Positions 1 to 64,000 of a DNA stretch of 64,000 nt are shown piece after piece (position 1 is the first letter of the stretch; each line of letters starts with the position of its first letter). The stretch is from an uncultured Poribacteria bacterium (GTDB lineage Bacteria > Poribacteria > WGA-4E > WGA-3G), in contig OX638351.1 of assembly GCA_951813565.1 (NCBI GenBank), forward strand, positions 1,408,001-1,472,000, in the 5' to 3' direction. The notes beneath the pieces were generated by a model, which was not told the origin of the DNA, made no database searches, and saw only the letters and a list, made by a program, of their open reading frames with translations. The position numbers were made by a program, and so were the translations under genes.

Positions 1-73
1 AGTTCTTGTAGAAAATGTATATAACTGGTATCCTACCCTAATAATTATCACACTATTATAGGAGAGGATACCA

Positions 74-1393
74 ATGCCAAGTATATCATTAAGTCCTTGT
101 GAAGGCAACGATTACAAAGCAGATTTTAACGAGTTTGTAAAAGAGATCAACGATCTTTATGTAGACATCAATTCTGACGAGGGTTTATCTTTAGGTGATG
201 TTGAAGTCCGTGTTTCCGAAGCATTTTGTTCTTTTAAACAAAAGTTTTTAGAAATGTGTGTTTCTAAAAAGTCAAATAAGAAAGAGCGTGAACCAGTTGA
301 ATGTCCAGCGTGTCAAGAACTTTGTCGTCCATTGCGTATGCGTGCGCGTTATTTCACAACACTTTGTGGAAAAACAAGCGTAAATCGTTGGGTGTATTGT
401 TGTGAACAAGGACATCGTCACGCGCCGTGGGAGGTCAAACAGAAGTTATTGGGTCAATACACGCGTCGTGTTGCTGAAGCGATGTGTCGTCTGTCTGCCC
501 TTCTTGACTATAGAGAAGCGGCATCGGAGTTGTCGCATCAAGGTATAGAAGTCAGCCACACGACGCTCCAACACAAAGTGAGTGAATGGTCAGAAGATTT
601 GAGCGTCTGTGAACAAGTGGCACCTCAAAAACTCGCAGAAAATGAGCGATGGCATGTGAGTTGTGATGGGTGTCATACCAACTCCCCTGATGGGTGGAAA
701 GAGACAAAAGTTGGTTGTGTTTACAGAGATTATCCACAATGTGGTTCTGATGCGGTGTCAAGTGCGAGAGAGACAAGTATCCGTTATGTCGCAACGCGTA
801 ATGATGCGGCACATTTTGGTAAGGAGTTATATGCGTTAGCAACCAATAGTGGCATCTACCAAGAAGCGATAGATACGCAAGAGATTGTGTTTCTTGGTGA
901 TGGTGCAGCGTGGATATGGAACTTAGCGGATGAATACTTCCCCAATGCTGTAGAGATTGTGGATTATATGCATGCGAAGTCTCATCTATATGATGTTGCT
1001 AAAGTTGCGTTCGGAGAGACTGAAACAGAGGCGATACAAGACTGGGTAAAAACGACAGAACCTATCCTTTATGATGGCAACATTACAGAAGTAGCCGCAC
1101 GCATTCGTGGCTTAGACACACAGACCCCGGAAGTATCGGATATTTTAGAAAGAGAAGCGCGGTATTTCGAAAAACACGCGAAGCGAATGCAGTATAAAGC
1201 GTTTAGAGAAAAAGGGTATCAGATTGGCAGTGGTGTGATTGAAAGTGCGTGTAAACATGTTGTCGGACAAAGAGGCAAACAAGCTGCTATGAGATGGGAG
1301 AAACCGGGTATCAATGCTGTGCTGAAGTGGAGGTGTTTGTTGAAAAATGAAGCATGGAATAATTATTGGTATACAAACACAAAAGCAGCGTGA
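74..1393 (+). mobile_element. ISKra4-family (UPF0236-type) DDE transposase
   Basis: 439-aa ORF with CPAC zinc-finger-like motif, 'SCDG', 'FLGDGAAWIW', 'VDYMHAKSHL' and 'GSGVIESACKHVV..R.K...MRW' motifs typical of ISKra4 transposases. Probable right end ~1401-1420 (ccaaaaactttacacaccc); left end lies outside the window. Confidence 0.85.
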
Positions 1394-1436
1394 TATTCAT
1401 GCCAAAAACTTTACACACCCTTACACACCCTTTTCC

Positions 1437-1465
1437 TTGACAACAATTTGTTATATTGATACAAT
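1437..1465 (+). promoter_or_regulatory. sigma70-type promoter
   Basis: TTGACA-N17-TACAAT upstream of the 1811 gene cluster. Confidence 0.6.
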
Positions 1466-1482
1466 GTGTTATGCTGTTGACT

Positions 1483-1782
1483 TATACCATTTCTAAATAA
1501 TAACTTCTCATTAACAAAAACGCGTTCGTAGTCGCGCAATTCATTGCCAAATCAACGCCAAGCGCACTTGGGCGAATACGCCAAATCAACGGTATGAATC
1601 ATGGCGAATGCCGGACGGGGAATGCCAAAAGGCATTCGGACCGTTGATTTGGCGCATTCGTCTTTAGGCACTCCCCGTGTGGTATTCGCCATGACTTGTC
1701 GCCTCGGACATTCTTTCTTCTGTTGATATTCCATTAAATTACAATATGTTAAATGGGACATTGTATTTTTGAATTGGTATTA
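1483..1782. repeat. Nested repeat: MITE-like shell containing a GTAG REP interrupted by a 153-bp nested hairpin insertion
   Basis: Ends tataccatttctaaa...tttgaattggtatta. The REP gtagtcgcgcaattcattgc|gcctcggacatt, intact at 4699, 41581 and 62041, is split here by 1548-1700. Confidence 0.75.
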
Positions 1783-1810
1783 TTTTTAACCCTTTACTTT
1801 TTGTATCGCT

Positions 1811-2830
1811 TTGATAAAAACAGAATCGCAGTTAGAATTATATTTATCGGAACCAACAACTGATGTGATATCGGCAATCGCTTCTTTAGAAGGGGATATC
1901 CTTATTCTCGGTGTTGGTGGGAAAATGGGACCGTCGCTTGCGAAACTGGCAAAACGTGCTATTGATTGTGCGGGCGTCGTTAAAAAGGTTATCGGTGTAT
2001 CCCGTTTTTCAACCGCTGGTATACAGGAATCCCTGCATAAAGTCGGTATTGAAACAATTATCGCGGACCTACTTTCGGAAAACAACCTGCAAAACCTACC
2101 GGAAATTCAAAATGTGATTTTTATGGCAGGCAGGAAGTTCGGTTCAACCGGGAACGAGGATTTAACTTGGGCATTGAACACCTACATGCCAGGACGGATT
2201 GCAGAAAAGTTTCGAGATTCTCGATTGGTTGTTTTTTCAACAGGCAATGTCTATCCGTTGACACCTATTTCACATGGCGGTGCGACAGAAAGTTCCACCG
2301 TTGCGCCAATAGGTGAATATGCCCAATCATGTCTTGGCAGAGAGCGGGTATGTTGTTATTTCTCCTCACAATTCGGAACACCGATGGTGATTCTCCGATT
2401 GAATTATGCAATTGAACTCCGATATGGAATATTACTTGATATAGCAGAAAAAGTTTACACCGGAGAACCTATATCTCTTGAGATGGGAAATGTGAATGTA
2501 ATATGGCAAAGGGATGCAAACGCTATAGCATTGCATTCTTTTACACACTGTCAAAGTCCACCTTTGATCTTAAACGTGACGGGGCCGGAAACTGTTTCTA
2601 TTCGATATTTAGCGATGTGTTTCGGTGGAATTTTCAATAAACCTGTCCATTTTGAGGGCGAGGAAGCAGAAACAGCACTGCTGAGCAATGCTTCGCTATG
2701 TCATCAGTTATTTGGGTATCCGTGTGTGTCTTTAGGTCAAATGATTGAGTGGGTGGCAGAATGGGTTCGGATAGGTGGGGCAATACTGCAAAAACCGACC
2801 CATTTTGAGGTGCGCGATGGTAAATTTTGA
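1811..2830 (+). CDS. NAD-dependent epimerase/dehydratase family protein
   Basis: Rossmann motif GVGGKMG, FSTGNVY, EYAQSCLGRE. Confidence 0.85.
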   Translation: MIKTESQLELYLSEPTTDVISAIASLEGDILILGVGGKMGPSLAKLAKRAIDCAGVVKKVIGVSRFSTAGIQESLHKVGIETIIADLLSENNLQNLPEIQNVIFMAGRKFGSTGNEDLTWALNTYMPGRIAEKFRDSRLVVFSTGNVYPLTPISHGGATESSTVAPIGEYAQSCLGRERVCCYFSSQFGTPMVILRLNYAIELRYGILLDIAEKVYTGEPISLEMGNVNVIWQRDANAIALHSFTHCQSPPLILNVTGPETVSIRYLAMCFGGIFNKPVHFEGEEAETALLSNASLCHQLFGYPCVSLGQMIEWVAEWVRIGGAILQKPTHFEVRDGKF

Positions 2831-2837
2831 CATACAA

Positions 2838-3824
2838 ATGCAAAATAAAGTATTGACAAAAAATGCGAATTCAATTAGTATAGCAAGTGTATTTTTTCTG
2901 ATGTTGGCACTCTTATTTAGAATAGATAGCGCATTCAGCCAACCACATTCTGTGCCGATTGCATTTGCTTCGGATATCAACGGAGACTGGGAGATCTATC
3001 TAACAGATTCCGTTGGAAAGTTGCCTGTGAATCTTACGCTCAATCCTGGAGCGGATTACTATCCAACATGGTCACCAGATGGCACAGAAATTGCTTTTTT
3101 CTCACGGCGCGATGCCAACCACGAAATATATGTGATGCGCGCTGATGGTACGCATCAGAGAAGGTTGACATACCACCCAGCAACAGATAAAGCACCTTCA
3201 TGGGCACCGGATGGCGAACGTTTGGCTTTTAGCTCAAATCGCACAGGTCATTTCAATATCTATCTTTTAGCGTTAGAGAGTGGTGTGGTGGAAAATCTGA
3301 CTGCAAACGTTTTTGAGGATGAAGTGCCGACTTGGTCTCCAGATGGAAAAAGTTTAGTTTTCCATTCAAAACGTCAGTTAAACTGGGACATCTATACTAT
3401 CAATGTTAACACCCGTGAGGAACAACGATTAACACATCAGCCATTGATGGACACCTATCCAGCGTGGTCTCCAGATGAAAAACGTATTGTATATTCTTCT
3501 ATGCGACAAGACGTTGATCAAGCAGACTTTGACCTTTACCTAATGGACGCTGCAGACGGTGGGAACAAAAAACCTCTTACTGATACACCAACAGATGAAG
3601 CGGTTCCAGCGTGGTCACCAGATGGTAGTTTAATCGCTTTTCAGTATGAGGAAGATGGGAGATGGGTAATTCATCTAATGAATGCAGACGGCAGCGGCCG
3701 TCGCGAACTGATTGACAACGGTGCTTGGGCAACACAGCCAAAATGGAAACTTAGTTCCACTATACTACCGATAGAACCGTTACTTCTACAATATCAGCAA
3801 TGGGGTAACCTTAAGACTCCATAG
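2838..3824 (+). CDS. Secreted TolB-like beta-propeller protein (PD40 repeats)
   Basis: Signal-peptide-like N-terminus, repeated PxWSPDG motifs, C-terminal IEP...WGNLK tail. Start set at ATG 2838 (ORF track begins at 2775). Confidence 0.85.
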   Translation: MQNKVLTKNANSISIASVFFLMLALLFRIDSAFSQPHSVPIAFASDINGDWEIYLTDSVGKLPVNLTLNPGADYYPTWSPDGTEIAFFSRRDANHEIYVMRADGTHQRRLTYHPATDKAPSWAPDGERLAFSSNRTGHFNIYLLALESGVVENLTANVFEDEVPTWSPDGKSLVFHSKRQLNWDIYTINVNTREEQRLTHQPLMDTYPAWSPDEKRIVYSSMRQDVDQADFDLYLMDAADGGNKKPLTDTPTDEAVPAWSPDGSLIAFQYEEDGRWVIHLMNADGSGRRELIDNGAWATQPKWKLSSTILPIEPLLLQYQQWGNLKTP

Positions 3825-3899
3825 GTTCCGTCAAATATAGGTGACGGGAAATAAAATGCGCAATATCTGCGTTTAATTTAACAACAAAAAGGAGATGTT

Positions 3900-4553
3900 T
3901 TGATGTTTTACAAAATATTAGTTTTGAGTATATTATTTTTAGCGGGTTTCCTACTCGTAAACGGCATCAGTTATAGTTATGACCGTGCCATTGAAGCAGA
4001 AATGGCTGACACTATTGAAACCCCAATGGTAATTGCCGAAGATGCAGATGCATCAGACGAACTGTATATTTGGATGGAAGGTGAACCTTTAACTGGTGGT
4101 GGTGATCAAGGTTGGGCAGAATACATAATCGATATACCAGAAGCAGGCACCTATGCGTTGTGGGCTCATGTTTTTGTGTGGGATGGCAACAGCGACTCGT
4201 TTTGGGTAACGTGGCAACCCGCTGATCCTGACGAAAATGCGCAGGAAACAAAAAATACCGAGTACCGATGGAGTATCGGCACAAAAAATGCATGGCACTG
4301 GGATCGTATCAATCATTGGTTAGATGGTGGCACCTTTGATCGCGAATGGGAACTACCAGCAGGAGAAACAACCCTACGTATTGCTGTTCGAGAGGATGGA
4401 GCAAAATTAGATGTTATCTTTATCACCGACAATCTCTCGGCAGATGAGGCGGATGTCAATCCGCGTTTTCCTGGTCCAGAAGATAACGTAACTCCCGTTG
4501 AACCGCGAGATAAACTAACAACAACATGGGGTAAAATTAAAGCGCAAAGATAG
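3900..4553 (+). CDS. Secreted carbohydrate-binding-module-like (jelly-roll) protein with TTWGxIK tail
   Basis: RBS aggag, signal peptide, IEAE...GTYALWAH...DGNSDSFWV...VREDGAKLD, ends VEPRDKLTTTWGKIKAQR. Confidence 0.7.
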   Translation: MMFYKILVLSILFLAGFLLVNGISYSYDRAIEAEMADTIETPMVIAEDADASDELYIWMEGEPLTGGGDQGWAEYIIDIPEAGTYALWAHVFVWDGNSDSFWVTWQPADPDENAQETKNTEYRWSIGTKNAWHWDRINHWLDGGTFDREWELPAGETTLRIAVREDGAKLDVIFITDNLSADEADVNPRFPGPEDNVTPVEPRDKLTTTWGKIKAQR

Positions 4554-4646
4554 GGCTTTGCAAAACACAGTTTAAGGGAAAAACCTCACCTATGTTTAGG
4601 TTGAGATAATCAAACCGATTATCTCAACATCTTTTCCCTACATATA

Positions 4647-4792
4647 TTATAGTGAAATCTAAAAATAACTGGACATTTTATTAAGGTTAGCGGCGCTTGT
4701 AGTCGCGCAATTCATTGCGCCTCGGACATTTATGGTGTGTTTGAAATCCGCATAAGAACAAAATGTCCAAATAATTATGGGTTTCACTATAA
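4647..4792. repeat. MITE-like element with REP core
   Basis: Inverted ends ttatagtgaaa...tttcactataa; internal gtagtcgcgcaattcattgcgcc at 4699. Confidence 0.7.
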
Positions 4793-4809
4793 ACAGAAAG
4801 GAGTTTTTG

Positions 4810-5484
4810 ATGAAATACGGTATTCTTTTTTCAACATTTATAGTTACAGTATTTTTACTAACATCTTTGGGGCTTGACGCTGAAGTTGAAATTGCACTTG
4901 AAGCAGAATTAGCAAATGTACTCCAGGCACCAATGGTTATTGCAGATGACGAACTGGCATCTGATGGGAAATACGTCTGGATGGAAGGTGCTCCCTTGAC
5001 GGGCGGCGGGGACCAAGGTTGGGTAGAATTCATTATCAACATTCCTGAAAGCGGGAAGTATGCACTATGGGCCCATACTTTCGCGTGGGATGGTAACAGC
5101 GATTCGTTCTGGGTGACGTGGCAACCCGCTGATCCAAACGAAAACGCGCAAGTAACAAAAAATACCCAGTACCGATGGAGTATCGGCACAAAAAATATAT
5201 GGCACTGGGATCGCATCAATCATTGGTTAGATGGTGGAACCTTTGATAGAGAATGGAAGTTTGATAAAGCCGGTGAAACGATTTTGCGCATAGCAGTCCG
5301 TGAAGATGCTACAAAATTAGATGCAGTTTTTGTTACCTCAAACACGGGCGCCGCTGCAGCAGGACAGGCAAACCTCCGACTTCCAACAGACGAGGATAGA
5401 GAGATACAGGTTGAAGGACTTGCTGTTGATGCAAAAGGGAAAGTGACAACCACCTGGGGTTCACTGAAAAAGGCGTATAACTAA
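4810..5484 (+). CDS. Secreted CBM-like protein, paralog of 3900-4553
   Basis: RBS aaggag at 4798, ATG 4810; near-identical core to the upstream gene; ends VDAKGKVTTTWGSLKKAYN. Confidence 0.75.
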   Translation: MKYGILFSTFIVTVFLLTSLGLDAEVEIALEAELANVLQAPMVIADDELASDGKYVWMEGAPLTGGGDQGWVEFIINIPESGKYALWAHTFAWDGNSDSFWVTWQPADPNENAQVTKNTQYRWSIGTKNIWHWDRINHWLDGGTFDREWKFDKAGETILRIAVREDATKLDAVFVTSNTGAAAAGQANLRLPTDEDREIQVEGLAVDAKGKVTTTWGSLKKAYN

Positions 5485-5893
5485 AAGAAAATGGATCATC
5501 CGATAGTCTTGTTCTATGAAGTGAAAGACCTTGTCCTATGGACTCTAAGTTTGGAGATACTTGATTGAGGAAAAAGGCTTTATGAGTCTTTTTCCTTATG
5601 AAGCGATTGTTTAGAAAAAAATAGGAATGTTCACGGTAGTAATGAATGTTCCATTGGTCAAATCCGCGTTCAAATTGAATGATACGTTCGGGAGGGCCGA
5701 GTTGGAACTGCAAATTTTCTGCAGCCTGCCTATCATGCTTAACAAGCGTGTACGTTAAATATACGAAACCCGAAAGAATTCCGGCAAGGGCAAGTTTTCC
5801 TCTAAGTTTAACCGAAAGACCCTCCGCAGGTAAACTCAAATTCCAGATTAAAAGCGTAATAAGAATAAGACAAAGCGTTTTTTTTATATTCAT
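5333..5893 (-). CDS. Hypothetical membrane protein (3' end overlaps convergent gene)
   Basis: 186-aa ORF with signal-like N-terminus and a second hydrophobic helix, divergent from nadA. Confidence 0.5.
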   Translation of the reverse strand: MNIKKTLCLILITLLIWNLSLPAEGLSVKLRGKLALAGILSGFVYLTYTLVKHDRQAAENLQFQLGPPERIIQFERGFDQWNIHYYREHSYFFLNNRFIRKKTHKAFFLNQVSPNLESIGQGLSLHRTRLSDDPFSFSYTPFSVNPRWLSLSLLHQQQVLQPVSLYPRLLEVGGLPVLLQRRPCLR

Positions 5894-5935
5894 ACTAAAA
5901 ATTTGGCAAAAATTTAGCGTTTTTGTGTGTTAAAC

Positions 5936-5964
5936 TTGACAAAAAGAGATTTTGTGAGTATCCT
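5936..5964 (+). promoter_or_regulatory. sigma70-type promoter of nadA
   Basis: TTGACA-N17-TATCCT. Confidence 0.5.
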
Positions 5965-6124
5965 AATAAGAATAAAGAAGACCCGCTAAGAAATGGAGAC
6001 TGTAAGCATTCACCCATTAATCAAAGAACATGATTGATGTTTACAAACTTTCGGATGCGTACAGTGGTATTAGGTTAAAATATCCATCAACATTTATTAG
6101 CGAATAACTTGGAGCGTGATTAGC

Positions 6125-7243
6125 ATGCATCCTACGGGAAAAACTCCCCCAGTAGAAAACGCGCTGAATGGTAGTAAGGAACTGACGTTTGAAGAAGTTA
6201 AAAACGAGTTATATAATCGACACCACCCGAGTTTAACATCTCTTGATATAGAGGTACATGCCAAAACCGTACATAAGATAAGAACGTTGAAGCGAAAGCA
6301 TAATGTTGTGATGTTAGGTCATAACTACATGGAACCGTTGGTTTTCGGACTGTCCGATAAAGATGAACAGGGTGACTCACTAGGACTGAGTATGTTCGCT
6401 GCGAAAACGGAGGCACAGTATCTCATTTTTAACGGTGTGCCGTTCATGGCAGAAACGGCTAAAATCCTGAGTCCAAACAAAACAGTATTAGTAGCAGACA
6501 AAACAGCAGGGTGTTCACTTGCCGATAACTTCGGTGCTGAAGATGTTCGGAAATTGAAAGAACTTTACCCTGGTGCCCCCGTTATGATTTATGTTAATAG
6601 TTACGCTGATGCTAAAGCGGAATCCGATATCTGTTGTACGTCTGCGAACGCTGCACACATCGCTAAATCCATGCCCGGAGATACGCTAATTTTCGTCCCT
6701 GATATCTTCTTCGCACAGAATTTAGAGGAAGAGTTGAAGGAAGAAAAAAATGTTGTCTATCCCGGTAAAGATAATACAGCACGCGGTGCGGTTTGTGAAG
6801 TACACGAAAAATTTACACTCTCCGATCTACTTGCGATACGTGAATCTTTTGAAATTCCGAAAGGGCATCCGAAACGTAAATTATATGCACATTGGGAATG
6901 TCGACCAAATGTCCTAAAGGAAGCCGATTTCTACGGTAGCACCAGCCAAATAATGAAGGATATAGCAGCACGTGTAGAAGATAACCATTTAGAACGGGCA
7001 TTTGTTGCTTCAGAATGTGAATTAACCTCCAATTTGGCACAAGAATTTCCAAAAGTTCAATTCTGGACAGCGTGTTCTGTCCGATGCTCACACATGGCGA
7101 AAGTCCGCTTGGACAAAATTGTGAATATCTTAGAAGCAATTGACAGCGGTGAAGACCTCGCCGAATATGAAGTTACGCTGGACCCAGCAGTAATTGACAA
7201 AGCACGTTTGCCAATTGAACGTATGCTTGAAGCGAGCGTATAG
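6125..7243 (+). CDS. nadA: Quinolinate synthase
   Basis: GHNYM, GDSLGLS, GVPFMAETAKIL, AGCSLAD, YVNS, CTSANA, CEVH, HWEC, GSTSQI, CSHM motifs. Start ATG 6125 (GTG 6116 alternative). Confidence 0.92.
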   Translation: MHPTGKTPPVENALNGSKELTFEEVKNELYNRHHPSLTSLDIEVHAKTVHKIRTLKRKHNVVMLGHNYMEPLVFGLSDKDEQGDSLGLSMFAAKTEAQYLIFNGVPFMAETAKILSPNKTVLVADKTAGCSLADNFGAEDVRKLKELYPGAPVMIYVNSYADAKAESDICCTSANAAHIAKSMPGDTLIFVPDIFFAQNLEEELKEEKNVVYPGKDNTARGAVCEVHEKFTLSDLLAIRESFEIPKGHPKRKLYAHWECRPNVLKEADFYGSTSQIMKDIAARVEDNHLERAFVASECELTSNLAQEFPKVQFWTACSVRCSHMAKVRLDKIVNILEAIDSGEDLAEYEVTLDPAVIDKARLPIERMLEASV

Positions 7244-7277
7244 AAACAAAATCGGTTTATAGTAAAATTTGACTCTT

Positions 7278-7305
7278 GGTAGGCGCGGTTTCAAACCGCG
7301 CCTAC
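7278..7305. repeat. GTAG REP hairpin, possible terminator between convergent genes
   Basis: gtaggcgcggtttcaaaccgcgcctac followed by a T-run. Confidence 0.65.
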
Positions 7306-7358
7306 TTTTTTTGAGGGGAAATAGCGAGGAAATAAACTGCAGGTCTGCAATCTATGTT

Positions 7359-8330
7359 CTAAAATCTTGTTATGACAGAAATTCGATGTGAATTGCCTAC
7401 ATAAGCATCTGGGACAAAAGCGTAATCGAATTGGAAGTCAATATTTGCTAATGAGTCCAGACCACTTTTCCGAACACCTATACCGATCGACAATCCGTCA
7501 CTCGGATTCTCGTTCAGACCGATACGATAGCCGACACGCGCAGCGACGATATCGTAAAACCACCGTTCAATACCGATATGAAAACTGGGATTCGCGTCAA
7601 TCAACGGGAGATGTGCATCTGCAACGAATGCCCACAATTCACGAGGAGGCATCGCTTCTTCTGCATCTGCTTCAGGTTGTTTCCACGTTCTGTAAGCGAG
7701 ACCAGCGCGGAGTGCCATCGGCAGATTTTCCCCACCGCCTAAGATACCAGCATTTTGCACGGTAAGCCCGATACCAAGATGATTGTCCATCAAGCGTAAG
7801 ATTACGCCAAGATCAGCACCGATACCGTAGACGTTTTGAATATCCAATTGCTGTGATATAAACTTTGCTGTGCCACCAATGGAAGCGGTTGTACCGAATG
7901 GGTACGCAAGAGATAAACCTGTAGCAAATCCACCTACCGTTACAGTGCTATCCGGGGTTTCTGTCGGACCTATGCGGCGTTCAATTTCAGTAAAACTTCC
8001 GAGAAAACTTGCACCCCACACGAATTGTTTCGCACGCTGAGCATATCCAATTGATTGATTGTTGATGTCAACAAACGAAAAGTGTTGCATTGCGGTAAGT
8101 TCTCGTGTATGAACGGCAGTTAAACCCGCTGGATTCCAAAAAATTGTGTTAATGTCGTTAGCGAGTCCCGTGAATGCGCCACCCATGCCGACGGGTCTAC
8201 TTCCCGGTTCAATCTTGAGAAACGCTGCGCCGGCGGTGCCAGCACTATCGTGGATATCAGCTGCGAAACTTTGAGGTACGGTTAGCAGTAAGGTTAAGAT
8301 TACAACTGCTACAACTACACTTCTGTGCAT
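7359..8330 (-). CDS. PorV/PorQ-family outer-membrane beta-barrel protein
   Basis: Signal peptide, 'AAFLKIEPGSRPVGMGGAFTGLANDINTIFWNPAGL', C-terminal 'DYAF...GNSHRISVITRF'. Confidence 0.85.
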   Translation of the reverse strand: MHRSVVVAVVILTLLLTVPQSFAADIHDSAGTAGAAFLKIEPGSRPVGMGGAFTGLANDINTIFWNPAGLTAVHTRELTAMQHFSFVDINNQSIGYAQRAKQFVWGASFLGSFTEIERRIGPTETPDSTVTVGGFATGLSLAYPFGTTASIGGTAKFISQQLDIQNVYGIGADLGVILRLMDNHLGIGLTVQNAGILGGGENLPMALRAGLAYRTWKQPEADAEEAMPPRELWAFVADAHLPLIDANPSFHIGIERWFYDIVAARVGYRIGLNENPSDGLSIGIGVRKSGLDSLANIDFQFDYAFVPDAYVGNSHRISVITRF

Positions 8331-8369
8331 TATCTATCTCCTTTTTCGTTTTTTCCGTTTTTTGAAGTC

Positions 8370-11300
8370 TTAGTCAACGACAAGTATCTTGCCTACAGCG
8401 TTGGCGCTATTTCCTGCTCCATTAACTGCTTCTAAACGGAACACGTAAAGGCCGCGCGCTACAGCGGTTCCAAATTGATTTTCTAAATTCCATTTAACCT
8501 GTGTGTCATTCCGCTGTCCCAGTGTAATATTGGAATACTTTTTCGAGTAAACCATATCCCCGCTCCAATCATAGATGTAGAGTGTCAATTCCACTGTTTC
8601 TTCCGCAGCGGCATTCAGATCGAAGGAGAAGAATGCGACATCATCTTTGGAATGCCGTAATGGATTCGGCCATCCGAAGGTTTTTCCACGGAAGGAGAAA
8701 GAAACCGACATCGTAACCTCACCGACATCGTAAACAGAGTAGTTACCTGCTTTGTCTGTGACTCGGATATCTAAGTCGTATTCACCCGATCGTGCGGGTA
8801 AAAAGTCTGCCGACCATCGACTCCAGGGTCGTTCTTGCGCATTGCTTTCATCCTCAGCCGGGACGGGTTCAATAGGTTGTCCATCAGGACCTGTTCCAAT
8901 GATTTCCACAAGCCATACACCCGATGCTGGTATAGGTATCTCACCTTCACCTTGGGGACGCGGTCGTGAACCTTGTGGGTCAGCAGCCGTTCCTTCTAAA
9001 GGCACTGCTTCATCGGTAAACTCAGTCTTTCCACCATCGTTGGTCACAATAGCAGTCGGAGATGTGGTTTCATAAAGGAATTCAGTTGTGACTGAACCTT
9101 TAGGTGCAAATCCGAGTAGTTCAGAGTCATTCCCAATGCCGGTAATCGTAACTTGATGTGGGCCTTCAACATTCAATCCGTCTGATTTGAAGACAATGGT
9201 ATCCACACCATTTTGCTGGGTGGTGCCAGAAAGTTCTTGACCGTTAGGATTTCTGACAACGACTTCTGACTGCGATAGATCCACTCCTAAACCTGTGTCA
9301 GATACACTTGCTTGAATAACAACACCACCGGTTGTGGAAACTGCGCTTGGATAATCTTCGGCATTAATGTCTGTAAGCAGCGGCGCGTCATTAATAAGCA
9401 AAGAGTTAGGATCAATCACTGGTGGACTTGTATCGTAGGTAAACACCTTTTCGTAGGATTCTTCTTCATTCCCCGCTTGGTCTTTAGGGTTAACGGTAAT
9501 TTTGTATTCCCCATCGGCAGAACCGTCGTCTGCAAGCGGAACAGTAAGTCGGAAAATAAGGGTCTCCTGTTCCCCAGTTTCATAAGATAGACGACCAGCG
9601 ATTTCATCTGCATTCGGTGAAAGTCGTTCAAAGGTCAACCAATCTTCATCAAGGTTTTCCCAGTCAACTCCAGCTTGGTTATCTGTGATGCCCACACGAA
9701 TTTCTGTCAACGAGTTATTAACCTCAGGTTCAGCCACAATGAGGTGGATCGCATCTGGATTAACTTCTGGGGTTTCCGTATCATACATAAAAGTCAACTT
9801 TTGGACCTCACCTTCCCGACCCGATGAACTAATTGGCGTGAACTCAATCGTATAAACACCGTCTTCAGATCCATCTGTTGCAAGCGGACGGACCAATCTA
9901 TAGATCAACTTGTTGGTCTCACGATGCTGTTGTCCCGCGACCACTTGCTCCGCAGCGTTCAACAAGCGGACCGTTGATAGGTGGCTTTCATCTGCAGTCT
10001 CAAGCATCACTTCAATTTCATCAACTTTTTCATTTGTAAACGCTTCATCTATTGGAGCAGTGCTTGGTGATGTAGATATGACTGCCGGTAAAAGCCTGGA
10101 CAGTAGGAAACTATGCTCAAGGACGGATCTACTTCCGTTCCCTGCTCTGTCTATAGCTTGGACACGAATAATGTACTGTCCATCTGCCACAAGTTGATTT
10201 GTGTTAAGTATCAACTGCGTTTTGCCATTACTGGTAAGTTCGCCAGAGATTTCTACGCCATTGGGATCAATCAATGTTACTGTTGTTACATCCCAATCTA
10301 TACCACTTTCCCCTTCGTCATTCAGATTTACCTGTATCTGCGTTATGTCCTCGGTAAGCTGTGCGCCGTGAGCTGGCACTGTGCTGACAAGGGTTGGCGC
10401 TTGTGTGTCGTATATTATGGGATGTTCGACAGAAAGAACATTCCCCGCTTTATCAGAAAACGCAATTACGACGGTGTACTCTCCATCTCTACTACCATCA
10501 AGCGGCAACGGCTCATCAAGCGTGAGAAAGAGTTGATTGTTAGAATCAGTTGTTATTTTTGTAGGAATGAGGGTCCCATTTTGATTGCGCAAACTAACTT
10601 TCTGATCATCAAGTATAAAGTCTGCAGGTCCAACGTCCTGAAGTGTGAATCGGAATTGCGTCAAACTCTCGCTGATATAAGATACCGGTTGACTTAAGTT
10701 GATCGGTGCAGCGTCCGTTATTTCCGGTTCTTGCGTATCAAGAACGAACTCACGATAGGCGGTATTGCCTTGACGTCCTTTTTTATCAACAGGATAGACA
10801 TATACGGCGTATCTACCGTCGGAACTTCCATCAGTGGAAAGTGTTGCTGGTTCCCAAACAAGTAGGTCAGTTCCATTCGTGGAGGTGGCTCCTGGCACGA
10901 CGTCATCATCAAGGGTTGCCACTATGATGTCCGATCCGGCGTTACTGTCAAAAGATAACCCCGCCCCTGACCGGTCAAGTAAGGTTGCAGCAATGTACAG
11001 ATTGTTTGCATTGACATAAGCAATGTCCCCACTACCTAATGTAATAGTATCACCGATTCTGATAGACTCAACACCTGGCAAAATGAACTCAAGGGTAAAC
11101 GAGAATTGCAATGGATTTTGTACAGCATTCCCCGCTATGTCTTGTGGAGTCACGGATAAAGTATACTGACCGATCTGTGTTAAGTCAGCAAAACTCAGTG
11201 CCATTTGGGAGACGCCATCATCTTCTCGAGTGAGCGGAATTGTTTGATCGTCTGGGTCAATCAATGATACTTGCATATTTGCAAAGTCAACAAGTGTTGC

Positions 11301-14300
11301 TTCGGAAAACTTAATAGTGATAGTACTGATAGATTCAGAAAGTTCGGTAATTTCGTTCGACACAAGTTTCATAGGAGTCCCAGCAGTGTTTACCTCAACT
11401 GACGATACTTGTGGTGCTTTAGAATCGTAAATAAGTGAAAATCGAGAGATCGAGGTATTGCCTGCTCTGTCACTTAGACTGACATTTAGCGAATATGGAC
11501 CATCTACACTTCCATCACTGGCGAACGGTTTGGAAAGTGTTAGATATAGTTGGTTTGTGAGTTCATCGTACGTCCGTGCTGCAGAAACAGGTTTTTCTGC
11601 AGCATCCATCAATGCTATGACTTGAGAGGCTAAATTAAGACCTGCAGACCCAACATCTTCAATGGTGAGGGTGAACCGATTTAATCCGCTACCGATATAG
11701 GAAACAGGATCATGCAATGTCAATGGCTGTGCAGCAGTAATTCGCGGTGCCTGTGTATCATAAATAAACTGTTGGTTGACGACTGTGCCAGAACGTCCAA
11801 CTTTATCCACTGGTGTTACAGCAACATTGTATCGTCCATCGGCACTTCCATCTGTTGGCAGTGGTATGGGGGTCCAAGTCAACTGATTCGTTCCATTAGA
11901 AGTGGTTTTACCAGATACTGAAAGACCTTCGGAATTGGTGACCGTAATAGTTGAACCACCATCTCCGAACGATACACCTACACCGATAGGATCAGTAATT
12001 GTTGCAACTATTCTGGGTATAGAATTGCGGACGTAAACAGCTGAGCCCTGTTTTCCATCAATGGAGACTGAACTGACTGTTGGAAGTGCGGTGTCAAGTC
12101 TAAATTGGTACTGAGTAGCACTCTGAGCAACATTTCCTGCCTTATCTTGCGGAATAACGGCAAGTGTGTAAACACCGCTTTGTGTTAAAGAAACAAAATG
12201 AACCATCAACAGAGACGCGTCACCGTCTTCAAGGTTGATAGGTATTTCTTGTCCGTTTACTCCTGTCAGTCTCACACTGGTATTTTCGAAGTCTACCTGT
12301 GTTGCATCGGTGAACTCAAGCGTGAGACTACTCACGGATTCAGAAATCTCAGTTATTTCGTAAGATGTAAGGTCTACCGAAGTATTGCTTGTATTCGCTT
12401 TCACAGATGATAATCCCGGAACTTCAAACTTTAGTCTAAATGGATAGGAAACCGCTCCTTGTGAAACATTACCTGAAATATCGTGCGGTGTGACAGAAAA
12501 CGTATACAGACCACTTTGAACTAACGAGACAAAGCGAACTATTAACTTAGACCCATCATGTTCTTCAAGAGTGATGGGTATTTCTTGTCCGTTTTCTGTT
12601 GCCAATCTCACTATAGTATTTTCGAAGTCTACCCGAGCCGCATTTGTAAACTGAAGTGTAAAACTGTTAATGGATTCAGAAAGTTCAGTTATCTCATAAG
12701 GTGTAAGGTCTACCGAAGCGTCCGTTGTGTTTGCTTTCACAGACGATAGTCCCGGAACTTCAAACTCAAGTTGGAACGGATAAGGAACAGCACTTTGTGC
12801 GGTATTCCCTGCTTTATCTTGTGGTGTGACAGTGAGTGTGTAGAGACCATTTTGTGTCAAGGAAACAAAACGCACTATCAACTGAGACCCATCATGTTCT
12901 TCAAGAGTGATGGGTATTTCTTGCCCGTTTTCTGTTGCCAATCTCACTATAGTATTTTCGAAGTCAACCTGTGTTGCCTCTGTGAACTGAAGTGTGAAAC
13001 TACTCACGGATTCAGAAAGTTCAGTTATCTCATAAGGTGTAAGGTCTACCGAAGCGTCCGTTGTGTTCGCTTTCACAGACGATAGTCCCGGAACTTCAAA
13101 CTCAAGTTGGAACGGATAAGGAACAGCACTTTGTGCGGTATTCCCTGCTTTATCTTGTGGTGTGACAGTGAGTGTGTAGAGACCATTTTGTGTCAAGGAA
13201 ACAAAACGCACTATCAACTGAGACCCATCATGTTCTTCAAGAGTGATGGGTATTTCTTGTCCGTTTTCTGTTGCCAAACTCACTATAGTATTTTCGATAG
13301 TATTTTCGAAGTCAACCTGTGTTGCCTCTGTGAACTGAAGTGTGAAACTACTCACGGATTCAGAAAGTTCAGTAATCTCATAAGGTGTAAGGTCTACCGA
13401 AGCGTCCGTTGTGTTCGCTTTCACAGACGATAGTCCCGGAACTTCAAACTCAAGTTGGAACGGATAAGGAACAGCACTTTGTGCGGTATTCCCTGCTTTA
13501 TCTTGTGGTGTGACAGTGAGTGTGTAGAGACCATTTTGTGTCAAGGAAACAAAACGCACTATCAACTGAGACCCATCATGTTCTTCAAGAGTGATGGGTA
13601 TTTCTTGTCCGTTTTCTGTTGCCAAACTCACTATAGTATTTTCGATAGTATTTTCGAAGTCTACCTGTGTTGCCTCTGTGAACTGAAGTGTGAAACTACT
13701 CACGGATTCAGAAAGTTCAGTTATCTCATAAGGTGTAAGGTCTACCGAAGCGTCCGTTGTGTTTGCCTTCACAGACGATAGTCTCGGAACTTCAAACTCA
13801 AGTTGGAACGGATAAAGAACAGCACCATGCACAGCAGTGCCTGATATATCTTGAGGTGTTATTGACAATGTATACTTACCACTTTGTGTCAAAGAAACAA
13901 AACGCACTATCAACTGAGACCCATCATGTTCTTCAAGAGTGATGGGTATTTCTTGTCCGTTTTCTGTTGCCAAACTCACTATAGTATTTTCGATAGTATT
14001 TTCGAAGTCAACCTGTGTTGCCTCTGTGAACTGAAGTGTGAAACTACTCACGGATTCAGAAAGTTCAGTAATCTCATAAGGTGTAAGGTCTACCGAAGCA
14101 TCAGATGTGTTTGCCTTCACAGACGATAGTCCCGGAACTTCAAACTCAAGTTGGAACGGATAAGGAACAGCACTTTGTGCGGTATTCCCTGCTTTATCTT
14201 GTGGTGTGACAGTGAGTGTGTAGAGACCATTTTGTGTCAAGGAAACAAAACGCACTATCAACTGAGACCCATCATGTTCTTCAAGAGTGATGGGTATTTC

Positions 14301-17300
14301 TTGTCCGTTTTCTGTTGCCAATCTCACTATAGTATTTTCGAAGTCTACCTGTGTTGCCTCTGTGAACTGAAGTGTGAAACTACTCACGGATTCAGAAAGT
14401 TCAGTTATCTCATAAGGTGTAAGGTCTACCGAAGCGTCCGTTGTGTTTGCCTTCACAGACGATAGTCCCGGAACTTCAAACTCAAGTTGGAACGGATAAA
14501 GAACAGCACCATGCACAGCAGTGCCTGATATATCTTGAGGTGTTATTGACAATGTATACTTACCACTTTGTGTCAAAGAAACAAAACGCACTATCAACTG
14601 AGACCCATCATGTTCTTCAAGAGTGATGGGTATTTCTTGTCCGTTTTCTGTTGCCAATCTCACACTGGTATTTTCGAAGTCTACCCGGGCCACATCTGTA
14701 AACTGAAGTGTAAAACTGTTAATGGATTCAGAAAGTTCAGTTATCTCATAAGGTGTAAGGTCTACCGAAGCGTCCGTTGTGTTCGCTTTCACAGACGATA
14801 GTCCCGGAACTTCAAACTCAAGTTGGAACGGGTAGGACACCGCACCTTGTGCGGCATTGCCGACTCTATCCTGAGGCTTTACTGAAAGTGTATACAAACC
14901 ACCTTGCGTTAGAGAGACAAAACTTGCTGTCAGTTGATCAACACCATTGTTCTCTAAAGTGAGCGAAATCGCAGATGCATCCGGACCTATTAGACTAATC
15001 ACCGTATTTTCAAAGTCAACCTGTGTTGCTTCTACAAAATTCAGGGTAAGTTTGTTGACAGCCTCTGATACATCAGTAATCTGATAAGGTATTAGGTCTA
15101 AAGGTGTCTCAGTATTTAGAGAGACTGAAGATAGTTGCGGTGCTTGTGAATCATAAAAAATGTTGTGAACTGCCTGATACGGATTACCTGCTTTGTCAAC
15201 AAGGTTAATCGTCAGCGTGTATTCGCCATCAGCACTACCATCAGTCGGTAAAGGGGCAGAAAGCGAAAAGAAAAGTTGGTTTATATCATCATGTGTAATT
15301 TGCCCTTGAACAACTTCACCATTTTTGTTTTGAAGTCCAATTGTTTGATCGTCAAGGTCAAGCAACGCTTGCCCAACATCTTCAACAGTGAGTTCAAACT
15401 GCGTCAAACTACCGATATAAGAGATCGGTTGATATAGTGTTATAGGTGTAGCCGCCGTTATGCGGGGCGCTTGGGTATCAAAAATAAATGAGCGATATAC
15501 AACATCACCTATGCGTCCAGCTTTATCTACTGGTGTGACGGCAACTGTATATCGTCCGTCAGCACTGCCATCAGCTGGAAGTGCTGGGGGGGTCCAAGTC
15601 AACTGATTCGTTCCAATGGAAGTAGTAGTCCCGGGTATCGGAAGTCCATCAGCATTACTAACGACAATAGTTGATCCGTCATTACCTAATGCTAACCCGA
15701 CACCGGTTGGTTCTGTGAACGTGGCGATAATGTTCACATCAGCACTATTGACATATATAGTAGCACTGAGTTTGCCATCAATAAGGATGGAACTAACTGC
15801 TGGTAGCACAATATCAAGTCGAAACTGGTATTGAATGGCACTCTGGGCAACATTACCCGATCTATCCTGTGGTGTGACAGAAAGGGTATAGAGACCGCTT
15901 TGTGTTAAGGAAATAAAACGAACTATTAACTGAGATGCCTCATTGTCTTCTTGGGTGATGGGTATCTGTTGCTCGTTTGGTCCTATTAACACAACACTGG
16001 TATTTTCAGGATCAATCCGCATCGCATCTGTGAACTCAAGTGTGAGACTGTTGACAGGTGCAGAAAGCTCAATAATCTCGTGCTGGATAAGCGCTACGGA
16101 AGTATCTACTGTGTTTGCTTTTACAGATGATAAATCTGGAACTTCAAACTCAAGTTGGAATGGGTAAGACACTGCACCTTGTGCGGCATTGCCGACCCTA
16201 TCATGAGGCGTTACTGAAAGTGTATACAAACCTCCTTGTGTCAAGGTAACGAAACTTGCGGTCATTTGGTCAATACCATTATTCTCTAAGGTGAGTGGAA
16301 TGGGAGAACCATTCGGACCGATCAGCGAAACCACCGTATTTTCAAAGTCAACCTGTGTTGCCTCTACAAAATTAATGGTAAGTTTGTTGATAGCTTCAGA
16401 TAGATCGGTAACCTGATAAGGTGTTAGGTTTAACAGCGTCTCGGTATTTAGAGAGACTGAAGATAGTTGCGGTGCTTGTGAATCATAAAAGATGTTGTGA
16501 ACCGCCTGATACGGATTACCTGCTTTGTCAACGAGGATGACATTCAGCGTGTATTCTCCATCAGCACTACCATTAGTCGGTAAAGGAGTGGAGAGGGTGA
16601 AGAAGAGTTGATTGTTAGCATCATGTGTTATTTGACCTTGAACCGCTTCACCATTTTTGTTTTGAAGTTCAATTGTTTGATCATCAAGGTTAAGTAATGC
16701 TGGACCAACATCTTCAACAGTGAGTTCAAACTGCGTCAAACTACCGATATAAGAGATCGGTTGATGCAGTGTTATAGGTGTAGCCGCCGTTATGCGGGGC
16801 GCTTGGGTATCAAAAATAAATGAGCGATATGCAACATTACCTGTGCGTCCGGCATTATCTACTGGTGTGACAGCAACTAAATATCTTCCATCCGCACTGC
16901 CGTCAATTGGAAGCGCTGCTGGTCGCCATGTCAATTGATTTTCATCATTGAATGTTGTGAACCCAGGGACCGGAAGCCCCGTCTCGGTCGTTACAACAAT
17001 CTTGGATTCATCTTCCCCTACAGCTAAGCCACTCCCGGTGGTATCTACTAACGTTGCGATAATTTCTCCGTCACTACCATTGACATAAACAACAGCACCA
17101 CTCTGACCATCAATCAATACTGACGTAACAATAGGAACGGCTATATCCAAATTGAACCTGTAGATAAATGGTGTTTCGGAAACATTGCCGATATTGTCTC
17201 TTGGCGTAACTGTAAGAATATATGTTCCGAGTTTCGCAAGGCTTTGGAAATTAAGCGTTAAAAAGGCAGTGCCGTCATTGCTTCGGTGAACTGCAATTTC

Positions 17301-19976
17301 AGTTCCATCAGGTCCTGTTAAAGAGACCATTGTGTTTTCAAAATCAATGTCACTTGCGTCAAATGCAACATTTATTTGGGAAAACGTATCAGTAACGTTC
17401 GTAGCACTATCGACGGAAAGTTGGAGTTGTGGGTCAGTTACAACTTCAACTGTGCTGATTACTGGAAATTGTGTATCAAATATGAGAGGAAAACTTTGGG
17501 TAAATCGTTTTCCAGAAAAATCAACAAATGTTGCAGTGATAGTGTATGTTCCATCTGCGGTGCCGTTTCGTGGAATTGATGCTTCGGTGCTCCAAGTTAA
17601 CTGATTGTTTGCTGCATCCGATTCAACTTTCGCTTGGGGAACAACGAGACCTTGTGCATTTCTGACAGTTATTGTTGACGCATCAAAATCTATACCTGAA
17701 CCTATATAATTAACAATTTCTACTGTAATATTATCCAAACTACTGACAGTTCCAGTTTCCGGGGTTGTTAATCGCACTTGTGATTGTGTTTGGCTGACCA
17801 GATAGAATTGGCGCCGGACAACTGCTCCAGTGTTGCCTGCCATGTCAGTTGGGGTAACTTCAATAGTGTAGGTGCCATCATCCGAACCGTCTAACGCAAT
17901 CGGTTGCAACAGTGTAAGTGTAGCAGTATCCGTGCCGTTACTTGCAATATTAACAGGCACTTCAACACGGTTCTCTCCGGCACCGCGAATCAACTGAAAA
18001 TTACTATTGACGAAATCAATACCGCTTGTTACTTCATTGAGTTTGACGACAACTTCTGATAGATTTGAAACAGTCTGATTAGCGGCAGGAACTGTTGAAA
18101 CAAGTGTTGGGACTTGCGTGTCGTAAACAACATGGTAAGTGTAAGTCTTCGTATTCCCGAGTGAGTCTGTAGCCTTGACGTTAATCATATAGTTCCCGTC
18201 TTGGCTTCCATCAGTTTTCAGGATAGGTGAATCCAAAATGTAAGTTAGCACGTTATTATTTTTGTCTGGAAATGGTTGACCGGGAATAGCATTAATACCG
18301 CCATCTGGGTTAGACGTTCCAAAAACAATACTGGTAGTTTCCTGTTCACCAGAAAATGCAACACCGGCCCCGAATTCACCATCATTAAAGGTAGCAATAA
18401 ACTGATTTAACGGAAGATTGTAATAAACGGTATCGCCTAAGATGCTAAACGGTTCACCATCCCGTGTTGGTTTTAATGAAACGAGTTCTGGTGCCAGATT
18501 ATCATATAGAAATGAGATTTGAATTGGTGCGGTTTTATTTCCTGCTTTATCGCTCCCAACAATTTCTACAGTATATTGACCATCTTGGAGACCATCTTTT
18601 GCTAACAAGGGAGAGAGGAATTCCCACCTAATTTTATTATCCGAAAGTTGAATTGACCGCCCGAGAACAATACTGCCACCTGGACCCATCACACTTATTG
18701 ATGAATCATCCAAGTTAAGTCCGATATTATCTTCTAACGCTGCTTCCACAAAATTAATCAATCCATTGATACCACTACCGGGAACAAACTCACCTTTATT
18801 GGTAGCCACACTTTTTAAGGTTGGTGCTGCGTTATCAAACGTAAATACACGACTTGAGGTAAGGGCGCCTACGCTCACTGTAACTTCATACGTGCCGTTT
18901 TCTGTTAATTCGTCAATAAGATCACTGAGCGTAAATGTGGTTTTATTAGTGAGGGTGCCCTCCATCTTGGTGCCACCAACATGCCTAATCTGTATCTCTG
19001 TGTTCCTATCAGTGAGATCAATTGGTGTCCCATCGTCTGCTGCTACAGTGAAACTGATGCTTTGAATTGCTGTATTCACAAACATGCCATCTATGAGCGG
19101 TATTGAATCGTTTATTGAGATACCTGTGATAAGCGGGTCTGCCGAGTCAATTGTGATAGCTTCTGTTTTATTACTGCCTTCTACATTTCCGCCTTTGTCT
19201 TTTACCCATAGACTCAAAGTATACTGGCCATCAAAAACAGGTTTAGCGTTGTTGTCCTTGCCATCCCAATAGTAGGTGCCGCTTTCTTTGCTCAATTCAC
19301 TCGGATCAATTGCCCTTTTAATTGGGTCCCCGCCACTGTTTTTTTGTAATTCTAACCATGCCTCGGTAACATCTTCGTCCAAACCACTATAGTGAATAGG
19401 AAACCGTTCCTCCAAAATCCGTGAGAACTCCTTAGCATCTATACTGATGGAAATCTCCGGGGCTTTAGTGTCTAATGTTACCTCTTTTTCCTTGCTCGAA
19501 ATAGGATCTAGCGGATCGCCTTCAGAATCTTTGAGCGGATTGCCATCAGAATCTATGCGCGTAAGGAAGACTTTAATCTTATAATCACCATCTGGAAGCT
19601 GATCATTTCCAATTTTCCCATCCCATATTACTTTTATAGTCTGATTTTTGGATAATGTTTGATCATTTGCTTCGTCAGGACCGCTGGCAATTTTTCTACC
19701 GTCATCTAACTTAATCTCATAGGTATAATTTTGATCTTCATTATCAGTTGTAAAGGTGATGGTCAACTTTTCTTCGACCCCGTTAAAAACGTTGTCCCCG
19801 TTTGCATCTACTTTTAATGAATCTGAAACAAGTCCCGCCCAAGCGGTAGACTGTATAACTAACAGAGCAACAAACAATTGAAAAATGAGAAAGGATGTCC
19901 AACGAAAACCGAATGACAATTTCGTATTCTTTTTGTTGTAGCACAGAACAGATAAACTATTTTTGATTTTTGACAC
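8370..19976 (-). CDS. Giant (3868-aa) secreted Ig-like repeat surface protein with N-terminal FlgD-Ig-like domains and T9SS type-A-like C-terminal domain
   Basis: Signal region, many ~110-aa 'G.YT..V...D.AGN' Ig-like units, C-terminus 'WPNP...LYIYDWSGDMV...WNLENQFG..VARGLYVFRL...GKILVVD'. Confidence 0.85.
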   Translation of the reverse strand: MSKIKNSLSVLCYNKKNTKLSFGFRWTSFLIFQLFVALLVIQSTAWAGLVSDSLKVDANGDNVFNGVEEKLTITFTTDNEDQNYTYEIKLDDGRKIASGPDEANDQTLSKNQTIKVIWDGKIGNDQLPDGDYKIKVFLTRIDSDGNPLKDSEGDPLDPISSKEKEVTLDTKAPEISISIDAKEFSRILEERFPIHYSGLDEDVTEAWLELQKNSGGDPIKRAIDPSELSKESGTYYWDGKDNNAKPVFDGQYTLSLWVKDKGGNVEGSNKTEAITIDSADPLITGISINDSIPLIDGMFVNTAIQSISFTVAADDGTPIDLTDRNTEIQIRHVGGTKMEGTLTNKTTFTLSDLIDELTENGTYEVTVSVGALTSSRVFTFDNAAPTLKSVATNKGEFVPGSGINGLINFVEAALEDNIGLNLDDSSISVMGPGGSIVLGRSIQLSDNKIRWEFLSPLLAKDGLQDGQYTVEIVGSDKAGNKTAPIQISFLYDNLAPELVSLKPTRDGEPFSILGDTVYYNLPLNQFIATFNDGEFGAGVAFSGEQETTSIVFGTSNPDGGINAIPGQPFPDKNNNVLTYILDSPILKTDGSQDGNYMINVKATDSLGNTKTYTYHVVYDTQVPTLVSTVPAANQTVSNLSEVVVKLNEVTSGIDFVNSNFQLIRGAGENRVEVPVNIASNGTDTATLTLLQPIALDGSDDGTYTIEVTPTDMAGNTGAVVRRQFYLVSQTQSQVRLTTPETGTVSSLDNITVEIVNYIGSGIDFDASTITVRNAQGLVVPQAKVESDAANNQLTWSTEASIPRNGTADGTYTITATFVDFSGKRFTQSFPLIFDTQFPVISTVEVVTDPQLQLSVDSATNVTDTFSQINVAFDASDIDFENTMVSLTGPDGTEIAVHRSNDGTAFLTLNFQSLAKLGTYILTVTPRDNIGNVSETPFIYRFNLDIAVPIVTSVLIDGQSGAVVYVNGSDGEIIATLVDTTGSGLAVGEDESKIVVTTETGLPVPGFTTFNDENQLTWRPAALPIDGSADGRYLVAVTPVDNAGRTGNVAYRSFIFDTQAPRITAATPITLHQPISYIGSLTQFELTVEDVGPALLNLDDQTIELQNKNGEAVQGQITHDANNQLFFTLSTPLPTNGSADGEYTLNVILVDKAGNPYQAVHNIFYDSQAPQLSSVSLNTETLLNLTPYQVTDLSEAINKLTINFVEATQVDFENTVVSLIGPNGSPIPLTLENNGIDQMTASFVTLTQGGLYTLSVTPHDRVGNAAQGAVSYPFQLEFEVPDLSSVKANTVDTSVALIQHEIIELSAPVNSLTLEFTDAMRIDPENTSVVLIGPNEQQIPITQEDNEASQLIVRFISLTQSGLYTLSVTPQDRSGNVAQSAIQYQFRLDIVLPAVSSILIDGKLSATIYVNSADVNIIATFTEPTGVGLALGNDGSTIVVSNADGLPIPGTTTSIGTNQLTWTPPALPADGSADGRYTVAVTPVDKAGRIGDVVYRSFIFDTQAPRITAATPITLYQPISYIGSLTQFELTVEDVGQALLDLDDQTIGLQNKNGEVVQGQITHDDINQLFFSLSAPLPTDGSADGEYTLTINLVDKAGNPYQAVHNIFYDSQAPQLSSVSLNTETPLDLIPYQITDVSEAVNKLTLNFVEATQVDFENTVISLIGPDASAISLTLENNGVDQLTASFVSLTQGGLYTLSVKPQDRVGNAAQGAVSYPFQLEFEVPGLSSVKANTTDASVDLTPYEITELSESINSFTLQFTDVARVDFENTSVRLATENGQEIPITLEEHDGSQLIVRFVSLTQSGKYTLSITPQDISGTAVHGAVLYPFQLEFEVPGLSSVKANTTDASVDLTPYEITELSESVSSFTLQFTEATQVDFENTIVRLATENGQEIPITLEEHDGSQLIVRFVSLTQNGLYTLTVTPQDKAGNTAQSAVPYPFQLEFEVPGLSSVKANTSDASVDLTPYEITELSESVSSFTLQFTEATQVDFENTIENTIVSLATENGQEIPITLEEHDGSQLIVRFVSLTQSGKYTLSITPQDISGTAVHGAVLYPFQLEFEVPRLSSVKANTTDASVDLTPYEITELSESVSSFTLQFTEATQVDFENTIENTIVSLATENGQEIPITLEEHDGSQLIVRFVSLTQNGLYTLTVTPQDKAGNTAQSAVPYPFQLEFEVPGLSSVKANTTDASVDLTPYEITELSESVSSFTLQFTEATQVDFENTIENTIVSLATENGQEIPITLEEHDGSQLIVRFVSLTQNGLYTLTVTPQDKAGNTAQSAVPYPFQLEFEVPGLSSVKANTTDASVDLTPYEITELSESVSSFTLQFTEATQVDFENTIVRLATENGQEIPITLEEHDGSQLIVRFVSLTQNGLYTLTVTPQDKAGNTAQSAVPYPFQLEFEVPGLSSVKANTTDASVDLTPYEITELSESINSFTLQFTNAARVDFENTIVRLATENGQEIPITLEEHDGSKLIVRFVSLVQSGLYTFSVTPHDISGNVSQGAVSYPFRLKFEVPGLSSVKANTSNTSVDLTSYEITEISESVSSLTLEFTDATQVDFENTSVRLTGVNGQEIPINLEDGDASLLMVHFVSLTQSGVYTLAVIPQDKAGNVAQSATQYQFRLDTALPTVSSVSIDGKQGSAVYVRNSIPRIVATITDPIGVGVSFGDGGSTITVTNSEGLSVSGKTTSNGTNQLTWTPIPLPTDGSADGRYNVAVTPVDKVGRSGTVVNQQFIYDTQAPRITAAQPLTLHDPVSYIGSGLNRFTLTIEDVGSAGLNLASQVIALMDAAEKPVSAARTYDELTNQLYLTLSKPFASDGSVDGPYSLNVSLSDRAGNTSISRFSLIYDSKAPQVSSVEVNTAGTPMKLVSNEITELSESISTITIKFSEATLVDFANMQVSLIDPDDQTIPLTREDDGVSQMALSFADLTQIGQYTLSVTPQDIAGNAVQNPLQFSFTLEFILPGVESIRIGDTITLGSGDIAYVNANNLYIAATLLDRSGAGLSFDSNAGSDIIVATLDDDVVPGATSTNGTDLLVWEPATLSTDGSSDGRYAVYVYPVDKKGRQGNTAYREFVLDTQEPEITDAAPINLSQPVSYISESLTQFRFTLQDVGPADFILDDQKVSLRNQNGTLIPTKITTDSNNQLFLTLDEPLPLDGSRDGEYTVVIAFSDKAGNVLSVEHPIIYDTQAPTLVSTVPAHGAQLTEDITQIQVNLNDEGESGIDWDVTTVTLIDPNGVEISGELTSNGKTQLILNTNQLVADGQYIIRVQAIDRAGNGSRSVLEHSFLLSRLLPAVISTSPSTAPIDEAFTNEKVDEIEVMLETADESHLSTVRLLNAAEQVVAGQQHRETNKLIYRLVRPLATDGSEDGVYTIEFTPISSSGREGEVQKLTFMYDTETPEVNPDAIHLIVAEPEVNNSLTEIRVGITDNQAGVDWENLDEDWLTFERLSPNADEIAGRLSYETGEQETLIFRLTVPLADDGSADGEYKITVNPKDQAGNEEESYEKVFTYDTSPPVIDPNSLLINDAPLLTDINAEDYPSAVSTTGGVVIQASVSDTGLGVDLSQSEVVVRNPNGQELSGTTQQNGVDTIVFKSDGLNVEGPHQVTITGIGNDSELLGFAPKGSVTTEFLYETTSPTAIVTNDGGKTEFTDEAVPLEGTAADPQGSRPRPQGEGEIPIPASGVWLVEIIGTGPDGQPIEPVPAEDESNAQERPWSRWSADFLPARSGEYDLDIRVTDKAGNYSVYDVGEVTMSVSFSFRGKTFGWPNPLRHSKDDVAFFSFDLNAAAEETVELTLYIYDWSGDMVYSKKYSNITLGQRNDTQVKWNLENQFGTAVARGLYVFRLEAVNGAGNSANAVGKILVVD
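12431..14830 (-). repeat. Intragenic tandem array of ~7 near-identical 336/348-bp units
   Basis: caagttggaacgg recurs at 12767, 13103, 13451, 13799, 14147, 14483 and 14819. Confidence 0.92.
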
Positions 19977-20295
19977 GCGTTTTCCCCCGCTACAGCGAAG
20001 TTTGGTCTATTTTCAACTTCGCGTGGAATTCACAAAATATTAATTTCTTATTAGCACAGATAGCATTACAACACAATATGGACCTGAATCAATTCACTGA
20101 TTGCAAAGTCTCACAGTGTTGGCACGTCCCTATATCTATTTTGTAGTTTTCGAGATTTAACAGATAAGGTGATTATTTTACTGACTGTATTAGACGCAGT
20201 TTTTTTAATTAGGTTGATTAAAACCTTTGCATCGGTCCTCTCATAACTGATTTTTTTGTGGGCAGGCTGCAAACCTGCCCTTAACATAAACAAAA

Positions 20296-21306
20296 TTACC
20301 CAATATCACCATTTTCGATCATCGTTAAAAGTGCTGAGTCGTCAGCAGCAAGCGGCAATGTTATTTTTGCGCGCTGTCGACTGGAATGATAAGTCGCAAA
20401 AATAAGTTCAGTTGACTGAAGTGCCTTGCGTCCGCTAAGTTCAGGTTCACGTCCTGTCTTAACGCTGTCAATAAGGTCAAGGACAGAAAGAGTTGTATCG
20501 TTGCCTTTAGGCGTGACATCGCTTAGGTCGGGTTGCTCCCATTCGCTGGAGCCTTCTCGCAGCACGCGAACCGGCGCGCCACCCCCAACATCAATGATTC
20601 CTTTTGTTCCGATGATACGATTTGCGAATCCTTTTAGAGAAACGCCGCCAGTAGTCAGAAGTCCTTCTACGCCGCTTTTCCATCGGTACCACGTTAAACC
20701 GCTCGTCTCAACCTGCGTGCCAAAAACGATTTTTTCTTCTGTTACATCTATTTGACCGATAACCCAGTCAATAGGTTCGTCATTATTATAAAATTGGAAC
20801 ATATCAAACCAGTGTGTTCCCCAGTCAAGCAGATTTGAACATGAGCCTTCAAGGCGGCGTATTTCACCGATAGTCCCATCGTTTGCCAGCTGTTTCGCCT
20901 TGATAAACTGGGCACCAAAACGGCGTTGATGGCAGAACGTTATAACTACATCGTTATCCACACAAGCTTGATACAGTGCTTTCGCATCGCCCCATGTGGG
21001 TGCCATCGGTTTTTCAGAATGGATGGCTTTGATACCACTGTTGGCAGCAGCGATTACCATATCCCTATGAAGTGCAATCCATGTGCAGACGCTCACAAAA
21101 TCGAGCGATTCCTTTTCAAGCATCTCATTATAATCTTCATAAGTCCGTGGAACATCAAACTGTTCTGCAAATTTGTTCCGCGCGCCTTCAACGGGGTCTG
21201 AACACGCGACAATCTCAACATCTGACGATGCTTGATAGCCTTGTGCATGGGCGCGTCCACGGCCGCCACAACCGATAATACCTGCTTTAAAAGTTGCCAT
21301 ATCCAA
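20296..21306 (-). CDS. Gfo/Idh/MocA family oxidoreductase
   Basis: GIIGCGGRG, SEKPMA, CHQRRF, DWGTHWFD. Confidence 0.9.
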   Translation of the reverse strand: MDMATFKAGIIGCGGRGRAHAQGYQASSDVEIVACSDPVEGARNKFAEQFDVPRTYEDYNEMLEKESLDFVSVCTWIALHRDMVIAAANSGIKAIHSEKPMAPTWGDAKALYQACVDNDVVITFCHQRRFGAQFIKAKQLANDGTIGEIRRLEGSCSNLLDWGTHWFDMFQFYNNDEPIDWVIGQIDVTEEKIVFGTQVETSGLTWYRWKSGVEGLLTTGGVSLKGFANRIIGTKGIIDVGGGAPVRVLREGSSEWEQPDLSDVTPKGNDTTLSVLDLIDSVKTGREPELSGRKALQSTELIFATYHSSRQRAKITLPLAADDSALLTMIENGDIG

Positions 21307-21349
21307 ATTTCCTTTCGTTGCGATCAGAAGATCACTTTTGTTAATGTGT

Positions 21350-22315
21350 CTACGTTAATTGGTTTACAAGTGTATCATCTAAATGAATCCCAGATTTTAG
21401 ATATTTTTTCCGTTCACGATACGCGCGTTCGCCGGGAATAAGAATTTCTTCAACATCCGCTTCTCGCCGATTTGCCTTAATACTATCAATTAAACTATCT
21501 ACTTCTCTTTTGAATTGTTTTAACGGAACAAAAACCGTTGGGTTTAGTACGACTATGAGCATGCCGTAGTTTGTTCCTGGGGGAGGTATAGTTGCTGCGT
21601 TCACAAGCGCACCCGCGAGGACTTGTGTGATGAGAGCAAGTCCAAAACCTTTATGTCCACCGAAAGGACGGACACTTCCTTTTAGTGCTTGTTCTGCATC
21701 CGTTGTCGGTTCACCCTCAGGATCAAACGCGAGACCTTCAGGAATAGGCATGTCCTCCCGCATCGCTACAAGTAAATCCCCGTTGGTTATCGCTGCAGTA
21801 GACATATCAAACAGAAGTGGGGCATTGTTGGAAGGAATTCCGACAGCGATTGGGTTTGTGCCTAAAATTGCTTGAGTTCCACCTTCGGGTGTAATACGTG
21901 GCAGGCAGTCGGCAAAAAGCAGTCCGATAAGTTTTGCCTTCCGTGCCATATCCACATAGTAGCCGGCCATCCCGCAATGCGATGTATTGTAAACGCCAAC
22001 AATGCTCGCACCAGTTTGCTTTGCCCTTTGAATTGCTAATTCCATTGCGCGGTAGGCGACAAGATAACCCGGTTGGTTTCCACCATCAACCCGAAAACAC
22101 TGTCCGTCTTCTTTGTCAACTTGGATTTCAGTGCGTTTTCCCTTCTCATAACGGTTTTTAATTCCGGGCAATCTGATAAACCCATGCGTTTTTCGCCCGC
22201 GTAGTTCGGCTTCTAATAAGATATCCGCAATAATAGCGGCATCCGTTGCGGACATGCCGCTTGTCATCAAGAAAGTTTCCGCAAGTTGGCGCGCCGCATC
22301 AATGGAAATGTGCAA
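21350..22315 (-). CDS. Ldh_2 family (malate/L-lactate/ureidoglycolate-type) oxidoreductase
   Basis: ELRGRKTHG, NTSHCGMAG, GTNPIA, DMSTA, GGHKGFGL, IPGE. Confidence 0.88.
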   Translation of the reverse strand: MHISIDAARQLAETFLMTSGMSATDAAIIADILLEAELRGRKTHGFIRLPGIKNRYEKGKRTEIQVDKEDGQCFRVDGGNQPGYLVAYRAMELAIQRAKQTGASIVGVYNTSHCGMAGYYVDMARKAKLIGLLFADCLPRITPEGGTQAILGTNPIAVGIPSNNAPLLFDMSTAAITNGDLLVAMREDMPIPEGLAFDPEGEPTTDAEQALKGSVRPFGGHKGFGLALITQVLAGALVNAATIPPPGTNYGMLIVVLNPTVFVPLKQFKREVDSLIDSIKANRREADVEEILIPGERAYRERKKYLKSGIHLDDTLVNQLT

Positions 22316-22356
22316 GTCAGTTCTCCACTACTTAAGGCTATAGCGCAAGTTACATG

Positions 22357-22385
22357 TTGACCCCTGTTTTTAACAATGCTATAAT
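22357..22385 (+). promoter_or_regulatory. sigma70-type promoter (extended -10)
   Basis: TTGACC-N17-TATAAT with upstream TG. Confidence 0.6.
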
Positions 22386-22481
22386 TTATCATATATAAAG
22401 TTGAAACTCAAGACACTTTTTATTCAATGCGCGACCCAAAATCTGTTCACAATCCCTTTTATGAGATGAGGAGAACTACAG

Positions 22482-22889
22482 ATGGCGAACCAAAAACGTG
22501 ATTTAGTTGAATACCCTATCCAAGATAACGTCCTGTTACAGGCATATTGGCGCGACGATGCGGGTGGGCGTGGCCCCGCAGCATCCCTATATGTTTATAA
22601 CGATGAGATTATGCGGTTCGATTGCTTTGGCGAAAATAATGGACATTGCCACTTTAACTTGCGGCAGACACGCGGCAGGCGATGGATGTATCCTAATGGA
22701 TCCTTCCAAGATCATATTCAACAGAGTTTGTTTGACCTCCGCACGAATTTAACGTTCTGTCTAAAAACCCACCAAGATGAACAAGTGCAGGAAATTCAAA
22801 TAGTCCAGGAGAGTTTGGAGCAGGCTGCGCAAAAAATGGAAGTCCAGTTGTTAGAATTTGCTGATCAATTACAAGGCGAAACTGCATGA
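22482..22889 (+). CDS. Hypothetical protein
   Basis: 135 aa, RBS gaggag, ATGA overlap with the nnr start. Confidence 0.7.
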   Translation: MANQKRDLVEYPIQDNVLLQAYWRDDAGGRGPAASLYVYNDEIMRFDCFGENNGHCHFNLRQTRGRRWMYPNGSFQDHIQQSLFDLRTNLTFCLKTHQDEQVQEIQIVQESLEQAAQKMEVQLLEFADQLQGETA

Positions 22890-24439
22890 AAGTTGTGACT
22901 GCAGCTCAAATGCGCAAAATCGACAAGGATACAATTGAAGGTATTGGCATTCCCGGCATTGTTCTCATGGAAACGGCGGGGTGTGAAATCGTTCGCGCGA
23001 TAGAACAGCATTATCCGACTACACAACGTATCGGTATTTTTATTGGCAAGGGTAACAACGGCGGCGATGGGCTGGTTATCGCCCGGCAACTCGCGCATGC
23101 TGGACGCGAGGTAAATATCTTTCTTGTCTCGTCTGCAGAAAGTTTCACGGGAGAAGCCCTTACCAATTTGAATATCGCCAGAAATCTTGGGTTGCAGATT
23201 GAGGAAATCCTTGCAGATACAACATCTATTGACGTCCACGGATGTGAATTGCTCGTAGATGCGATTTTTGGCACGGGATTGCGAGGCGCCGTGCGTGAAT
23301 CAATTGCTAATGTTATCAACGCTATCAACGACCTTCCGATACCTATCCTGGCTGTTGATTTGCCTTCTGGCTTGGATGCAGATATTGGTAATCCTTTAGG
23401 TGCTTGCGTGCAAGCGGATAGAACAGTAACGATAGGCTTGCCGAAAAGAGGACTGTTGGTACATCCGGGTGCAGAACTTGCAGGCAAATTAGAAGTTGTT
23501 GACATCGGTTTTCCACAGCAGATCATTGATGCACAAAATATTAAGGTCCATTGGACAACTGAAAAAGACGCAGCCAAATGGATACCATCCCGTTCACCTG
23601 CATCTTACAAAGGAAGTTACGGACGTGTGCTTGTGGTTGCGGGATCAACAGGAATGACGGGCGCAGCGGCATTAGCAAGTGAGGCAGCTTTACGTGCTGG
23701 TGCTGGATTGGTAACACTCGCTATTCCGAAAAGCCTGAACCCAATTTTAGAGGTTAAGTTGTCTGAAGTGATGACGTTACCTTTGCCCGAAACGGAAGCA
23801 GGGAGTTTAGCAGAATCAGCAACCACAACTATTCTTGAGTACGCAGAAAAGACGAAATCTGTTCTTGCTATTGGACCTGGATTATCTCAACATCCGGAAA
23901 CGGTATCTCTTGTTCATCAATTGGCTAAGGAAAATAAGAAACAGGAACTCAGTTTACGGATGGTTATTGATGCAGATGGATTGAACGCCTTAGCAAAAGC
24001 AACAGACCTTATCTCATTATTCGGGGCGGAGGCAGTTCTCACACCACATCCAGGTGAAATGGCGCGGTTAACAAATACCCCTATTTCAACATTAGAATCA
24101 AATAGAATTGGCACTGCCGAAGAATTCGTAAATCAACACGGTGTGACACTTGTACTTAAAGGTGCACCTACAGTCACTGCAGATCCGAACGGAAATACTT
24201 GGATAAATTCAACCGGCAATCCTGGCATGGCAACAGCAGGCATGGGGGATGTGTTGACAGGTATAATCGCTGGATTGATGGCACAAAATATGTCAAGTGA
24301 AACGGCTGCAGTGCTTGGCGTTTACCTACACGGATTAGCCGGAGACATTGCGGCAGAGGCGTTAGGAATGCACGGACTTATTGCAGGCGATGTGCTGCAA
24401 GCAGTACCAAAAGCAATTTCTTCGTTGATATCCGATTAA
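22886..24439 (+). CDS. nnr: Bifunctional NAD(P)H-hydrate epimerase/dehydratase
   Basis: GKGNNGGDG, DAIFGTG, VDLPSG, YKGSYG, DADGLN, TPHPGEM, ATAGMGDVLTG. Confidence 0.93.
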   Translation: MKVVTAAQMRKIDKDTIEGIGIPGIVLMETAGCEIVRAIEQHYPTTQRIGIFIGKGNNGGDGLVIARQLAHAGREVNIFLVSSAESFTGEALTNLNIARNLGLQIEEILADTTSIDVHGCELLVDAIFGTGLRGAVRESIANVINAINDLPIPILAVDLPSGLDADIGNPLGACVQADRTVTIGLPKRGLLVHPGAELAGKLEVVDIGFPQQIIDAQNIKVHWTTEKDAAKWIPSRSPASYKGSYGRVLVVAGSTGMTGAAALASEAALRAGAGLVTLAIPKSLNPILEVKLSEVMTLPLPETEAGSLAESATTTILEYAEKTKSVLAIGPGLSQHPETVSLVHQLAKENKKQELSLRMVIDADGLNALAKATDLISLFGAEAVLTPHPGEMARLTNTPISTLESNRIGTAEEFVNQHGVTLVLKGAPTVTADPNGNTWINSTGNPGMATAGMGDVLTGIIAGLMAQNMSSETAAVLGVYLHGLAGDIAAEALGMHGLIAGDVLQAVPKAISSLISD

Positions 24440-24457
24440 TCTGATTTGTGAGGAAAT

Positions 24458-24868
24458 ATGGAAACCTATAAAATCTATCCTGTTGCGGCTGCAGATGCTT
24501 CAACCGCATTCCAAATAGAATTGGACTCGCGAGCAATTGCTGCTGCAGAAGAACTCGAAAATAGCGGTGCGCAAGGTGCCGAAAGAGAAAAAATCTTGCA
24601 GAAACACCTTGGTGCAGATTACGAAAAGGGCTACCAAGGTACCGCATGGAATTTACACGGTATCTCTGCGGGTTTGACACCAGCACGTTTAGCTCTGCTA
24701 CTGCAAGCACATGGCGAATCTTTTGATCCATGTGCCGAACGCGAAACGTTTGATCACAGTCTGATGGTTAATGTTGAAGAGGAGTTAGCATCGCAGTTGG
24801 AGGATATTTCTGAATCTGTTTTGAATGCGATTGTAGAGGAATATAAAACTGAACTTTTGGGTAAGTGA
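24458..24868 (+). CDS. Hypothetical acidic protein
   Basis: 136-aa ORF directly after nnr, with gagga RBS. Confidence 0.65.
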   Translation: METYKIYPVAAADASTAFQIELDSRAIAAAEELENSGAQGAEREKILQKHLGADYEKGYQGTAWNLHGISAGLTPARLALLLQAHGESFDPCAERETFDHSLMVNVEEELASQLEDISESVLNAIVEEYKTELLGK

Positions 24869-25011
24869 GATGTGAATTTTTCACAATTATAATTTTCTGC
24901 AACTTCTTTGAAGAAATTGTGTGTTAAACAATTAACAAAGGGTCGATAGCACAAATACGTGCTTTACAAAGAGAAATTACCTCTGTAATTTACACTAACA
25001 AAGGAGACATT

Positions 25012-25920
25012 ATGAACGGTAAAATCGAGATGCGGATACTTTCACTTTTGACAGTTCTGGGTATAGCCATCTTTTTTGGATCGCAAGCGAACTCAGAAAC
25101 ACCAGAGAATTCAGAAGGGTTCACTTCGATTGAAAAGACAGAAGCAACGAACAATTCAGGAAAGTTCAGTTTGACTGAAATGACAAAATTAAGGGAAAAT
25201 GTCATAAGTACCGCTGAAAACCATACTGGGCCGCAAACCGCGCAAGCATTGATGAAAACGTTTGATAAAATCTACAATCACAATTATTTAACAACCACAG
25301 TGACAGTGACTGTATACCGTAAAACTGATAGTGGAACTATTCTAAAAAACGGAAAAAGTCACATTAGCCAGTTTACAATCGCGGAGATTGATGCACGATA
25401 TCCTCGGGAAGCATGGCTTCAGCTGCTTTTAGATAACGGTATCACCATAGAAAATTTCGGAGAGTATGCATCCTATCTGTCAAAGCGATACACTTTGGCT
25501 TTTCTGAAAGACAATTCCAATCTTCGCAATCCGGTGATGATCCACATTCCACCAACGGATGATTGGGAAACTTACCAACGGATAATTAAGGGAAATAATT
25601 GGGAACTTTATAAAGCCGCTTTTATTTATAAATTGGTAAACAGACATATCGAGAAGATACGGGAAGCAGCAGAACGGGCTGAACGGAGAAAAGAAAAAGT
25701 TGAACAAGGTAAGGAACAAGCTGAACGCGCTAAAGTGCTGGCTGAACGCGCAAAGAATAGATCCAATTCACAACAGCTTGAAAACGTTAGGAAACAACTT
25801 GAGAACGCCAGAAAACAGATTGAACATTTACAAGAGACTTTAGAACGTCTTAAAAAATCAATGCCGCCTCAGTCCCCCAAACAAAATATGAAAAAGAAGC
25901 CTTCCACTATTCAGATATAA
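25012..25920 (+). CDS. Secreted protein with coiled-coil tail, paralog 1 of 3
   Basis: RBS aaggag, signal peptide, 'GPQT..ALM..FD', 'IDARYPREAWLQLLLDNG' core, shared C-terminal tail. Confidence 0.75.
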   Translation: MNGKIEMRILSLLTVLGIAIFFGSQANSETPENSEGFTSIEKTEATNNSGKFSLTEMTKLRENVISTAENHTGPQTAQALMKTFDKIYNHNYLTTTVTVTVYRKTDSGTILKNGKSHISQFTIAEIDARYPREAWLQLLLDNGITIENFGEYASYLSKRYTLAFLKDNSNLRNPVMIHIPPTDDWETYQRIIKGNNWELYKAAFIYKLVNRHIEKIREAAERAERRKEKVEQGKEQAERAKVLAERAKNRSNSQQLENVRKQLENARKQIEHLQETLERLKKSMPPQSPKQNMKKKPSTIQI

Positions 25921-26150
25921 CATAGAAAGGAACGCTATAGACTCCTATAGGTTGTCTTGTTATCGTTTAATACCGTTGATAACCGACTTTTATCAAAACC
26001 ATTCTCACTTCCCACGAATGCCTGAGACACGCTGTTTTTCTGCAACTATTTCGGATAGTTCGTGTATAATTGGTGCAAAGGATTGATGGAACAAACGCTT
26101 ACGTTACACAGAGAACCGCCCTATAATTTTGTACTAACGAAGGAGACATT

Positions 26151-27218
26151 ATGAAACGTAAAAACGCTATGCGATTTTTTTCGCTTTTGACAGTTCTGGG
26201 TATCGCCACTATTTTTGGGTCGCAAGCCAACTCAGAAACAGTAGATAATCCAGGAGGATTCAGTATGATTGAAATGACAAAATTAACGAAAGATGCACTA
26301 AGTACCGCTAAAGAATATAATGGACCACAAACCGTGCAAGCCCTGATGGAAGCGTTTGATGAAATATACAATCGCAACCATTTAAAAACCGCGGTGATTA
26401 TATACCGTAAAACCGATGGTGGAACAATCACTGCTTCTATACTAACAACAAGTGAAGTAAACCTCTCCCATAAGATTGATAGTGCTGGCAGAAAAAGACA
26501 CGTCAGCCAGTTTACAAACGAGGAAATTGATGCCCAACATCAACGGATAGGATGGCTTAAGATGCGTCTGAATGAAGGTGCCTCTATAAAACTTTCCGGA
26601 GAAGGGAAAGTAAACTTATCCCATATAATTGATAGTGTTGATGGAAAAAGACACGTCAGCCAGTTTACAAACGAGGAAATTGATGCACGATATCCGAGAG
26701 CAGCATGGCTTCAGCTGCTTTTAGATAACGGTATCACCATCGAAAATTTCGGAGAGTACGCGTCCTACCTGTCAAAACGACACACTCTGGCTTTTCTGAA
26801 AGACAATCCTAATCTTCGTAATGTGAGGATTCTTGACATTCCACCAGCGGATGATTGGGCAACCTATCAAGCTGCCTATATTGATAAATTGGAAATGGAT
26901 TATGCCAAAATGCGGAAAGTTGCAGAACAGGTTGAACAGAGTAAAGAAAAAGTTGAACGTGCTAAGGTGCTGGCTGAACAAGCCAAAGTGCTAGCTGAAC
27001 AAGCCAAGGAACGAGCTGAACAAGCCAAAGTACTGGCTGAACGCGCAAAGAATAAGTTAAATTCACAACGACTTGAAAACGTTAGGAAACAACTTGAGAA
27101 CGCCAGAAAACAGATTGAGCATTTACAAGAGACTTTAGAACGTCTTAAAAAATCAACGCCTCCACCTCAGTCCCCCAAACAAAATATGAAAAAGAAGCCT
27201 TCCACTATTCAGATATAG
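26151..27218 (+). CDS. Secreted protein with coiled-coil tail, paralog 2 of 3
   Basis: Same architecture, plus an internal 153-bp duplication. Confidence 0.75.
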   Translation: MKRKNAMRFFSLLTVLGIATIFGSQANSETVDNPGGFSMIEMTKLTKDALSTAKEYNGPQTVQALMEAFDEIYNRNHLKTAVIIYRKTDGGTITASILTTSEVNLSHKIDSAGRKRHVSQFTNEEIDAQHQRIGWLKMRLNEGASIKLSGEGKVNLSHIIDSVDGKRHVSQFTNEEIDARYPRAAWLQLLLDNGITIENFGEYASYLSKRHTLAFLKDNPNLRNVRILDIPPADDWATYQAAYIDKLEMDYAKMRKVAEQVEQSKEKVERAKVLAEQAKVLAEQAKERAEQAKVLAERAKNKLNSQRLENVRKQLENARKQIEHLQETLERLKKSTPPPQSPKQNMKKKPSTIQI

Positions 27219-27410
27219 CATAAAAGTAACGCGATAGACCTTATGGGCTATTCTGTTTTCATCATTGATACTATAATACTTACACCCATACATATCTTCT
27301 GCAACTTTTCTGCAAAGACCGTATGCAAAACAATTAACAGAGGATTGATGGACAAACGCAGGTTTACAAACATAAGGCTCACATCTACAATTGAAAATGA
27401 AGGAGACATA

Positions 27411-28229
27411 ATGAAACGAAAAATTGTTATGCCAATGTTCACATTTTTGATAGTTATGGGATTTGCTTTCTTTTTTCTGTCTCAAGCAGATTCTTTCACT
27501 TTCACATTCAGCGAAACGATGAAAATCAAGCAGATACCACCAGACCTCCCCGAAGAATATTTTGGGCCGCAAACAGTGCCGGCATTGATGAATATCTTTG
27601 ATGCTGAGTACAACCGGGTCCATTTGAAGACCACAATAAGTATATCCGCTGGCCAACACAGCCAATCAAGCCAGTTTACAAATGACGAGATAGATGCGCG
27701 ATATCCGCGGGATGAGTGGCTTAAAATCTTGTTGGACAAAGGTTTCACTATACAGAATTTCCGCAAATATGCATTCTGTCTAACGAAAAGACATATTTTG
27801 GCATTTCTGGAAGATAATCCAGATTTTTGGAAAACAGGGTTTCATGGGATGCCCGTATTTTCTGGTATGCCTGTGACGGATAATTGGGAAACTTATAAAG
27901 CCGCTTATATTGAAAAGTTGGTAAACAAACATATTGAGAAGATTCGGAAAGCAGCAGAGAAGGTTGAACAAGGTAAGGAACAAGCTGAACGCGCTAAAGT
28001 GCTGGCTGAACAAGCCAAGGAACGAGCTGAACAAGCCAAAGTACTGGCTGAACGCGCAAAGAATAGATCCAATTCACAACAACTTGAAAACGTTAGGAAA
28101 CAACTTGAGAACGCCAGAAAACAGATTGAGTATTTACAAGAAACTTTAGAACGTCTTAAAAAATCAACGCCTCCACCTCAGTACCCAAACCAAAATATGA
28201 AAAAGAAACCTTCCACTATCCAGATATAG
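27411..28229 (+). CDS. Secreted protein with coiled-coil tail, paralog 3 of 3
   Basis: RBS aggag then ATG 27411 (ORF track begins at 27243); same core and tail. Confidence 0.75.
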   Translation: MKRKIVMPMFTFLIVMGFAFFFLSQADSFTFTFSETMKIKQIPPDLPEEYFGPQTVPALMNIFDAEYNRVHLKTTISISAGQHSQSSQFTNDEIDARYPRDEWLKILLDKGFTIQNFRKYAFCLTKRHILAFLEDNPDFWKTGFHGMPVFSGMPVTDNWETYKAAYIEKLVNKHIEKIRKAAEKVEQGKEQAERAKVLAEQAKERAEQAKVLAERAKNRSNSQQLENVRKQLENARKQIEYLQETLERLKKSTPPPQYPNQNMKKKPSTIQI

Positions 28230-28396
28230 CATAAAGATAATGCGATAGACTCCTACGAACTATCTTGTTCACGTTTAATAACTGTAAACTTACACAGCAC
28301 ACCTTTTTACTGACATCCAGTTAATTTGGAGCGGTAAAAAACGTGATTTGTGTAGTCTTAAGGGATCTTTTTGCCATCATATATGGAGAATACCAA

Positions 28397-29805
28397 ATGT
28401 TACTAACGCTAATTCGAAAAGAGATAATGCATCATATCCTGAGCGTCCGTTTCGTCGCGCTCCTTGTGATGTGTCTCCTTCTCGTCCCGCTTACACTTTC
28501 TACCAATTACCGAAATTATCGCCAGAACTTAGTAGATTACCAAGAAGCCGTTAAACTCGCAAACATTGAAGAAACCACAGTAAACCCGAAGCTGCCATTG
28601 GAACCGGAACGGGAGGTTTCCAAACTCATCCTCAAACCGACCCCTTGAGCGTCTTCGCAAATGGGTTAGCAGATGCATTGCCGAGTTATCTTGGCATGAC
28701 ACGTAATGGGATTACACAAGGGGCACCCGCCCTGGTTTCTTCTCTCTCCCAACTTTTTGGATACCTTGACTTTCTATTTGTGGTAGGTACTGTCTTCAGT
28801 CTCCTTGCACTGTTGTTCACATTTGATGCGGTTGCTGGTGAGCGAGAGGCAGGCACCCTTCGGATTACCTTAGCCAATTCCCTGCCGCGCGACCTATTTT
28901 TATGGAGCAAATTAATTGGCGGATACGTGGTATTTGTCGTTCCATTCCTGGTGTCGTTACTATTCGGTTTACTGATACTTGTCTGGCAGGGTTTCCCGCT
29001 CGGTGAACCCGAAATTTTTCCGAGAGTCCTGGGTTTAACCCTCATCTCGTTGCTCTATATTGGTGTCTTTTTTGCAATTGGCACAGTGATTTCCACCTAT
29101 TTAGACAATTCCAAAACAGCACTCATCGTCGCCTTTACCGTATGGGTATTTGCTGTGCTGATTACGCCACGCGTTGGGTTTATCGCTGCCAAACTCATCG
29201 TCCCAACACGAACCTCACAGAGCGTCTATATGGAAAAGACAGCCATGCGAGACGATTTCAACGCGGTAATTGATAAGGAAAAATGGAAATTCATAATGGA
29301 GATCCCACCGGATGAGGACGGTAATGTAATGATAGGAGGAGAAAATGCTAAAAAAGTTGATGAACGCGTAAAGCCTCTTGAAGAGGAATATCGATCGAAA
29401 TTCCAAGACTCTGCTGACAAACTCGATCGCGATTACAAACGTGAAATGGAACGACAAGAACAGATCGGTGAGATGCTTTCCCGAATAACACCGACATCTG
29501 CTCTCACCTACCTCGCTACGAACCTAACACAGACAGGAAAAGGCGCAAGAAGTATCTATTTTCAAGTGGGAGATCGCTATTACGATATGCTCCATACAGA
29601 TTTGTTCAGCAAAATTATGGATCATGCTTCAGGAAGATCATTTACAGCAGAGGATACTGTCAAAATCACACAACCGCCACCTTTAGAGACAATAACCTTA
29701 GGAGAAACACTCCGTCAATCAATGGTAGATGTGCTACTGCTCTGCTTTTTTGCAGTAGCGTTGACAACTGTGGCATTCCTGAAATTCTTTAGATCGGATA
29801 TTTGA
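28397..29805 (+). pseudogene. ABC-2 type permease, frameshifted (or sequencing error)
   Basis: ORFs 28343-28648 and 28645-29805 join to match the 29959 paralog (KPTP|LSVFANG) if one base is added in the cccc run at 28641-28644. Confidence 0.75.
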
Positions 29806-29958
29806 TGCAGCAGAAATAGTGGTATAAACCGTAGCAATTTTAAAATGCTTGGCGTGAACAGATGCAACTTTTTGCGAAGTCATTTGTAGTACAGGTTGAA
29901 TACAACACCTATTACCAAAGATCGCACGAGCTAATCATGCAAATTAAGGAAATTCAAC

Positions 29959-31374
29959 ATGTTAATGACATTGATTCAAAAAGAGATAATGCATCATATT
30001 CTAAGCGTTCGATTTATTGTCCTGCTTTTGATGTGTCTGTTGCTTGTTCCACTCACGCTTTCTATCAATTATCAAAATTACCGCCAAAACCTCATTGACT
30101 ATCAAGAAGCGGTTAAACTTGCCAGCACCGAAGAAACGGAAGTTAACACGAACATGGAACTGAAACCGGAGTTGGAAGTTTCAAAACTTTTCCTGAAACC
30201 AACACCGCTGAGCGTGTTTGCTAACGGATTAGAGGACGCACTCCCGAGTTACCTTGGCATGACACGCAACGGTATCACACAAGGCCCACCTGCGTTGGTT
30301 TCCGCTTCACTCTTTTACTTGTTAGGACATCTCGACTTCCTTTTTCTTGTCGGTACTGTGTTCAGTCTGCTTGCGCTGCTGTTTACTTTTGATGCTGTTG
30401 CGGGCGAAAGGGAAGCAGGCACACTCCGAATAACTTTAGCAAACTCTTTGCCACGTGACCTATTTCTATGGAGCAAGTTGATCGGTGGCTACATTGTATT
30501 TATTGTTCCATTTTTAGTATCATTTCTATTCGGCTTACTATTGTTAGTTGCACAAGGTTTTCCGTTGGGAGAACCAGAAATTTTTCCACGAGTCCTGAGT
30601 CTGACTCTTGTTTCATTGATCTACATCGCAGTCTTTTTTGCAATAGGAACAGTGATTACCACCTATTTAGACAATTCCAAAACAGCACTCATCGTCGCCT
30701 TTACCGTATGGGTATTTGCTGTGCTGATTACGCCACGTGTTGGATTTCTCTCGGCAAAATTCATCGCACCGACACAAACTGCACAGAGTGTCTATTTGGA
30801 AAAGACAGCCGCTCGCGAGGACATCAATGCAGAAATAAAAGAAAAGAGACTTAAAATACATGAAGAAGTTGGGAAAGGCCGCCCTCAAAGTTCTTTTGAA
30901 GAACAGATCGCATTGGGGCAAGAGATTGATAAACAGATGGAACCGATTCAAGAGGAGTTTCGACAGAAATTCAATGACAGTGTGGACGAGATAGACCGAC
31001 AATATGAACGTGAACAAGCAAGACAGGAAGGTGTAGCTGAAACATTATCCCGCATCTCACCGACATCCTCCCTCATTTATCTCACTACAAACTTGACACA
31101 GACCGGAAAAACAAAAAGAAAAAACTACATTCAAGCGGGAGAACGCTACTATGTTGCGCTTGATGAAGATTGGTTTAGTAAAGTCGAAGACCATGTCTCC
31201 TTCAGAGCGTTGGATCCAAAGAAAAATATCCAAATTACGCAACCACCTCCTTTGGAAACTCCAACCTTAGGCGAAACACTCCGTCAATCGATGGTAGATG
31301 TGCTGCTGCTTTGTTTCTTTGTAGTAGCGTTGACAACTGTGGCATTCCTGAAATTCTTCCGTTCCGATATTTAA
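29959..31374 (+). CDS. ABC-2 type transporter permease
   Basis: 'FDAVAGEREAGTLRITLANSLPR...SKLIGG' motif, ~6 TM segments, two large soluble loops. Confidence 0.88.
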   Translation: MLMTLIQKEIMHHILSVRFIVLLLMCLLLVPLTLSINYQNYRQNLIDYQEAVKLASTEETEVNTNMELKPELEVSKLFLKPTPLSVFANGLEDALPSYLGMTRNGITQGPPALVSASLFYLLGHLDFLFLVGTVFSLLALLFTFDAVAGEREAGTLRITLANSLPRDLFLWSKLIGGYIVFIVPFLVSFLFGLLLLVAQGFPLGEPEIFPRVLSLTLVSLIYIAVFFAIGTVITTYLDNSKTALIVAFTVWVFAVLITPRVGFLSAKFIAPTQTAQSVYLEKTAAREDINAEIKEKRLKIHEEVGKGRPQSSFEEQIALGQEIDKQMEPIQEEFRQKFNDSVDEIDRQYEREQARQEGVAETLSRISPTSSLIYLTTNLTQTGKTKRKNYIQAGERYYVALDEDWFSKVEDHVSFRALDPKKNIQITQPPPLETPTLGETLRQSMVDVLLLCFFVVALTTVAFLKFFRSDI

Positions 31375-31408
31375 CCATATTTCCTCTACTGCGTGGGTAA
31401 CAGACAGC

Positions 31409-31714
31409 GTAACCCATAGGCATCAATTTAATAAAATATCTCTATTGTTATAATTTTGGAAACCAGATTTATACCATTCACCTTTCGCACCGCTGGTGCT
31501 TTGGTTTTGTAATATGGATTCTATACACCTTCCGCACCGGAATCAACGCCAAATGCGCTTATGGCATTCTTCGGGTGCTAACATGTGATTTACTAAAGCC
31601 TCGGAGAGGCGAAAGATGTATAGTAAACGTTGAGCCACTAAATAGCAAGCCCCAGAGGGGCGATAGGTGTATCAAATGCACAAATGTTACTCTAAATTGA
31701 CATCTATGGGTTAC
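31409..31714. repeat. MITE-like shell with REP-like hairpins and a 35-bp insertion
   Basis: Inverted ends gtaacccataggcatcaattta...taaattgacatctatgggttac. Confidence 0.65.
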
Positions 31715-31812
31715 AGACAACGTAACCGCCAACTCTCTATCCCGTGCAGTTTTAACTATCCTTATTATCTGAAACATCTCTAATAGACAAACCCAACTTT
31801 TAAGGAGACGTT

Positions 31813-33288
31813 ATGCTACGAACAATTATTAGACAAGAACTTCTCGGTCATCTGATGAGCGCACGTTTTTTTGCTGCTGTCATCATTACGCTCCTGCTGG
31901 TTGTTGCGAATGCTGTCGTTCTTCTTGAAGATTATGAACGTCGGTTGGATAGATATAGCCATCAAGAAAATGTGCATCGTGAAAAAGCGCAGGAAGCGAA
32001 AACCTATTCATTTTTAAAACTTTATGTTGAACGCCCGCCTAACCCCTTAGGTCTCTTTAGTGCTGGATTGGACAAGCGGCTTGGGGGAACCCTTGAAATC
32101 TATCACGGTTCTGTCCCGATGATTTCCAATGCTTCGGCGCGTAGTCTTGATAATCCATTTCTAAACCTCTTTTCAAAAATTGATCTCGTCTTTATTTTCC
32201 AAGTGGTGCTAAGTTTGATAGCACTGCTTTTTGCTTATGATGCAATAGCCGGTGATCGGGAAGCAGGCACCTTACGTTTGGTTATTTCGCATCCAGTGCG
32301 GCGCGGCAACATTCTGCTTGCAAAATATATTAGTGCCATGATTTGCCTGCTACTCCCCGTGCTGATGAGTCTGCTAATGGTCATGTTTCTGTTATCCATT
32401 ACCGGTTCAATTCAACTAAGCGGACAGGATTTTGTTCGGATAGGCGGAATAGTACTGACAACAAGTATTTATCTGTCTGTATTTTACCTAATTGGATTGC
32501 TGATTTCTACAGCGACGCGCCGCACTGCTACCTCGCTGATGTTCTGTATGTTTGTATGGGTCGTTTTGGTTCTCGTTTATCCAAACTGGAGTCGGTTTAC
32601 TATAAATCCGGTGGGCGATACGCGAGCAGAAAGAACATCTACTGAAGAACATGTGAGTCAGGTTTGGGAAGAGGTTGACAGAGAAGAACAGCGATTTATA
32701 GCAAACAGTCCACTTGAGGAGGACCCACCGTGGTTTAATCTAAGTTATCATGAACAAGGTCGCAGCTACGGTGATGGGCGACAAATGCTTACCTCCAAAG
32801 TGAAAGCAAAATCTGAGCATTTAGTTCCTCACGTCCAAAAATATCATGAAACGATGGAAACTTTACGTATCCGTTTAGCGGAACAGACCGCTTTAATAAA
32901 GAAACAGTCCTTAGATAAAACGACCTTGCGAGAAGCAAGATGGGATGAACATTTGATGAAACTCAGTCCGGTGGGTCTGTATACGTTTGCAGCTTCCGCG
33001 TGGGCAGGCACCGATCTGGATGGTATGTTTGATTATGTTGACGCTGTGCAGCAGTATCGACGTTCCACCATAAACTATTTACATGAAAAAAACGCATTCG
33101 GTAGCCGGCAATGGTTTGACACGAGCAAAGGTGAAGTAGATTGGCAGGATTTACCGCAATTTCGCTTTGAACGGGCAGATGTTTCGGAAAACGCAACGCG
33201 CGCATTCCCCGAATTGTTTTTACTGCTACTCATCAATACGGTTTTGTTCACAGTGGCGTTTATGCTATTTATCAAGGTTGAAGTTTAA
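31813..33288 (+). CDS. ABC-2 type permease (subtype A)
   Basis: PPNPLGLF, YDAIAGDREAGTLRLV, FGSRQWF...DW.DLPQF. Confidence 0.88.
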   Translation: MLRTIIRQELLGHLMSARFFAAVIITLLLVVANAVVLLEDYERRLDRYSHQENVHREKAQEAKTYSFLKLYVERPPNPLGLFSAGLDKRLGGTLEIYHGSVPMISNASARSLDNPFLNLFSKIDLVFIFQVVLSLIALLFAYDAIAGDREAGTLRLVISHPVRRGNILLAKYISAMICLLLPVLMSLLMVMFLLSITGSIQLSGQDFVRIGGIVLTTSIYLSVFYLIGLLISTATRRTATSLMFCMFVWVVLVLVYPNWSRFTINPVGDTRAERTSTEEHVSQVWEEVDREEQRFIANSPLEEDPPWFNLSYHEQGRSYGDGRQMLTSKVKAKSEHLVPHVQKYHETMETLRIRLAEQTALIKKQSLDKTTLREARWDEHLMKLSPVGLYTFAASAWAGTDLDGMFDYVDAVQQYRRSTINYLHEKNAFGSRQWFDTSKGEVDWQDLPQFRFERADVSENATRAFPELFLLLLINTVLFTVAFMLFIKVEV

Positions 33289-33305
33289 TTGAATACATAG
33301 TCAGC

Positions 33306-33910
33306 GTAGGTTGGGTAGAACGCAGTGAAACCCATAACTGTCAATTTAGTGCCTGATTTCCTTGTTGGAAGGAGACTTTACCCGCCCAATTCTCTTCTTG
33401 TAGGAGCGAGCTCCAGCTCGCGACATCTTAGGACTGGTCGCGAGCTAGTGGAGTGTCTACCGAAATTTTGCGGGTAAAGGTCGCGATTCGGAGATCGCTC
33501 CTACAGAACACCCCTCTTTGTAGGAGGGAACTCCGATTCCCGACTACTGACACGAATCGCAATTTTAGTGTAGACAGAACACTAGAGCTCGCTCCTAATG
33601 AACTTTGACAATCAAAAGAGGTAATTTCATTTAACGTGAGTTTGATAAAAGAAATAAAATTTAGATGTTATGTTTCGCTTACGTCTATCTAATCCAGAAA
33701 CCAAAACAAATACTTTGCTCCGTAGGAGCAATATGTTTATAGCAACCATCAAACACCGCACCCCCGCTCCGTGAATCAACGCCAAATGCGCGCAAGGCAT
33801 TTAGCGGGTGCGGTATGTGATCAATCCCTCATAGCACACCGCTGGAGTGCAAGAACTTCGGGACATGTTTCTATAAACATAGCACACCGCTGGAGTGCAA
33901 GAACACATTT
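33306..33910. repeat. Cluster of GTAG REP elements and MITE fragments
   Basis: gtaggttgggtagaa, gtaggagcgagctccagctcgcgac, gtcgcgattcggagatcgctcctac, gtaggagggaactccgattcccgac, duplicated atagcacaccgctggagtgcaagaac. Confidence 0.75.
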
Positions 33911-34091
33911 GTTATTGAATGTAATAGACGTGAAATATCGTTCCGTTTCCTTTAATATTTAATATTAATGTCGAACTTACTTTCATTAGGAAAGTTTGCC
34001 CGATTTGAACGTCAAAACTCATCAGAATGTAAGAAGTACCGAATTACGAACTCGCGTTTACTAAGCAAGCAGCATTCTAAAGGAAAAGCCT

Positions 34092-35627
34092 ATGATTTTT
34101 CATATTATCAAACGAGAACTCTTTGACCATATCAATAGCCTCCGATTTGTCTTAACGACGGTAATACTATTAGTCTTAATGTCTACCAATGCCTTTGTGC
34201 ATCTTCGGACACATCCCGAAAAGGTGCGTAAATATTCCAACAATATTACCAAATCTCTTGACGACTTACAATCCCGAACCGAGTTGTACACGCTGACACG
34301 AAAGGGGCCCGGCAACCTTTATAAAAGCCCATCTTCGCTTTCTTTTATCGCCGATGGAGATGATGCTTACTTACCGAGAAATATATACAGTCCAGGGTCT
34401 TGGTCGAGATCCGGTTTTGGTAGTAGAGTCAGAAGCAATTGGTGGCTAAGTTATGGCAGTGTGAACCCAGATGCAAAAGATCTCCGTCCGCAAGCAACAA
34501 AGATAGATTGGGTATTTATTATCACCTACTTGCTCTCTCTTATCCCACTCTTGTTTACATTCGACTCGTTTTCTGGTGAACGCGAACGAGGAACACTTCG
34601 ATTGTGTCTGGCAAACCCAATTTCACGCCCCACCTTATTAGTCGGTAAATTCTTGGGGACATTGATAGCCATTCTCATTCCGTTCTGTTTTGCCGTATTA
34701 CTGAATCTTGCTGTGATTTCCCTGAGTAGCTGGACGCAACTGAGTGCTATGGACTGGGGACGTTTGGGCATAATCCTGCTCATTGCAATAAGTTACGCTG
34801 GCATTTTCATCGGATTGGGGTTGATGATTTCAGCGGGGACTCGTGAACCTCGGCTCAGCTTGATTGTTGTTCTGTTGATTTGGGTAACATTCGTGGTTTT
34901 TATCCCATCAACCCTTGGAACCCTTTCCACAAAATGGATGCCGCCTTTACAAACAAACGATCAATTTAAAGCTGCCAAAGATTTAGCAATTGACGAGAAT
35001 AACACAGACTATAATGAACAAATAAAGGCAATCAAAGAGAAGAAACTTTCTGGCGCGCAAAGTAAACTTCAGCAACTGGCGAAAATGCCACGCGAAAATG
35101 TGTCCCCTGAAGATATTAAAGCCGCTGAAGAAGAATATAATTCAGTATGGCAGAAAGATGGGAATGAAGAACTACAAATCAAGTCAGAATTTATTAAAAA
35201 AGATGTAGAGATACGAGAACGTTTTAACCGATCCCATTTAGACGCACAAACCGCTCAGATTCAGAGCGCAAGAGCAATAACGCGATTTTCACCTGCAGCG
35301 ATTGTCCAATACGCGCTTGAATCGATGGCTGGGACGGGTTTTAATCGGCACTTACAATTCTTAGACAACGTGCATCTTTACACGAAACAATTTCGGCAAT
35401 TTATTGTTGAAATTGATAGATCAGACAACGAAAGCCTCCACCTTATCGGTATTCCAGAGGGCATGTCTAAGACGACGGTAACGATTGAGGCAATCCCAAA
35501 ATTTGAGGACAAAATCACCTTCAGGGACACGTTCAACTCCGCGACTTTGGATCTGTTGTTACTCGTGCTACTTCTCATGATATTTTTTTCAGGGGCATTT
35601 CTCGTCTTTTTACGGACAGAGGTCTGA
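34092..35627 (+). CDS. ABC-2 type permease (subtype B)
   Basis: KGPGNLYK, FDSFSGERERGTLRL, SLHLIGIPEGMSK. Confidence 0.88.
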   Translation: MIFHIIKRELFDHINSLRFVLTTVILLVLMSTNAFVHLRTHPEKVRKYSNNITKSLDDLQSRTELYTLTRKGPGNLYKSPSSLSFIADGDDAYLPRNIYSPGSWSRSGFGSRVRSNWWLSYGSVNPDAKDLRPQATKIDWVFIITYLLSLIPLLFTFDSFSGERERGTLRLCLANPISRPTLLVGKFLGTLIAILIPFCFAVLLNLAVISLSSWTQLSAMDWGRLGIILLIAISYAGIFIGLGLMISAGTREPRLSLIVVLLIWVTFVVFIPSTLGTLSTKWMPPLQTNDQFKAAKDLAIDENNTDYNEQIKAIKEKKLSGAQSKLQQLAKMPRENVSPEDIKAAEEEYNSVWQKDGNEELQIKSEFIKKDVEIRERFNRSHLDAQTAQIQSARAITRFSPAAIVQYALESMAGTGFNRHLQFLDNVHLYTKQFRQFIVEIDRSDNESLHLIGIPEGMSKTTVTIEAIPKFEDKITFRDTFNSATLDLLLLVLLLMIFFSGAFLVFLRTEV

Positions 35628-35674
35628 TCTTATACCATTTCTAATTGATCGCCTTTCATTAACAAAAAACACGT

Positions 35675-35783
35675 TTATAGTGAACTTTGAAATTATTGGG
35701 ACACTTTGATAAACTTATCTTGGAAAGATAATAGACAATAGAAGTTTATCAAAGTGTCCCAGTAATTATAGGTTTTACTATAA
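35675..35783. repeat. MITE-like inverted-repeat element
   Basis: ttatagtgaa...tgggacactttgataaactt / aagtttatcaaagtgtccca...ttactataa. Confidence 0.7.
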
Positions 35784-35946
35784 TATGAATCACAAATCCT
35801 GTTACTTTCAGCACGTCTCTTCTTGTAGGAGCGAGCTCCAGCTCGCGACTGTTAGACTTTTAATTTATATGGAATAGCAGTTGTAAGCACAACCAACAGG
35901 TCATAGAAACTCAAAGATGCCCACAAACTAACAAAAGGAGCATATT

Positions 35947-36402
35947 ATGAAAAAGTATAAACGCGTTCTTATTCTGATTATTGTTTTCCTGATTATTGCA
36001 GGGGTTAGCTGCACCACGATGATCACAGATGAAATAAATATTGTGGATAGAATAACACATGATCACTACAAAGTTGATCCCAAAGGGCAATTAATCGTTA
36101 ATGCTGAGATTGGCGAGGTTTCTGTCGAGAAAACAGATCACCTCACGTCTGATATTGATTTTGATATCAAAAAGGAGTGGAAATCGGGGATGATGTTTCA
36201 ACCGAATTCGAAGCGATGGATTAAGGATATGCTCAAAGATTTGGAAGTCAAAATTAAACGCGACCCGCCAGATGTACGGCTTGACGTTAAATTCAAACGC
36301 GGAAAACAACATTGGAAAAAGGGATTAAAATGGTTGACGGTTAACATTGATCTTAAAGTGCCGCGTCAATATAAGGTCGTTTCGAATGCCCCATCTAAGT
36401 GA
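35947..36402 (+). CDS. Putative lipoprotein resembling the N-terminal part of DUF4097 beta-strand proteins
   Basis: RBS aaggag, lipobox-like AGVSC, ends '..NIDLKVPRQYKV'. Confidence 0.55.
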   Translation: MKKYKRVLILIIVFLIIAGVSCTTMITDEINIVDRITHDHYKVDPKGQLIVNAEIGEVSVEKTDHLTSDIDFDIKKEWKSGMMFQPNSKRWIKDMLKDLEVKIKRDPPDVRLDVKFKRGKQHWKKGLKWLTVNIDLKVPRQYKVVSNAPSK

Positions 36403-36739
36403 ACAAGAATATGCATAAATAACTGATGTTGAATGTCTTAGTAGCGCGTATCTCCTAAATCAGATTTTGTTTGGTTTGCTCTGTTTTATCTAACGCTTCT
36501 TCATATTGTAGGGGCGGGACCCTGTGCCCGCCCATTGTTCCATCTTCAAGACATGGCGAGGCACCAAATCAACGGTATGAATGCCTGTTGGCATTCCCCG
36601 GAGACCTCGCCCTACAATGATTTATGAGACAGGTTGTAGTAATAATTTAAATTTTACAATTTTTTTCAAGTTATGCACCCTTTTCACCTTCAAATTGTAT
36701 CATGTATAGTCGTAAACCAATTTATTGTGGAGAACTCTG

Positions 36740-37579
36740 ATGGAAAAAGACGATATTGAACTTATTCACAACATTTTGTCCGGCGACGAGACAGCGTTTA
36801 ATGTCTTAGTCCAAAAATACCAAAAAAGTATTCACGCTATCGCGTGGCAGAGAGTTGGAGATTTTCACGTCGCCGAAGAAATTACCCAAGATGTCTTCCT
36901 ACAGGCATATAATAAACTGTCTACGCTAAAAGACCCAAATAAGTTTGCCAGATGGCTTTATGTAATTACCAAGCGGCGCTGCGCTCGCTGGCTCCAAAGA
37001 GAAAAGCCTACAATGCAATCGTTAGAAGTCGTTGATGAGGCAACTCTGGAGAAATCCGCTTTTACACATTATGTTGCAGAGCAGCGTGAGGAAGCGGCAA
37101 CCGAGCATCGCCGCGAAGTTGTTAAAAAGCTTTTGGAAAAACTGCCGGATAGCCAACGGACAGTGGTGGCACTCTATTACTTTAGGGATATGACATCCGA
37201 AGCGATTAGCAAATTTCTGGGCGTATCTATCAACACGATTAAGAGTAGACTCAGACCTGCACGACAACGTTTGAGGGAGGAAAAAATGATCACAGTTGAA
37301 TGTTATGAGCAAGACAAATTTAAAGGGAAGAAAATAACCATTCTTCAAGATATTGAGGACCTTCAAGATAGTCTGGAACGTTCAGGGTTTGAAAACCGTA
37401 TCTCGTCTATCCGTATAATTCAAAAAGGGGATTTTCCACGCAGTGGTGGGAAAGTTGTGTTTCACGAACACCCCGATTTTGCAGGTATTTTTTTACCTAT
37501 CCACATGGAACCGGAGATATCTATGAAAGAGATACCTAATTATCCTCATTCCATCCTCTCAATTAAGATTGAAGGTTGA
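36740..37579 (+). CDS. ECF sigma factor with C-terminal beta/gamma-crystallin-like domain
   Basis: sigma2 (AEEITQDVFLQAY...FARWLY) and sigma4 (EAISKFLGVSINTIKSRL) regions, then 'CYEQDKFKG...NRISSIRI...FHEHPDFAG'. Confidence 0.82.
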   Translation: MEKDDIELIHNILSGDETAFNVLVQKYQKSIHAIAWQRVGDFHVAEEITQDVFLQAYNKLSTLKDPNKFARWLYVITKRRCARWLQREKPTMQSLEVVDEATLEKSAFTHYVAEQREEAATEHRREVVKKLLEKLPDSQRTVVALYYFRDMTSEAISKFLGVSINTIKSRLRPARQRLREEKMITVECYEQDKFKGKKITILQDIEDLQDSLERSGFENRISSIRIIQKGDFPRSGGKVVFHEHPDFAGIFLPIHMEPEISMKEIPNYPHSILSIKIEG

Positions 37580-37609
37580 GCACCCTACTGCTTTGTCAAC
37601 ATATTATTC

Positions 37610-38205
37610 TCCGTCACGATTCGGAGACCGCTCCTACCGATGGAACGCTTATGGTAGGAGGGAACTCCGATTCCTGACTACTACTTTCAAGACCCATCAA
37701 TTATCACTTGACGAGGCACTACGGTGAATCTAAGAATATGGAGTTTATAGCGGATTCTACAATTAACTGGACATCTGAGCTGTCCGAGGGAACTCCGATT
37801 CCCGACTATTAGTGGTTTCGTCGCGATTCGGAGATCGCTCCTACAGAATATATGTGAACTTATTTACATAATTTACGAGTTGTGCTAAATAACCATTTGT
37901 AGAACTTTATTTCACAAAAGAAAATGTTTGTAAGTCATTATCATATATTTATATGTTCTTCAGTCCCGCCAAATGCCATAAGCGCATTTGGCGTTGATTT
38001 GGTAGGGGCGATATGTTTATAGAAAATGATTGGACGAGCACTCTTTAGTCCCGCCAAATGCCGGACGGGGAATGCCAAAAGGCATTCATACCCGGTGAAT
38101 GACTAAAGACGAATGCGCTTTTGGCATTCGCCATGATTCATACCGTTGATTTCTTGATTTGGCGCATTTGGCGTTGATTTGGTAGGGACGATATGTTTAT
38201 AGCAC
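37610..38205. repeat. REP cluster with singly and triply nested 35-bp hairpin insertions
   Basis: Two copies of agtcc..gtaggg(g/a)cgatatgtttatag, each interrupted (37967-38000 and 38052-38180). Confidence 0.75.
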
Positions 38206-38407
38206 AAATGCAAATATATGTGAAAACCAACAAAACAAAATGTTAACTGGCACAAGTCGTATAATTTACTATAATATATTTATTTTGTCCAAACAATCCA
38301 AAAGTGCATCCGAAAATGTGTATAAATGATTCATTCCTATTTTCTGAATGATGGAGGTCTGTCCAGAAATTTGACATATTAGTCTATTCACACCAGAAAA
38401 CTGTATA

Positions 38408-39913
38408 ATGCTAACACTCATCCGCCGAGAACTTCTTGACAACCTAATGACATTCCGATTTGCTGCAGCAGTCTTCATTATGCTGTTGCTTGTAGTTGCC
38501 AACACCTTTGTGCTTATCAATGATTATGAGAGTCGATTAGCCGGCCATAATACCTCTGTCAATATGCATAAGCGACAACTGCAAGAGACTAAAACCTATT
38601 CGGCAGGTGAAGTTCGCGTTGACCGTCCGCCAAACCCATTGAGCATTTTTAATGTAGGGTTTGATAAACAACTTGGAAACGAAGCTCGTATAACCCACCA
38701 ATTTGTGCCGTCGCTGTGGGATGCTGGCATGCACGGCTCCTCTAATCCGTTTATGGATATGTTTGCTTCAATGGATATTATTTTTATTTTTCAGGTGATC
38801 CTTAGCTTGTTGGCATTGATATTTGCTTACGATGCACTTGCGGGAGAATACGAAAATGGAACTTTGCGCTTAGTCTTGACACATCCTGTTAGGCGAGGTA
38901 AAATATTGGTTGCTAAATACGTTAGTGCAATGCTCTGCCTCATTGTGCCGTTGTTGATAAGTTTGCTCCTCTCGCTTATTTTACTCACGACATCCACATC
39001 CATCGCTCTAAACACCGATGATTTTCTTCGCATCGGTGGAATCATCTTAACGTCCATTGTTTATCTTTCCGTATTCTATCTGATGGGACTGCTGATTTCT
39101 GCGGTAACCCGTAGGACGAGTACAGCATTGATGTTGTCTATGTTTGTTTGGGGATTTTTAGTATTGGTTTATCCAAATATGATTCTTGCCGTGATACCTC
39201 AACACGAGGCACCGCAGGAACGCAAGACATCCGCTTACAGTAAAATTGAACAGATGTGGAAGGAATTCGACAAAGAACGCAAGCACTACCTTGCTACTGA
39301 CGATTTTCCAGGGGAAGATTGGGGTTATGAACTAAGGGGTTGGGGAACACGTTCCAATTTTATTTTATTGGGTAATCCTCACACACTTTTCTATAAATGT
39401 CGTAGTATGATGAATTTTCAAGGGTTTGGTGAGGAAGATGAACCCAAGATTCCTCACGCACGGAAACATTTCCGCTACCTCGGTCCGAGAATTGTTGATA
39501 CCGCAGATAAGACATGGCTCGTCCGAAAGCCTGCACTTGATGACATCTTTATTCGACCTGCCAATAAAGAGAGAATCTGGTTGAAACTCTCACCAGTGGG
39601 ACTATACGATGCCGCAACACAAGCGTGGGCAGGCACTGACGTACACGGTGTTAGAGATTTTTTCGACGCTGCAAGACAATATAGAAAGCAGGTAATTGAC
39701 TATTTCTACGATACAGATGTGTTTGGATCGCGACAATGGTTCTCATCGGACAAAGGGGCTGCTGATTGGAGTGATTTACCACAATTTACTTATCAAAGGG
39801 TTGATAGCAACACAAATGCAAAGCGCGCACTGCCAGATGTATGCTTACTGCTGATGATGAATGTCGTTCTGTTTATCATTATATTTCTGATCTTCGTCAA
39901 AAGTGAGGTGTAG
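38408..39913 (+). CDS. ABC-2 type permease (subtype A)
   Basis: PPNPLSIF, YDALAGEYENGTLRLV, FGSRQWFSSDKG..DWSDLPQF. Confidence 0.88.
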   Translation: MLTLIRRELLDNLMTFRFAAAVFIMLLLVVANTFVLINDYESRLAGHNTSVNMHKRQLQETKTYSAGEVRVDRPPNPLSIFNVGFDKQLGNEARITHQFVPSLWDAGMHGSSNPFMDMFASMDIIFIFQVILSLLALIFAYDALAGEYENGTLRLVLTHPVRRGKILVAKYVSAMLCLIVPLLISLLLSLILLTTSTSIALNTDDFLRIGGIILTSIVYLSVFYLMGLLISAVTRRTSTALMLSMFVWGFLVLVYPNMILAVIPQHEAPQERKTSAYSKIEQMWKEFDKERKHYLATDDFPGEDWGYELRGWGTRSNFILLGNPHTLFYKCRSMMNFQGFGEEDEPKIPHARKHFRYLGPRIVDTADKTWLVRKPALDDIFIRPANKERIWLKLSPVGLYDAATQAWAGTDVHGVRDFFDAARQYRKQVIDYFYDTDVFGSRQWFSSDKGAADWSDLPQFTYQRVDSNTNAKRALPDVCLLLMMNVVLFIIIFLIFVKSEV

Positions 39914-39914
39914 A

Positions 39915-41327
39915 ATGGTTTGGCATATAGCAAAACGCGAACTCTACGATAACCTGAATAGCCTCAGATTTGCACTTGCTACTGTGCTGCTACTGAGTTT
40001 GATGTTAACAAATGCAGTTGTCCATCTTCGGGAACATCCAGAGCGGGTGAAACAGTATCAAAAAGGTGTCTCCGAATACCAGAATGAATTACAGTCTCAT
40101 GCTGACAACAGTCTATATGACCTTGCACAAAAGGGACCTGGTAATCTATACAAAAAACTATCCAATCTTCGTTTCTGTGCAGAGGGTGGTGAGACGTTTT
40201 TGTCAGAATACGCTGACGGAGGATACAACCGATGGAGTACCGACACATTAAAAAGTTTCTGGATCTTAGCGTATCCCACGTCAATACCTAATCGAAAAAA
40301 CGTTCGCCCAATCGTCACCAAAGTAGATTGGGGCTTTATAATTGGGTATGTATTAAGTCTTGTTGCACTCCTGTTTACTTTCGATTCGATTTCAGGAGAA
40401 CGCGAGCGTGGCACGCTGCGACTGACGTTGGCGAATTCGATCCCACGACACACCGTGCTAATTGGCAAGTTCTTGGGAGCATTGATAAGTATTAGCATTC
40501 CGTTCACGCTTTCGATATTGATGAACCTGTTGGTGATCTCTACTTCAAGTGATGTCCACCTCGGCGCTGAAGCATGGGAGCGTTTAGGTATCATTTTCTG
40601 TATCGCTCTCTTGTATACTTGCCTTTTTCTTGCGTTGGGTCTGCTCGTGTCGGCCCGAGTGAAACGGAGCGCAGTAAGTCTCGTGGTCCTGCTATTGGTT
40701 TGGGTCGTCCTTGTGGTTTTTATGCCGAGTACCCTCGCTTCTATTGCAGGTGGATCTCCATCATCAGGCCCTACACTTGACTTCTCGGAACGTTCAGAAA
40801 AACTACATGATGAACTATCAAACGAATATGACTCTAATCGATATAAAGAACCTGAGGATTCACTCAAACGGATACAGATGGATGGTGAGTATGTCATCAA
40901 AGACGCAGAACAGCAAGAACAGTTACACGCAGAACGCTTAAATCAGCGAGTCGAACAAGTAAACCGAGCACGCGCCATAACTCGTTTTTCTCCGGTTACG
41001 ATTGTGCAGCATCTCCTTGAATCCTTTGCAGGAACTGGGTTTGAGAGACATCTCCAATTTTTAGAGAATGTTAAATCTTACGCACGAGAGTTTCGGATAT
41101 TCATTGTTGATGCAGATAGAGCTGATCCAGATAGTCTCCATATCCTTGGTTTTCGTACAGGCATGTCGCAGAAACCTGTCAACCCAGAAGTTGTTCCGAT
41201 GTTTGAAGATACTCTTAATCTCAGTAAAGACTTCAATACCGCAGCGATGGATATGCTGTTGTTAACGATGTTTGTCGTAGTGCTTCTATCGGGTGCCTAT
41301 CTCGCGTTTGTCCGTGTTGAGATTTGA
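39915..41327 (+). CDS. ABC-2 type permease (subtype B)
   Basis: ATG 39915 (MVWHIAKRE), KGPGNLYK, FDSISGERERGTLRL, DSLHILG..TGMSQKPV. Confidence 0.88.
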   Translation: MVWHIAKRELYDNLNSLRFALATVLLLSLMLTNAVVHLREHPERVKQYQKGVSEYQNELQSHADNSLYDLAQKGPGNLYKKLSNLRFCAEGGETFLSEYADGGYNRWSTDTLKSFWILAYPTSIPNRKNVRPIVTKVDWGFIIGYVLSLVALLFTFDSISGERERGTLRLTLANSIPRHTVLIGKFLGALISISIPFTLSILMNLLVISTSSDVHLGAEAWERLGIIFCIALLYTCLFLALGLLVSARVKRSAVSLVVLLLVWVVLVVFMPSTLASIAGGSPSSGPTLDFSERSEKLHDELSNEYDSNRYKEPEDSLKRIQMDGEYVIKDAEQQEQLHAERLNQRVEQVNRARAITRFSPVTIVQHLLESFAGTGFERHLQFLENVKSYAREFRIFIVDADRADPDSLHILGFRTGMSQKPVNPEVVPMFEDTLNLSKDFNTAAMDMLLLTMFVVVLLSGAYLAFVRVEI

Positions 41328-41378
41328 TCGTGATGAAACCTATATAAAGTGAATTCGATAATGATTTGAAATATATCC

Positions 41379-41775
41379 GTAGGTTGGGATGAGCAAGTGA
41401 AACTAATACCTCTTGTGGGAGGCGTTTTCAACGCCGATACCTTATTCAGTCGGGCTTACAAAGCCCTCCCACAAGAAATAATATGCTAATATGGACTTTG
41501 AGTGGTCTCAATCCATCCTAAAATTATTTATAGTGAAATCTAAAATTACCTGGACAGTTCTTTATAGGTTTGATGCGTTTGTAGTCGCGCAATTCATTGC
41601 GCCTCGGACATTAACCGGTAGGCGGTGAATGCCATACGGGGAATGCCTAAATGGCATTCATACCCGCCAAATGCCTAAATGGCATTTGTAGCGTTGATTT
41701 CTTGATTTGGAGGTTTCCTAACCTCGCCTATTGCAACGTATAATTAATTGTAAAATTCACTATAACTCATGTTAT
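41379..41775. repeat. REP cluster plus MITE-like shell (41528-41765) with nested hairpin insertion
   Basis: ttatagtgaaa...ttcactataa ends; REPs at 41581 and 41618, the latter interrupted at 41623-41708. Confidence 0.72.
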
Positions 41776-41953
41776 ATATGTAAGGAGCCTCAATAACCTA
41801 ACGACCTTCGCTACACAGTAGCATTTCTGACCGTAACGTTTTATTTGAACTTTTCACAAAAAAGTGTGTGTAACCTATTAGATGTCCTGAAAACCGGACT
41901 TATCACAGAAATTTAGATTAGAAACCGTATAACCTATAAATCATTTCAAAAAA

Positions 41954-41982
41954 TGCAACCTTTATACCCTTAAAACGCGTCT
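41954..41982 (+). promoter_or_regulatory. Putative ECF sigma promoter upstream of the ABC ATPase
   Basis: TGCAACCTTTATACCCTTAAAACGCGTCT, nearly identical to minus-strand motifs at 52264-52291 and 55358-55386. Confidence 0.65.
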
Positions 41983-42047
41983 ATGCAACATAAGCCAATG
42001 TCACTTTAATGTCCAGAATAGAACACAAGATTTCAAGGAGGTACAAA

Positions 42048-42782
42048 ATGTTAGAAACCCGTGAACTAACAAAAGTCTATAACGAGAACGTTTTAGCTGT
42101 CAACAAATTGAACATGAAAGTCGAAGATGGCGAAATCTATGTCGTCCTCGGTGCGAACGGTGCAGGCAAAAGCACGACCATATCCATGCTGCTCAACTTC
42201 ATTGAACCGACAAGCGGCACTGCCCTTGTTGGGGACATTGAAATTCCAAAGTTCCCACTGGAAGCGAAAAAGCATCTTGCCTACGTTTCTGAGAACGTTG
42301 AACTTTACCGGAATTTTACGGCACGCCAAAACTTATCCTTTTTTGCAAAACTTGGAGGGCGAAAGAAAGTCTCGAATGCGGAACTGGATCAGACACTTGG
42401 CAGGGTTGGCTTAGCTGAGGAAGCGTTTACGCGGCGCGTCAAAACTTTCTCTAAAGGAATGCGGCAACGTCTCGGCATCGCAATTGCAATCATGAAGGAC
42501 GCACAAGCTGTCCTGCTTGATGAACCGACTTCAGGGCTTGATCCGAAGGGTGGCGCCGATTTCTTAAACCTTCTGCGTCAACTCAAAGAGGAAGGAAAAG
42601 CTATCTTTATGTCTACTCACGACATCTTTCGCGCGAAGGAGATCGCTGACAGGATAGGAATCCTTGTGCAAGGTAACCTTGAGCGAGAGTTAACGCGTGA
42701 AGAGATTCAAAATGAAAATCTTGAGGAATTGTATCTGCACTATGTTGCTGGATACGAACCCGAAGAAGACGCGACTGAGTAA
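42048..42782 (+). CDS. ABC transporter ATP-binding protein (ABC-2/DRA-like exporter)
   Basis: Walker A GANGAGKST, signature FSKGMRQ, Walker B LLDEPTSGLD, STHD; RBS aggagg then ATG 42048. Confidence 0.93.
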   Translation: MLETRELTKVYNENVLAVNKLNMKVEDGEIYVVLGANGAGKSTTISMLLNFIEPTSGTALVGDIEIPKFPLEAKKHLAYVSENVELYRNFTARQNLSFFAKLGGRKKVSNAELDQTLGRVGLAEEAFTRRVKTFSKGMRQRLGIAIAIMKDAQAVLLDEPTSGLDPKGGADFLNLLRQLKEEGKAIFMSTHDIFRAKEIADRIGILVQGNLERELTREEIQNENLEELYLHYVAGYEPEEDATE

Positions 42783-42869
42783 AACTTAGTGCATTCATTA
42801 GTTCAGTTATTGTATAATTTTATTGTGAGGCGGGATACTGTGCCCGCCATCGTTCATTGCAAGACGTTA

Positions 42870-43021
42870 ACGTGAGTTTGTTAATAGATATATGAACTTC
42901 ATTTTGCATAAAATCTTATTCTCATAAGCCCGGTAGGTGCGGTTTCCCGACGAATGCCACAGGCGCATTTGGCGTTGATTCACCGCACCGAGTCCAAAAA
43001 TCTGATTTATCAAACTCCCGT
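42870..43021. mobile_element. MITE with 9-bp target-site duplication
   Basis: TIRs acgtgagtttg / caaactcccgt; flanking direct repeat aagacgtta at 42861-42869 and 43022-43030. Confidence 0.75.
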
Positions 43022-43102
43022 AAGACGTTAGTTTAGGCGGGGCACAGAGACCCCGCTCTACAATTGTTAATTAAGGTATGATACACACTAAAAGGAAAAA
43101 CC

Positions 43103-45355
43103 GTGCGAATTAAAATACTTATGCTGGTTTGCGTCATCGTGATGGGGATGTCCTTGCAAGTTGTAATGGCAGCAGAGCATGAAGAGACACCTCCCACCGA
43201 TGTTGACACCACGAAGACCAGAGATGAGCAGAGCCGTCAAATCTTAATAGAGACCGCCCGTTTAGAGATGAATTTGGCGGAAAATCTGATGGAAAAGAAA
43301 CAAATTGAACTTGAGAACTTACGAACGATGATGGAAGAGGAAAACAACATCGTTACTGTCTCAGAAGTAAATAAAGCTGAAGAGGAATATGAGAGCGCTG
43401 CCTCGGAATATGAGAAGTCAAAACTCAATCTGCAACAGGTAGAGCTCGATTCGCTCAAAGACGCTTGGCACATCACAGTTGAAGGTACGCGTCTATATGA
43501 ATCGCGTGACGGTCGTGAAATGTTTTCCATCACATTGCGGAATAGTTCGTTACCTGTCAAATTGGTAGAGAGTTCAAAAGTACTGGAACGAGAGATTGTT
43601 ATCAGCGCACAGATTGACGACATAATCGTATCAATTAAAGAGAAGGAAGGTTTTGGTTCTGCAGGTGCGATTATTGCCAAACCTTACGAGCGCCGAATCG
43701 AAACACTCAAAGAGAACGGAGCTGTCACTTTGGAATTTGAACTCATTAAAGAGGATGTGCGGGATGTTGTAGTCCACTTAGACTACCTTGATACCGAAGA
43801 TGAACGTCATATTCATCTACAGCAGGAAGACCCATATATATCCGTCGTGTCAGCGAGGCGATACAAGGAGGGCGATCGGAGACGTTTGGAACTTGTTATC
43901 ACGTATGGTGCAGTGAAAGATGAAACAGATGAGACCAATGTTAATACAGCACAAGAGATCAACAATGTCTATGTTTCCATCAAAGACGAAAGTGACGCTA
44001 TTATCGGGTTTCCTTACGAGTTCCGCATCCCGACGTTAAAAGATGGACAGGAGAAGACTCTTGACTTTGAACTAAGACGCAATGTGGATAGTCTTATCGT
44101 TAATCTACGATACCTTGACAAGGATAACCCCTATAAAATCCATCTTGAAGAAGACACGCGTCATATCTCTATTCTCAGTGCGAAAAAATTTCGCGTCGAC
44201 AACCAGATGATGGTGACAATTCAATTAAAAAACACATCAACAACAGAAGCAATGCCAATCAATGCGACTCCGGAAGAAATCGCGGCGGCAAATGAAATCC
44301 GCGCTATTTATGTTTCTTTACTTGATGCCGTGGATAGCACAAATATTGTTAAACCGTATGAAGAGAAAATTGCTGTTCTCGGTTACAATCAAACCGCAGA
44401 ATTGACGTTCCAACTCCAGAAAGATGTTGATAGTGTCAAGGTATCAATGAAGTACCCAGAAATTCTCGAACCGGACACCCGTTTGATCTATCTCCAAAAA
44501 GAGTCCGCATTAGATGTAGTAAATGTCAGTTCGCTACGTTTTTCACAGGAAGGCAATTTAGGCAGCAGTGTTACTTACGATTTGACATTGGATAGGTTGG
44601 CAGAGACCGAAAACACGTTTCAATTGCGTGTCATAAACTTGTTAAATCGCCTTTCCTTTGAATTTCAAGACCCAGATACAAAGTCGCGGCAGTCACAGGT
44701 AAAGTTCACACAGGAACAGTCGAAACGGAATCTGTCGTTAATTGTTTATCTACCAGAAGAATTGGATGCATCCTATCTTGATAGCACACTTGAATTCTAT
44801 GTTGCCGTACTTGATGAAACCGAAGCAAGCGAACTCGGAGGTACTAACAACCGATTGGATTTACCCGCGGACAAGATTGCCAGCATTCAAGGGGGTGTGG
44901 AACGGTTTGAACTGATTCCGAAAGGTGTCCCGGAAATTGAGGTTGTCGTCCAAAACACGTTTCAAACTATTAAAATTGGCGAACAAGTTAACATGACCAC
45001 AACGCTAAAAAACATCGGCACTCGCGACCTTGTTGATATCCGCATGTTGGTTGATGTCAACCCGGATTGGAAATACACAGTGTCACCTGAAGTTATTGGA
45101 TCACTTGGGCGAAACGAAGAAACAGAAATACAACTCACACTAAATCCACCAGCGGACATTACGGTAGGAGAATATCAAGCGAAACTCAACGCGGAAGTAA
45201 CGGTTGACAACCGCAAGTTTCAGGCACGCGACCGTTCTATCACAGTACAAATCGAGTCAAAATCACAAATGTCGGTGACGACGTTATTGTTTGGTGCGTT
45301 GATACTCCTCATGATCGGTATCGTTATCGTCACAATCCGCATTAGCCGACGGTAG
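43103..45355 (+). CDS. Periplasmic protein with N-terminal coiled-coil hairpin, repeated Ig-like domains, NEW3-like domain and C-terminal TM anchor
   Basis: Signal peptide, alpha-hairpin-like segment (~aa 45-115), three related 'I..I.VS.......II..PYE..I..L' units, 'KNIGTRDL...PDWKYTVSP...PPADITVGEY', C-terminal hydrophobic helix plus RISRR. Confidence 0.75.
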   Translation: MRIKILMLVCVIVMGMSLQVVMAAEHEETPPTDVDTTKTRDEQSRQILIETARLEMNLAENLMEKKQIELENLRTMMEEENNIVTVSEVNKAEEEYESAASEYEKSKLNLQQVELDSLKDAWHITVEGTRLYESRDGREMFSITLRNSSLPVKLVESSKVLEREIVISAQIDDIIVSIKEKEGFGSAGAIIAKPYERRIETLKENGAVTLEFELIKEDVRDVVVHLDYLDTEDERHIHLQQEDPYISVVSARRYKEGDRRRLELVITYGAVKDETDETNVNTAQEINNVYVSIKDESDAIIGFPYEFRIPTLKDGQEKTLDFELRRNVDSLIVNLRYLDKDNPYKIHLEEDTRHISILSAKKFRVDNQMMVTIQLKNTSTTEAMPINATPEEIAAANEIRAIYVSLLDAVDSTNIVKPYEEKIAVLGYNQTAELTFQLQKDVDSVKVSMKYPEILEPDTRLIYLQKESALDVVNVSSLRFSQEGNLGSSVTYDLTLDRLAETENTFQLRVINLLNRLSFEFQDPDTKSRQSQVKFTQEQSKRNLSLIVYLPEELDASYLDSTLEFYVAVLDETEASELGGTNNRLDLPADKIASIQGGVERFELIPKGVPEIEVVVQNTFQTIKIGEQVNMTTTLKNIGTRDLVDIRMLVDVNPDWKYTVSPEVIGSLGRNEETEIQLTLNPPADITVGEYQAKLNAEVTVDNRKFQARDRSITVQIESKSQMSVTTLLFGALILLMIGIVIVTIRISRR

Positions 45356-45364
45356 AAAACAATT

Positions 45365-45520
45365 TAGGACTTACGCACAAACGGTAGGCGGGGAATGCCA
45401 AAAGGCATTCATACCGTTGATTTGGCGTTTTGTAAACGCGCTGATAATTCAAAATTCTGCTGAAATTACACCATTTTAGCCATAATTATTCCAAAAATCG
45501 TGAAAATCGCGTAAGTCCTA
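45365..45520. mobile_element. MITE with REP core and 35-bp insertion
   Basis: TIRs taggacttacgc / gcgtaagtccta; acaatt on both flanks. Confidence 0.7.
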
Positions 45521-45526
45521 CAATTC

Positions 45527-46945
45527 ATGGAGATTAAAATGAATAAAAGGTTGACACCGCTGGCAGTCCGCCTATTTTTTATTTTTGCATTGTTTGTAAG
45601 CCAAAATTTATTATTTAAAGGAGTTGGTATTGTATCGGCACAGGAACTCGTTTCACTTCGGCCAACTCGTGCCATAGAACTCGCTTTGCAGAACAACGAG
45701 GCGGTGAAAAAGGCGGAAAAAGTAGTGGAACGCGCAAAGGCAAACCTGCGCGTGTCTAAGGCTGTGTACTTGCCACAAGTAGGGATCACCAGCGAATATC
45801 AACGCCAAAAAAATGGCGATTTTAACGAAAGAGATTATCTTACCCGTGCACAGATGAGTGTTATCCTCGCTCAATTTGGTGAAATTCCGAAAGGGCTTGA
45901 CGCGACACAAGAAGAAGTGCGCAAGGCGGAGATAGAATACGAACGTATAAAGAAGGAAACTGTTCACGCCGTTCGAAATCTCTGGCATGACCTTACGCTC
46001 ACACAAGAAGAAATCACGCAACGTCAAGCGATTGAGGTAGAACTCCAGAAAAAACTGAAGAGCACACAACTCAAACACGATAAGAAACGTATTCCTTTTC
46101 TCAGTCGTCTCAATACGGAACTTGAATTGTCTGAACAGCAACTTGATCTCAACAAACTTCAACGACGACTTGACGTGGACACAGCGGAACTCATTCGCCT
46201 GACGGGACTTGACCCGCTGGCGCAAGTTGCTCTCTCACAATCCCTCCCAGATGATGACATAACACTGGATGCCGCCGTTGAACTTGCACTTGCTAATCGG
46301 CTTGACTTGCGCGACTTACAAGGTGATATTGCGCGTCAGGAACGCCTCGTCGTTGAGACAGTGTGGAATCGATTTCCTGAAATCTCTGCTGAAGCACGTT
46401 ACAAAGATCTGCATCTACTATTACAACAACACCAACAAAACCGAACTTGGGATGCAAAGGCGCTATATGATCCGATAATACATGACCGAGAACGGGATGC
46501 CGCGAGCATTTTCGCAACAGACCCACGCACACAAGACGGATGGGAGCTGCGCTTCAACCTCAACATTCCACTATATGATGGGAAAAAGACAGCAAACCTT
46601 CGCTCTATCGAGCTCGCAGAACTTGACAGACTCCAATTGGAATACGTTGAGAAAACGAAACTCATCAAGGTGGCAGTGCGTCGCGATTATCGGGAAGTGG
46701 CAAATGCGAAAGAACGCATGGAAATTGAACAGAAACGGGTGAAAATCTTTGAGCATCAACTAAGGGCAATAGAACAGGCACTTGAAGGCACTGTTGAAAT
46801 ACAGGGGTATCGCGGGTTGACTCTTAACGATGCTTTTCAGGCACAAGCACAATTCACACAGGCGCAACGGGTCTTTTATCAGGCACGCAGAGATTACGCG
46901 AAAGCAAAGGAAAAACTACGGGAAACGATGGCTTGGATAGAGTAA
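45527..46945 (+). CDS. TolC family outer-membrane efflux protein
   Basis: 'AIELALQNN...YLPQV', 'AVELALANRLDL', 'LNIPLYDG' two-repeat OEP architecture. Confidence 0.88.
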   Translation: MEIKMNKRLTPLAVRLFFIFALFVSQNLLFKGVGIVSAQELVSLRPTRAIELALQNNEAVKKAEKVVERAKANLRVSKAVYLPQVGITSEYQRQKNGDFNERDYLTRAQMSVILAQFGEIPKGLDATQEEVRKAEIEYERIKKETVHAVRNLWHDLTLTQEEITQRQAIEVELQKKLKSTQLKHDKKRIPFLSRLNTELELSEQQLDLNKLQRRLDVDTAELIRLTGLDPLAQVALSQSLPDDDITLDAAVELALANRLDLRDLQGDIARQERLVVETVWNRFPEISAEARYKDLHLLLQQHQQNRTWDAKALYDPIIHDRERDAASIFATDPRTQDGWELRFNLNIPLYDGKKTANLRSIELAELDRLQLEYVEKTKLIKVAVRRDYREVANAKERMEIEQKRVKIFEHQLRAIEQALEGTVEIQGYRGLTLNDAFQAQAQFTQAQRVFYQARRDYAKAKEKLRETMAWIE

Positions 46946-47083
46946 ACAATGTTTCCCGTAGTCGCGCAATTCATAGCGCCTCTTTTTAACGCCTTTTAAG
47001 TGTGGTTTCACACTTTATATATTCAAAACCGAAAATTGAATGGCTCTGGTAAACACAATAGGCAGGACTTGTTTTTCTCCTGC

Positions 47084-47404
47084 CTACGCTTCGCTTTTCT
47101 TAACTTCGGTATTCTGTGGGGCGTACTTTAAAAATTCCAAATCCCTTAGATGTGGCTCAACTTCCGCCAGCTGTGAACGGATTTCCTGCAAATCCGCACC
47201 CATCTGCTTTAAATTAGATTCAACTTGCCTATAGGTTTGTTTCGAAGATTGTCTCAAGAAATACGATGCTCCCTGCCATATACCTAAAAACACAACAACT
47301 GCTATGCCACTAATAACAACCGTCGTAATAGTGGACATAACAGCGACGTATTTGAGTGTCAAAAAGAGCATCACCCCAAGTAATGTCAGTATTAGAAACG
47401 GCAT
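47084..47404 (-). CDS. Small membrane protein (2 TM plus coiled coil)
   Basis: 106 aa, hydrophobic N-half, heptad C-half, ggggg RBS. Confidence 0.6.
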   Translation of the reverse strand: MPFLILTLLGVMLFLTLKYVAVMSTITTVVISGIAVVVFLGIWQGASYFLRQSSKQTYRQVESNLKQMGADLQEIRSQLAEVEPHLRDLEFLKYAPQNTEVKKSEA

Positions 47405-47416
47405 ACAATTCCCCCT

Positions 47417-47626
47417 TTACTCGTTACCTTTAGCAATTTGGATAAGCTGTCTAACCTCTTTTTTCAGTGAGATTATTTCTTCCTGCATGTGGTTTACATG
47501 TTCCTGCAGGGCATCTATCTCACGTTGAGATGCTCCCTTTTCCAAACCTTCTGCCTTTTTAGCGTAGGAAAAAGACATCCAGGTGCACACAAGTATTCCA
47601 GCTACAATAATCAATGCGATTTCCAT
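47417..47626 (-). CDS. Small membrane protein (1 TM plus coiled coil)
   Basis: RBS ggagga, MEIALIIVAG..., heptad C-half; adjacent to the 47404 gene. Confidence 0.6.
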   Translation of the reverse strand: MEIALIIVAGILVCTWMSFSYAKKAEGLEKGASQREIDALQEHVNHMQEEIISLKKEVRQLIQIAKGNE

Positions 47627-47955
47627 TTTCAATTCCTCCAAATTTTTGTTGTGTTACAAAATAGAGACTGCAACGCGCGAAAGGATAGTAAAAAATGGAA
47701 AATCGGACGAAATTAATTGAGTGCGGTTCATAAATAGCCGATGTTAATATGCGCTTAAAGGTAGTAGGCACGCTCCGCGTGCCGTCCTCTACGCTAAGTG
47801 AGTCGTTACCGTTCAACCCTGTTCCGGTAAAAGCCTCAAGAAGGTGTTGGACAATCGCTACAAAAGAGATGTGAGTGAAGGAACGGGTTGATTGATAGAT
47901 ATAAAACTGCTTATCCGTACTCTTAAATTAGATGATAGGGTGCCTTACGTCATAT

Positions 47956-49416
47956 CTACTGCAAATCGCTTTTTAAAAAAGAAACCAGTGCGATAATAAA
48001 GAATAGCAGGTTAAACAGCACCAGCAACATGACTTGGGTTAACACGCTCCGATAAGAGATCTGCTCCTTAAAAACTGGCACAGCATCTGGATCCACCGGT
48101 TTCTGAGATAAGCCTTCTTTTACAGGATAGATATGTAGGCTTTTGGGATCACCCTGATCTTCTGTTTTGATGAAGTCTATGAACGTTTGACGATACCGAC
48201 GCGCCTGTTTAACAAAATTCATATAACTAACAATACCTGTATTTGCAAACCCTTCCATCGCATATTGGAAAGTCGCTATCGGAGAGATTTGGGTAAGGTC
48301 GCGAGCAAGCTGGACCTGCCTAAACTGCTGATCAATATGTCCATCATTAAAACGGGTTTTTGTCTCCATTTCTTTGGTGAGGTAAGTTGCCCAAAGAAGC
48401 GTTGCTTCGGGATTCTCAACAGAAGCTGCCTTGCTTAACTTAGAGGGTATATCTCCTGACCTACCAAAAGGATGGTATTCATCTCCAAGTTGCCTTAATT
48501 GTGCTTCTCGCTGCATGGACACCTCGTCAACCGAGGGAATAGGATTTATGTTGCCGACAAAAGTGCCAAGTAGACTCGGAAAAACAAACGCTAAGCAGAC
48601 CCAGGTGAGTAAAAGCCATACCAAACTTGTTATTGGATTTGAAACACGACTTGAGAAAAAGAGACCAAGGAAGATAAAAATAGAGATGTGTAACGCAAAC
48701 AATCCTATCATTCCCAAAATACATAGCCAATCCCTCGACTCAAACGGAATATTTTTTGAAATAAGGATAACCAGCAAGTTCATCAAGATGCCAATCATAA
48801 GCGGTACCATAAGTGTCACAAATGCACCGAGGTATTTCCCCAACAACACCTGCCCGCGCGATACTGTATTGGACATCATCAAACTTAGTGTCCCGCTCGC
48901 TCGTTCCCCAGCAATAGCATCAAAAGTGAATAAAATCGCAAAAAAACTCATCAGGATACCGATGAAAACCCAGTCGATTTTGATCCGTCGCATCCCAGTA
49001 CCGCCTGTATTTTGCAAAGGGTACTCTAATGTCCACGGGGCTTTCCACGCATAATCTTCAAATTCCTCATAACCGCTTCGACTGGCTGTTCCGGTATTCT
49101 GCATTTTGACAGAACGCGGAATTAATTTATCTGTCCCATCGGCACAAAATGTCAACCCGGTAGGGTGTCTTAGAATCTCACCAGGTCCTATCAGTGCTAA
49201 TTCCGCCAAACCCTTACCCGCTTGTTCTTTGATATAATCTCTATTTTGTTGTACATGGCGGTTGTAAGTATTGATTTGTGTTGTATAACCATCGCCGCCA
49301 AGACTATATATCAGTGCATTCGCCATAAACAGCACAGGCAGAAGGATGATCATCAAGGAAAATCGGAGCGTCGTGAGATTGTGGTATATCTCTTTCCTCG
49401 CAATGTGCCAAACCAT
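47956..49416 (-). CDS. ABC-2 type permease (subtype B)
   Basis: MVWHIARKE, IGPGEILRHP, FDAIAGERASGTLSL, SLHIYPVKEGLSQKPV. Confidence 0.88.
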   Translation of the reverse strand: MVWHIARKEIYHNLTTLRFSLMIILLPVLFMANALIYSLGGDGYTTQINTYNRHVQQNRDYIKEQAGKGLAELALIGPGEILRHPTGLTFCADGTDKLIPRSVKMQNTGTASRSGYEEFEDYAWKAPWTLEYPLQNTGGTGMRRIKIDWVFIGILMSFFAILFTFDAIAGERASGTLSLMMSNTVSRGQVLLGKYLGAFVTLMVPLMIGILMNLLVILISKNIPFESRDWLCILGMIGLFALHISIFIFLGLFFSSRVSNPITSLVWLLLTWVCLAFVFPSLLGTFVGNINPIPSVDEVSMQREAQLRQLGDEYHPFGRSGDIPSKLSKAASVENPEATLLWATYLTKEMETKTRFNDGHIDQQFRQVQLARDLTQISPIATFQYAMEGFANTGIVSYMNFVKQARRYRQTFIDFIKTEDQGDPKSLHIYPVKEGLSQKPVDPDAVPVFKEQISYRSVLTQVMLLVLFNLLFFIIALVSFLKSDLQ

Positions 49417-49434
49417 CTGCTTCAACTCCTCTTT

Positions 49435-50958
49435 TCAACTCAAATCATATCGTAGAAAGGATACATAAGCGACCATGAATAAGACGATATTCCATGCCAA
49501 TAGAATCAAAATATCCATCGACGCACGGGACAAGCTTTCGGAAAGGGAAAGCCGTTGATGTTGGAAAACGGGCAGATCGGTTAACTCAGCATCTCCCTTG
49601 TCATTAGAAAACCACGCGCGCGAAGAAAATGCCTTTTTATCTTTTAAATACTCAACAATCTCACGCTTATAGTTTCTTGAACCCGCAATAAAATCGTTAT
49701 AACGCTGTCGGTCTGTGCCTGCTATTGTGCCAACAGCGAAGTGATATGTGTCTGCAAAGGAGATACGGGAGAGAGCATCAGCAAACTTAGAATTCTTCTC
49801 TCGTGCCTCAGCGGGTTCTTTGAGAATTTCTTCCGCTCTATCCGCATATTCAACCCGAAGTTGCTCTTGATAGCCTAAAATTTCTTGGAAGATAGAAGTA
49901 TTGGCTTGGGCGACATTTGTGACACTATAACTCTCTGTTAAGAAATAACCTCCGAACATAGAACCACTGCCAACTCCTCTTGATGATGCCCCCGGTTCCC
50001 AAATAATTGACTTTTGCAGATCTTCGTAGCCTCTCTGTCTGCGATAGGCATCCCGATCTTTTTTAAATTGTTCCCATACATCAGCAGCAGGCTGGATCAA
50101 CGACATTTCAGATTTCACTGGATGCGGCGGAAATTTTTCCACTCCAAATGCCACGACATTTGAATGAACACTTGTGAGGATCACCCAAATAAACATGGAA
50201 AGGATCAGCGTTGTTGCGGCTTGTTTTGTCCAAACAGACAAGGCAAGTCCTAAAAGATACCACGTTGACACGTACAGCAGCGAAACACCGAATATCGTCA
50301 TGATGTGTAATATGTCGTTTCCATCAAAGACGATAACTGGTGAAGAAAACGCGAGCAACAGTGCCACAATTAAACTCACCAAAACAATTGGAAACAGAGA
50401 CAGCATCCCACCGAGATATTTCCCAAACACTATCGTATCTCTCGGTATCGCATTAGATAACACAAGTTTCAGTGTGCCATCTTCTCTTTCACCCGAAATC
50501 GTGTTGTAGGCAAACAGAATCGCTAACGCGCTCAGCACGATCTTGAAGATGAAAACCACATCCACGGTTAGGAACATCGCAAGGAATGGATTATCTGAAC
50601 CCCGTTTTTGCGTTGGTGCTTCCCAAATAGGGAAGTTGAATTCAAAGATAGGCTTTCCCAACTCAACGGTGACCGTATTGGCACCAGCGTTCTCCGCACC
50701 CACGTTAAAGATGCTAAACGGATTCGGCTTGCGGTGTGCCTTCGGCTTGATTTTGGAATAGAGTTCCCATTCCTGTGCTTCCGTCTCTGCCTCTCGGACA
50801 GCAGTGTTATATCCCGCCAAACGTTTTTCGTAGTCGTCTACCTGAACAAATACTGCGACAGCAGTTGAAAGCAGACACACAATAAGCCCAATCATGAATC
50901 GGGATGTTAAGATATTTGAGACGAATTCCCGTTGGATAATCAGCCAAAGTGTGGACAT
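49435..50958 (-). CDS. ABC-2 type permease (subtype A)
   Basis: KPNPFSIF, YNTISGEREDGTLKLV, FSSRAWFSNDKG...DLPVF. Confidence 0.88.
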   Translation of the reverse strand: MSTLWLIIQREFVSNILTSRFMIGLIVCLLSTAVAVFVQVDDYEKRLAGYNTAVREAETEAQEWELYSKIKPKAHRKPNPFSIFNVGAENAGANTVTVELGKPIFEFNFPIWEAPTQKRGSDNPFLAMFLTVDVVFIFKIVLSALAILFAYNTISGEREDGTLKLVLSNAIPRDTIVFGKYLGGMLSLFPIVLVSLIVALLLAFSSPVIVFDGNDILHIMTIFGVSLLYVSTWYLLGLALSVWTKQAATTLILSMFIWVILTSVHSNVVAFGVEKFPPHPVKSEMSLIQPAADVWEQFKKDRDAYRRQRGYEDLQKSIIWEPGASSRGVGSGSMFGGYFLTESYSVTNVAQANTSIFQEILGYQEQLRVEYADRAEEILKEPAEAREKNSKFADALSRISFADTYHFAVGTIAGTDRQRYNDFIAGSRNYKREIVEYLKDKKAFSSRAWFSNDKGDAELTDLPVFQHQRLSLSESLSRASMDILILLAWNIVLFMVAYVSFLRYDLS

Positions 50959-51182
50959 TATTTCCTTTTAATTAAAGACGCAATCTTGGTATTGAAACGT
51001 GCATAATCTTTATTTTGATGATATTTCAGATTACATGCTTTCTTTTAAAATCTTAATTTATGGTAGATTTTAGAATTAATTGGACAGCACTTAACGGTAG
51101 GAGGGAATTCCGATTCCCAACTATCAAAGCGTTTAGTCGCTATTCGGAGATCGCTCCTACAGTAAACGCACCTATTTTGCAT

Positions 51183-52082
51183 CTAACGGTCCTGAATCGT
51201 TGAGGATGGCGGTGCTATTTGGACATCTCCCGGAACAGGAGTTAAAACATCTGGAATTGGCGTATCGCTCAGTCGCAAGACCAAATCATGGCGGCGTTTC
51301 TCCGCAGAGATTTTGACCGTTTTGGATGTCGTCATGCCGCCGTTGTACTCCACAGATACTGTGGCAAATATGGGCAAATTCACGTATTTCACAAAGTACC
51401 CATCCGAATCTGTATGCGTTGGTGTAATACTTCCATTTCCGCTATTAACTCCATCAAAACTCCGATAGTTAATGTTAAACTTCACTGCAGCTTTGGCTAA
51501 TGGTGTTCCGTCCGCCAAAAGGACTTTGCCACGGATACGCATACGAGGAAGCACTTTTATTGTTATGTCTTTGATGTCTAATCCTGACTTGATGTATAAC
51601 GGAATACCACCCATAGATGACAATTTCTTTGATTCAACAAACCTTGCCCCAAAAATCGGACGAATTGGGTGATGTGATATTTTCAACTTTGGGGCATCAA
51701 TAGGCAAAAAACTTAAGCCCGCGACATCAATGGAGTGAATCTCGGTGTCTGCTTCAGAGGCACCTATTTCAGGAGATACCACGAATTGCGCGTGTCCGGG
51801 GAGAATATCGCTGATTTGAAAGTGTCCAGCAGCATCGGTTTTCAATTGATGTATCGGTAGTGGTGCCTGCCACATCTCACCATCAATAATATCAATTGGG
51901 TGAATGGCTAACCTGAACCCAGGAATCGGGTCGCCGTCCATATCAACAATTTGACCAGAGAGAGTACTTGTATTCTTCTGTGCAATATTGTGTGACGAAG
52001 CCACAAAAAGTGCCAGAATACCAACGAGAACAAGAATACTTGCGGGAATTGCAGAGCGTTGTTTGAAACTTGTAAAATTCAT
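51183..52082 (-). CDS. Secreted protein with two carboxypeptidase-regulatory-like (transthyretin-like beta-sandwich) domains
   Basis: 'LSGQIVDMDGDPI...TDAAGHFQI' and 'IRGKVLLADGTPL...TDSDGYF'; signal/TM N-terminus. Confidence 0.7.
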   Translation of the reverse strand: MNFTSFKQRSAIPASILVLVGILALFVASSHNIAQKNTSTLSGQIVDMDGDPIPGFRLAIHPIDIIDGEMWQAPLPIHQLKTDAAGHFQISDILPGHAQFVVSPEIGASEADTEIHSIDVAGLSFLPIDAPKLKISHHPIRPIFGARFVESKKLSSMGGIPLYIKSGLDIKDITIKVLPRMRIRGKVLLADGTPLAKAAVKFNINYRSFDGVNSGNGSITPTHTDSDGYFVKYVNLPIFATVSVEYNGGMTTSKTVKISAEKRRHDLVLRLSDTPIPDVLTPVPGDVQIAPPSSTIQDR

Positions 52083-52263
52083 AATTACTTCTCCTTTTAC
52101 GTGCATTTTATGGTAGATTTGAATTTATTTGGACAGTATCGCTCTGTGAATCAACGCTGAATGCACATAAGGCATTCAGCGTTGATTCACAGGAAATGTG
52201 TCCAATTATTTCCATATTTCACCATTAAATGGATTTTAACACTAAAATTGGCTTATGACGTTA

Positions 52264-52291
52264 AGTCGCGTTTTAAAGGAAAAAGGTTGCA
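52264..52291 (-). promoter_or_regulatory. Putative ECF sigma promoter
   Basis: Minus strand reads TGCAACCTTTTTCCTTTAAAACGCGACT, upstream of the 52082 gene and the following permease pair. Confidence 0.6.
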
Positions 52292-52340
52292 TAAAATGAA
52301 TTTTTGGGAAAATTTTATACTCGGTAGGTAAGGAGACAGA

Positions 52341-55322
52341 TTATTGGTTGTTTCCCAATATTCCTGACCAGATCGCACGTCGCGCATCCGTGCTGTCAGG
52401 TTTTTGGGTAATGGTAATATTAATACTCGCTGCTTCAAGAGGCGGTTTTCCGGGCATGCCGCCTAATGTAGTTGGTAGGGTAATTTTTTCACCTTTTCGC
52501 TCAAGGGTTAACTCTACGACATCACCTGATTTCCAGTCTTTTGCCGATCTTCTGACGTCTTCAAATGTCTTCACGGGTGTGTCGTTGATCGCAATAAGTT
52601 TGTCACCGTCTTGATACTTGGGCGATCGAAAAATAATCAGACTCCCCTCCTTCGTATTCCTGAGTAAACGAATGGACAACATCTCATTGAGAATATACCT
52701 AAGGTTCGGTAGTTTTTCACCAAATTCTATCTGTGCATCTACACCCGCGTTTTTAAGGTATTCTTCTAAAGGTAATCGCTCTGTGCCTGTTACATATTTA
52801 TTGAAAAATGATTCAAAATCTTTACCTGCAATTTGGCTGACGATCCTGATGACATCATTAATAGCGAACACGTTATCGGTAAGCCCAAATTCCTTATACA
52901 TCTGCTTCATCACATCGTCTAAGCTACTCCGATTTCGCGTTAGCGCGCGAATCTCTAAATCTAAAGCCATCGCAACGAGACTCCCACCGTCATAAACAAG
53001 TTCTCGGTTGGCAAATTTGTTTTTGCCTGCCTCTCGGATAGAACGTTTCCCTTGTTCTGATAAATATGATTCCGACGAACGTTTAAGATTTATAAGAAAA
53101 TCGTTTTCAGAAATAAGTCCAAGGCGAGTACAAACAACATTTGAATAATACGAAGTGAACCCCTCGGTAAACCAATATTCCTGTTTACCAGCCTCAGTGA
53201 ACCAATTTTCCGACTTGGCAAAATAAATGGCTTTTCCATTCCACATATAGCAAACCACGCCTGCCACTAAATTAGCCCAAAAACTTCTATTCGTTTCGTC
53301 TAATTCGCCTCCGATCAGAGCGGTGATGCTACGTCCTGATGCACCACCGCTGCGATATCCTTCCGCACCATAAGGGTTAGCGACAAACAGCATCCTGTCT
53401 TTCGGGGTACCCCCAAATACTTCTGTATACGCTTTCAGGATTGCTTCAATAGTACGCTGTATTTTATCCATAGATGCTTTAAAGCGTCCACCAATGGCAA
53501 GCACTATCTCCGCATCTCCAGATTTTACTATTCGTTCACAATGTTCACCAAGCACAAGATACGCATTCATCAAGTCGTCCTGATCTTTACAAACAAAACG
53601 ATGGTCTTCAGGTTCAATCCGCTCCCAAGCCGTTGAAACATGCCAATTATCAGGGACGTTAACTTGCAATTCAATATCTTTCACCTTACCCACGATAAAT
53701 AGGGCATATCCAGTCCAAAAGATGCAATCTTCTTGGGTGTACGGTGCTTCATCCCTGCCTGTAGGCCAATCCCGTTCATCATGGTTTAACAACGCTTTGT
53801 AGTACAACTTCACAGGTAAGTCATCCCGCGTTTCAACAACCCATTGTGTTTTGTCAATCTCTTCAACAGGTAACGTTTCTCCATTTACATCAGTAACTGT
53901 CAAGTCGCGAAGATAACGAGCATATCCATCATACAACCATTCAGTATCAAAGCGGCTCATGGATAACATCAGATGTTTTTTGCCGCTTTTAGCACCACTG
54001 CCAATTTTCGGTGTTAGGATACACTTGACTTCTGCTATGCGCGGTTCATCAGCATCTATTGTGACTTCATATCTTGCCGATGCAAGTTCCATCTGGTTTT
54101 CAAGATTCACTGGTTTACTGAAATTCCTGATGACGTGCCACTTCTCAAAAACTGCTTCGTCACGATAGCTATTTTGCCATCTGTATGTCCACTGCGTCCC
54201 GACTTGCACAGGGAGGTATTCTCCACCCTCAAGCGGAACTTCGTATTTAAACAATTCAGCTTCAGTTACGACACCGTTGGCGTGTTCATATCGCATCTTA
54301 ACAAGTCCAACACCCTTAGCGAACCATAAATAACGGGTGCCGTTAACAAGTGCATTCCGCAGTTCAGCATTTGTGCCTTCTACATCAGCATTTGTAAAAA
54401 CGGTTTTATGCTTCAGACATTTTTCAAATACCGCCGCCGACACTTCTACCCTTTCATAACCTTCCAAAGTCGTTTTTGCTTTTGATTTCCAAGCACCTTT
54501 TTGCTCCCAACTTTTTCCGATATTCATAGGAAACCTAAAAAGGTTAATCTTACCGTGGCTGACATAATGTAACAACATATACATTGGTGATGGATCACCA
54601 TCATCATGACCTCTTGTGCCAATACCGGAAGATGTGAAAACCTTATCGGTTCGGTTTAGACGGAAACCACCTTCTGCTAAATGCTCGCCACTTTCCGTTA
54701 CCGCAGTCGCTTGAATGCTAATGTATCGTGGTTCGCCTCTCAATAAATTAGGACTCAAATTTTCGCGAATCATTGACTCCTCCTTCTCCAGTCTCTTCCG
54801 TGCACGGTATAACCGACTCTTTACCGTGTTCAGCGATATGTCTAAACGCGCACTCACCTCTTCACAGGTCAAACCTTTGAAATAGTGTAGGACAATTACG
54901 GAACGTTCAGACTTTGGTAGTTTTTGGAGGAGATTTTCCACGACTTCGCGTAACCTGCTTGTTGATGCTTGTGTCTGCTCTTCTTCAAGATAGCGGACGT
55001 AGAACAGCCTTTCCAGTTCTGATTTTGGCATCGCATCTATAGATGGCATTGCAAGTGGCTTTTTTCGTATCCACTCTACGCACCGACGTTTTGCTATTAC
55101 GCGAAGCCACCCTAAAAAACGTTTGGGGTCTCGTAACGTTGGCAGGGAGTTAAAAGCATGGATAAAGGTGTCCTGCGTAACTTCTTGCGCTGCATGGAAG
55201 TCGCCGATTTCTTGCCATGCAAGAGAGTGAACCCACTTTTGATGCTTTTGCACGAGCGCAGTGAAAGCGTACTCATCTCCTGACAAGATGCGCTGAATCA
55301 GACCAACATCGTCATTTTTCAT
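52341..55322 (-). CDS. ECF sigma factor fused to a beta-rich middle domain and an M61 peptidase-like plus PDZ module lacking HExxH
   Basis: sigma2/sigma4 in aa 1-185; M61-like 'WNG...WFTEGFTSYY...VYDGGSLVAMALDLEIR...SLDDVM'; PDZ 'GDKLIAINDTPV'. Confidence 0.85.
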   Translation of the reverse strand: MKNDDVGLIQRILSGDEYAFTALVQKHQKWVHSLAWQEIGDFHAAQEVTQDTFIHAFNSLPTLRDPKRFLGWLRVIAKRRCVEWIRKKPLAMPSIDAMPKSELERLFYVRYLEEEQTQASTSRLREVVENLLQKLPKSERSVIVLHYFKGLTCEEVSARLDISLNTVKSRLYRARKRLEKEESMIRENLSPNLLRGEPRYISIQATAVTESGEHLAEGGFRLNRTDKVFTSSGIGTRGHDDGDPSPMYMLLHYVSHGKINLFRFPMNIGKSWEQKGAWKSKAKTTLEGYERVEVSAAVFEKCLKHKTVFTNADVEGTNAELRNALVNGTRYLWFAKGVGLVKMRYEHANGVVTEAELFKYEVPLEGGEYLPVQVGTQWTYRWQNSYRDEAVFEKWHVIRNFSKPVNLENQMELASARYEVTIDADEPRIAEVKCILTPKIGSGAKSGKKHLMLSMSRFDTEWLYDGYARYLRDLTVTDVNGETLPVEEIDKTQWVVETRDDLPVKLYYKALLNHDERDWPTGRDEAPYTQEDCIFWTGYALFIVGKVKDIELQVNVPDNWHVSTAWERIEPEDHRFVCKDQDDLMNAYLVLGEHCERIVKSGDAEIVLAIGGRFKASMDKIQRTIEAILKAYTEVFGGTPKDRMLFVANPYGAEGYRSGGASGRSITALIGGELDETNRSFWANLVAGVVCYMWNGKAIYFAKSENWFTEAGKQEYWFTEGFTSYYSNVVCTRLGLISENDFLINLKRSSESYLSEQGKRSIREAGKNKFANRELVYDGGSLVAMALDLEIRALTRNRSSLDDVMKQMYKEFGLTDNVFAINDVIRIVSQIAGKDFESFFNKYVTGTERLPLEEYLKNAGVDAQIEFGEKLPNLRYILNEMLSIRLLRNTKEGSLIIFRSPKYQDGDKLIAINDTPVKTFEDVRRSAKDWKSGDVVELTLERKGEKITLPTTLGGMPGKPPLEAASINITITQKPDSTDARRAIWSGILGNNQ

Positions 55323-55357
55323 GCCAATCCTCCAAAATAAATTGCCTTATAGTCTAT

Positions 55358-55386
55358 AGTCGTGTTTTAAGGGAGTAAAGGTTGCA
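55358..55386 (-). promoter_or_regulatory. Putative autoregulatory ECF promoter
   Basis: Minus strand reads TGCAACCTTTACTCCCTTAAAACACGACT, 35 bp upstream of the sigma start. Confidence 0.65.
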
Positions 55387-55611
55387 TAAAATGCAATTAC
55401 AAGACAAAATTTTGGGAAATAAATAGTTTTAGACCTGCAAAAAGGTCAGCATTTACTTAAACTGGATACAAACTGCTGTATGCTGCAGAAATCAGCGAAA
55501 CCAAGCAATTCCGAAATATTTAGTAATAAATGTGGACAAAATATCGTTATATCTGGTACAATACGTTAAATATAACGATTTGATTTCTTGATTGAGAAAG
55601 GAGGTGCAATT

Positions 55612-56880
55612 ATGGGATTGGCTGAAGTAGACACTAACCATGCTGTATTGCGCGCGACCGATGTTCCACATCCTTACCTACATACCATATTTGAAGTCAG
55701 TGATAAATATCTAAGACGCGTTTTCAATGAACAACAGTTGAATGATTTTAAAACTGATTGCCTCCATAACATTCAAGGAGATAGAGATTCGACCATAGAA
55801 CAGTTTATCAAAGCATACTACGATTTAGTGAAGAAAGAATATCAAAAACAATATGCTAATGCCGATCCATCTCTGAATCAAGATATTTTTTTTGAACCTC
55901 ACAGACCGAAAATGTTGTGGGGTAACTGCCTGGACTTTTTGCGGCGCATGGACAGCGAAAGCGTTCAGTTGATGATCACTTCGCCACCATATTACAACGC
56001 AAGAGATTATTCCCAGTGGGAAACTCTGGATGACTATTTGGATGAAATGTCCAGTATTATCAAGGAATGCTATCGGGTCCTGGACAATCATCGCCCTTTC
56101 GTTTTCAATGTCGGAGATATATTTGACAACGACAACAGACATACCAAATCGACTTGGGGAAAACGCCGAATACCTTTGGGTGCATATTTCACTATGATAT
56201 TTGAAGAACACGGTTTTCAATTTGTGGATGACTTCATCTGGGACAAAGGGGAAGTTCAGACTCAGCGACATAAGAATGGAAACAGACCTTACCCATTGTA
56301 TCAATATCCCGTCAACTGTTATGAGCATATTTTTATTTTCTACAAGCATCGGTTGGATGAAACACTTTATCCCTGTCCAGTATGTGGATGTCTGAAAATC
56401 AATGGGAATGCATACTCTGGAGTAGGTATCAAATCTTGGGAATGCAAGAATTTAGACTGTTTCAAGCGATCAGCAGGCAATCGCGGCAAACGTTTTTCTG
56501 CCCGTACGCAGTTGATGACGGGTTTGCAACGATCCCATAACTTTGTTGATGAAGATTTGCTGCGGCAATGGCGTCGCGATATCGTCAAATTAGCACCAGT
56601 AATCAAGATAAACAGCAAGGGTCAAAACACGCTTGGACATACAGCCCCCTTCCCACGCGAAATTCCCGAATACGCAGTTCGGGTGTTCAGTGGTATAGAG
56701 GAATCTGTCCTCGATCCTTTTGCAGGTTCATTCACGACCACAATAGAATCATTGAGGTTAGGACGAAATAGTATTGGAATAGAACTGAATAGAACATTGT
56801 TTAGAGATGCCGTCCTGAATCGGATCCCAGGTGGTCTCTTTACTACGGAACCGAAAGAGGTGGAAAGTGAATGGATCTGA
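55612..56880 (+). CDS. Site-specific DNA methyltransferase (N4-C/N6-A, beta-type order)
   Basis: TSPPYYN precedes 'HTAPFP...VLDPFAGSFTT'; RBS aggagg then ATG 55612. Confidence 0.9.
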   Translation: MGLAEVDTNHAVLRATDVPHPYLHTIFEVSDKYLRRVFNEQQLNDFKTDCLHNIQGDRDSTIEQFIKAYYDLVKKEYQKQYANADPSLNQDIFFEPHRPKMLWGNCLDFLRRMDSESVQLMITSPPYYNARDYSQWETLDDYLDEMSSIIKECYRVLDNHRPFVFNVGDIFDNDNRHTKSTWGKRRIPLGAYFTMIFEEHGFQFVDDFIWDKGEVQTQRHKNGNRPYPLYQYPVNCYEHIFIFYKHRLDETLYPCPVCGCLKINGNAYSGVGIKSWECKNLDCFKRSAGNRGKRFSARTQLMTGLQRSHNFVDEDLLRQWRRDIVKLAPVIKINSKGQNTLGHTAPFPREIPEYAVRVFSGIEESVLDPFAGSFTTTIESLRLGRNSIGIELNRTLFRDAVLNRIPGGLFTTEPKEVESEWI

Positions 56881-57520
56881 TACCGATAAACGTGTAATCG
56901 GTCTTTATGGTGAGATGCGATTGGCAATGGAACTACATAAACGAGGATGGCAAGTTTATAGTGCATATATTGATGAGAAATACGATTTTGTCATTCTGAA
57001 AAGTTACTGTGAAAACTGCAAAACCTTCAAAGATGCATGGACTCGTGAAGAAACTTATATAGATAAGAAAGGCAATGAGAAGAAAGGTAAAACAGTAACT
57101 CAGCTATGCAATACATGTCACCAAGACAGTCTGAAGATGCTCGTTCGATTTATACAAGTAAAGACATCAGAGGGAATTTCTGGAAAGAAAACAAAATCAG
57201 GAGAAAAAATAAAAACGTATAGTTTCCATGCGAAAATCCGTTATCACCTGGCAGATTCCAGAATATTTTACGCATGGATACAAGTTTGGGACGAAGACAA
57301 CGTCAACTACTACATTTTCAAAACGGAAGATGTTGCACTTTTTGATAATTTGCAGATAGCATCCTATCAAATAACCGACAATCAGAAAACGTCACTGAGA
57401 ATGAACAAAGAGGGAAAAGTACTAAATGAGGGGAAGATATATGATTACAGTGCGTTTGAAAAATTTCACAATAATTTCGATTGTTTGGAAAAGATAATTC
57501 CTGGTGATGATTGGAAGTAA
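56867..57520 (+). CDS. Putative PD-(D/E)xK restriction endonuclease
   Basis: 'GLYGEMRLAMEL...KYDFVI...FIQVKTS'; overlaps the MTase stop. Confidence 0.65.
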   Translation: MNGSDTDKRVIGLYGEMRLAMELHKRGWQVYSAYIDEKYDFVILKSYCENCKTFKDAWTREETYIDKKGNEKKGKTVTQLCNTCHQDSLKMLVRFIQVKTSEGISGKKTKSGEKIKTYSFHAKIRYHLADSRIFYAWIQVWDEDNVNYYIFKTEDVALFDNLQIASYQITDNQKTSLRMNKEGKVLNEGKIYDYSAFEKFHNNFDCLEKIIPGDDWK

Positions 57521-57654
57521 CCACAATGAGCAAGGAGGTAACCCAATAAAAGCCAAGAAGAAGCCTCTATACGCTCTCTGGGCAACCCACCAAGCCCAAA
57601 ACTACTTATTGCAAATTTGTTATTCGGAAAATGTCTGTAGACGTAGTGGAAATG

Positions 57655-58749
57655 TTAATAATCCGCGACAGAACCGTCTGCTAAACGAGCGTTGGGCCAA
57701 TTAAACCTTCTTCCCGAATTACTAACTTCAATCACCTTCGCCTCATCCACTTCAACGCCCAACCCCGGACCTTCAGGTAGCGAAACGTATCCTTCATCGT
57801 CCATCTCCCACGTTTTATGTGCAACACCAGCAGGTAGGACATTCTCATAACCTTCGTGGATAAGGAAAAACGGCACAGAGGCAGATAGGTGAAAACTCGC
57901 TGTAAGACCGAGATAAGACATAGTGCAGTGCGGTGCTATCGGGACGTGATGTGCTTCTGCAAGTGTAGCAACTTTTTTGACTTGCGTGATGCCGCCGCCA
58001 TGTCCAACATCGGGTTGAAGGATGTCAATCACTTGTGCTTCAAGAATTTCACGCACTTCCCATATTGTGCGGTCGCGTTCACCTGTCGCTAACGGCACAG
58101 GCACAAATTCGCGGATCTTTCGCATCACTTCAATGTTGCCCGGCACCCATGCTTCTTCAAGGAAAAGCAAATCGTCGGATTTGAGGTGTCCCGCAAATTG
58201 TTTAACGACAGGTGGCGGCATGCAACTATGTGCATCGAACATCACCGCGCCATCAGTACCAACTTTCTCTCGTGTGTCGTGAACCCGCTGCACCATATTT
58301 GCAATTTCATCCGGCGTGCCAGCGAAAGTTTTAGAACCACCCGGTCCCGTTTTAATAGCCTTTGGACTCGGATACTTCCATATTTTATCACGACAGGGTC
58401 CGCCGAGCAAGCGATAGACCGGTACGCCCCACAGTTTCCCAGCAATATCCCACAACGCCATATCAATAGCAGAGATCGTATGCACCATCAATCCGCCACC
58501 ACGGATATTGCGATGTGCGCGGAATAGGCGCTGCCAGTGATGTTCAATACGTGTCGGGTTTTCTCCGATAATCATTGTGGACAGGGAACGTGCCAATTCA
58601 CAGGTGACGTTTGTCTCCATATTGTTGATTTCGCCCCACCCTGTAACGTCCATGTTAGTTTCAATCTTGACATACGCTTTCTCACCCATCGGGTAAGCCT
58701 CAAGGTTTGTCACTCGAATTTGCGATCCTTTATCTTCATAGTCTGCCAT
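57655..58749 (-). CDS. Mandelate racemase/muconate lactonizing family enzyme (DgoD-like dehydratase)
   Basis: SAIDMALWDIAGK, MFDAH, FLEE, ATGER, QPDVGHGGGI, APH. Confidence 0.88.
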   Translation of the reverse strand: MADYEDKGSQIRVTNLEAYPMGEKAYVKIETNMDVTGWGEINNMETNVTCELARSLSTMIIGENPTRIEHHWQRLFRAHRNIRGGGLMVHTISAIDMALWDIAGKLWGVPVYRLLGGPCRDKIWKYPSPKAIKTGPGGSKTFAGTPDEIANMVQRVHDTREKVGTDGAVMFDAHSCMPPPVVKQFAGHLKSDDLLFLEEAWVPGNIEVMRKIREFVPVPLATGERDRTIWEVREILEAQVIDILQPDVGHGGGITQVKKVATLAEAHHVPIAPHCTMSYLGLTASFHLSASVPFFLIHEGYENVLPAGVAHKTWEMDDEGYVSLPEGPGLGVEVDEAKVIEVSNSGRRFNWPNARLADGSVADY

Positions 58750-59055
58750 TACAAAATCTCCCTTCTTTTTGTTGTGTTTTAGTTTTTCATAATTTCTGAA
58801 GTTTGTCAAACCTTTTCATAAGAATATCGGTGATGGTGGACATGCAGAACCATTCAATTTTTCAGTAATTTCTAACTTTTCTCAAAGGTCTCTTCCTGTA
58901 GGAGCGAGTTCCAACTCGCGACCTTTCGGCTAAAACGGGTAATAAGCTGACAATTGAATGCCTCTGGTTAACATGAAATTTGTTGACGAAAACAACAGAA
59001 ATTGATACATTAACCTATATGACCGAATGCTCAACCAAATCAAGGAGACTAAATT

Positions 59056-60123
59056 ATGGCAACGGATCAAACATATCGTATCGGAGTCATTGGCTGTGGT
59101 GGAATGGGTCGGTCCCATTCCAGATCATGGCAAAAACAAGAGAATGCTGAAGTCGTAGCAGCAATGGATATCTACGAAGAATCTGCAAAACGCGTCGCAG
59201 ACGAATATGATGTCCCAGCTATCTACACCGACGTTGATGAAATGTTAGCAAAAGAGGATTTGGACATCGTTAGCATTACGACGTGGCAGGGACCGCGTGC
59301 TGAAGCCACAGTTGCTGCAGCGAAAGCTGGCGTGAAAGGAATTATCGGTGAAAAACCGATGTCCGCTTCGTTGGGTCAAGCAGATGATATGCTTGCCGCC
59401 TGTGAAGAGAACAATGTCAAACTTGTCATCGGACACCAAGGCAGATACAGCGCACAGAACACAGAAATTCGCAGACTCGTAGCTGCAGGTGCAATTGGGC
59501 AACCGACAACACTGCATCACCGCGCCAAAGCACACGCAGGTCTACTCAACACAGGCACACACGCGATTGATGGTTGGCGTTACCTGTTGTCCGATCCTGA
59601 GACGTTATGGGTTATCGGGCAAACATCGCGCACAACTGATCGATGGGAACGCCGCACAATTTGCGAAGACCTCTGTATGGGATTAATCTGCTTCGAAGGT
59701 GGCGCGCGTGCTATCTACGAAGGTGACCTGCCCGATCCGGGTGTTTCCATGCCGAGAATCGCTGGCACAGAGGGGCAAATTCGTAATGGTGATAACGGTA
59801 CAGTGCTGCTCCAAAACGGAGATGCGAAAGGTTGGCAAACAATTACGCCACCACCGGAACCCAAAAACCAATTCCAAGAATTAATTGAGTGGATAGAAGG
59901 CAAAATCCCGACCCACCGGGGCAGAGGGGAACAAGCCCGATACACCATCGAAATTATGATGGCGATTTATGAATCCTTACGCATTAAAGACGTTGTCAAT
60001 ATGCCGTTGGAAACCAAAGAATTGCCACTTGAGTTGATGGTTAATGACGGCACGCTTCCTGTCTTGGAAGAAGGTAAATACGACCTGCGTACCCCATTTG
60101 AAGGACAAACCCGGAAAAGGTAA
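59056..60123 (+). CDS. Gfo/Idh/MocA family oxidoreductase
   Basis: GVIGCGGMG, GEKPM, GHQGRY, NTGTHAID; promoter TTGACG-N17-TACATT at 58983-59011. Confidence 0.9.
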   Translation: MATDQTYRIGVIGCGGMGRSHSRSWQKQENAEVVAAMDIYEESAKRVADEYDVPAIYTDVDEMLAKEDLDIVSITTWQGPRAEATVAAAKAGVKGIIGEKPMSASLGQADDMLAACEENNVKLVIGHQGRYSAQNTEIRRLVAAGAIGQPTTLHHRAKAHAGLLNTGTHAIDGWRYLLSDPETLWVIGQTSRTTDRWERRTICEDLCMGLICFEGGARAIYEGDLPDPGVSMPRIAGTEGQIRNGDNGTVLLQNGDAKGWQTITPPPEPKNQFQELIEWIEGKIPTHRGRGEQARYTIEIMMAIYESLRIKDVVNMPLETKELPLELMVNDGTLPVLEEGKYDLRTPFEGQTRKR

Positions 60124-60133
60124 TTCGTCTTTT

Positions 60134-60267
60134 TCTTGTAGGAGGGGTTTTCAACCCCGATTGTTGAAGATTTTCAACCTTTTTTGTAGGAGGGGTTTTC
60201 AACCCCGATTGTTGAAGATTTTCAACCTTTTTTGTAGGAGAGGTTTTCAACCCCGATTGTTGAAGGT
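60134..60267. repeat. Tandem triplication of a 48-bp REP unit
   Basis: gtaggaggggttttcaaccccgattgttgaag at 60138, 60186 and 60234. Confidence 0.9.
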
Positions 60268-60311
60268 TCACACGCTGAAATCCGATTATATTGTAATAGA
60301 GGAGAATTAGG

Positions 60312-60779
60312 ATGTCAAAAGAGAGTAGACGCTCTTTTTTACAAATCGCCACCGCTTTCATTGGTGGATTAGTGAGTTTAGCTGCCGGTATCCCGTTAAT
60401 CGGATTTGCTATTTCCCCTGCGTGGAAAAAAGGCGAATCGCAATGGGTTGACGTGGGAACGGTAGACCGCCTCAAAAACAGTCGCTTTAAGAAAGTCAAT
60501 TATACGTTCACAGCGAAAGATGGTTGGGTGAAAGCCACAAAGAAACGTTCTGTTTACGTGACGGATGCTGGTAATGGGGAATGGAGTGTCTTTTCACGGA
60601 CCTGCTCACATCTCGGTTGCCTTGTCCGATGGGATGAGAGTAAAGAATCGTTCCTATGCCCATGCCACGGTGCTATTTTTGATAAGACTGGAGCTGTTGT
60701 TGCCGGTCCGCCACCGGAACCGTTGCAGAAACTTGAAGTCAAAGTAGAAAATGGCCTTTTATATGTGAAGGAGGCGTAA
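60312..60779 (+). CDS. qcrA: Rieske iron-sulfur subunit of a cytochrome bc complex
   Basis: Tat motif SRRSFL, CSHLGC and CPCHG. Confidence 0.88.
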   Translation: MSKESRRSFLQIATAFIGGLVSLAAGIPLIGFAISPAWKKGESQWVDVGTVDRLKNSRFKKVNYTFTAKDGWVKATKKRSVYVTDAGNGEWSVFSRTCSHLGCLVRWDESKESFLCPCHGAIFDKTGAVVAGPPPEPLQKLEVKVENGLLYVKEA

Positions 60780-61981
60780 TGAAACAGTTTCTCAATGATC
60801 GCCTCCCATTAGATGGGGTGATGGCGCATCTGCGCAAACCGCTGCCGAAACATATCAATCTGCTTTTTTCGCTCGGCAGTTTAGCGATGTTTCTACTGCT
60901 ACTTCAAGCAGCGACAGGGGCATTTTTAGCGCTATCCTATTCTCCTTCGCCAGACCACGCCCATAATGCAGTCAATTATATCACAAACGAGGTGCCGTTC
61001 GGTAACTTTGTGCGCGGTTTGCACCATTGGGGTGCCAGTGCGATGGTCATCATTGTCTTTCTGCATATACTCCGCGTTGTGCTTTACGGATCATACAAAG
61101 CACCGCGTGAACTCACCTGGGTTGTTGGCGTTCTGCTGCTATTGGTTACGCTCGGTTTCGGATTTACAGGTTATTTGCTGCCATGGGACGAAAAAGCGTA
61201 TTGGGCAACGGTTGTCGGAATTGAAATCTCAAGCACCGCGCCTATATTAGGCGATGTAGTCGCAAAGGTTATGCGTGGCGGTGCCGAGGTTGGCGCGGTG
61301 ACGCTGTCTCGGTTTTACGCACTGCATACGATTTGGTTGCCGTGGTTGGCTTTCGGTCTGGTCGGTGTGCACCTTTTCCTCGTCCGATTCTACGGTTCCT
61401 CAGGTTTACCGAAGAACACACCGGAGGAGATGAAAACCGGCAAACCGTTCTATCCAGATCAGGTATTTGAAGATGTTGTTGGCATGCTAATTCTCTTTGT
61501 AATACTTGCTTGCGCTGCGCTGTTCGCTCCTGTTCCGCTTGAAGATGTCGCAGACCCGACAAATGCAGATTACGATCCTCGTCCTGAATGGTATTTCTTG
61601 TTCCTATTTCAACTGCTCAAATACTTCCAAGGTCCCTTTGAAATTCTTGGGACATTTGTTATCCCGACAGTCGGCATGTTGCTACTGTTATTCTTGCCTT
61701 TCTTAGACAGAAGTGAGCGCAAAGTTCTTTGGAAACGCCCAATTGCAATGACGGTCACAAGTGTCTGTGTTGTAGCGATTGTAGGATTAACAATCCTCGG
61801 TGCGACTGCGCCGAAACTTGAAACGCAGGAGGAAGCAGCACAACCAGCAGATGAAGTGCAGCAGGTCATCCCACCTGATACCGAAACAGAAAATGTTGAC
61901 GAAGGGGAAGATGTGTTTGATTTCCAATTGACTGAGGAAGAAATTGAAGGGGCGAGAGAAGTGGGAGAAGAATCGGAATAG
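60779..61981 (+). CDS. qcrB: Cytochrome b (b6 plus subunit IV fused)
   Basis: RGLHHWGAS, GYLLPWD, RFYALH, RPEWYFL, LPFLD. Confidence 0.9.
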   Translation: MKQFLNDRLPLDGVMAHLRKPLPKHINLLFSLGSLAMFLLLLQAATGAFLALSYSPSPDHAHNAVNYITNEVPFGNFVRGLHHWGASAMVIIVFLHILRVVLYGSYKAPRELTWVVGVLLLLVTLGFGFTGYLLPWDEKAYWATVVGIEISSTAPILGDVVAKVMRGGAEVGAVTLSRFYALHTIWLPWLAFGLVGVHLFLVRFYGSSGLPKNTPEEMKTGKPFYPDQVFEDVVGMLILFVILACAALFAPVPLEDVADPTNADYDPRPEWYFLFLFQLLKYFQGPFEILGTFVIPTVGMLLLLFLPFLDRSERKVLWKRPIAMTVTSVCVVAIVGLTILGATAPKLETQEEAAQPADEVQQVIPPDTETENVDEGEDVFDFQLTEEEIEGAREVGEESE

Positions 61982-61984
61982 TTC

Positions 61985-62305
61985 GTAGGTTGGGTTGAGG
62001 CATGAAACCCATAGGCGTCAATTTAAGAAATAACGCGTTTGTAGTCGCGCAATTCATTGCGCCTCGGACATTCTCTTGTGGGAGGGTTTTGAAAGCCCGA
62101 TTTTGTAACCCTCTACCTGTTATATCCGAATCAGCGCTAAATGCGCTTTTGGCATTTGTCTGGGTTGAAAACCCGCAGCATGCCAAACGCGCATGCTGCG
62201 TTGATTCGCTCCCACAAGAGGATATATTCTTAAACTGACGCCCGCTGAATGCCACAAAGGCATTCATAGCGTTGATTAGGTAGAGTAGAACGAAACCCAA
62301 CTTTG
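61985..62305. repeat. REP/MITE cluster with three hairpin insertions
   Basis: ggcgtcaatttaagaa...ttcttaaactgacgcc shell; REP at 62041; insertions near 62128, 62174 and 62243. Confidence 0.7.
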
Positions 62306-62357
62306 CCATTCTATTGTTAAGTTTGACTGCTCATAATCGCAAATAAAAAATCGAAAC

Positions 62358-63650
62358 ATGGAAAAACAATTCACACTTTTTCCCATAGATACCGAGTTTG
62401 AAGTCCCAAAAGAGAGGACAGCATCTGACGGCGTAACGTTAGTCTCGTTCCGTGAATTAGTGCCTGAAATCGTTGATACCGGCTACTTAACACACGCCAT
62501 CGTATCGTATCCTGCGAAATTTATCCCACAAGTTGTTAGATATGCAATCAACACCTACACAAAGGAAGGGGATTGGATTATTGATCCGTTCGCAGGTTCA
62601 GGAACAGTAGGTGTTGAGGCATATCTGTGCAAACGCAATGCTGTGCTACTGGATCTCAATCTACTTTTGAATCACATTATGCCGCTGAAGATATACCGCG
62701 AAAAAGAACAGTTGCATAAAGAGCATTTATGCAAATTGCTTGACAGCATGAGAGAAAGTAAAAACCACCGTTTTATACCCTCCTGGTCTAATGTCCAATA
62801 CTGGTACGCACCTGAAATCTTGAAATTGCTATCGCACCACTGGGGTTATATCTACAGCATAGAACAAGATGTCTACGCTGCCATTATCAAAACGGCACTG
62901 TTGAAGGTGAGCAAACGTTTCTCTTATACTGAACATAGAACACCAAAATTAGCCAGATCCAAGCGAAAATTAGCTGCTATAGAAGGACTACTCCGCGAAA
63001 ATTGGAAAGACCAGTTAATAGAGATAGTCTACGATCATTCCTTGAAAACGTTAAGAAGTCTCAACGACTTTGTGATGCAGACACAACATCATCAAAATCA
63101 GGTTGATTTTCAGGGAGGCGTTGATTCCTCCTATATTGATGTGCCTCGCGAATGTGACGCATTAATCACATCACCGCCCTATCTCCAAGCACAGGAATAT
63201 ATCCGCTCCACAAAAATGGAACTCTTTTGGTTAGGACATACTGATGAGGAAATAAAGGAATTATCACGTCTTGAAATCCCGTATCGGAAGGCAGATCGTG
63301 TCATTCATACGCCAACATTGGATAAAGTCAGAGACCAACTCTCCCGTCCAGACTTGCATAAACGACTTGACTCCTATTTTTGCCATACGATAAATGCGCT
63401 TGAAAATGCAATGTATCGATTAAAACCGAACGCTGCCGCCTGTATTTTCGTCGGTAATCCGCGTATTGATGGGATAACGGTTGAACTATGGAGAATCTTG
63501 GCAGAATACTTTTCGGAACGCGGATACTTATTTGAAAAAGTTTATGAAGATAGGATTAAAACGCGACAACTGTTCGGTGTGCGGAAGAATAAGAACCCTG
63601 ATGGCATGAAGTCAGAATTTTTGTTGATTTTGAGAAAGATGACTGTTTGA
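62358..63650 (+). CDS. DNA methyltransferase (N4-C-like, alpha-type order)
   Basis: 'THAIVSYPAKFIPQ', DPFAGSGT precedes TSPPY. Confidence 0.85.
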   Translation: MEKQFTLFPIDTEFEVPKERTASDGVTLVSFRELVPEIVDTGYLTHAIVSYPAKFIPQVVRYAINTYTKEGDWIIDPFAGSGTVGVEAYLCKRNAVLLDLNLLLNHIMPLKIYREKEQLHKEHLCKLLDSMRESKNHRFIPSWSNVQYWYAPEILKLLSHHWGYIYSIEQDVYAAIIKTALLKVSKRFSYTEHRTPKLARSKRKLAAIEGLLRENWKDQLIEIVYDHSLKTLRSLNDFVMQTQHHQNQVDFQGGVDSSYIDVPRECDALITSPPYLQAQEYIRSTKMELFWLGHTDEEIKELSRLEIPYRKADRVIHTPTLDKVRDQLSRPDLHKRLDSYFCHTINALENAMYRLKPNAAACIFVGNPRIDGITVELWRILAEYFSERGYLFEKVYEDRIKTRQLFGVRKNKNPDGMKSEFLLILRKMTV

Positions 63651-63867
63651 TAGCGATTTTTGTTTGTTTCCACAAGGAGGCAAAACGATGAGAATCTTAG
63701 TTTGCATCCTCCTGCCAATTTTGACGTTGTACTTGTCAAATGGACACAAGATAGAATTTGAATTTAACACTTACTTGACATTTGATGCTGATCTATACTA
63801 AAATAGTAAGAGAGGTTTAGGAAAATTAACAGAATAATACAATTATACTTTTATGGGAGCAAAAATT

Positions 63868-64000
63868 ATGGGGTTTAGGTTCACAGGACACGAAACTTTT
63901 CCATGCCGATACCCTTGGCTACCCAAAGCAGTTGCCGCCCTAAAAGAACAACCAAGTTTATTTAAAGATATAGACAATGCTATAGTCCGACTTGGTGTTG
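63868..64000 (+). CDS. DUF4007 family protein, 5' fragment (truncated by window end)
   Basis: Translates MGFRFTGHETFPCRYPWLPKAV...AIVRLGV, matching the F-x-GHETF...WL.K...LGV signature; promoter TTGACA...TAAAAT at 63775-63804. Confidence 0.75.
   Translation, partial: MGFRFTGHETFPCRYPWLPKAVAALKEQPSLFKDIDNAIVRLGV

Follow-up and report, generated by a model that had tools for sequence, protein, structure and literature searches.

Very small, repeated and precisely inserted modules were reportedly described in Nostoc as small dispersed repeats (SDRs) by Elhai et al. in 2008, and we know of no enzyme that moves them. In yeast mitochondria, GC clusters are GC-rich palindromic modules of 30 to 50 bases that are apparently mobile and are accompanied by short duplications; again, no enzyme is known to us. 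Gene-less derivatives of IS200/IS605 elements carry a hairpin by a short conserved end and do not duplicate their target. One Nostoc repeat, SDR5, is placed exactly between bases three and four of HIP1, according to a paper that cites the original work (PMC4390886). REP/BIME sequences served by a RAYT (TnpA-REP) transposase are described as intergenic, imperfect hairpins of 20 to 40 bases that bear a conserved, unpaired tag at one foot, occur in hundreds of copies and form tandem arrays (PMC3733652, PMC3333891, PMC8266576, PMC6006769), and REP dimers inserted within other palindromes are mentioned in one of these papers (PMC3733652).

The unit analyzed here, from a 64-kb stretch of Poribacteria DNA (the window), resembles the Nostoc SDRs, as described, in its very small size, its dispersal, its precise insertion and the existence of empty sites. 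It is set apart from them by description, not by sequence, as a hairpin with a fixed tail, and it targets several REP families as well as itself, nesting to five levels. With REP/BIME sequences it shares a small hairpin with a conserved foot tag, intergenic location, high copy number and tandem arrays. However, its tag is the 7-base GTTGATT/AATCAAC rather than GTAG, GTGG or CGTC, it has no cognate RAYT among 112 frames, it occurs as single units rather than inverted dimers, and it has defined ends and inserts precisely into other REPs and into itself. Like IS200/IS605 ends (PMC6006769), it places a hairpin beside a short conserved end and lacks target duplication, but it has one hairpin instead of two ends and a dinucleotide instead of a tetranucleotide target, and the IS605-type elements of the source genome have ends unrelated to it. 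Unlike a MITE of a DDE transposase, it has neither terminal inverted repeats nor target duplication. The yeast clusters, likened by description, are similar in their small palindromic form but are organellar and GC-rich. The initial annotation had called the element undescribed. That stands for the sequence family, of which no description was found in the literature searched (most subscription journals lay outside its reach), but not for the kind, since precise very small repeats such as SDR5 are known.

Hairpin-and-tail units in the window and in Poribacteria

Each unit consists of G or CG, a hairpin of 9 to 10 bp, GTTGATT and 1 to 2 variable bases, for a total of 33 to 36 bases. The window holds 19 units, nested copies and one degenerate copy included (Table 1), and the source genome (G000) holds about 630 (634 in per-unit counts). 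All twelve ranges first listed carry the unit, with coordinates that agree within 1 to 2 bases depending on the choice of boundary; the degenerate copy had been missed. The hairpin-plus-tail pattern was matched 10 times in the window versus 0 times in 100 dinucleotide shuffles. Genome-wide, a perfect stem of at least 7 bp precedes 544 of 2,358 GTTGATT words, compared to 0.2 to 0.8% for four control heptamers in the same test.

Table 1. Units, nests and host repeats in the window (a caret marks the point of insertion; > means "contains")
Feature	Coordinates	Strand	Remarks
Five-level nest inside GTAG-tagged REP	1548..1700	-	Stepwise removal restores REP; unit 1548-1700 > CATG-family 1572-1693 > unit 1582-1676 > CATG-family 1600-1662 > unit 1617-1651 (+ strand)
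Host GTAG REP	1528..1712	+	Split at C^G near 3' foot of stem (1528-1547/1701)
Empty intact copy of host GTAG REP	4699..4730	+	
Empty intact copy of host GTAG REP	41581..41612	+	
Empty intact copy of host GTAG REP	62041..62072	+	
Unit in loop of TAGCACC-type REP	31539..31572	-	Replaces two target bases, CT; joint 31539-31574 with CT between, read from other copies of this REP
Unit at REP inverse tag	33772..33805	-	CA-ended class
Unit in loop of GGCGAGG-type REP	36565..36599	-	
Simple unit in loop of TCAGTCCC-type REP	37968..38001	+	Precise at C^G
Four-level nest	38053..38181	+	Unit 38053-38181 > unit 38067-38161 > unit 38094-38153 > CATG-family 38108-38135
Three-level nest	41624..41709	+	Outer unit without right half; 41624 > 41638-41709 > 41666-41701
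Unit in loop of GTAGGTGCGG REP	42949..42982	+	Target TA replaced
35-base unit	45390..45424	+	Precise at C^G; in REP inside ~135-base terminal-inverted-repeat element
Double-tailed unit	52147..52190	none	Perfect palindrome with 19-bp stem
Degenerate unit	62129..62155	-	One tail change
Unit at foot of GTGGGAG REP	62175..62208	+	CG-ended; target C^C
36-base AG-ended unit	62244..62279	+	

The letters of the stem vary in compensating pairs (arms CAGC/GCTG in 134 units, CCAA/TTGG in 106, CTGA/TCAG in 28 and CCGA/TCGG in 27; core ATGC/GCAT in 541 and ATAC/GTAT in 36), whereas the GTTGATT tail is constant, and in the sister genus the core has changed completely in a unit that retains its tail. The right boundary TG^G is identical in 376 of 634 units whose hosts are unrelated, and length is kept within 34 to 36 bases despite two different internal layouts. 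Hybrid units, in which one variant supplies the left half and another the right, also exist. On the hairpin-then-tail strand, G.T pairs outnumber A.C pairs 32 to 12 in the source genome (P = 0.004), compared to 7 versus 7 in other genomes. One strand has AATCAAC(G) at the foot, the opposite strand has target bases that vary, and no GTAG, GTGG or CGTC stands at the 5' foot. The unit has the REP traits of a short imperfect hairpin, extragenic location and high copy number. The observation that no copy lies inside a coding sequence held genome-wide: only 6 of 634 units overlap an ATG-started open reading frame (ORF) of at least 150 aa, although such ORFs cover 78% of the genome, and 3 of these 6 are no more than 19 bases from where the ORF is assumed to start. 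No structured RNA family in Rfam matched the window at gathering score. At its size, the hairpin-and-tail unit is among the smallest apparently mobile DNAs.

Copy number ranges from 0 to 494 over 105 genomes of two sponge-symbiont Poribacteria genera. The unit was present in all 40 genomes of the genus and in at least five copies in 47 of 65 sister-genus genomes (range, 0 to 211; 18 genomes hold three copies or fewer), where it sits in host repeats different from those of the first genus. An apparent absence from the sister genus, together with a horizontal-transfer lead in G139, proved to be an artifact of demanding a TGG ending. Viral contigs, phages and plasmids contained no true copy; 47 viral-contig matches were due to chance and lacked extended stems.

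Nesting, junctions and empty sites

The REP that is intact at three other places in the window was seen to be split by the first nest, as had been claimed, and the junction restored by removing that nest occurs 37 times in the genome. Nesting, previously put at three levels at 38052, is confirmed but reaches four levels there and five at 1548-1700, because a second family is interleaved; the order of levels is consistent. This second micro-element, the CATG-family, has a CATG head, a length of 26 to 28 bases and the same hairpin core as the unit, and 96 of its 100 simple copies are preceded by AAT or AGT. The idea that the two families are the ends of one autonomous element was rejected, no such element being found among the multi-copy families listed. 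Units re-insert at the C^G regenerated by their own left junction, which produces head-to-tail arrays, and they also nest inside the unit loop and tail.

Under a precise model in which G..GTTGATT-TG is inserted at C^G, an exact empty 20-mer was found for 51 of 248 contexts, versus 4 contexts under the alternative CG..TTGATT. Target duplication was absent, in agreement with the initial annotation, but the junctions are not always clean: some classes have lost 1 to 4 target bases, and the units at 31540 (31539 in Table 1) and 42949 replace CT and TA, respectively. In the target logo C^G alone is fixed, with a lean toward CC. One frequent junction class is the inverse REP tag, CC^TA or CC^CA; its filled sites read CAC in 27 of 27 cases and TAC in 0 of 27, yet empty TAC sites are common. 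Many filled sites join a REP half to unrelated DNA. Units prefer C^G and host hairpins, in line with the proposed targeting of hairpin DNA. Most insertions are in repeated DNA (193 of 260 contexts versus 35% of non-coding CG sites).

That the unit is a separate, inserted entity rather than a constant component of a single larger element is supported by at least seven distinct precise target sites whose exact empty counterparts occur in the genome, by the different hosts in the sister genus, and by the orthologous site of 45390, which is empty in three relatives (G002, G012 and G017) and defines a precise 35-base insert at C^G. The filled element-plus-REP block at 45390 is present in three copies in the source genome. 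Over ~800 kb of four relatives, orthologous comparison gave two empty sites and one filled site, comparable sites being few because of the fast turnover of intergenic DNA. No empty allele, as would mark present-day mobility, appeared at eight unit sites among the contigs listed from four public runs on 31400-46000. In that test, in which contigs drop rare variants, no long-flank contig spanned an empty site, and the skips listed, with ~20 bases on the short side, are compatible with other REP copies. Moreover, 238 of 634 units lie in REP-plus-unit blocks with identical 15-base flanks. Together with the seven precise sites, this indicates that independent insertions are far fewer than copies. 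Much of the copy number comes from blocks copied whole, a point on which the initial annotation went too far. A resident IS605 control had no clear replication-strand orientation bias in this assembly, whose GC skew is not clean.

Candidate mechanisms of movement

We tentatively propose, with rather less than even confidence, that the unit is a single-strand, non-autonomous element which REP-type HUH nucleases mobilize in trans and which then travels inside host REPs. A Y1, RAYT-like nuclease would cut folded single-stranded DNA after C and join the unit into its target by strand transfer. On the tail-first strand, AACG at the stem foot would act as the guide; under the published RAYT rule, by which the dinucleotide to be cut is paired with guide positions 3 and 4, a cut at C^G, the main unit target, is predicted. 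Imprecise junctions could arise if other C^N steps were cut or if copies residing in different REPs underwent exchange. A few founding insertions would come first, and the composite would then be copied by the host REP's own dispersal. RAYT cut sites are guide-dependent and reprogrammable, for example, GTGG to C^C (PMC8266576). The E. coli enzyme TnpA-REP cleaves at C^T, and a nick-primed strand-transfer model has been published for tandem REP growth (PMC3333891).

The absence of duplication, the precise C^G insert, the orthologous empty site and the compensating arms all count in favor of this HUH proposal. So do the REP targets, since for every one of these REP families a dedicated RAYT exists in some genome of the genus, the inverse-tag junctions, which are the kind of site cut by E. 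coli TnpA-REP, and the frequency of Y1 genes (36 of 40 genus and 64 of 65 sister-genus genomes), which exceeds that of reverse transcriptase (18 of 40) or Cas1 (29 of 40). Against it, none of 112 RAYT/TnpA frames (both genera, 105 loci, part of the Y1 hits) has the unit as its own REP. Units flank 0 of 91 Y1 frames on both sides in the genus and 2 of 21 in the sister genus, in the latter case carried within other REPs. A seeming link between RAYT and unit in G139 and G126 was discarded, because the unit lies within the loop of the RAYT's own REP, which is uninvaded beside related RAYT genes in other genomes. Nor does RAYT presence predict copy number, since G133, G131 and G137 have 4 to 14 RAYT profile matches yet 0 to 2 units, and G023, G010 and G001 have 75 to 136 units and no match. 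In addition, the other boundary of the unit, C^C on the tail-first strand, is not predicted by the guide rule, the G.T excess points to the strand opposite the guide model, and filled inverse tags of CAC only are unexpected from simple C^T insertion. IS200/IS605 joins are clean, and the target losses of 1 to 4 bases differ from them. Finally, C^G is absent among the published RAYT cut sites compared.

Copy-in by repair appears unlikely, if still worth weighing. The RAYT of the host REP, or else a hairpin nuclease, would nick or break a host hairpin, and the damage would be fixed via a template switch onto another copy through 1 to 3 bases of microhomology, so that the unit would be selfish through its fold and enzyme-free. 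Replaced target bases, hybrid units, the truncated outer unit at 41624 and the fusions of REP halves with unrelated DNA all fit such copying, and the filled 45390 site may be a conversion because its block has three copies. However, the TG^G boundary shared across unrelated hosts, the constant length under two layouts and the invariant tail beside a drifting stem make the ends look protein-defined.

The fixed tail and length would suit a dedicated enzyme outside the tested families that recognizes the hairpin and 3' tail, which are arranged as in an oriT nick site or the right end of an IS200/IS605 element, and that mobilizes the CATG-family as well as the unit. We regard this as doubtful. The shared hairpin core and the AAT or AGT preceding CATG-family copies, the family-wide yet patchy spread and the wobble asymmetry on the hairpin-then-tail strand agree with it, but the search for a RAYT, other HUH or recombinase gene flanked by the unit hairpin, suggested at the outset, yielded no dedicated gene (112 frames, 37 flanked ORFs). 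None of the 37 ORFs with units on both sides was a conserved candidate, 15 motif hits included no further HUH-motif protein, no multi-copy insertion sequence among the families listed for the source genome has unit-like ends, and the viral and plasmid searches found no true unit. One tyrosine recombinase only was present, IS110 recombinase had 0 matches in G000 (control matched in 6 of 14), and IS91 Y2 transposase was found in 0 of 40 genus genomes in a search whose control matched nowhere either. A broader version, also improbable in our judgment, is a new class of sub-40-base single-strand transposon in which hairpin and tail would serve as both ends and the foot as a DNA guide for C^G, with a mover outside the Y1, Y2, IS110, Cas1 and reverse transcriptase families that would also move the 26- to 28-base sister family and other Poribacteria-family micro-elements.

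It is very improbable that the unit is immobile alone, as a fixed module of larger BIME-like mosaic repeats that moves only with them. The shared blocks, the mere seven precise sites and the conspecific contigs without an empty allele would be expected of such a module, but hosts and positions within hosts differ, nesting is orderly to five levels, the sister genus has different hosts again, and orthologous sites are empty in relatives. Least credible of all, to the point of near dismissal, is an RNA-templated route (reverse transcriptase copying hairpin RNA into nicks) or Cas1-Cas2 integration at hairpins: the unit has the length of a CRISPR spacer and the source genome has an RT-Cas1 locus with units on both sides of cas1, but that arrangement is not conserved, as none of 7 related RT-cas loci has more than one unit. 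The hairpin is absent from the CRISPR arrays, whose repeats are unrelated to it, and Cas1 integration duplicates its target. Reverse transcriptase was not found in G034, G006, G017 and G012 (218 to 487 copies), nor Cas1 in G006, G017 and G016, and the distribution of the unit does not follow that of reverse transcriptase, Cas1 or IS110.

This family bears on how REPs and other 20- to 40-base repeats spread. The RAYT papers demonstrate cutting and transfer of strands in vitro and call the mechanism in cells unknown. With its defined ends, its empty sites, its hundreds of recent copies, its natural variants of stem and tail and its range of copy number over 105 genomes, the unit family opens this question to tests that need no more than short oligonucleotides and three intact RAYTs, all of which the source genome encodes (G000:C1 242008-242496, 3097971-3098471 and 5070797-5071330). 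A separate enzyme, should there be one, would place 35 bases of cargo at a dinucleotide and duplicate nothing.

Structure and abundance of the unit

The window lies at C1:1408001-1472000 of G000, a genome of one 5.43-Mb contig with 43% G+C, in which AAATCAACG is the most frequent 9-mer (n = 817). GTTGATT occurs 2,358 times in this genome, and 544 of these words come after a perfectly paired stem of ≥7 bp, compared with 0.2 to 0.8% for four control heptamers. Within the window, the hairpin-plus-tail pattern gave 10 matches versus 0 in 100 shuffles, every copy listed in the initial annotation was found, and the total with nested copies came to 19 units and 3 members of the CATG family, a second micro-element. 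A stricter parser, which units interrupted by the CATG family escape, recovered 634 units in 419 clusters of G000, of which 588 units measure 34 or 35 bases. Most genes of the window encode ABC permeases, ECF sigma factors, or enzymes, and no transposase was found among 35 open reading frames (ORFs) scanned. The cumulative GC skew of the genome lacks a clean two-replichore shape.

Read hairpin-first, the unit consists of G, a 4-base arm, ATGC, a loop of 6 to 8 bases, GCAT, an arm of 4 to 6 bases, C, GTTGATT, and a variable dinucleotide (TG, 387; CA, 110; CC, 44; CG, 38; TA, 29; TC, 14; other, 12). Both the arms (CAGC/GCTG, 134; CCAA/TTGG, 106; CTGA/TCAG, 28; CCGA/TCGG, 27) and the core (ATGC/GCAT, 541; ATAC/GTAT, 36) vary in compensating pairs, these tallies being of copies and not of independent events, and some units of the sister genus carry another core with the fold and tail kept. 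The paired arms could reflect selection or the copying of one arm from the other. Folding z-scores of simple units ranged from -2.6 to -4.2; that of a mismatched unit at 42949 was -1.1. Double tails (n = 120) and one triple tail occur in G000, and in a relative (locus L087, G004:C45) three 8-base tail copies follow one unit in tandem.

Nests of units and other features of the window
Position	Feature	Composition or detail	Basis
1548-1700	Five-level nest	unit > CATG family > unit > CATG family > unit	Stepwise peeling
1572-1693, 1600-1662, 38108-38135	CATG family members		
8370-19976	Protein of 3,868 aa	Tandem bacterial Ig-like repeats, period 336-348 bases	
28645-50958	ABC-2/DUF3526 permease paralogues (eight or more genes)	Same cluster: ECF sigma factors, outer-membrane efflux protein	
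38053-38181	Four-level nest		Stepwise peeling
41624	Nest with truncated outer unit		Stepwise peeling
45367-45537	Terminal-inverted-repeat element AGGACTTACG..CGTAAGTCCT	About 135 bases minus the unit; ends similar to those of a transposase family present in multiple copies in the genome	
60132-60275	GTAGGAGG REP	Three 48-base copies in tandem	

Insertion sites, arrays, and nests

Excision of G..GTTGATT plus two bases restored an exact 20-mer present elsewhere in G000 in 51 of 248 contexts, versus 4 when CG..TTGATT was excised. With tandem junctions left out, there were 28 restored contexts, which reduced to 7 distinct sites (209 copies), six of them C|G and one C|C. The lack of target duplication claimed in the initial annotation held at all 7 of these precise sites. 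Some junction classes lose target bases, 1 to 4 being replaced (CT at 31540 and TA at 42949). At sister-genus junctions 2 to 4 loop bases are replaced, and G frequently precedes CG, so that the C may be the element's own. Because there are several junction classes with variable target loss, the boundary first proposed, CG..TTGATT(T/C), and our own, G..TTGATT plus two bases, are both partial descriptions. The inverse REP tag at filled sites was CAC in 27 of 27 cases and never TAC; among empty inverse tags, TAC was commoner than CAC in two of three host REP families.

A repeated flank was present in 193 of 260 unit contexts, compared with 35% of non-coding CG sites, and the majority of the remaining contexts resembled decayed REPs by eye. 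Several REP families harbored units, in the loop, the stem, or the foot, and units also lay in the loop and tail of their own kind; 6 of the 634 units of G000 overlapped a long ORF, in agreement with the reported absence from coding sequences. Since C|G remains at the left junction after each C|G insertion, head-to-tail arrays result; G000 contains 61 arrays of 2 to 9 units, with adjacent units differing in 75 of 95 cases.

Nesting was likewise real, but the depth of three levels given for 38052 was an underestimate, with four levels there and five in the nest at 1548. The REP junction that remained after the latter was peeled occurs 37 times in G000. Several of the intermediate junctions in peeled nests lacked an identical unfilled counterpart, which fits small losses of target sequence. 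The CATG family (26 to 28 bases, 100 simple copies) has its hairpin core in common with the unit and is preceded in 96 of 100 copies by AAT or AGT, the left-arm sequence of such hairpins. Its members lie almost exclusively in that left arm, and together with target bases they re-form a TGATT tail 3' of their hairpin. At eight sister-genus loci (L354, L360, L365, L367, L375, L379, L380, and L383), a short module, TTGCGGCGTAC..GTGCAT, lies within several different REPs and itself hosts unit insertions; it is possibly a third micro-element family.

Candidate routes of transfer

Published work on RAYTs (PMC3333891 and PMC8266576) describes cleavage of single-stranded DNA at C|T, inverse tag included, as well as strand transfer and retargeting via the tetranucleotide at the hairpin foot. 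On the tail-first strand, the tetranucleotide at the foot of the unit is AACG, which as a guide would direct a C|G cut by the published rule; after insertion, guide-target pairing would appear as two extra stem base pairs. We tentatively favor movement of the unit in trans by such RAYT-type transfer. The guide rule leaves the other boundary unpredicted, and a wobble test in G000 favored the strand opposite to the guide model (32 versus 12; P = 0.004); in other genomes the result was 7 versus 7, and REP controls likewise gave no signal. Copying of the unit by repair is an unlikely alternative.

G000 encodes five IS605-type TnpA genes and five RAYT-like genes (three intact). In a survey of 112 frames from two genera, every RAYT of the genus was flanked by its own host REP. 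The initial annotation had proposed looking for a RAYT flanked by the unit; 0 of 91 Y1 frames of the genus had the unit on both sides within 250 bases, and in the 2 of 21 sister-genus frames (20 chosen loci) that did, the unit was a passenger within other REPs. Y1 genes occurred in 36 of 40 genomes of the genus and 64 of 65 of the sister genus, and their presence failed in either direction to predict unit copy number. A dedicated enzyme of a kind not among the known ones has the same low probability as repair. IS110 was not found in G000, the ends of the multi-copy insertion sequences listed there were unrelated to the unit, and a motif scan revealed no further HUH protein. The IS91 search of the genus matched 0 of 40 genomes, its control likewise giving no match anywhere. 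That the unit is a passive module is highly improbable. Insertion driven by reverse transcriptase or Cas1 is even less credible. Among the 40 genomes of the genus, the former was found in 18 and the latter in 29, and neither search succeeded in several high-copy genomes.

Poribacteria of the family (L061-L100, L267-L306, and L384-L403) carry at least 12 RAYT subtypes of about 155 to 250 aa, each with its own REP family; the flanking REPs bear GTAG/GTGG tags or are TAG/CAG/AAG-footed hairpins. Many REP families in G000 remain without their RAYT. This genome also has about 28 tnpB, five tnpA, and three IS607-like copies, and the left-end guide of its IS605-type elements (G000:C1:228440 and other copies) covaries with the target (AAAC/TTAG and AAAT/TTAA). 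In its type III locus (G000:C1:3988991-3996433) a stand-alone reverse transcriptase adjoins cas1 and a 54-repeat CRISPR array, and similar reverse transcriptase loci occur in at least seven relatives.

Distribution and mobility

The unit was present in all 40 genomes of the genus, at 7 to 494 copies each. In the sister genus, 47 of 65 genomes had at least 5 copies (maximum, 211) and 18 had 3 or fewer. One further genus had 10 copies, six genomes from three other genera of the family had 0 to 2, and 24 genomes from other families of the order had 0 to 3. Public genomes matched the pattern at 80 or more loci; among the matches listed, 75 were titled Candidatus Poribacteria and the remaining 5 lacked extended stems. 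Forty-seven viral-contig matches were rejected as chance matches, and the plasmids and phages searched gave none.

The insert at 45390 is precise and adds 35 bases at C|G; three relatives (G002, G012, and G017) carry the same element of about 135 bases at the identical intergenic spot with the REP unsplit. This element occupies the locus in 3 of 19 relatives (4 of 20 genomes with G000) and not in the other 16. The filled block exists in three copies in G000, so copy-to-copy conversion could have filled 45390. Orthologous sites in about 800 kb of four relatives yielded one additional empty site and one filled in common, and no empty allele was found at eight sites in contigs of four sequencing runs (same or very near species). 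Identical 15-base flanks on both sides accompany 238 of the 634 units of G000, and founding insertions may number tens rather than hundreds. Weighed against shared blocks and the lack of empty alleles in those contigs, the empty orthologues indicate mobility on an evolutionary scale.

The literature searched gave no description of the unit family, which agrees with its having been called undescribed, and PMC6006769, in the portion consulted, does not mention Poribacteria. The unit behaves similarly to REPs, although its tag differs from theirs and none of the 112 frames surveyed is a cognate RAYT, and to the SDRs of Nostoc, as these are presented in part of a citing paper (PMC4390886). The unit is real and mobile on an evolutionary scale.
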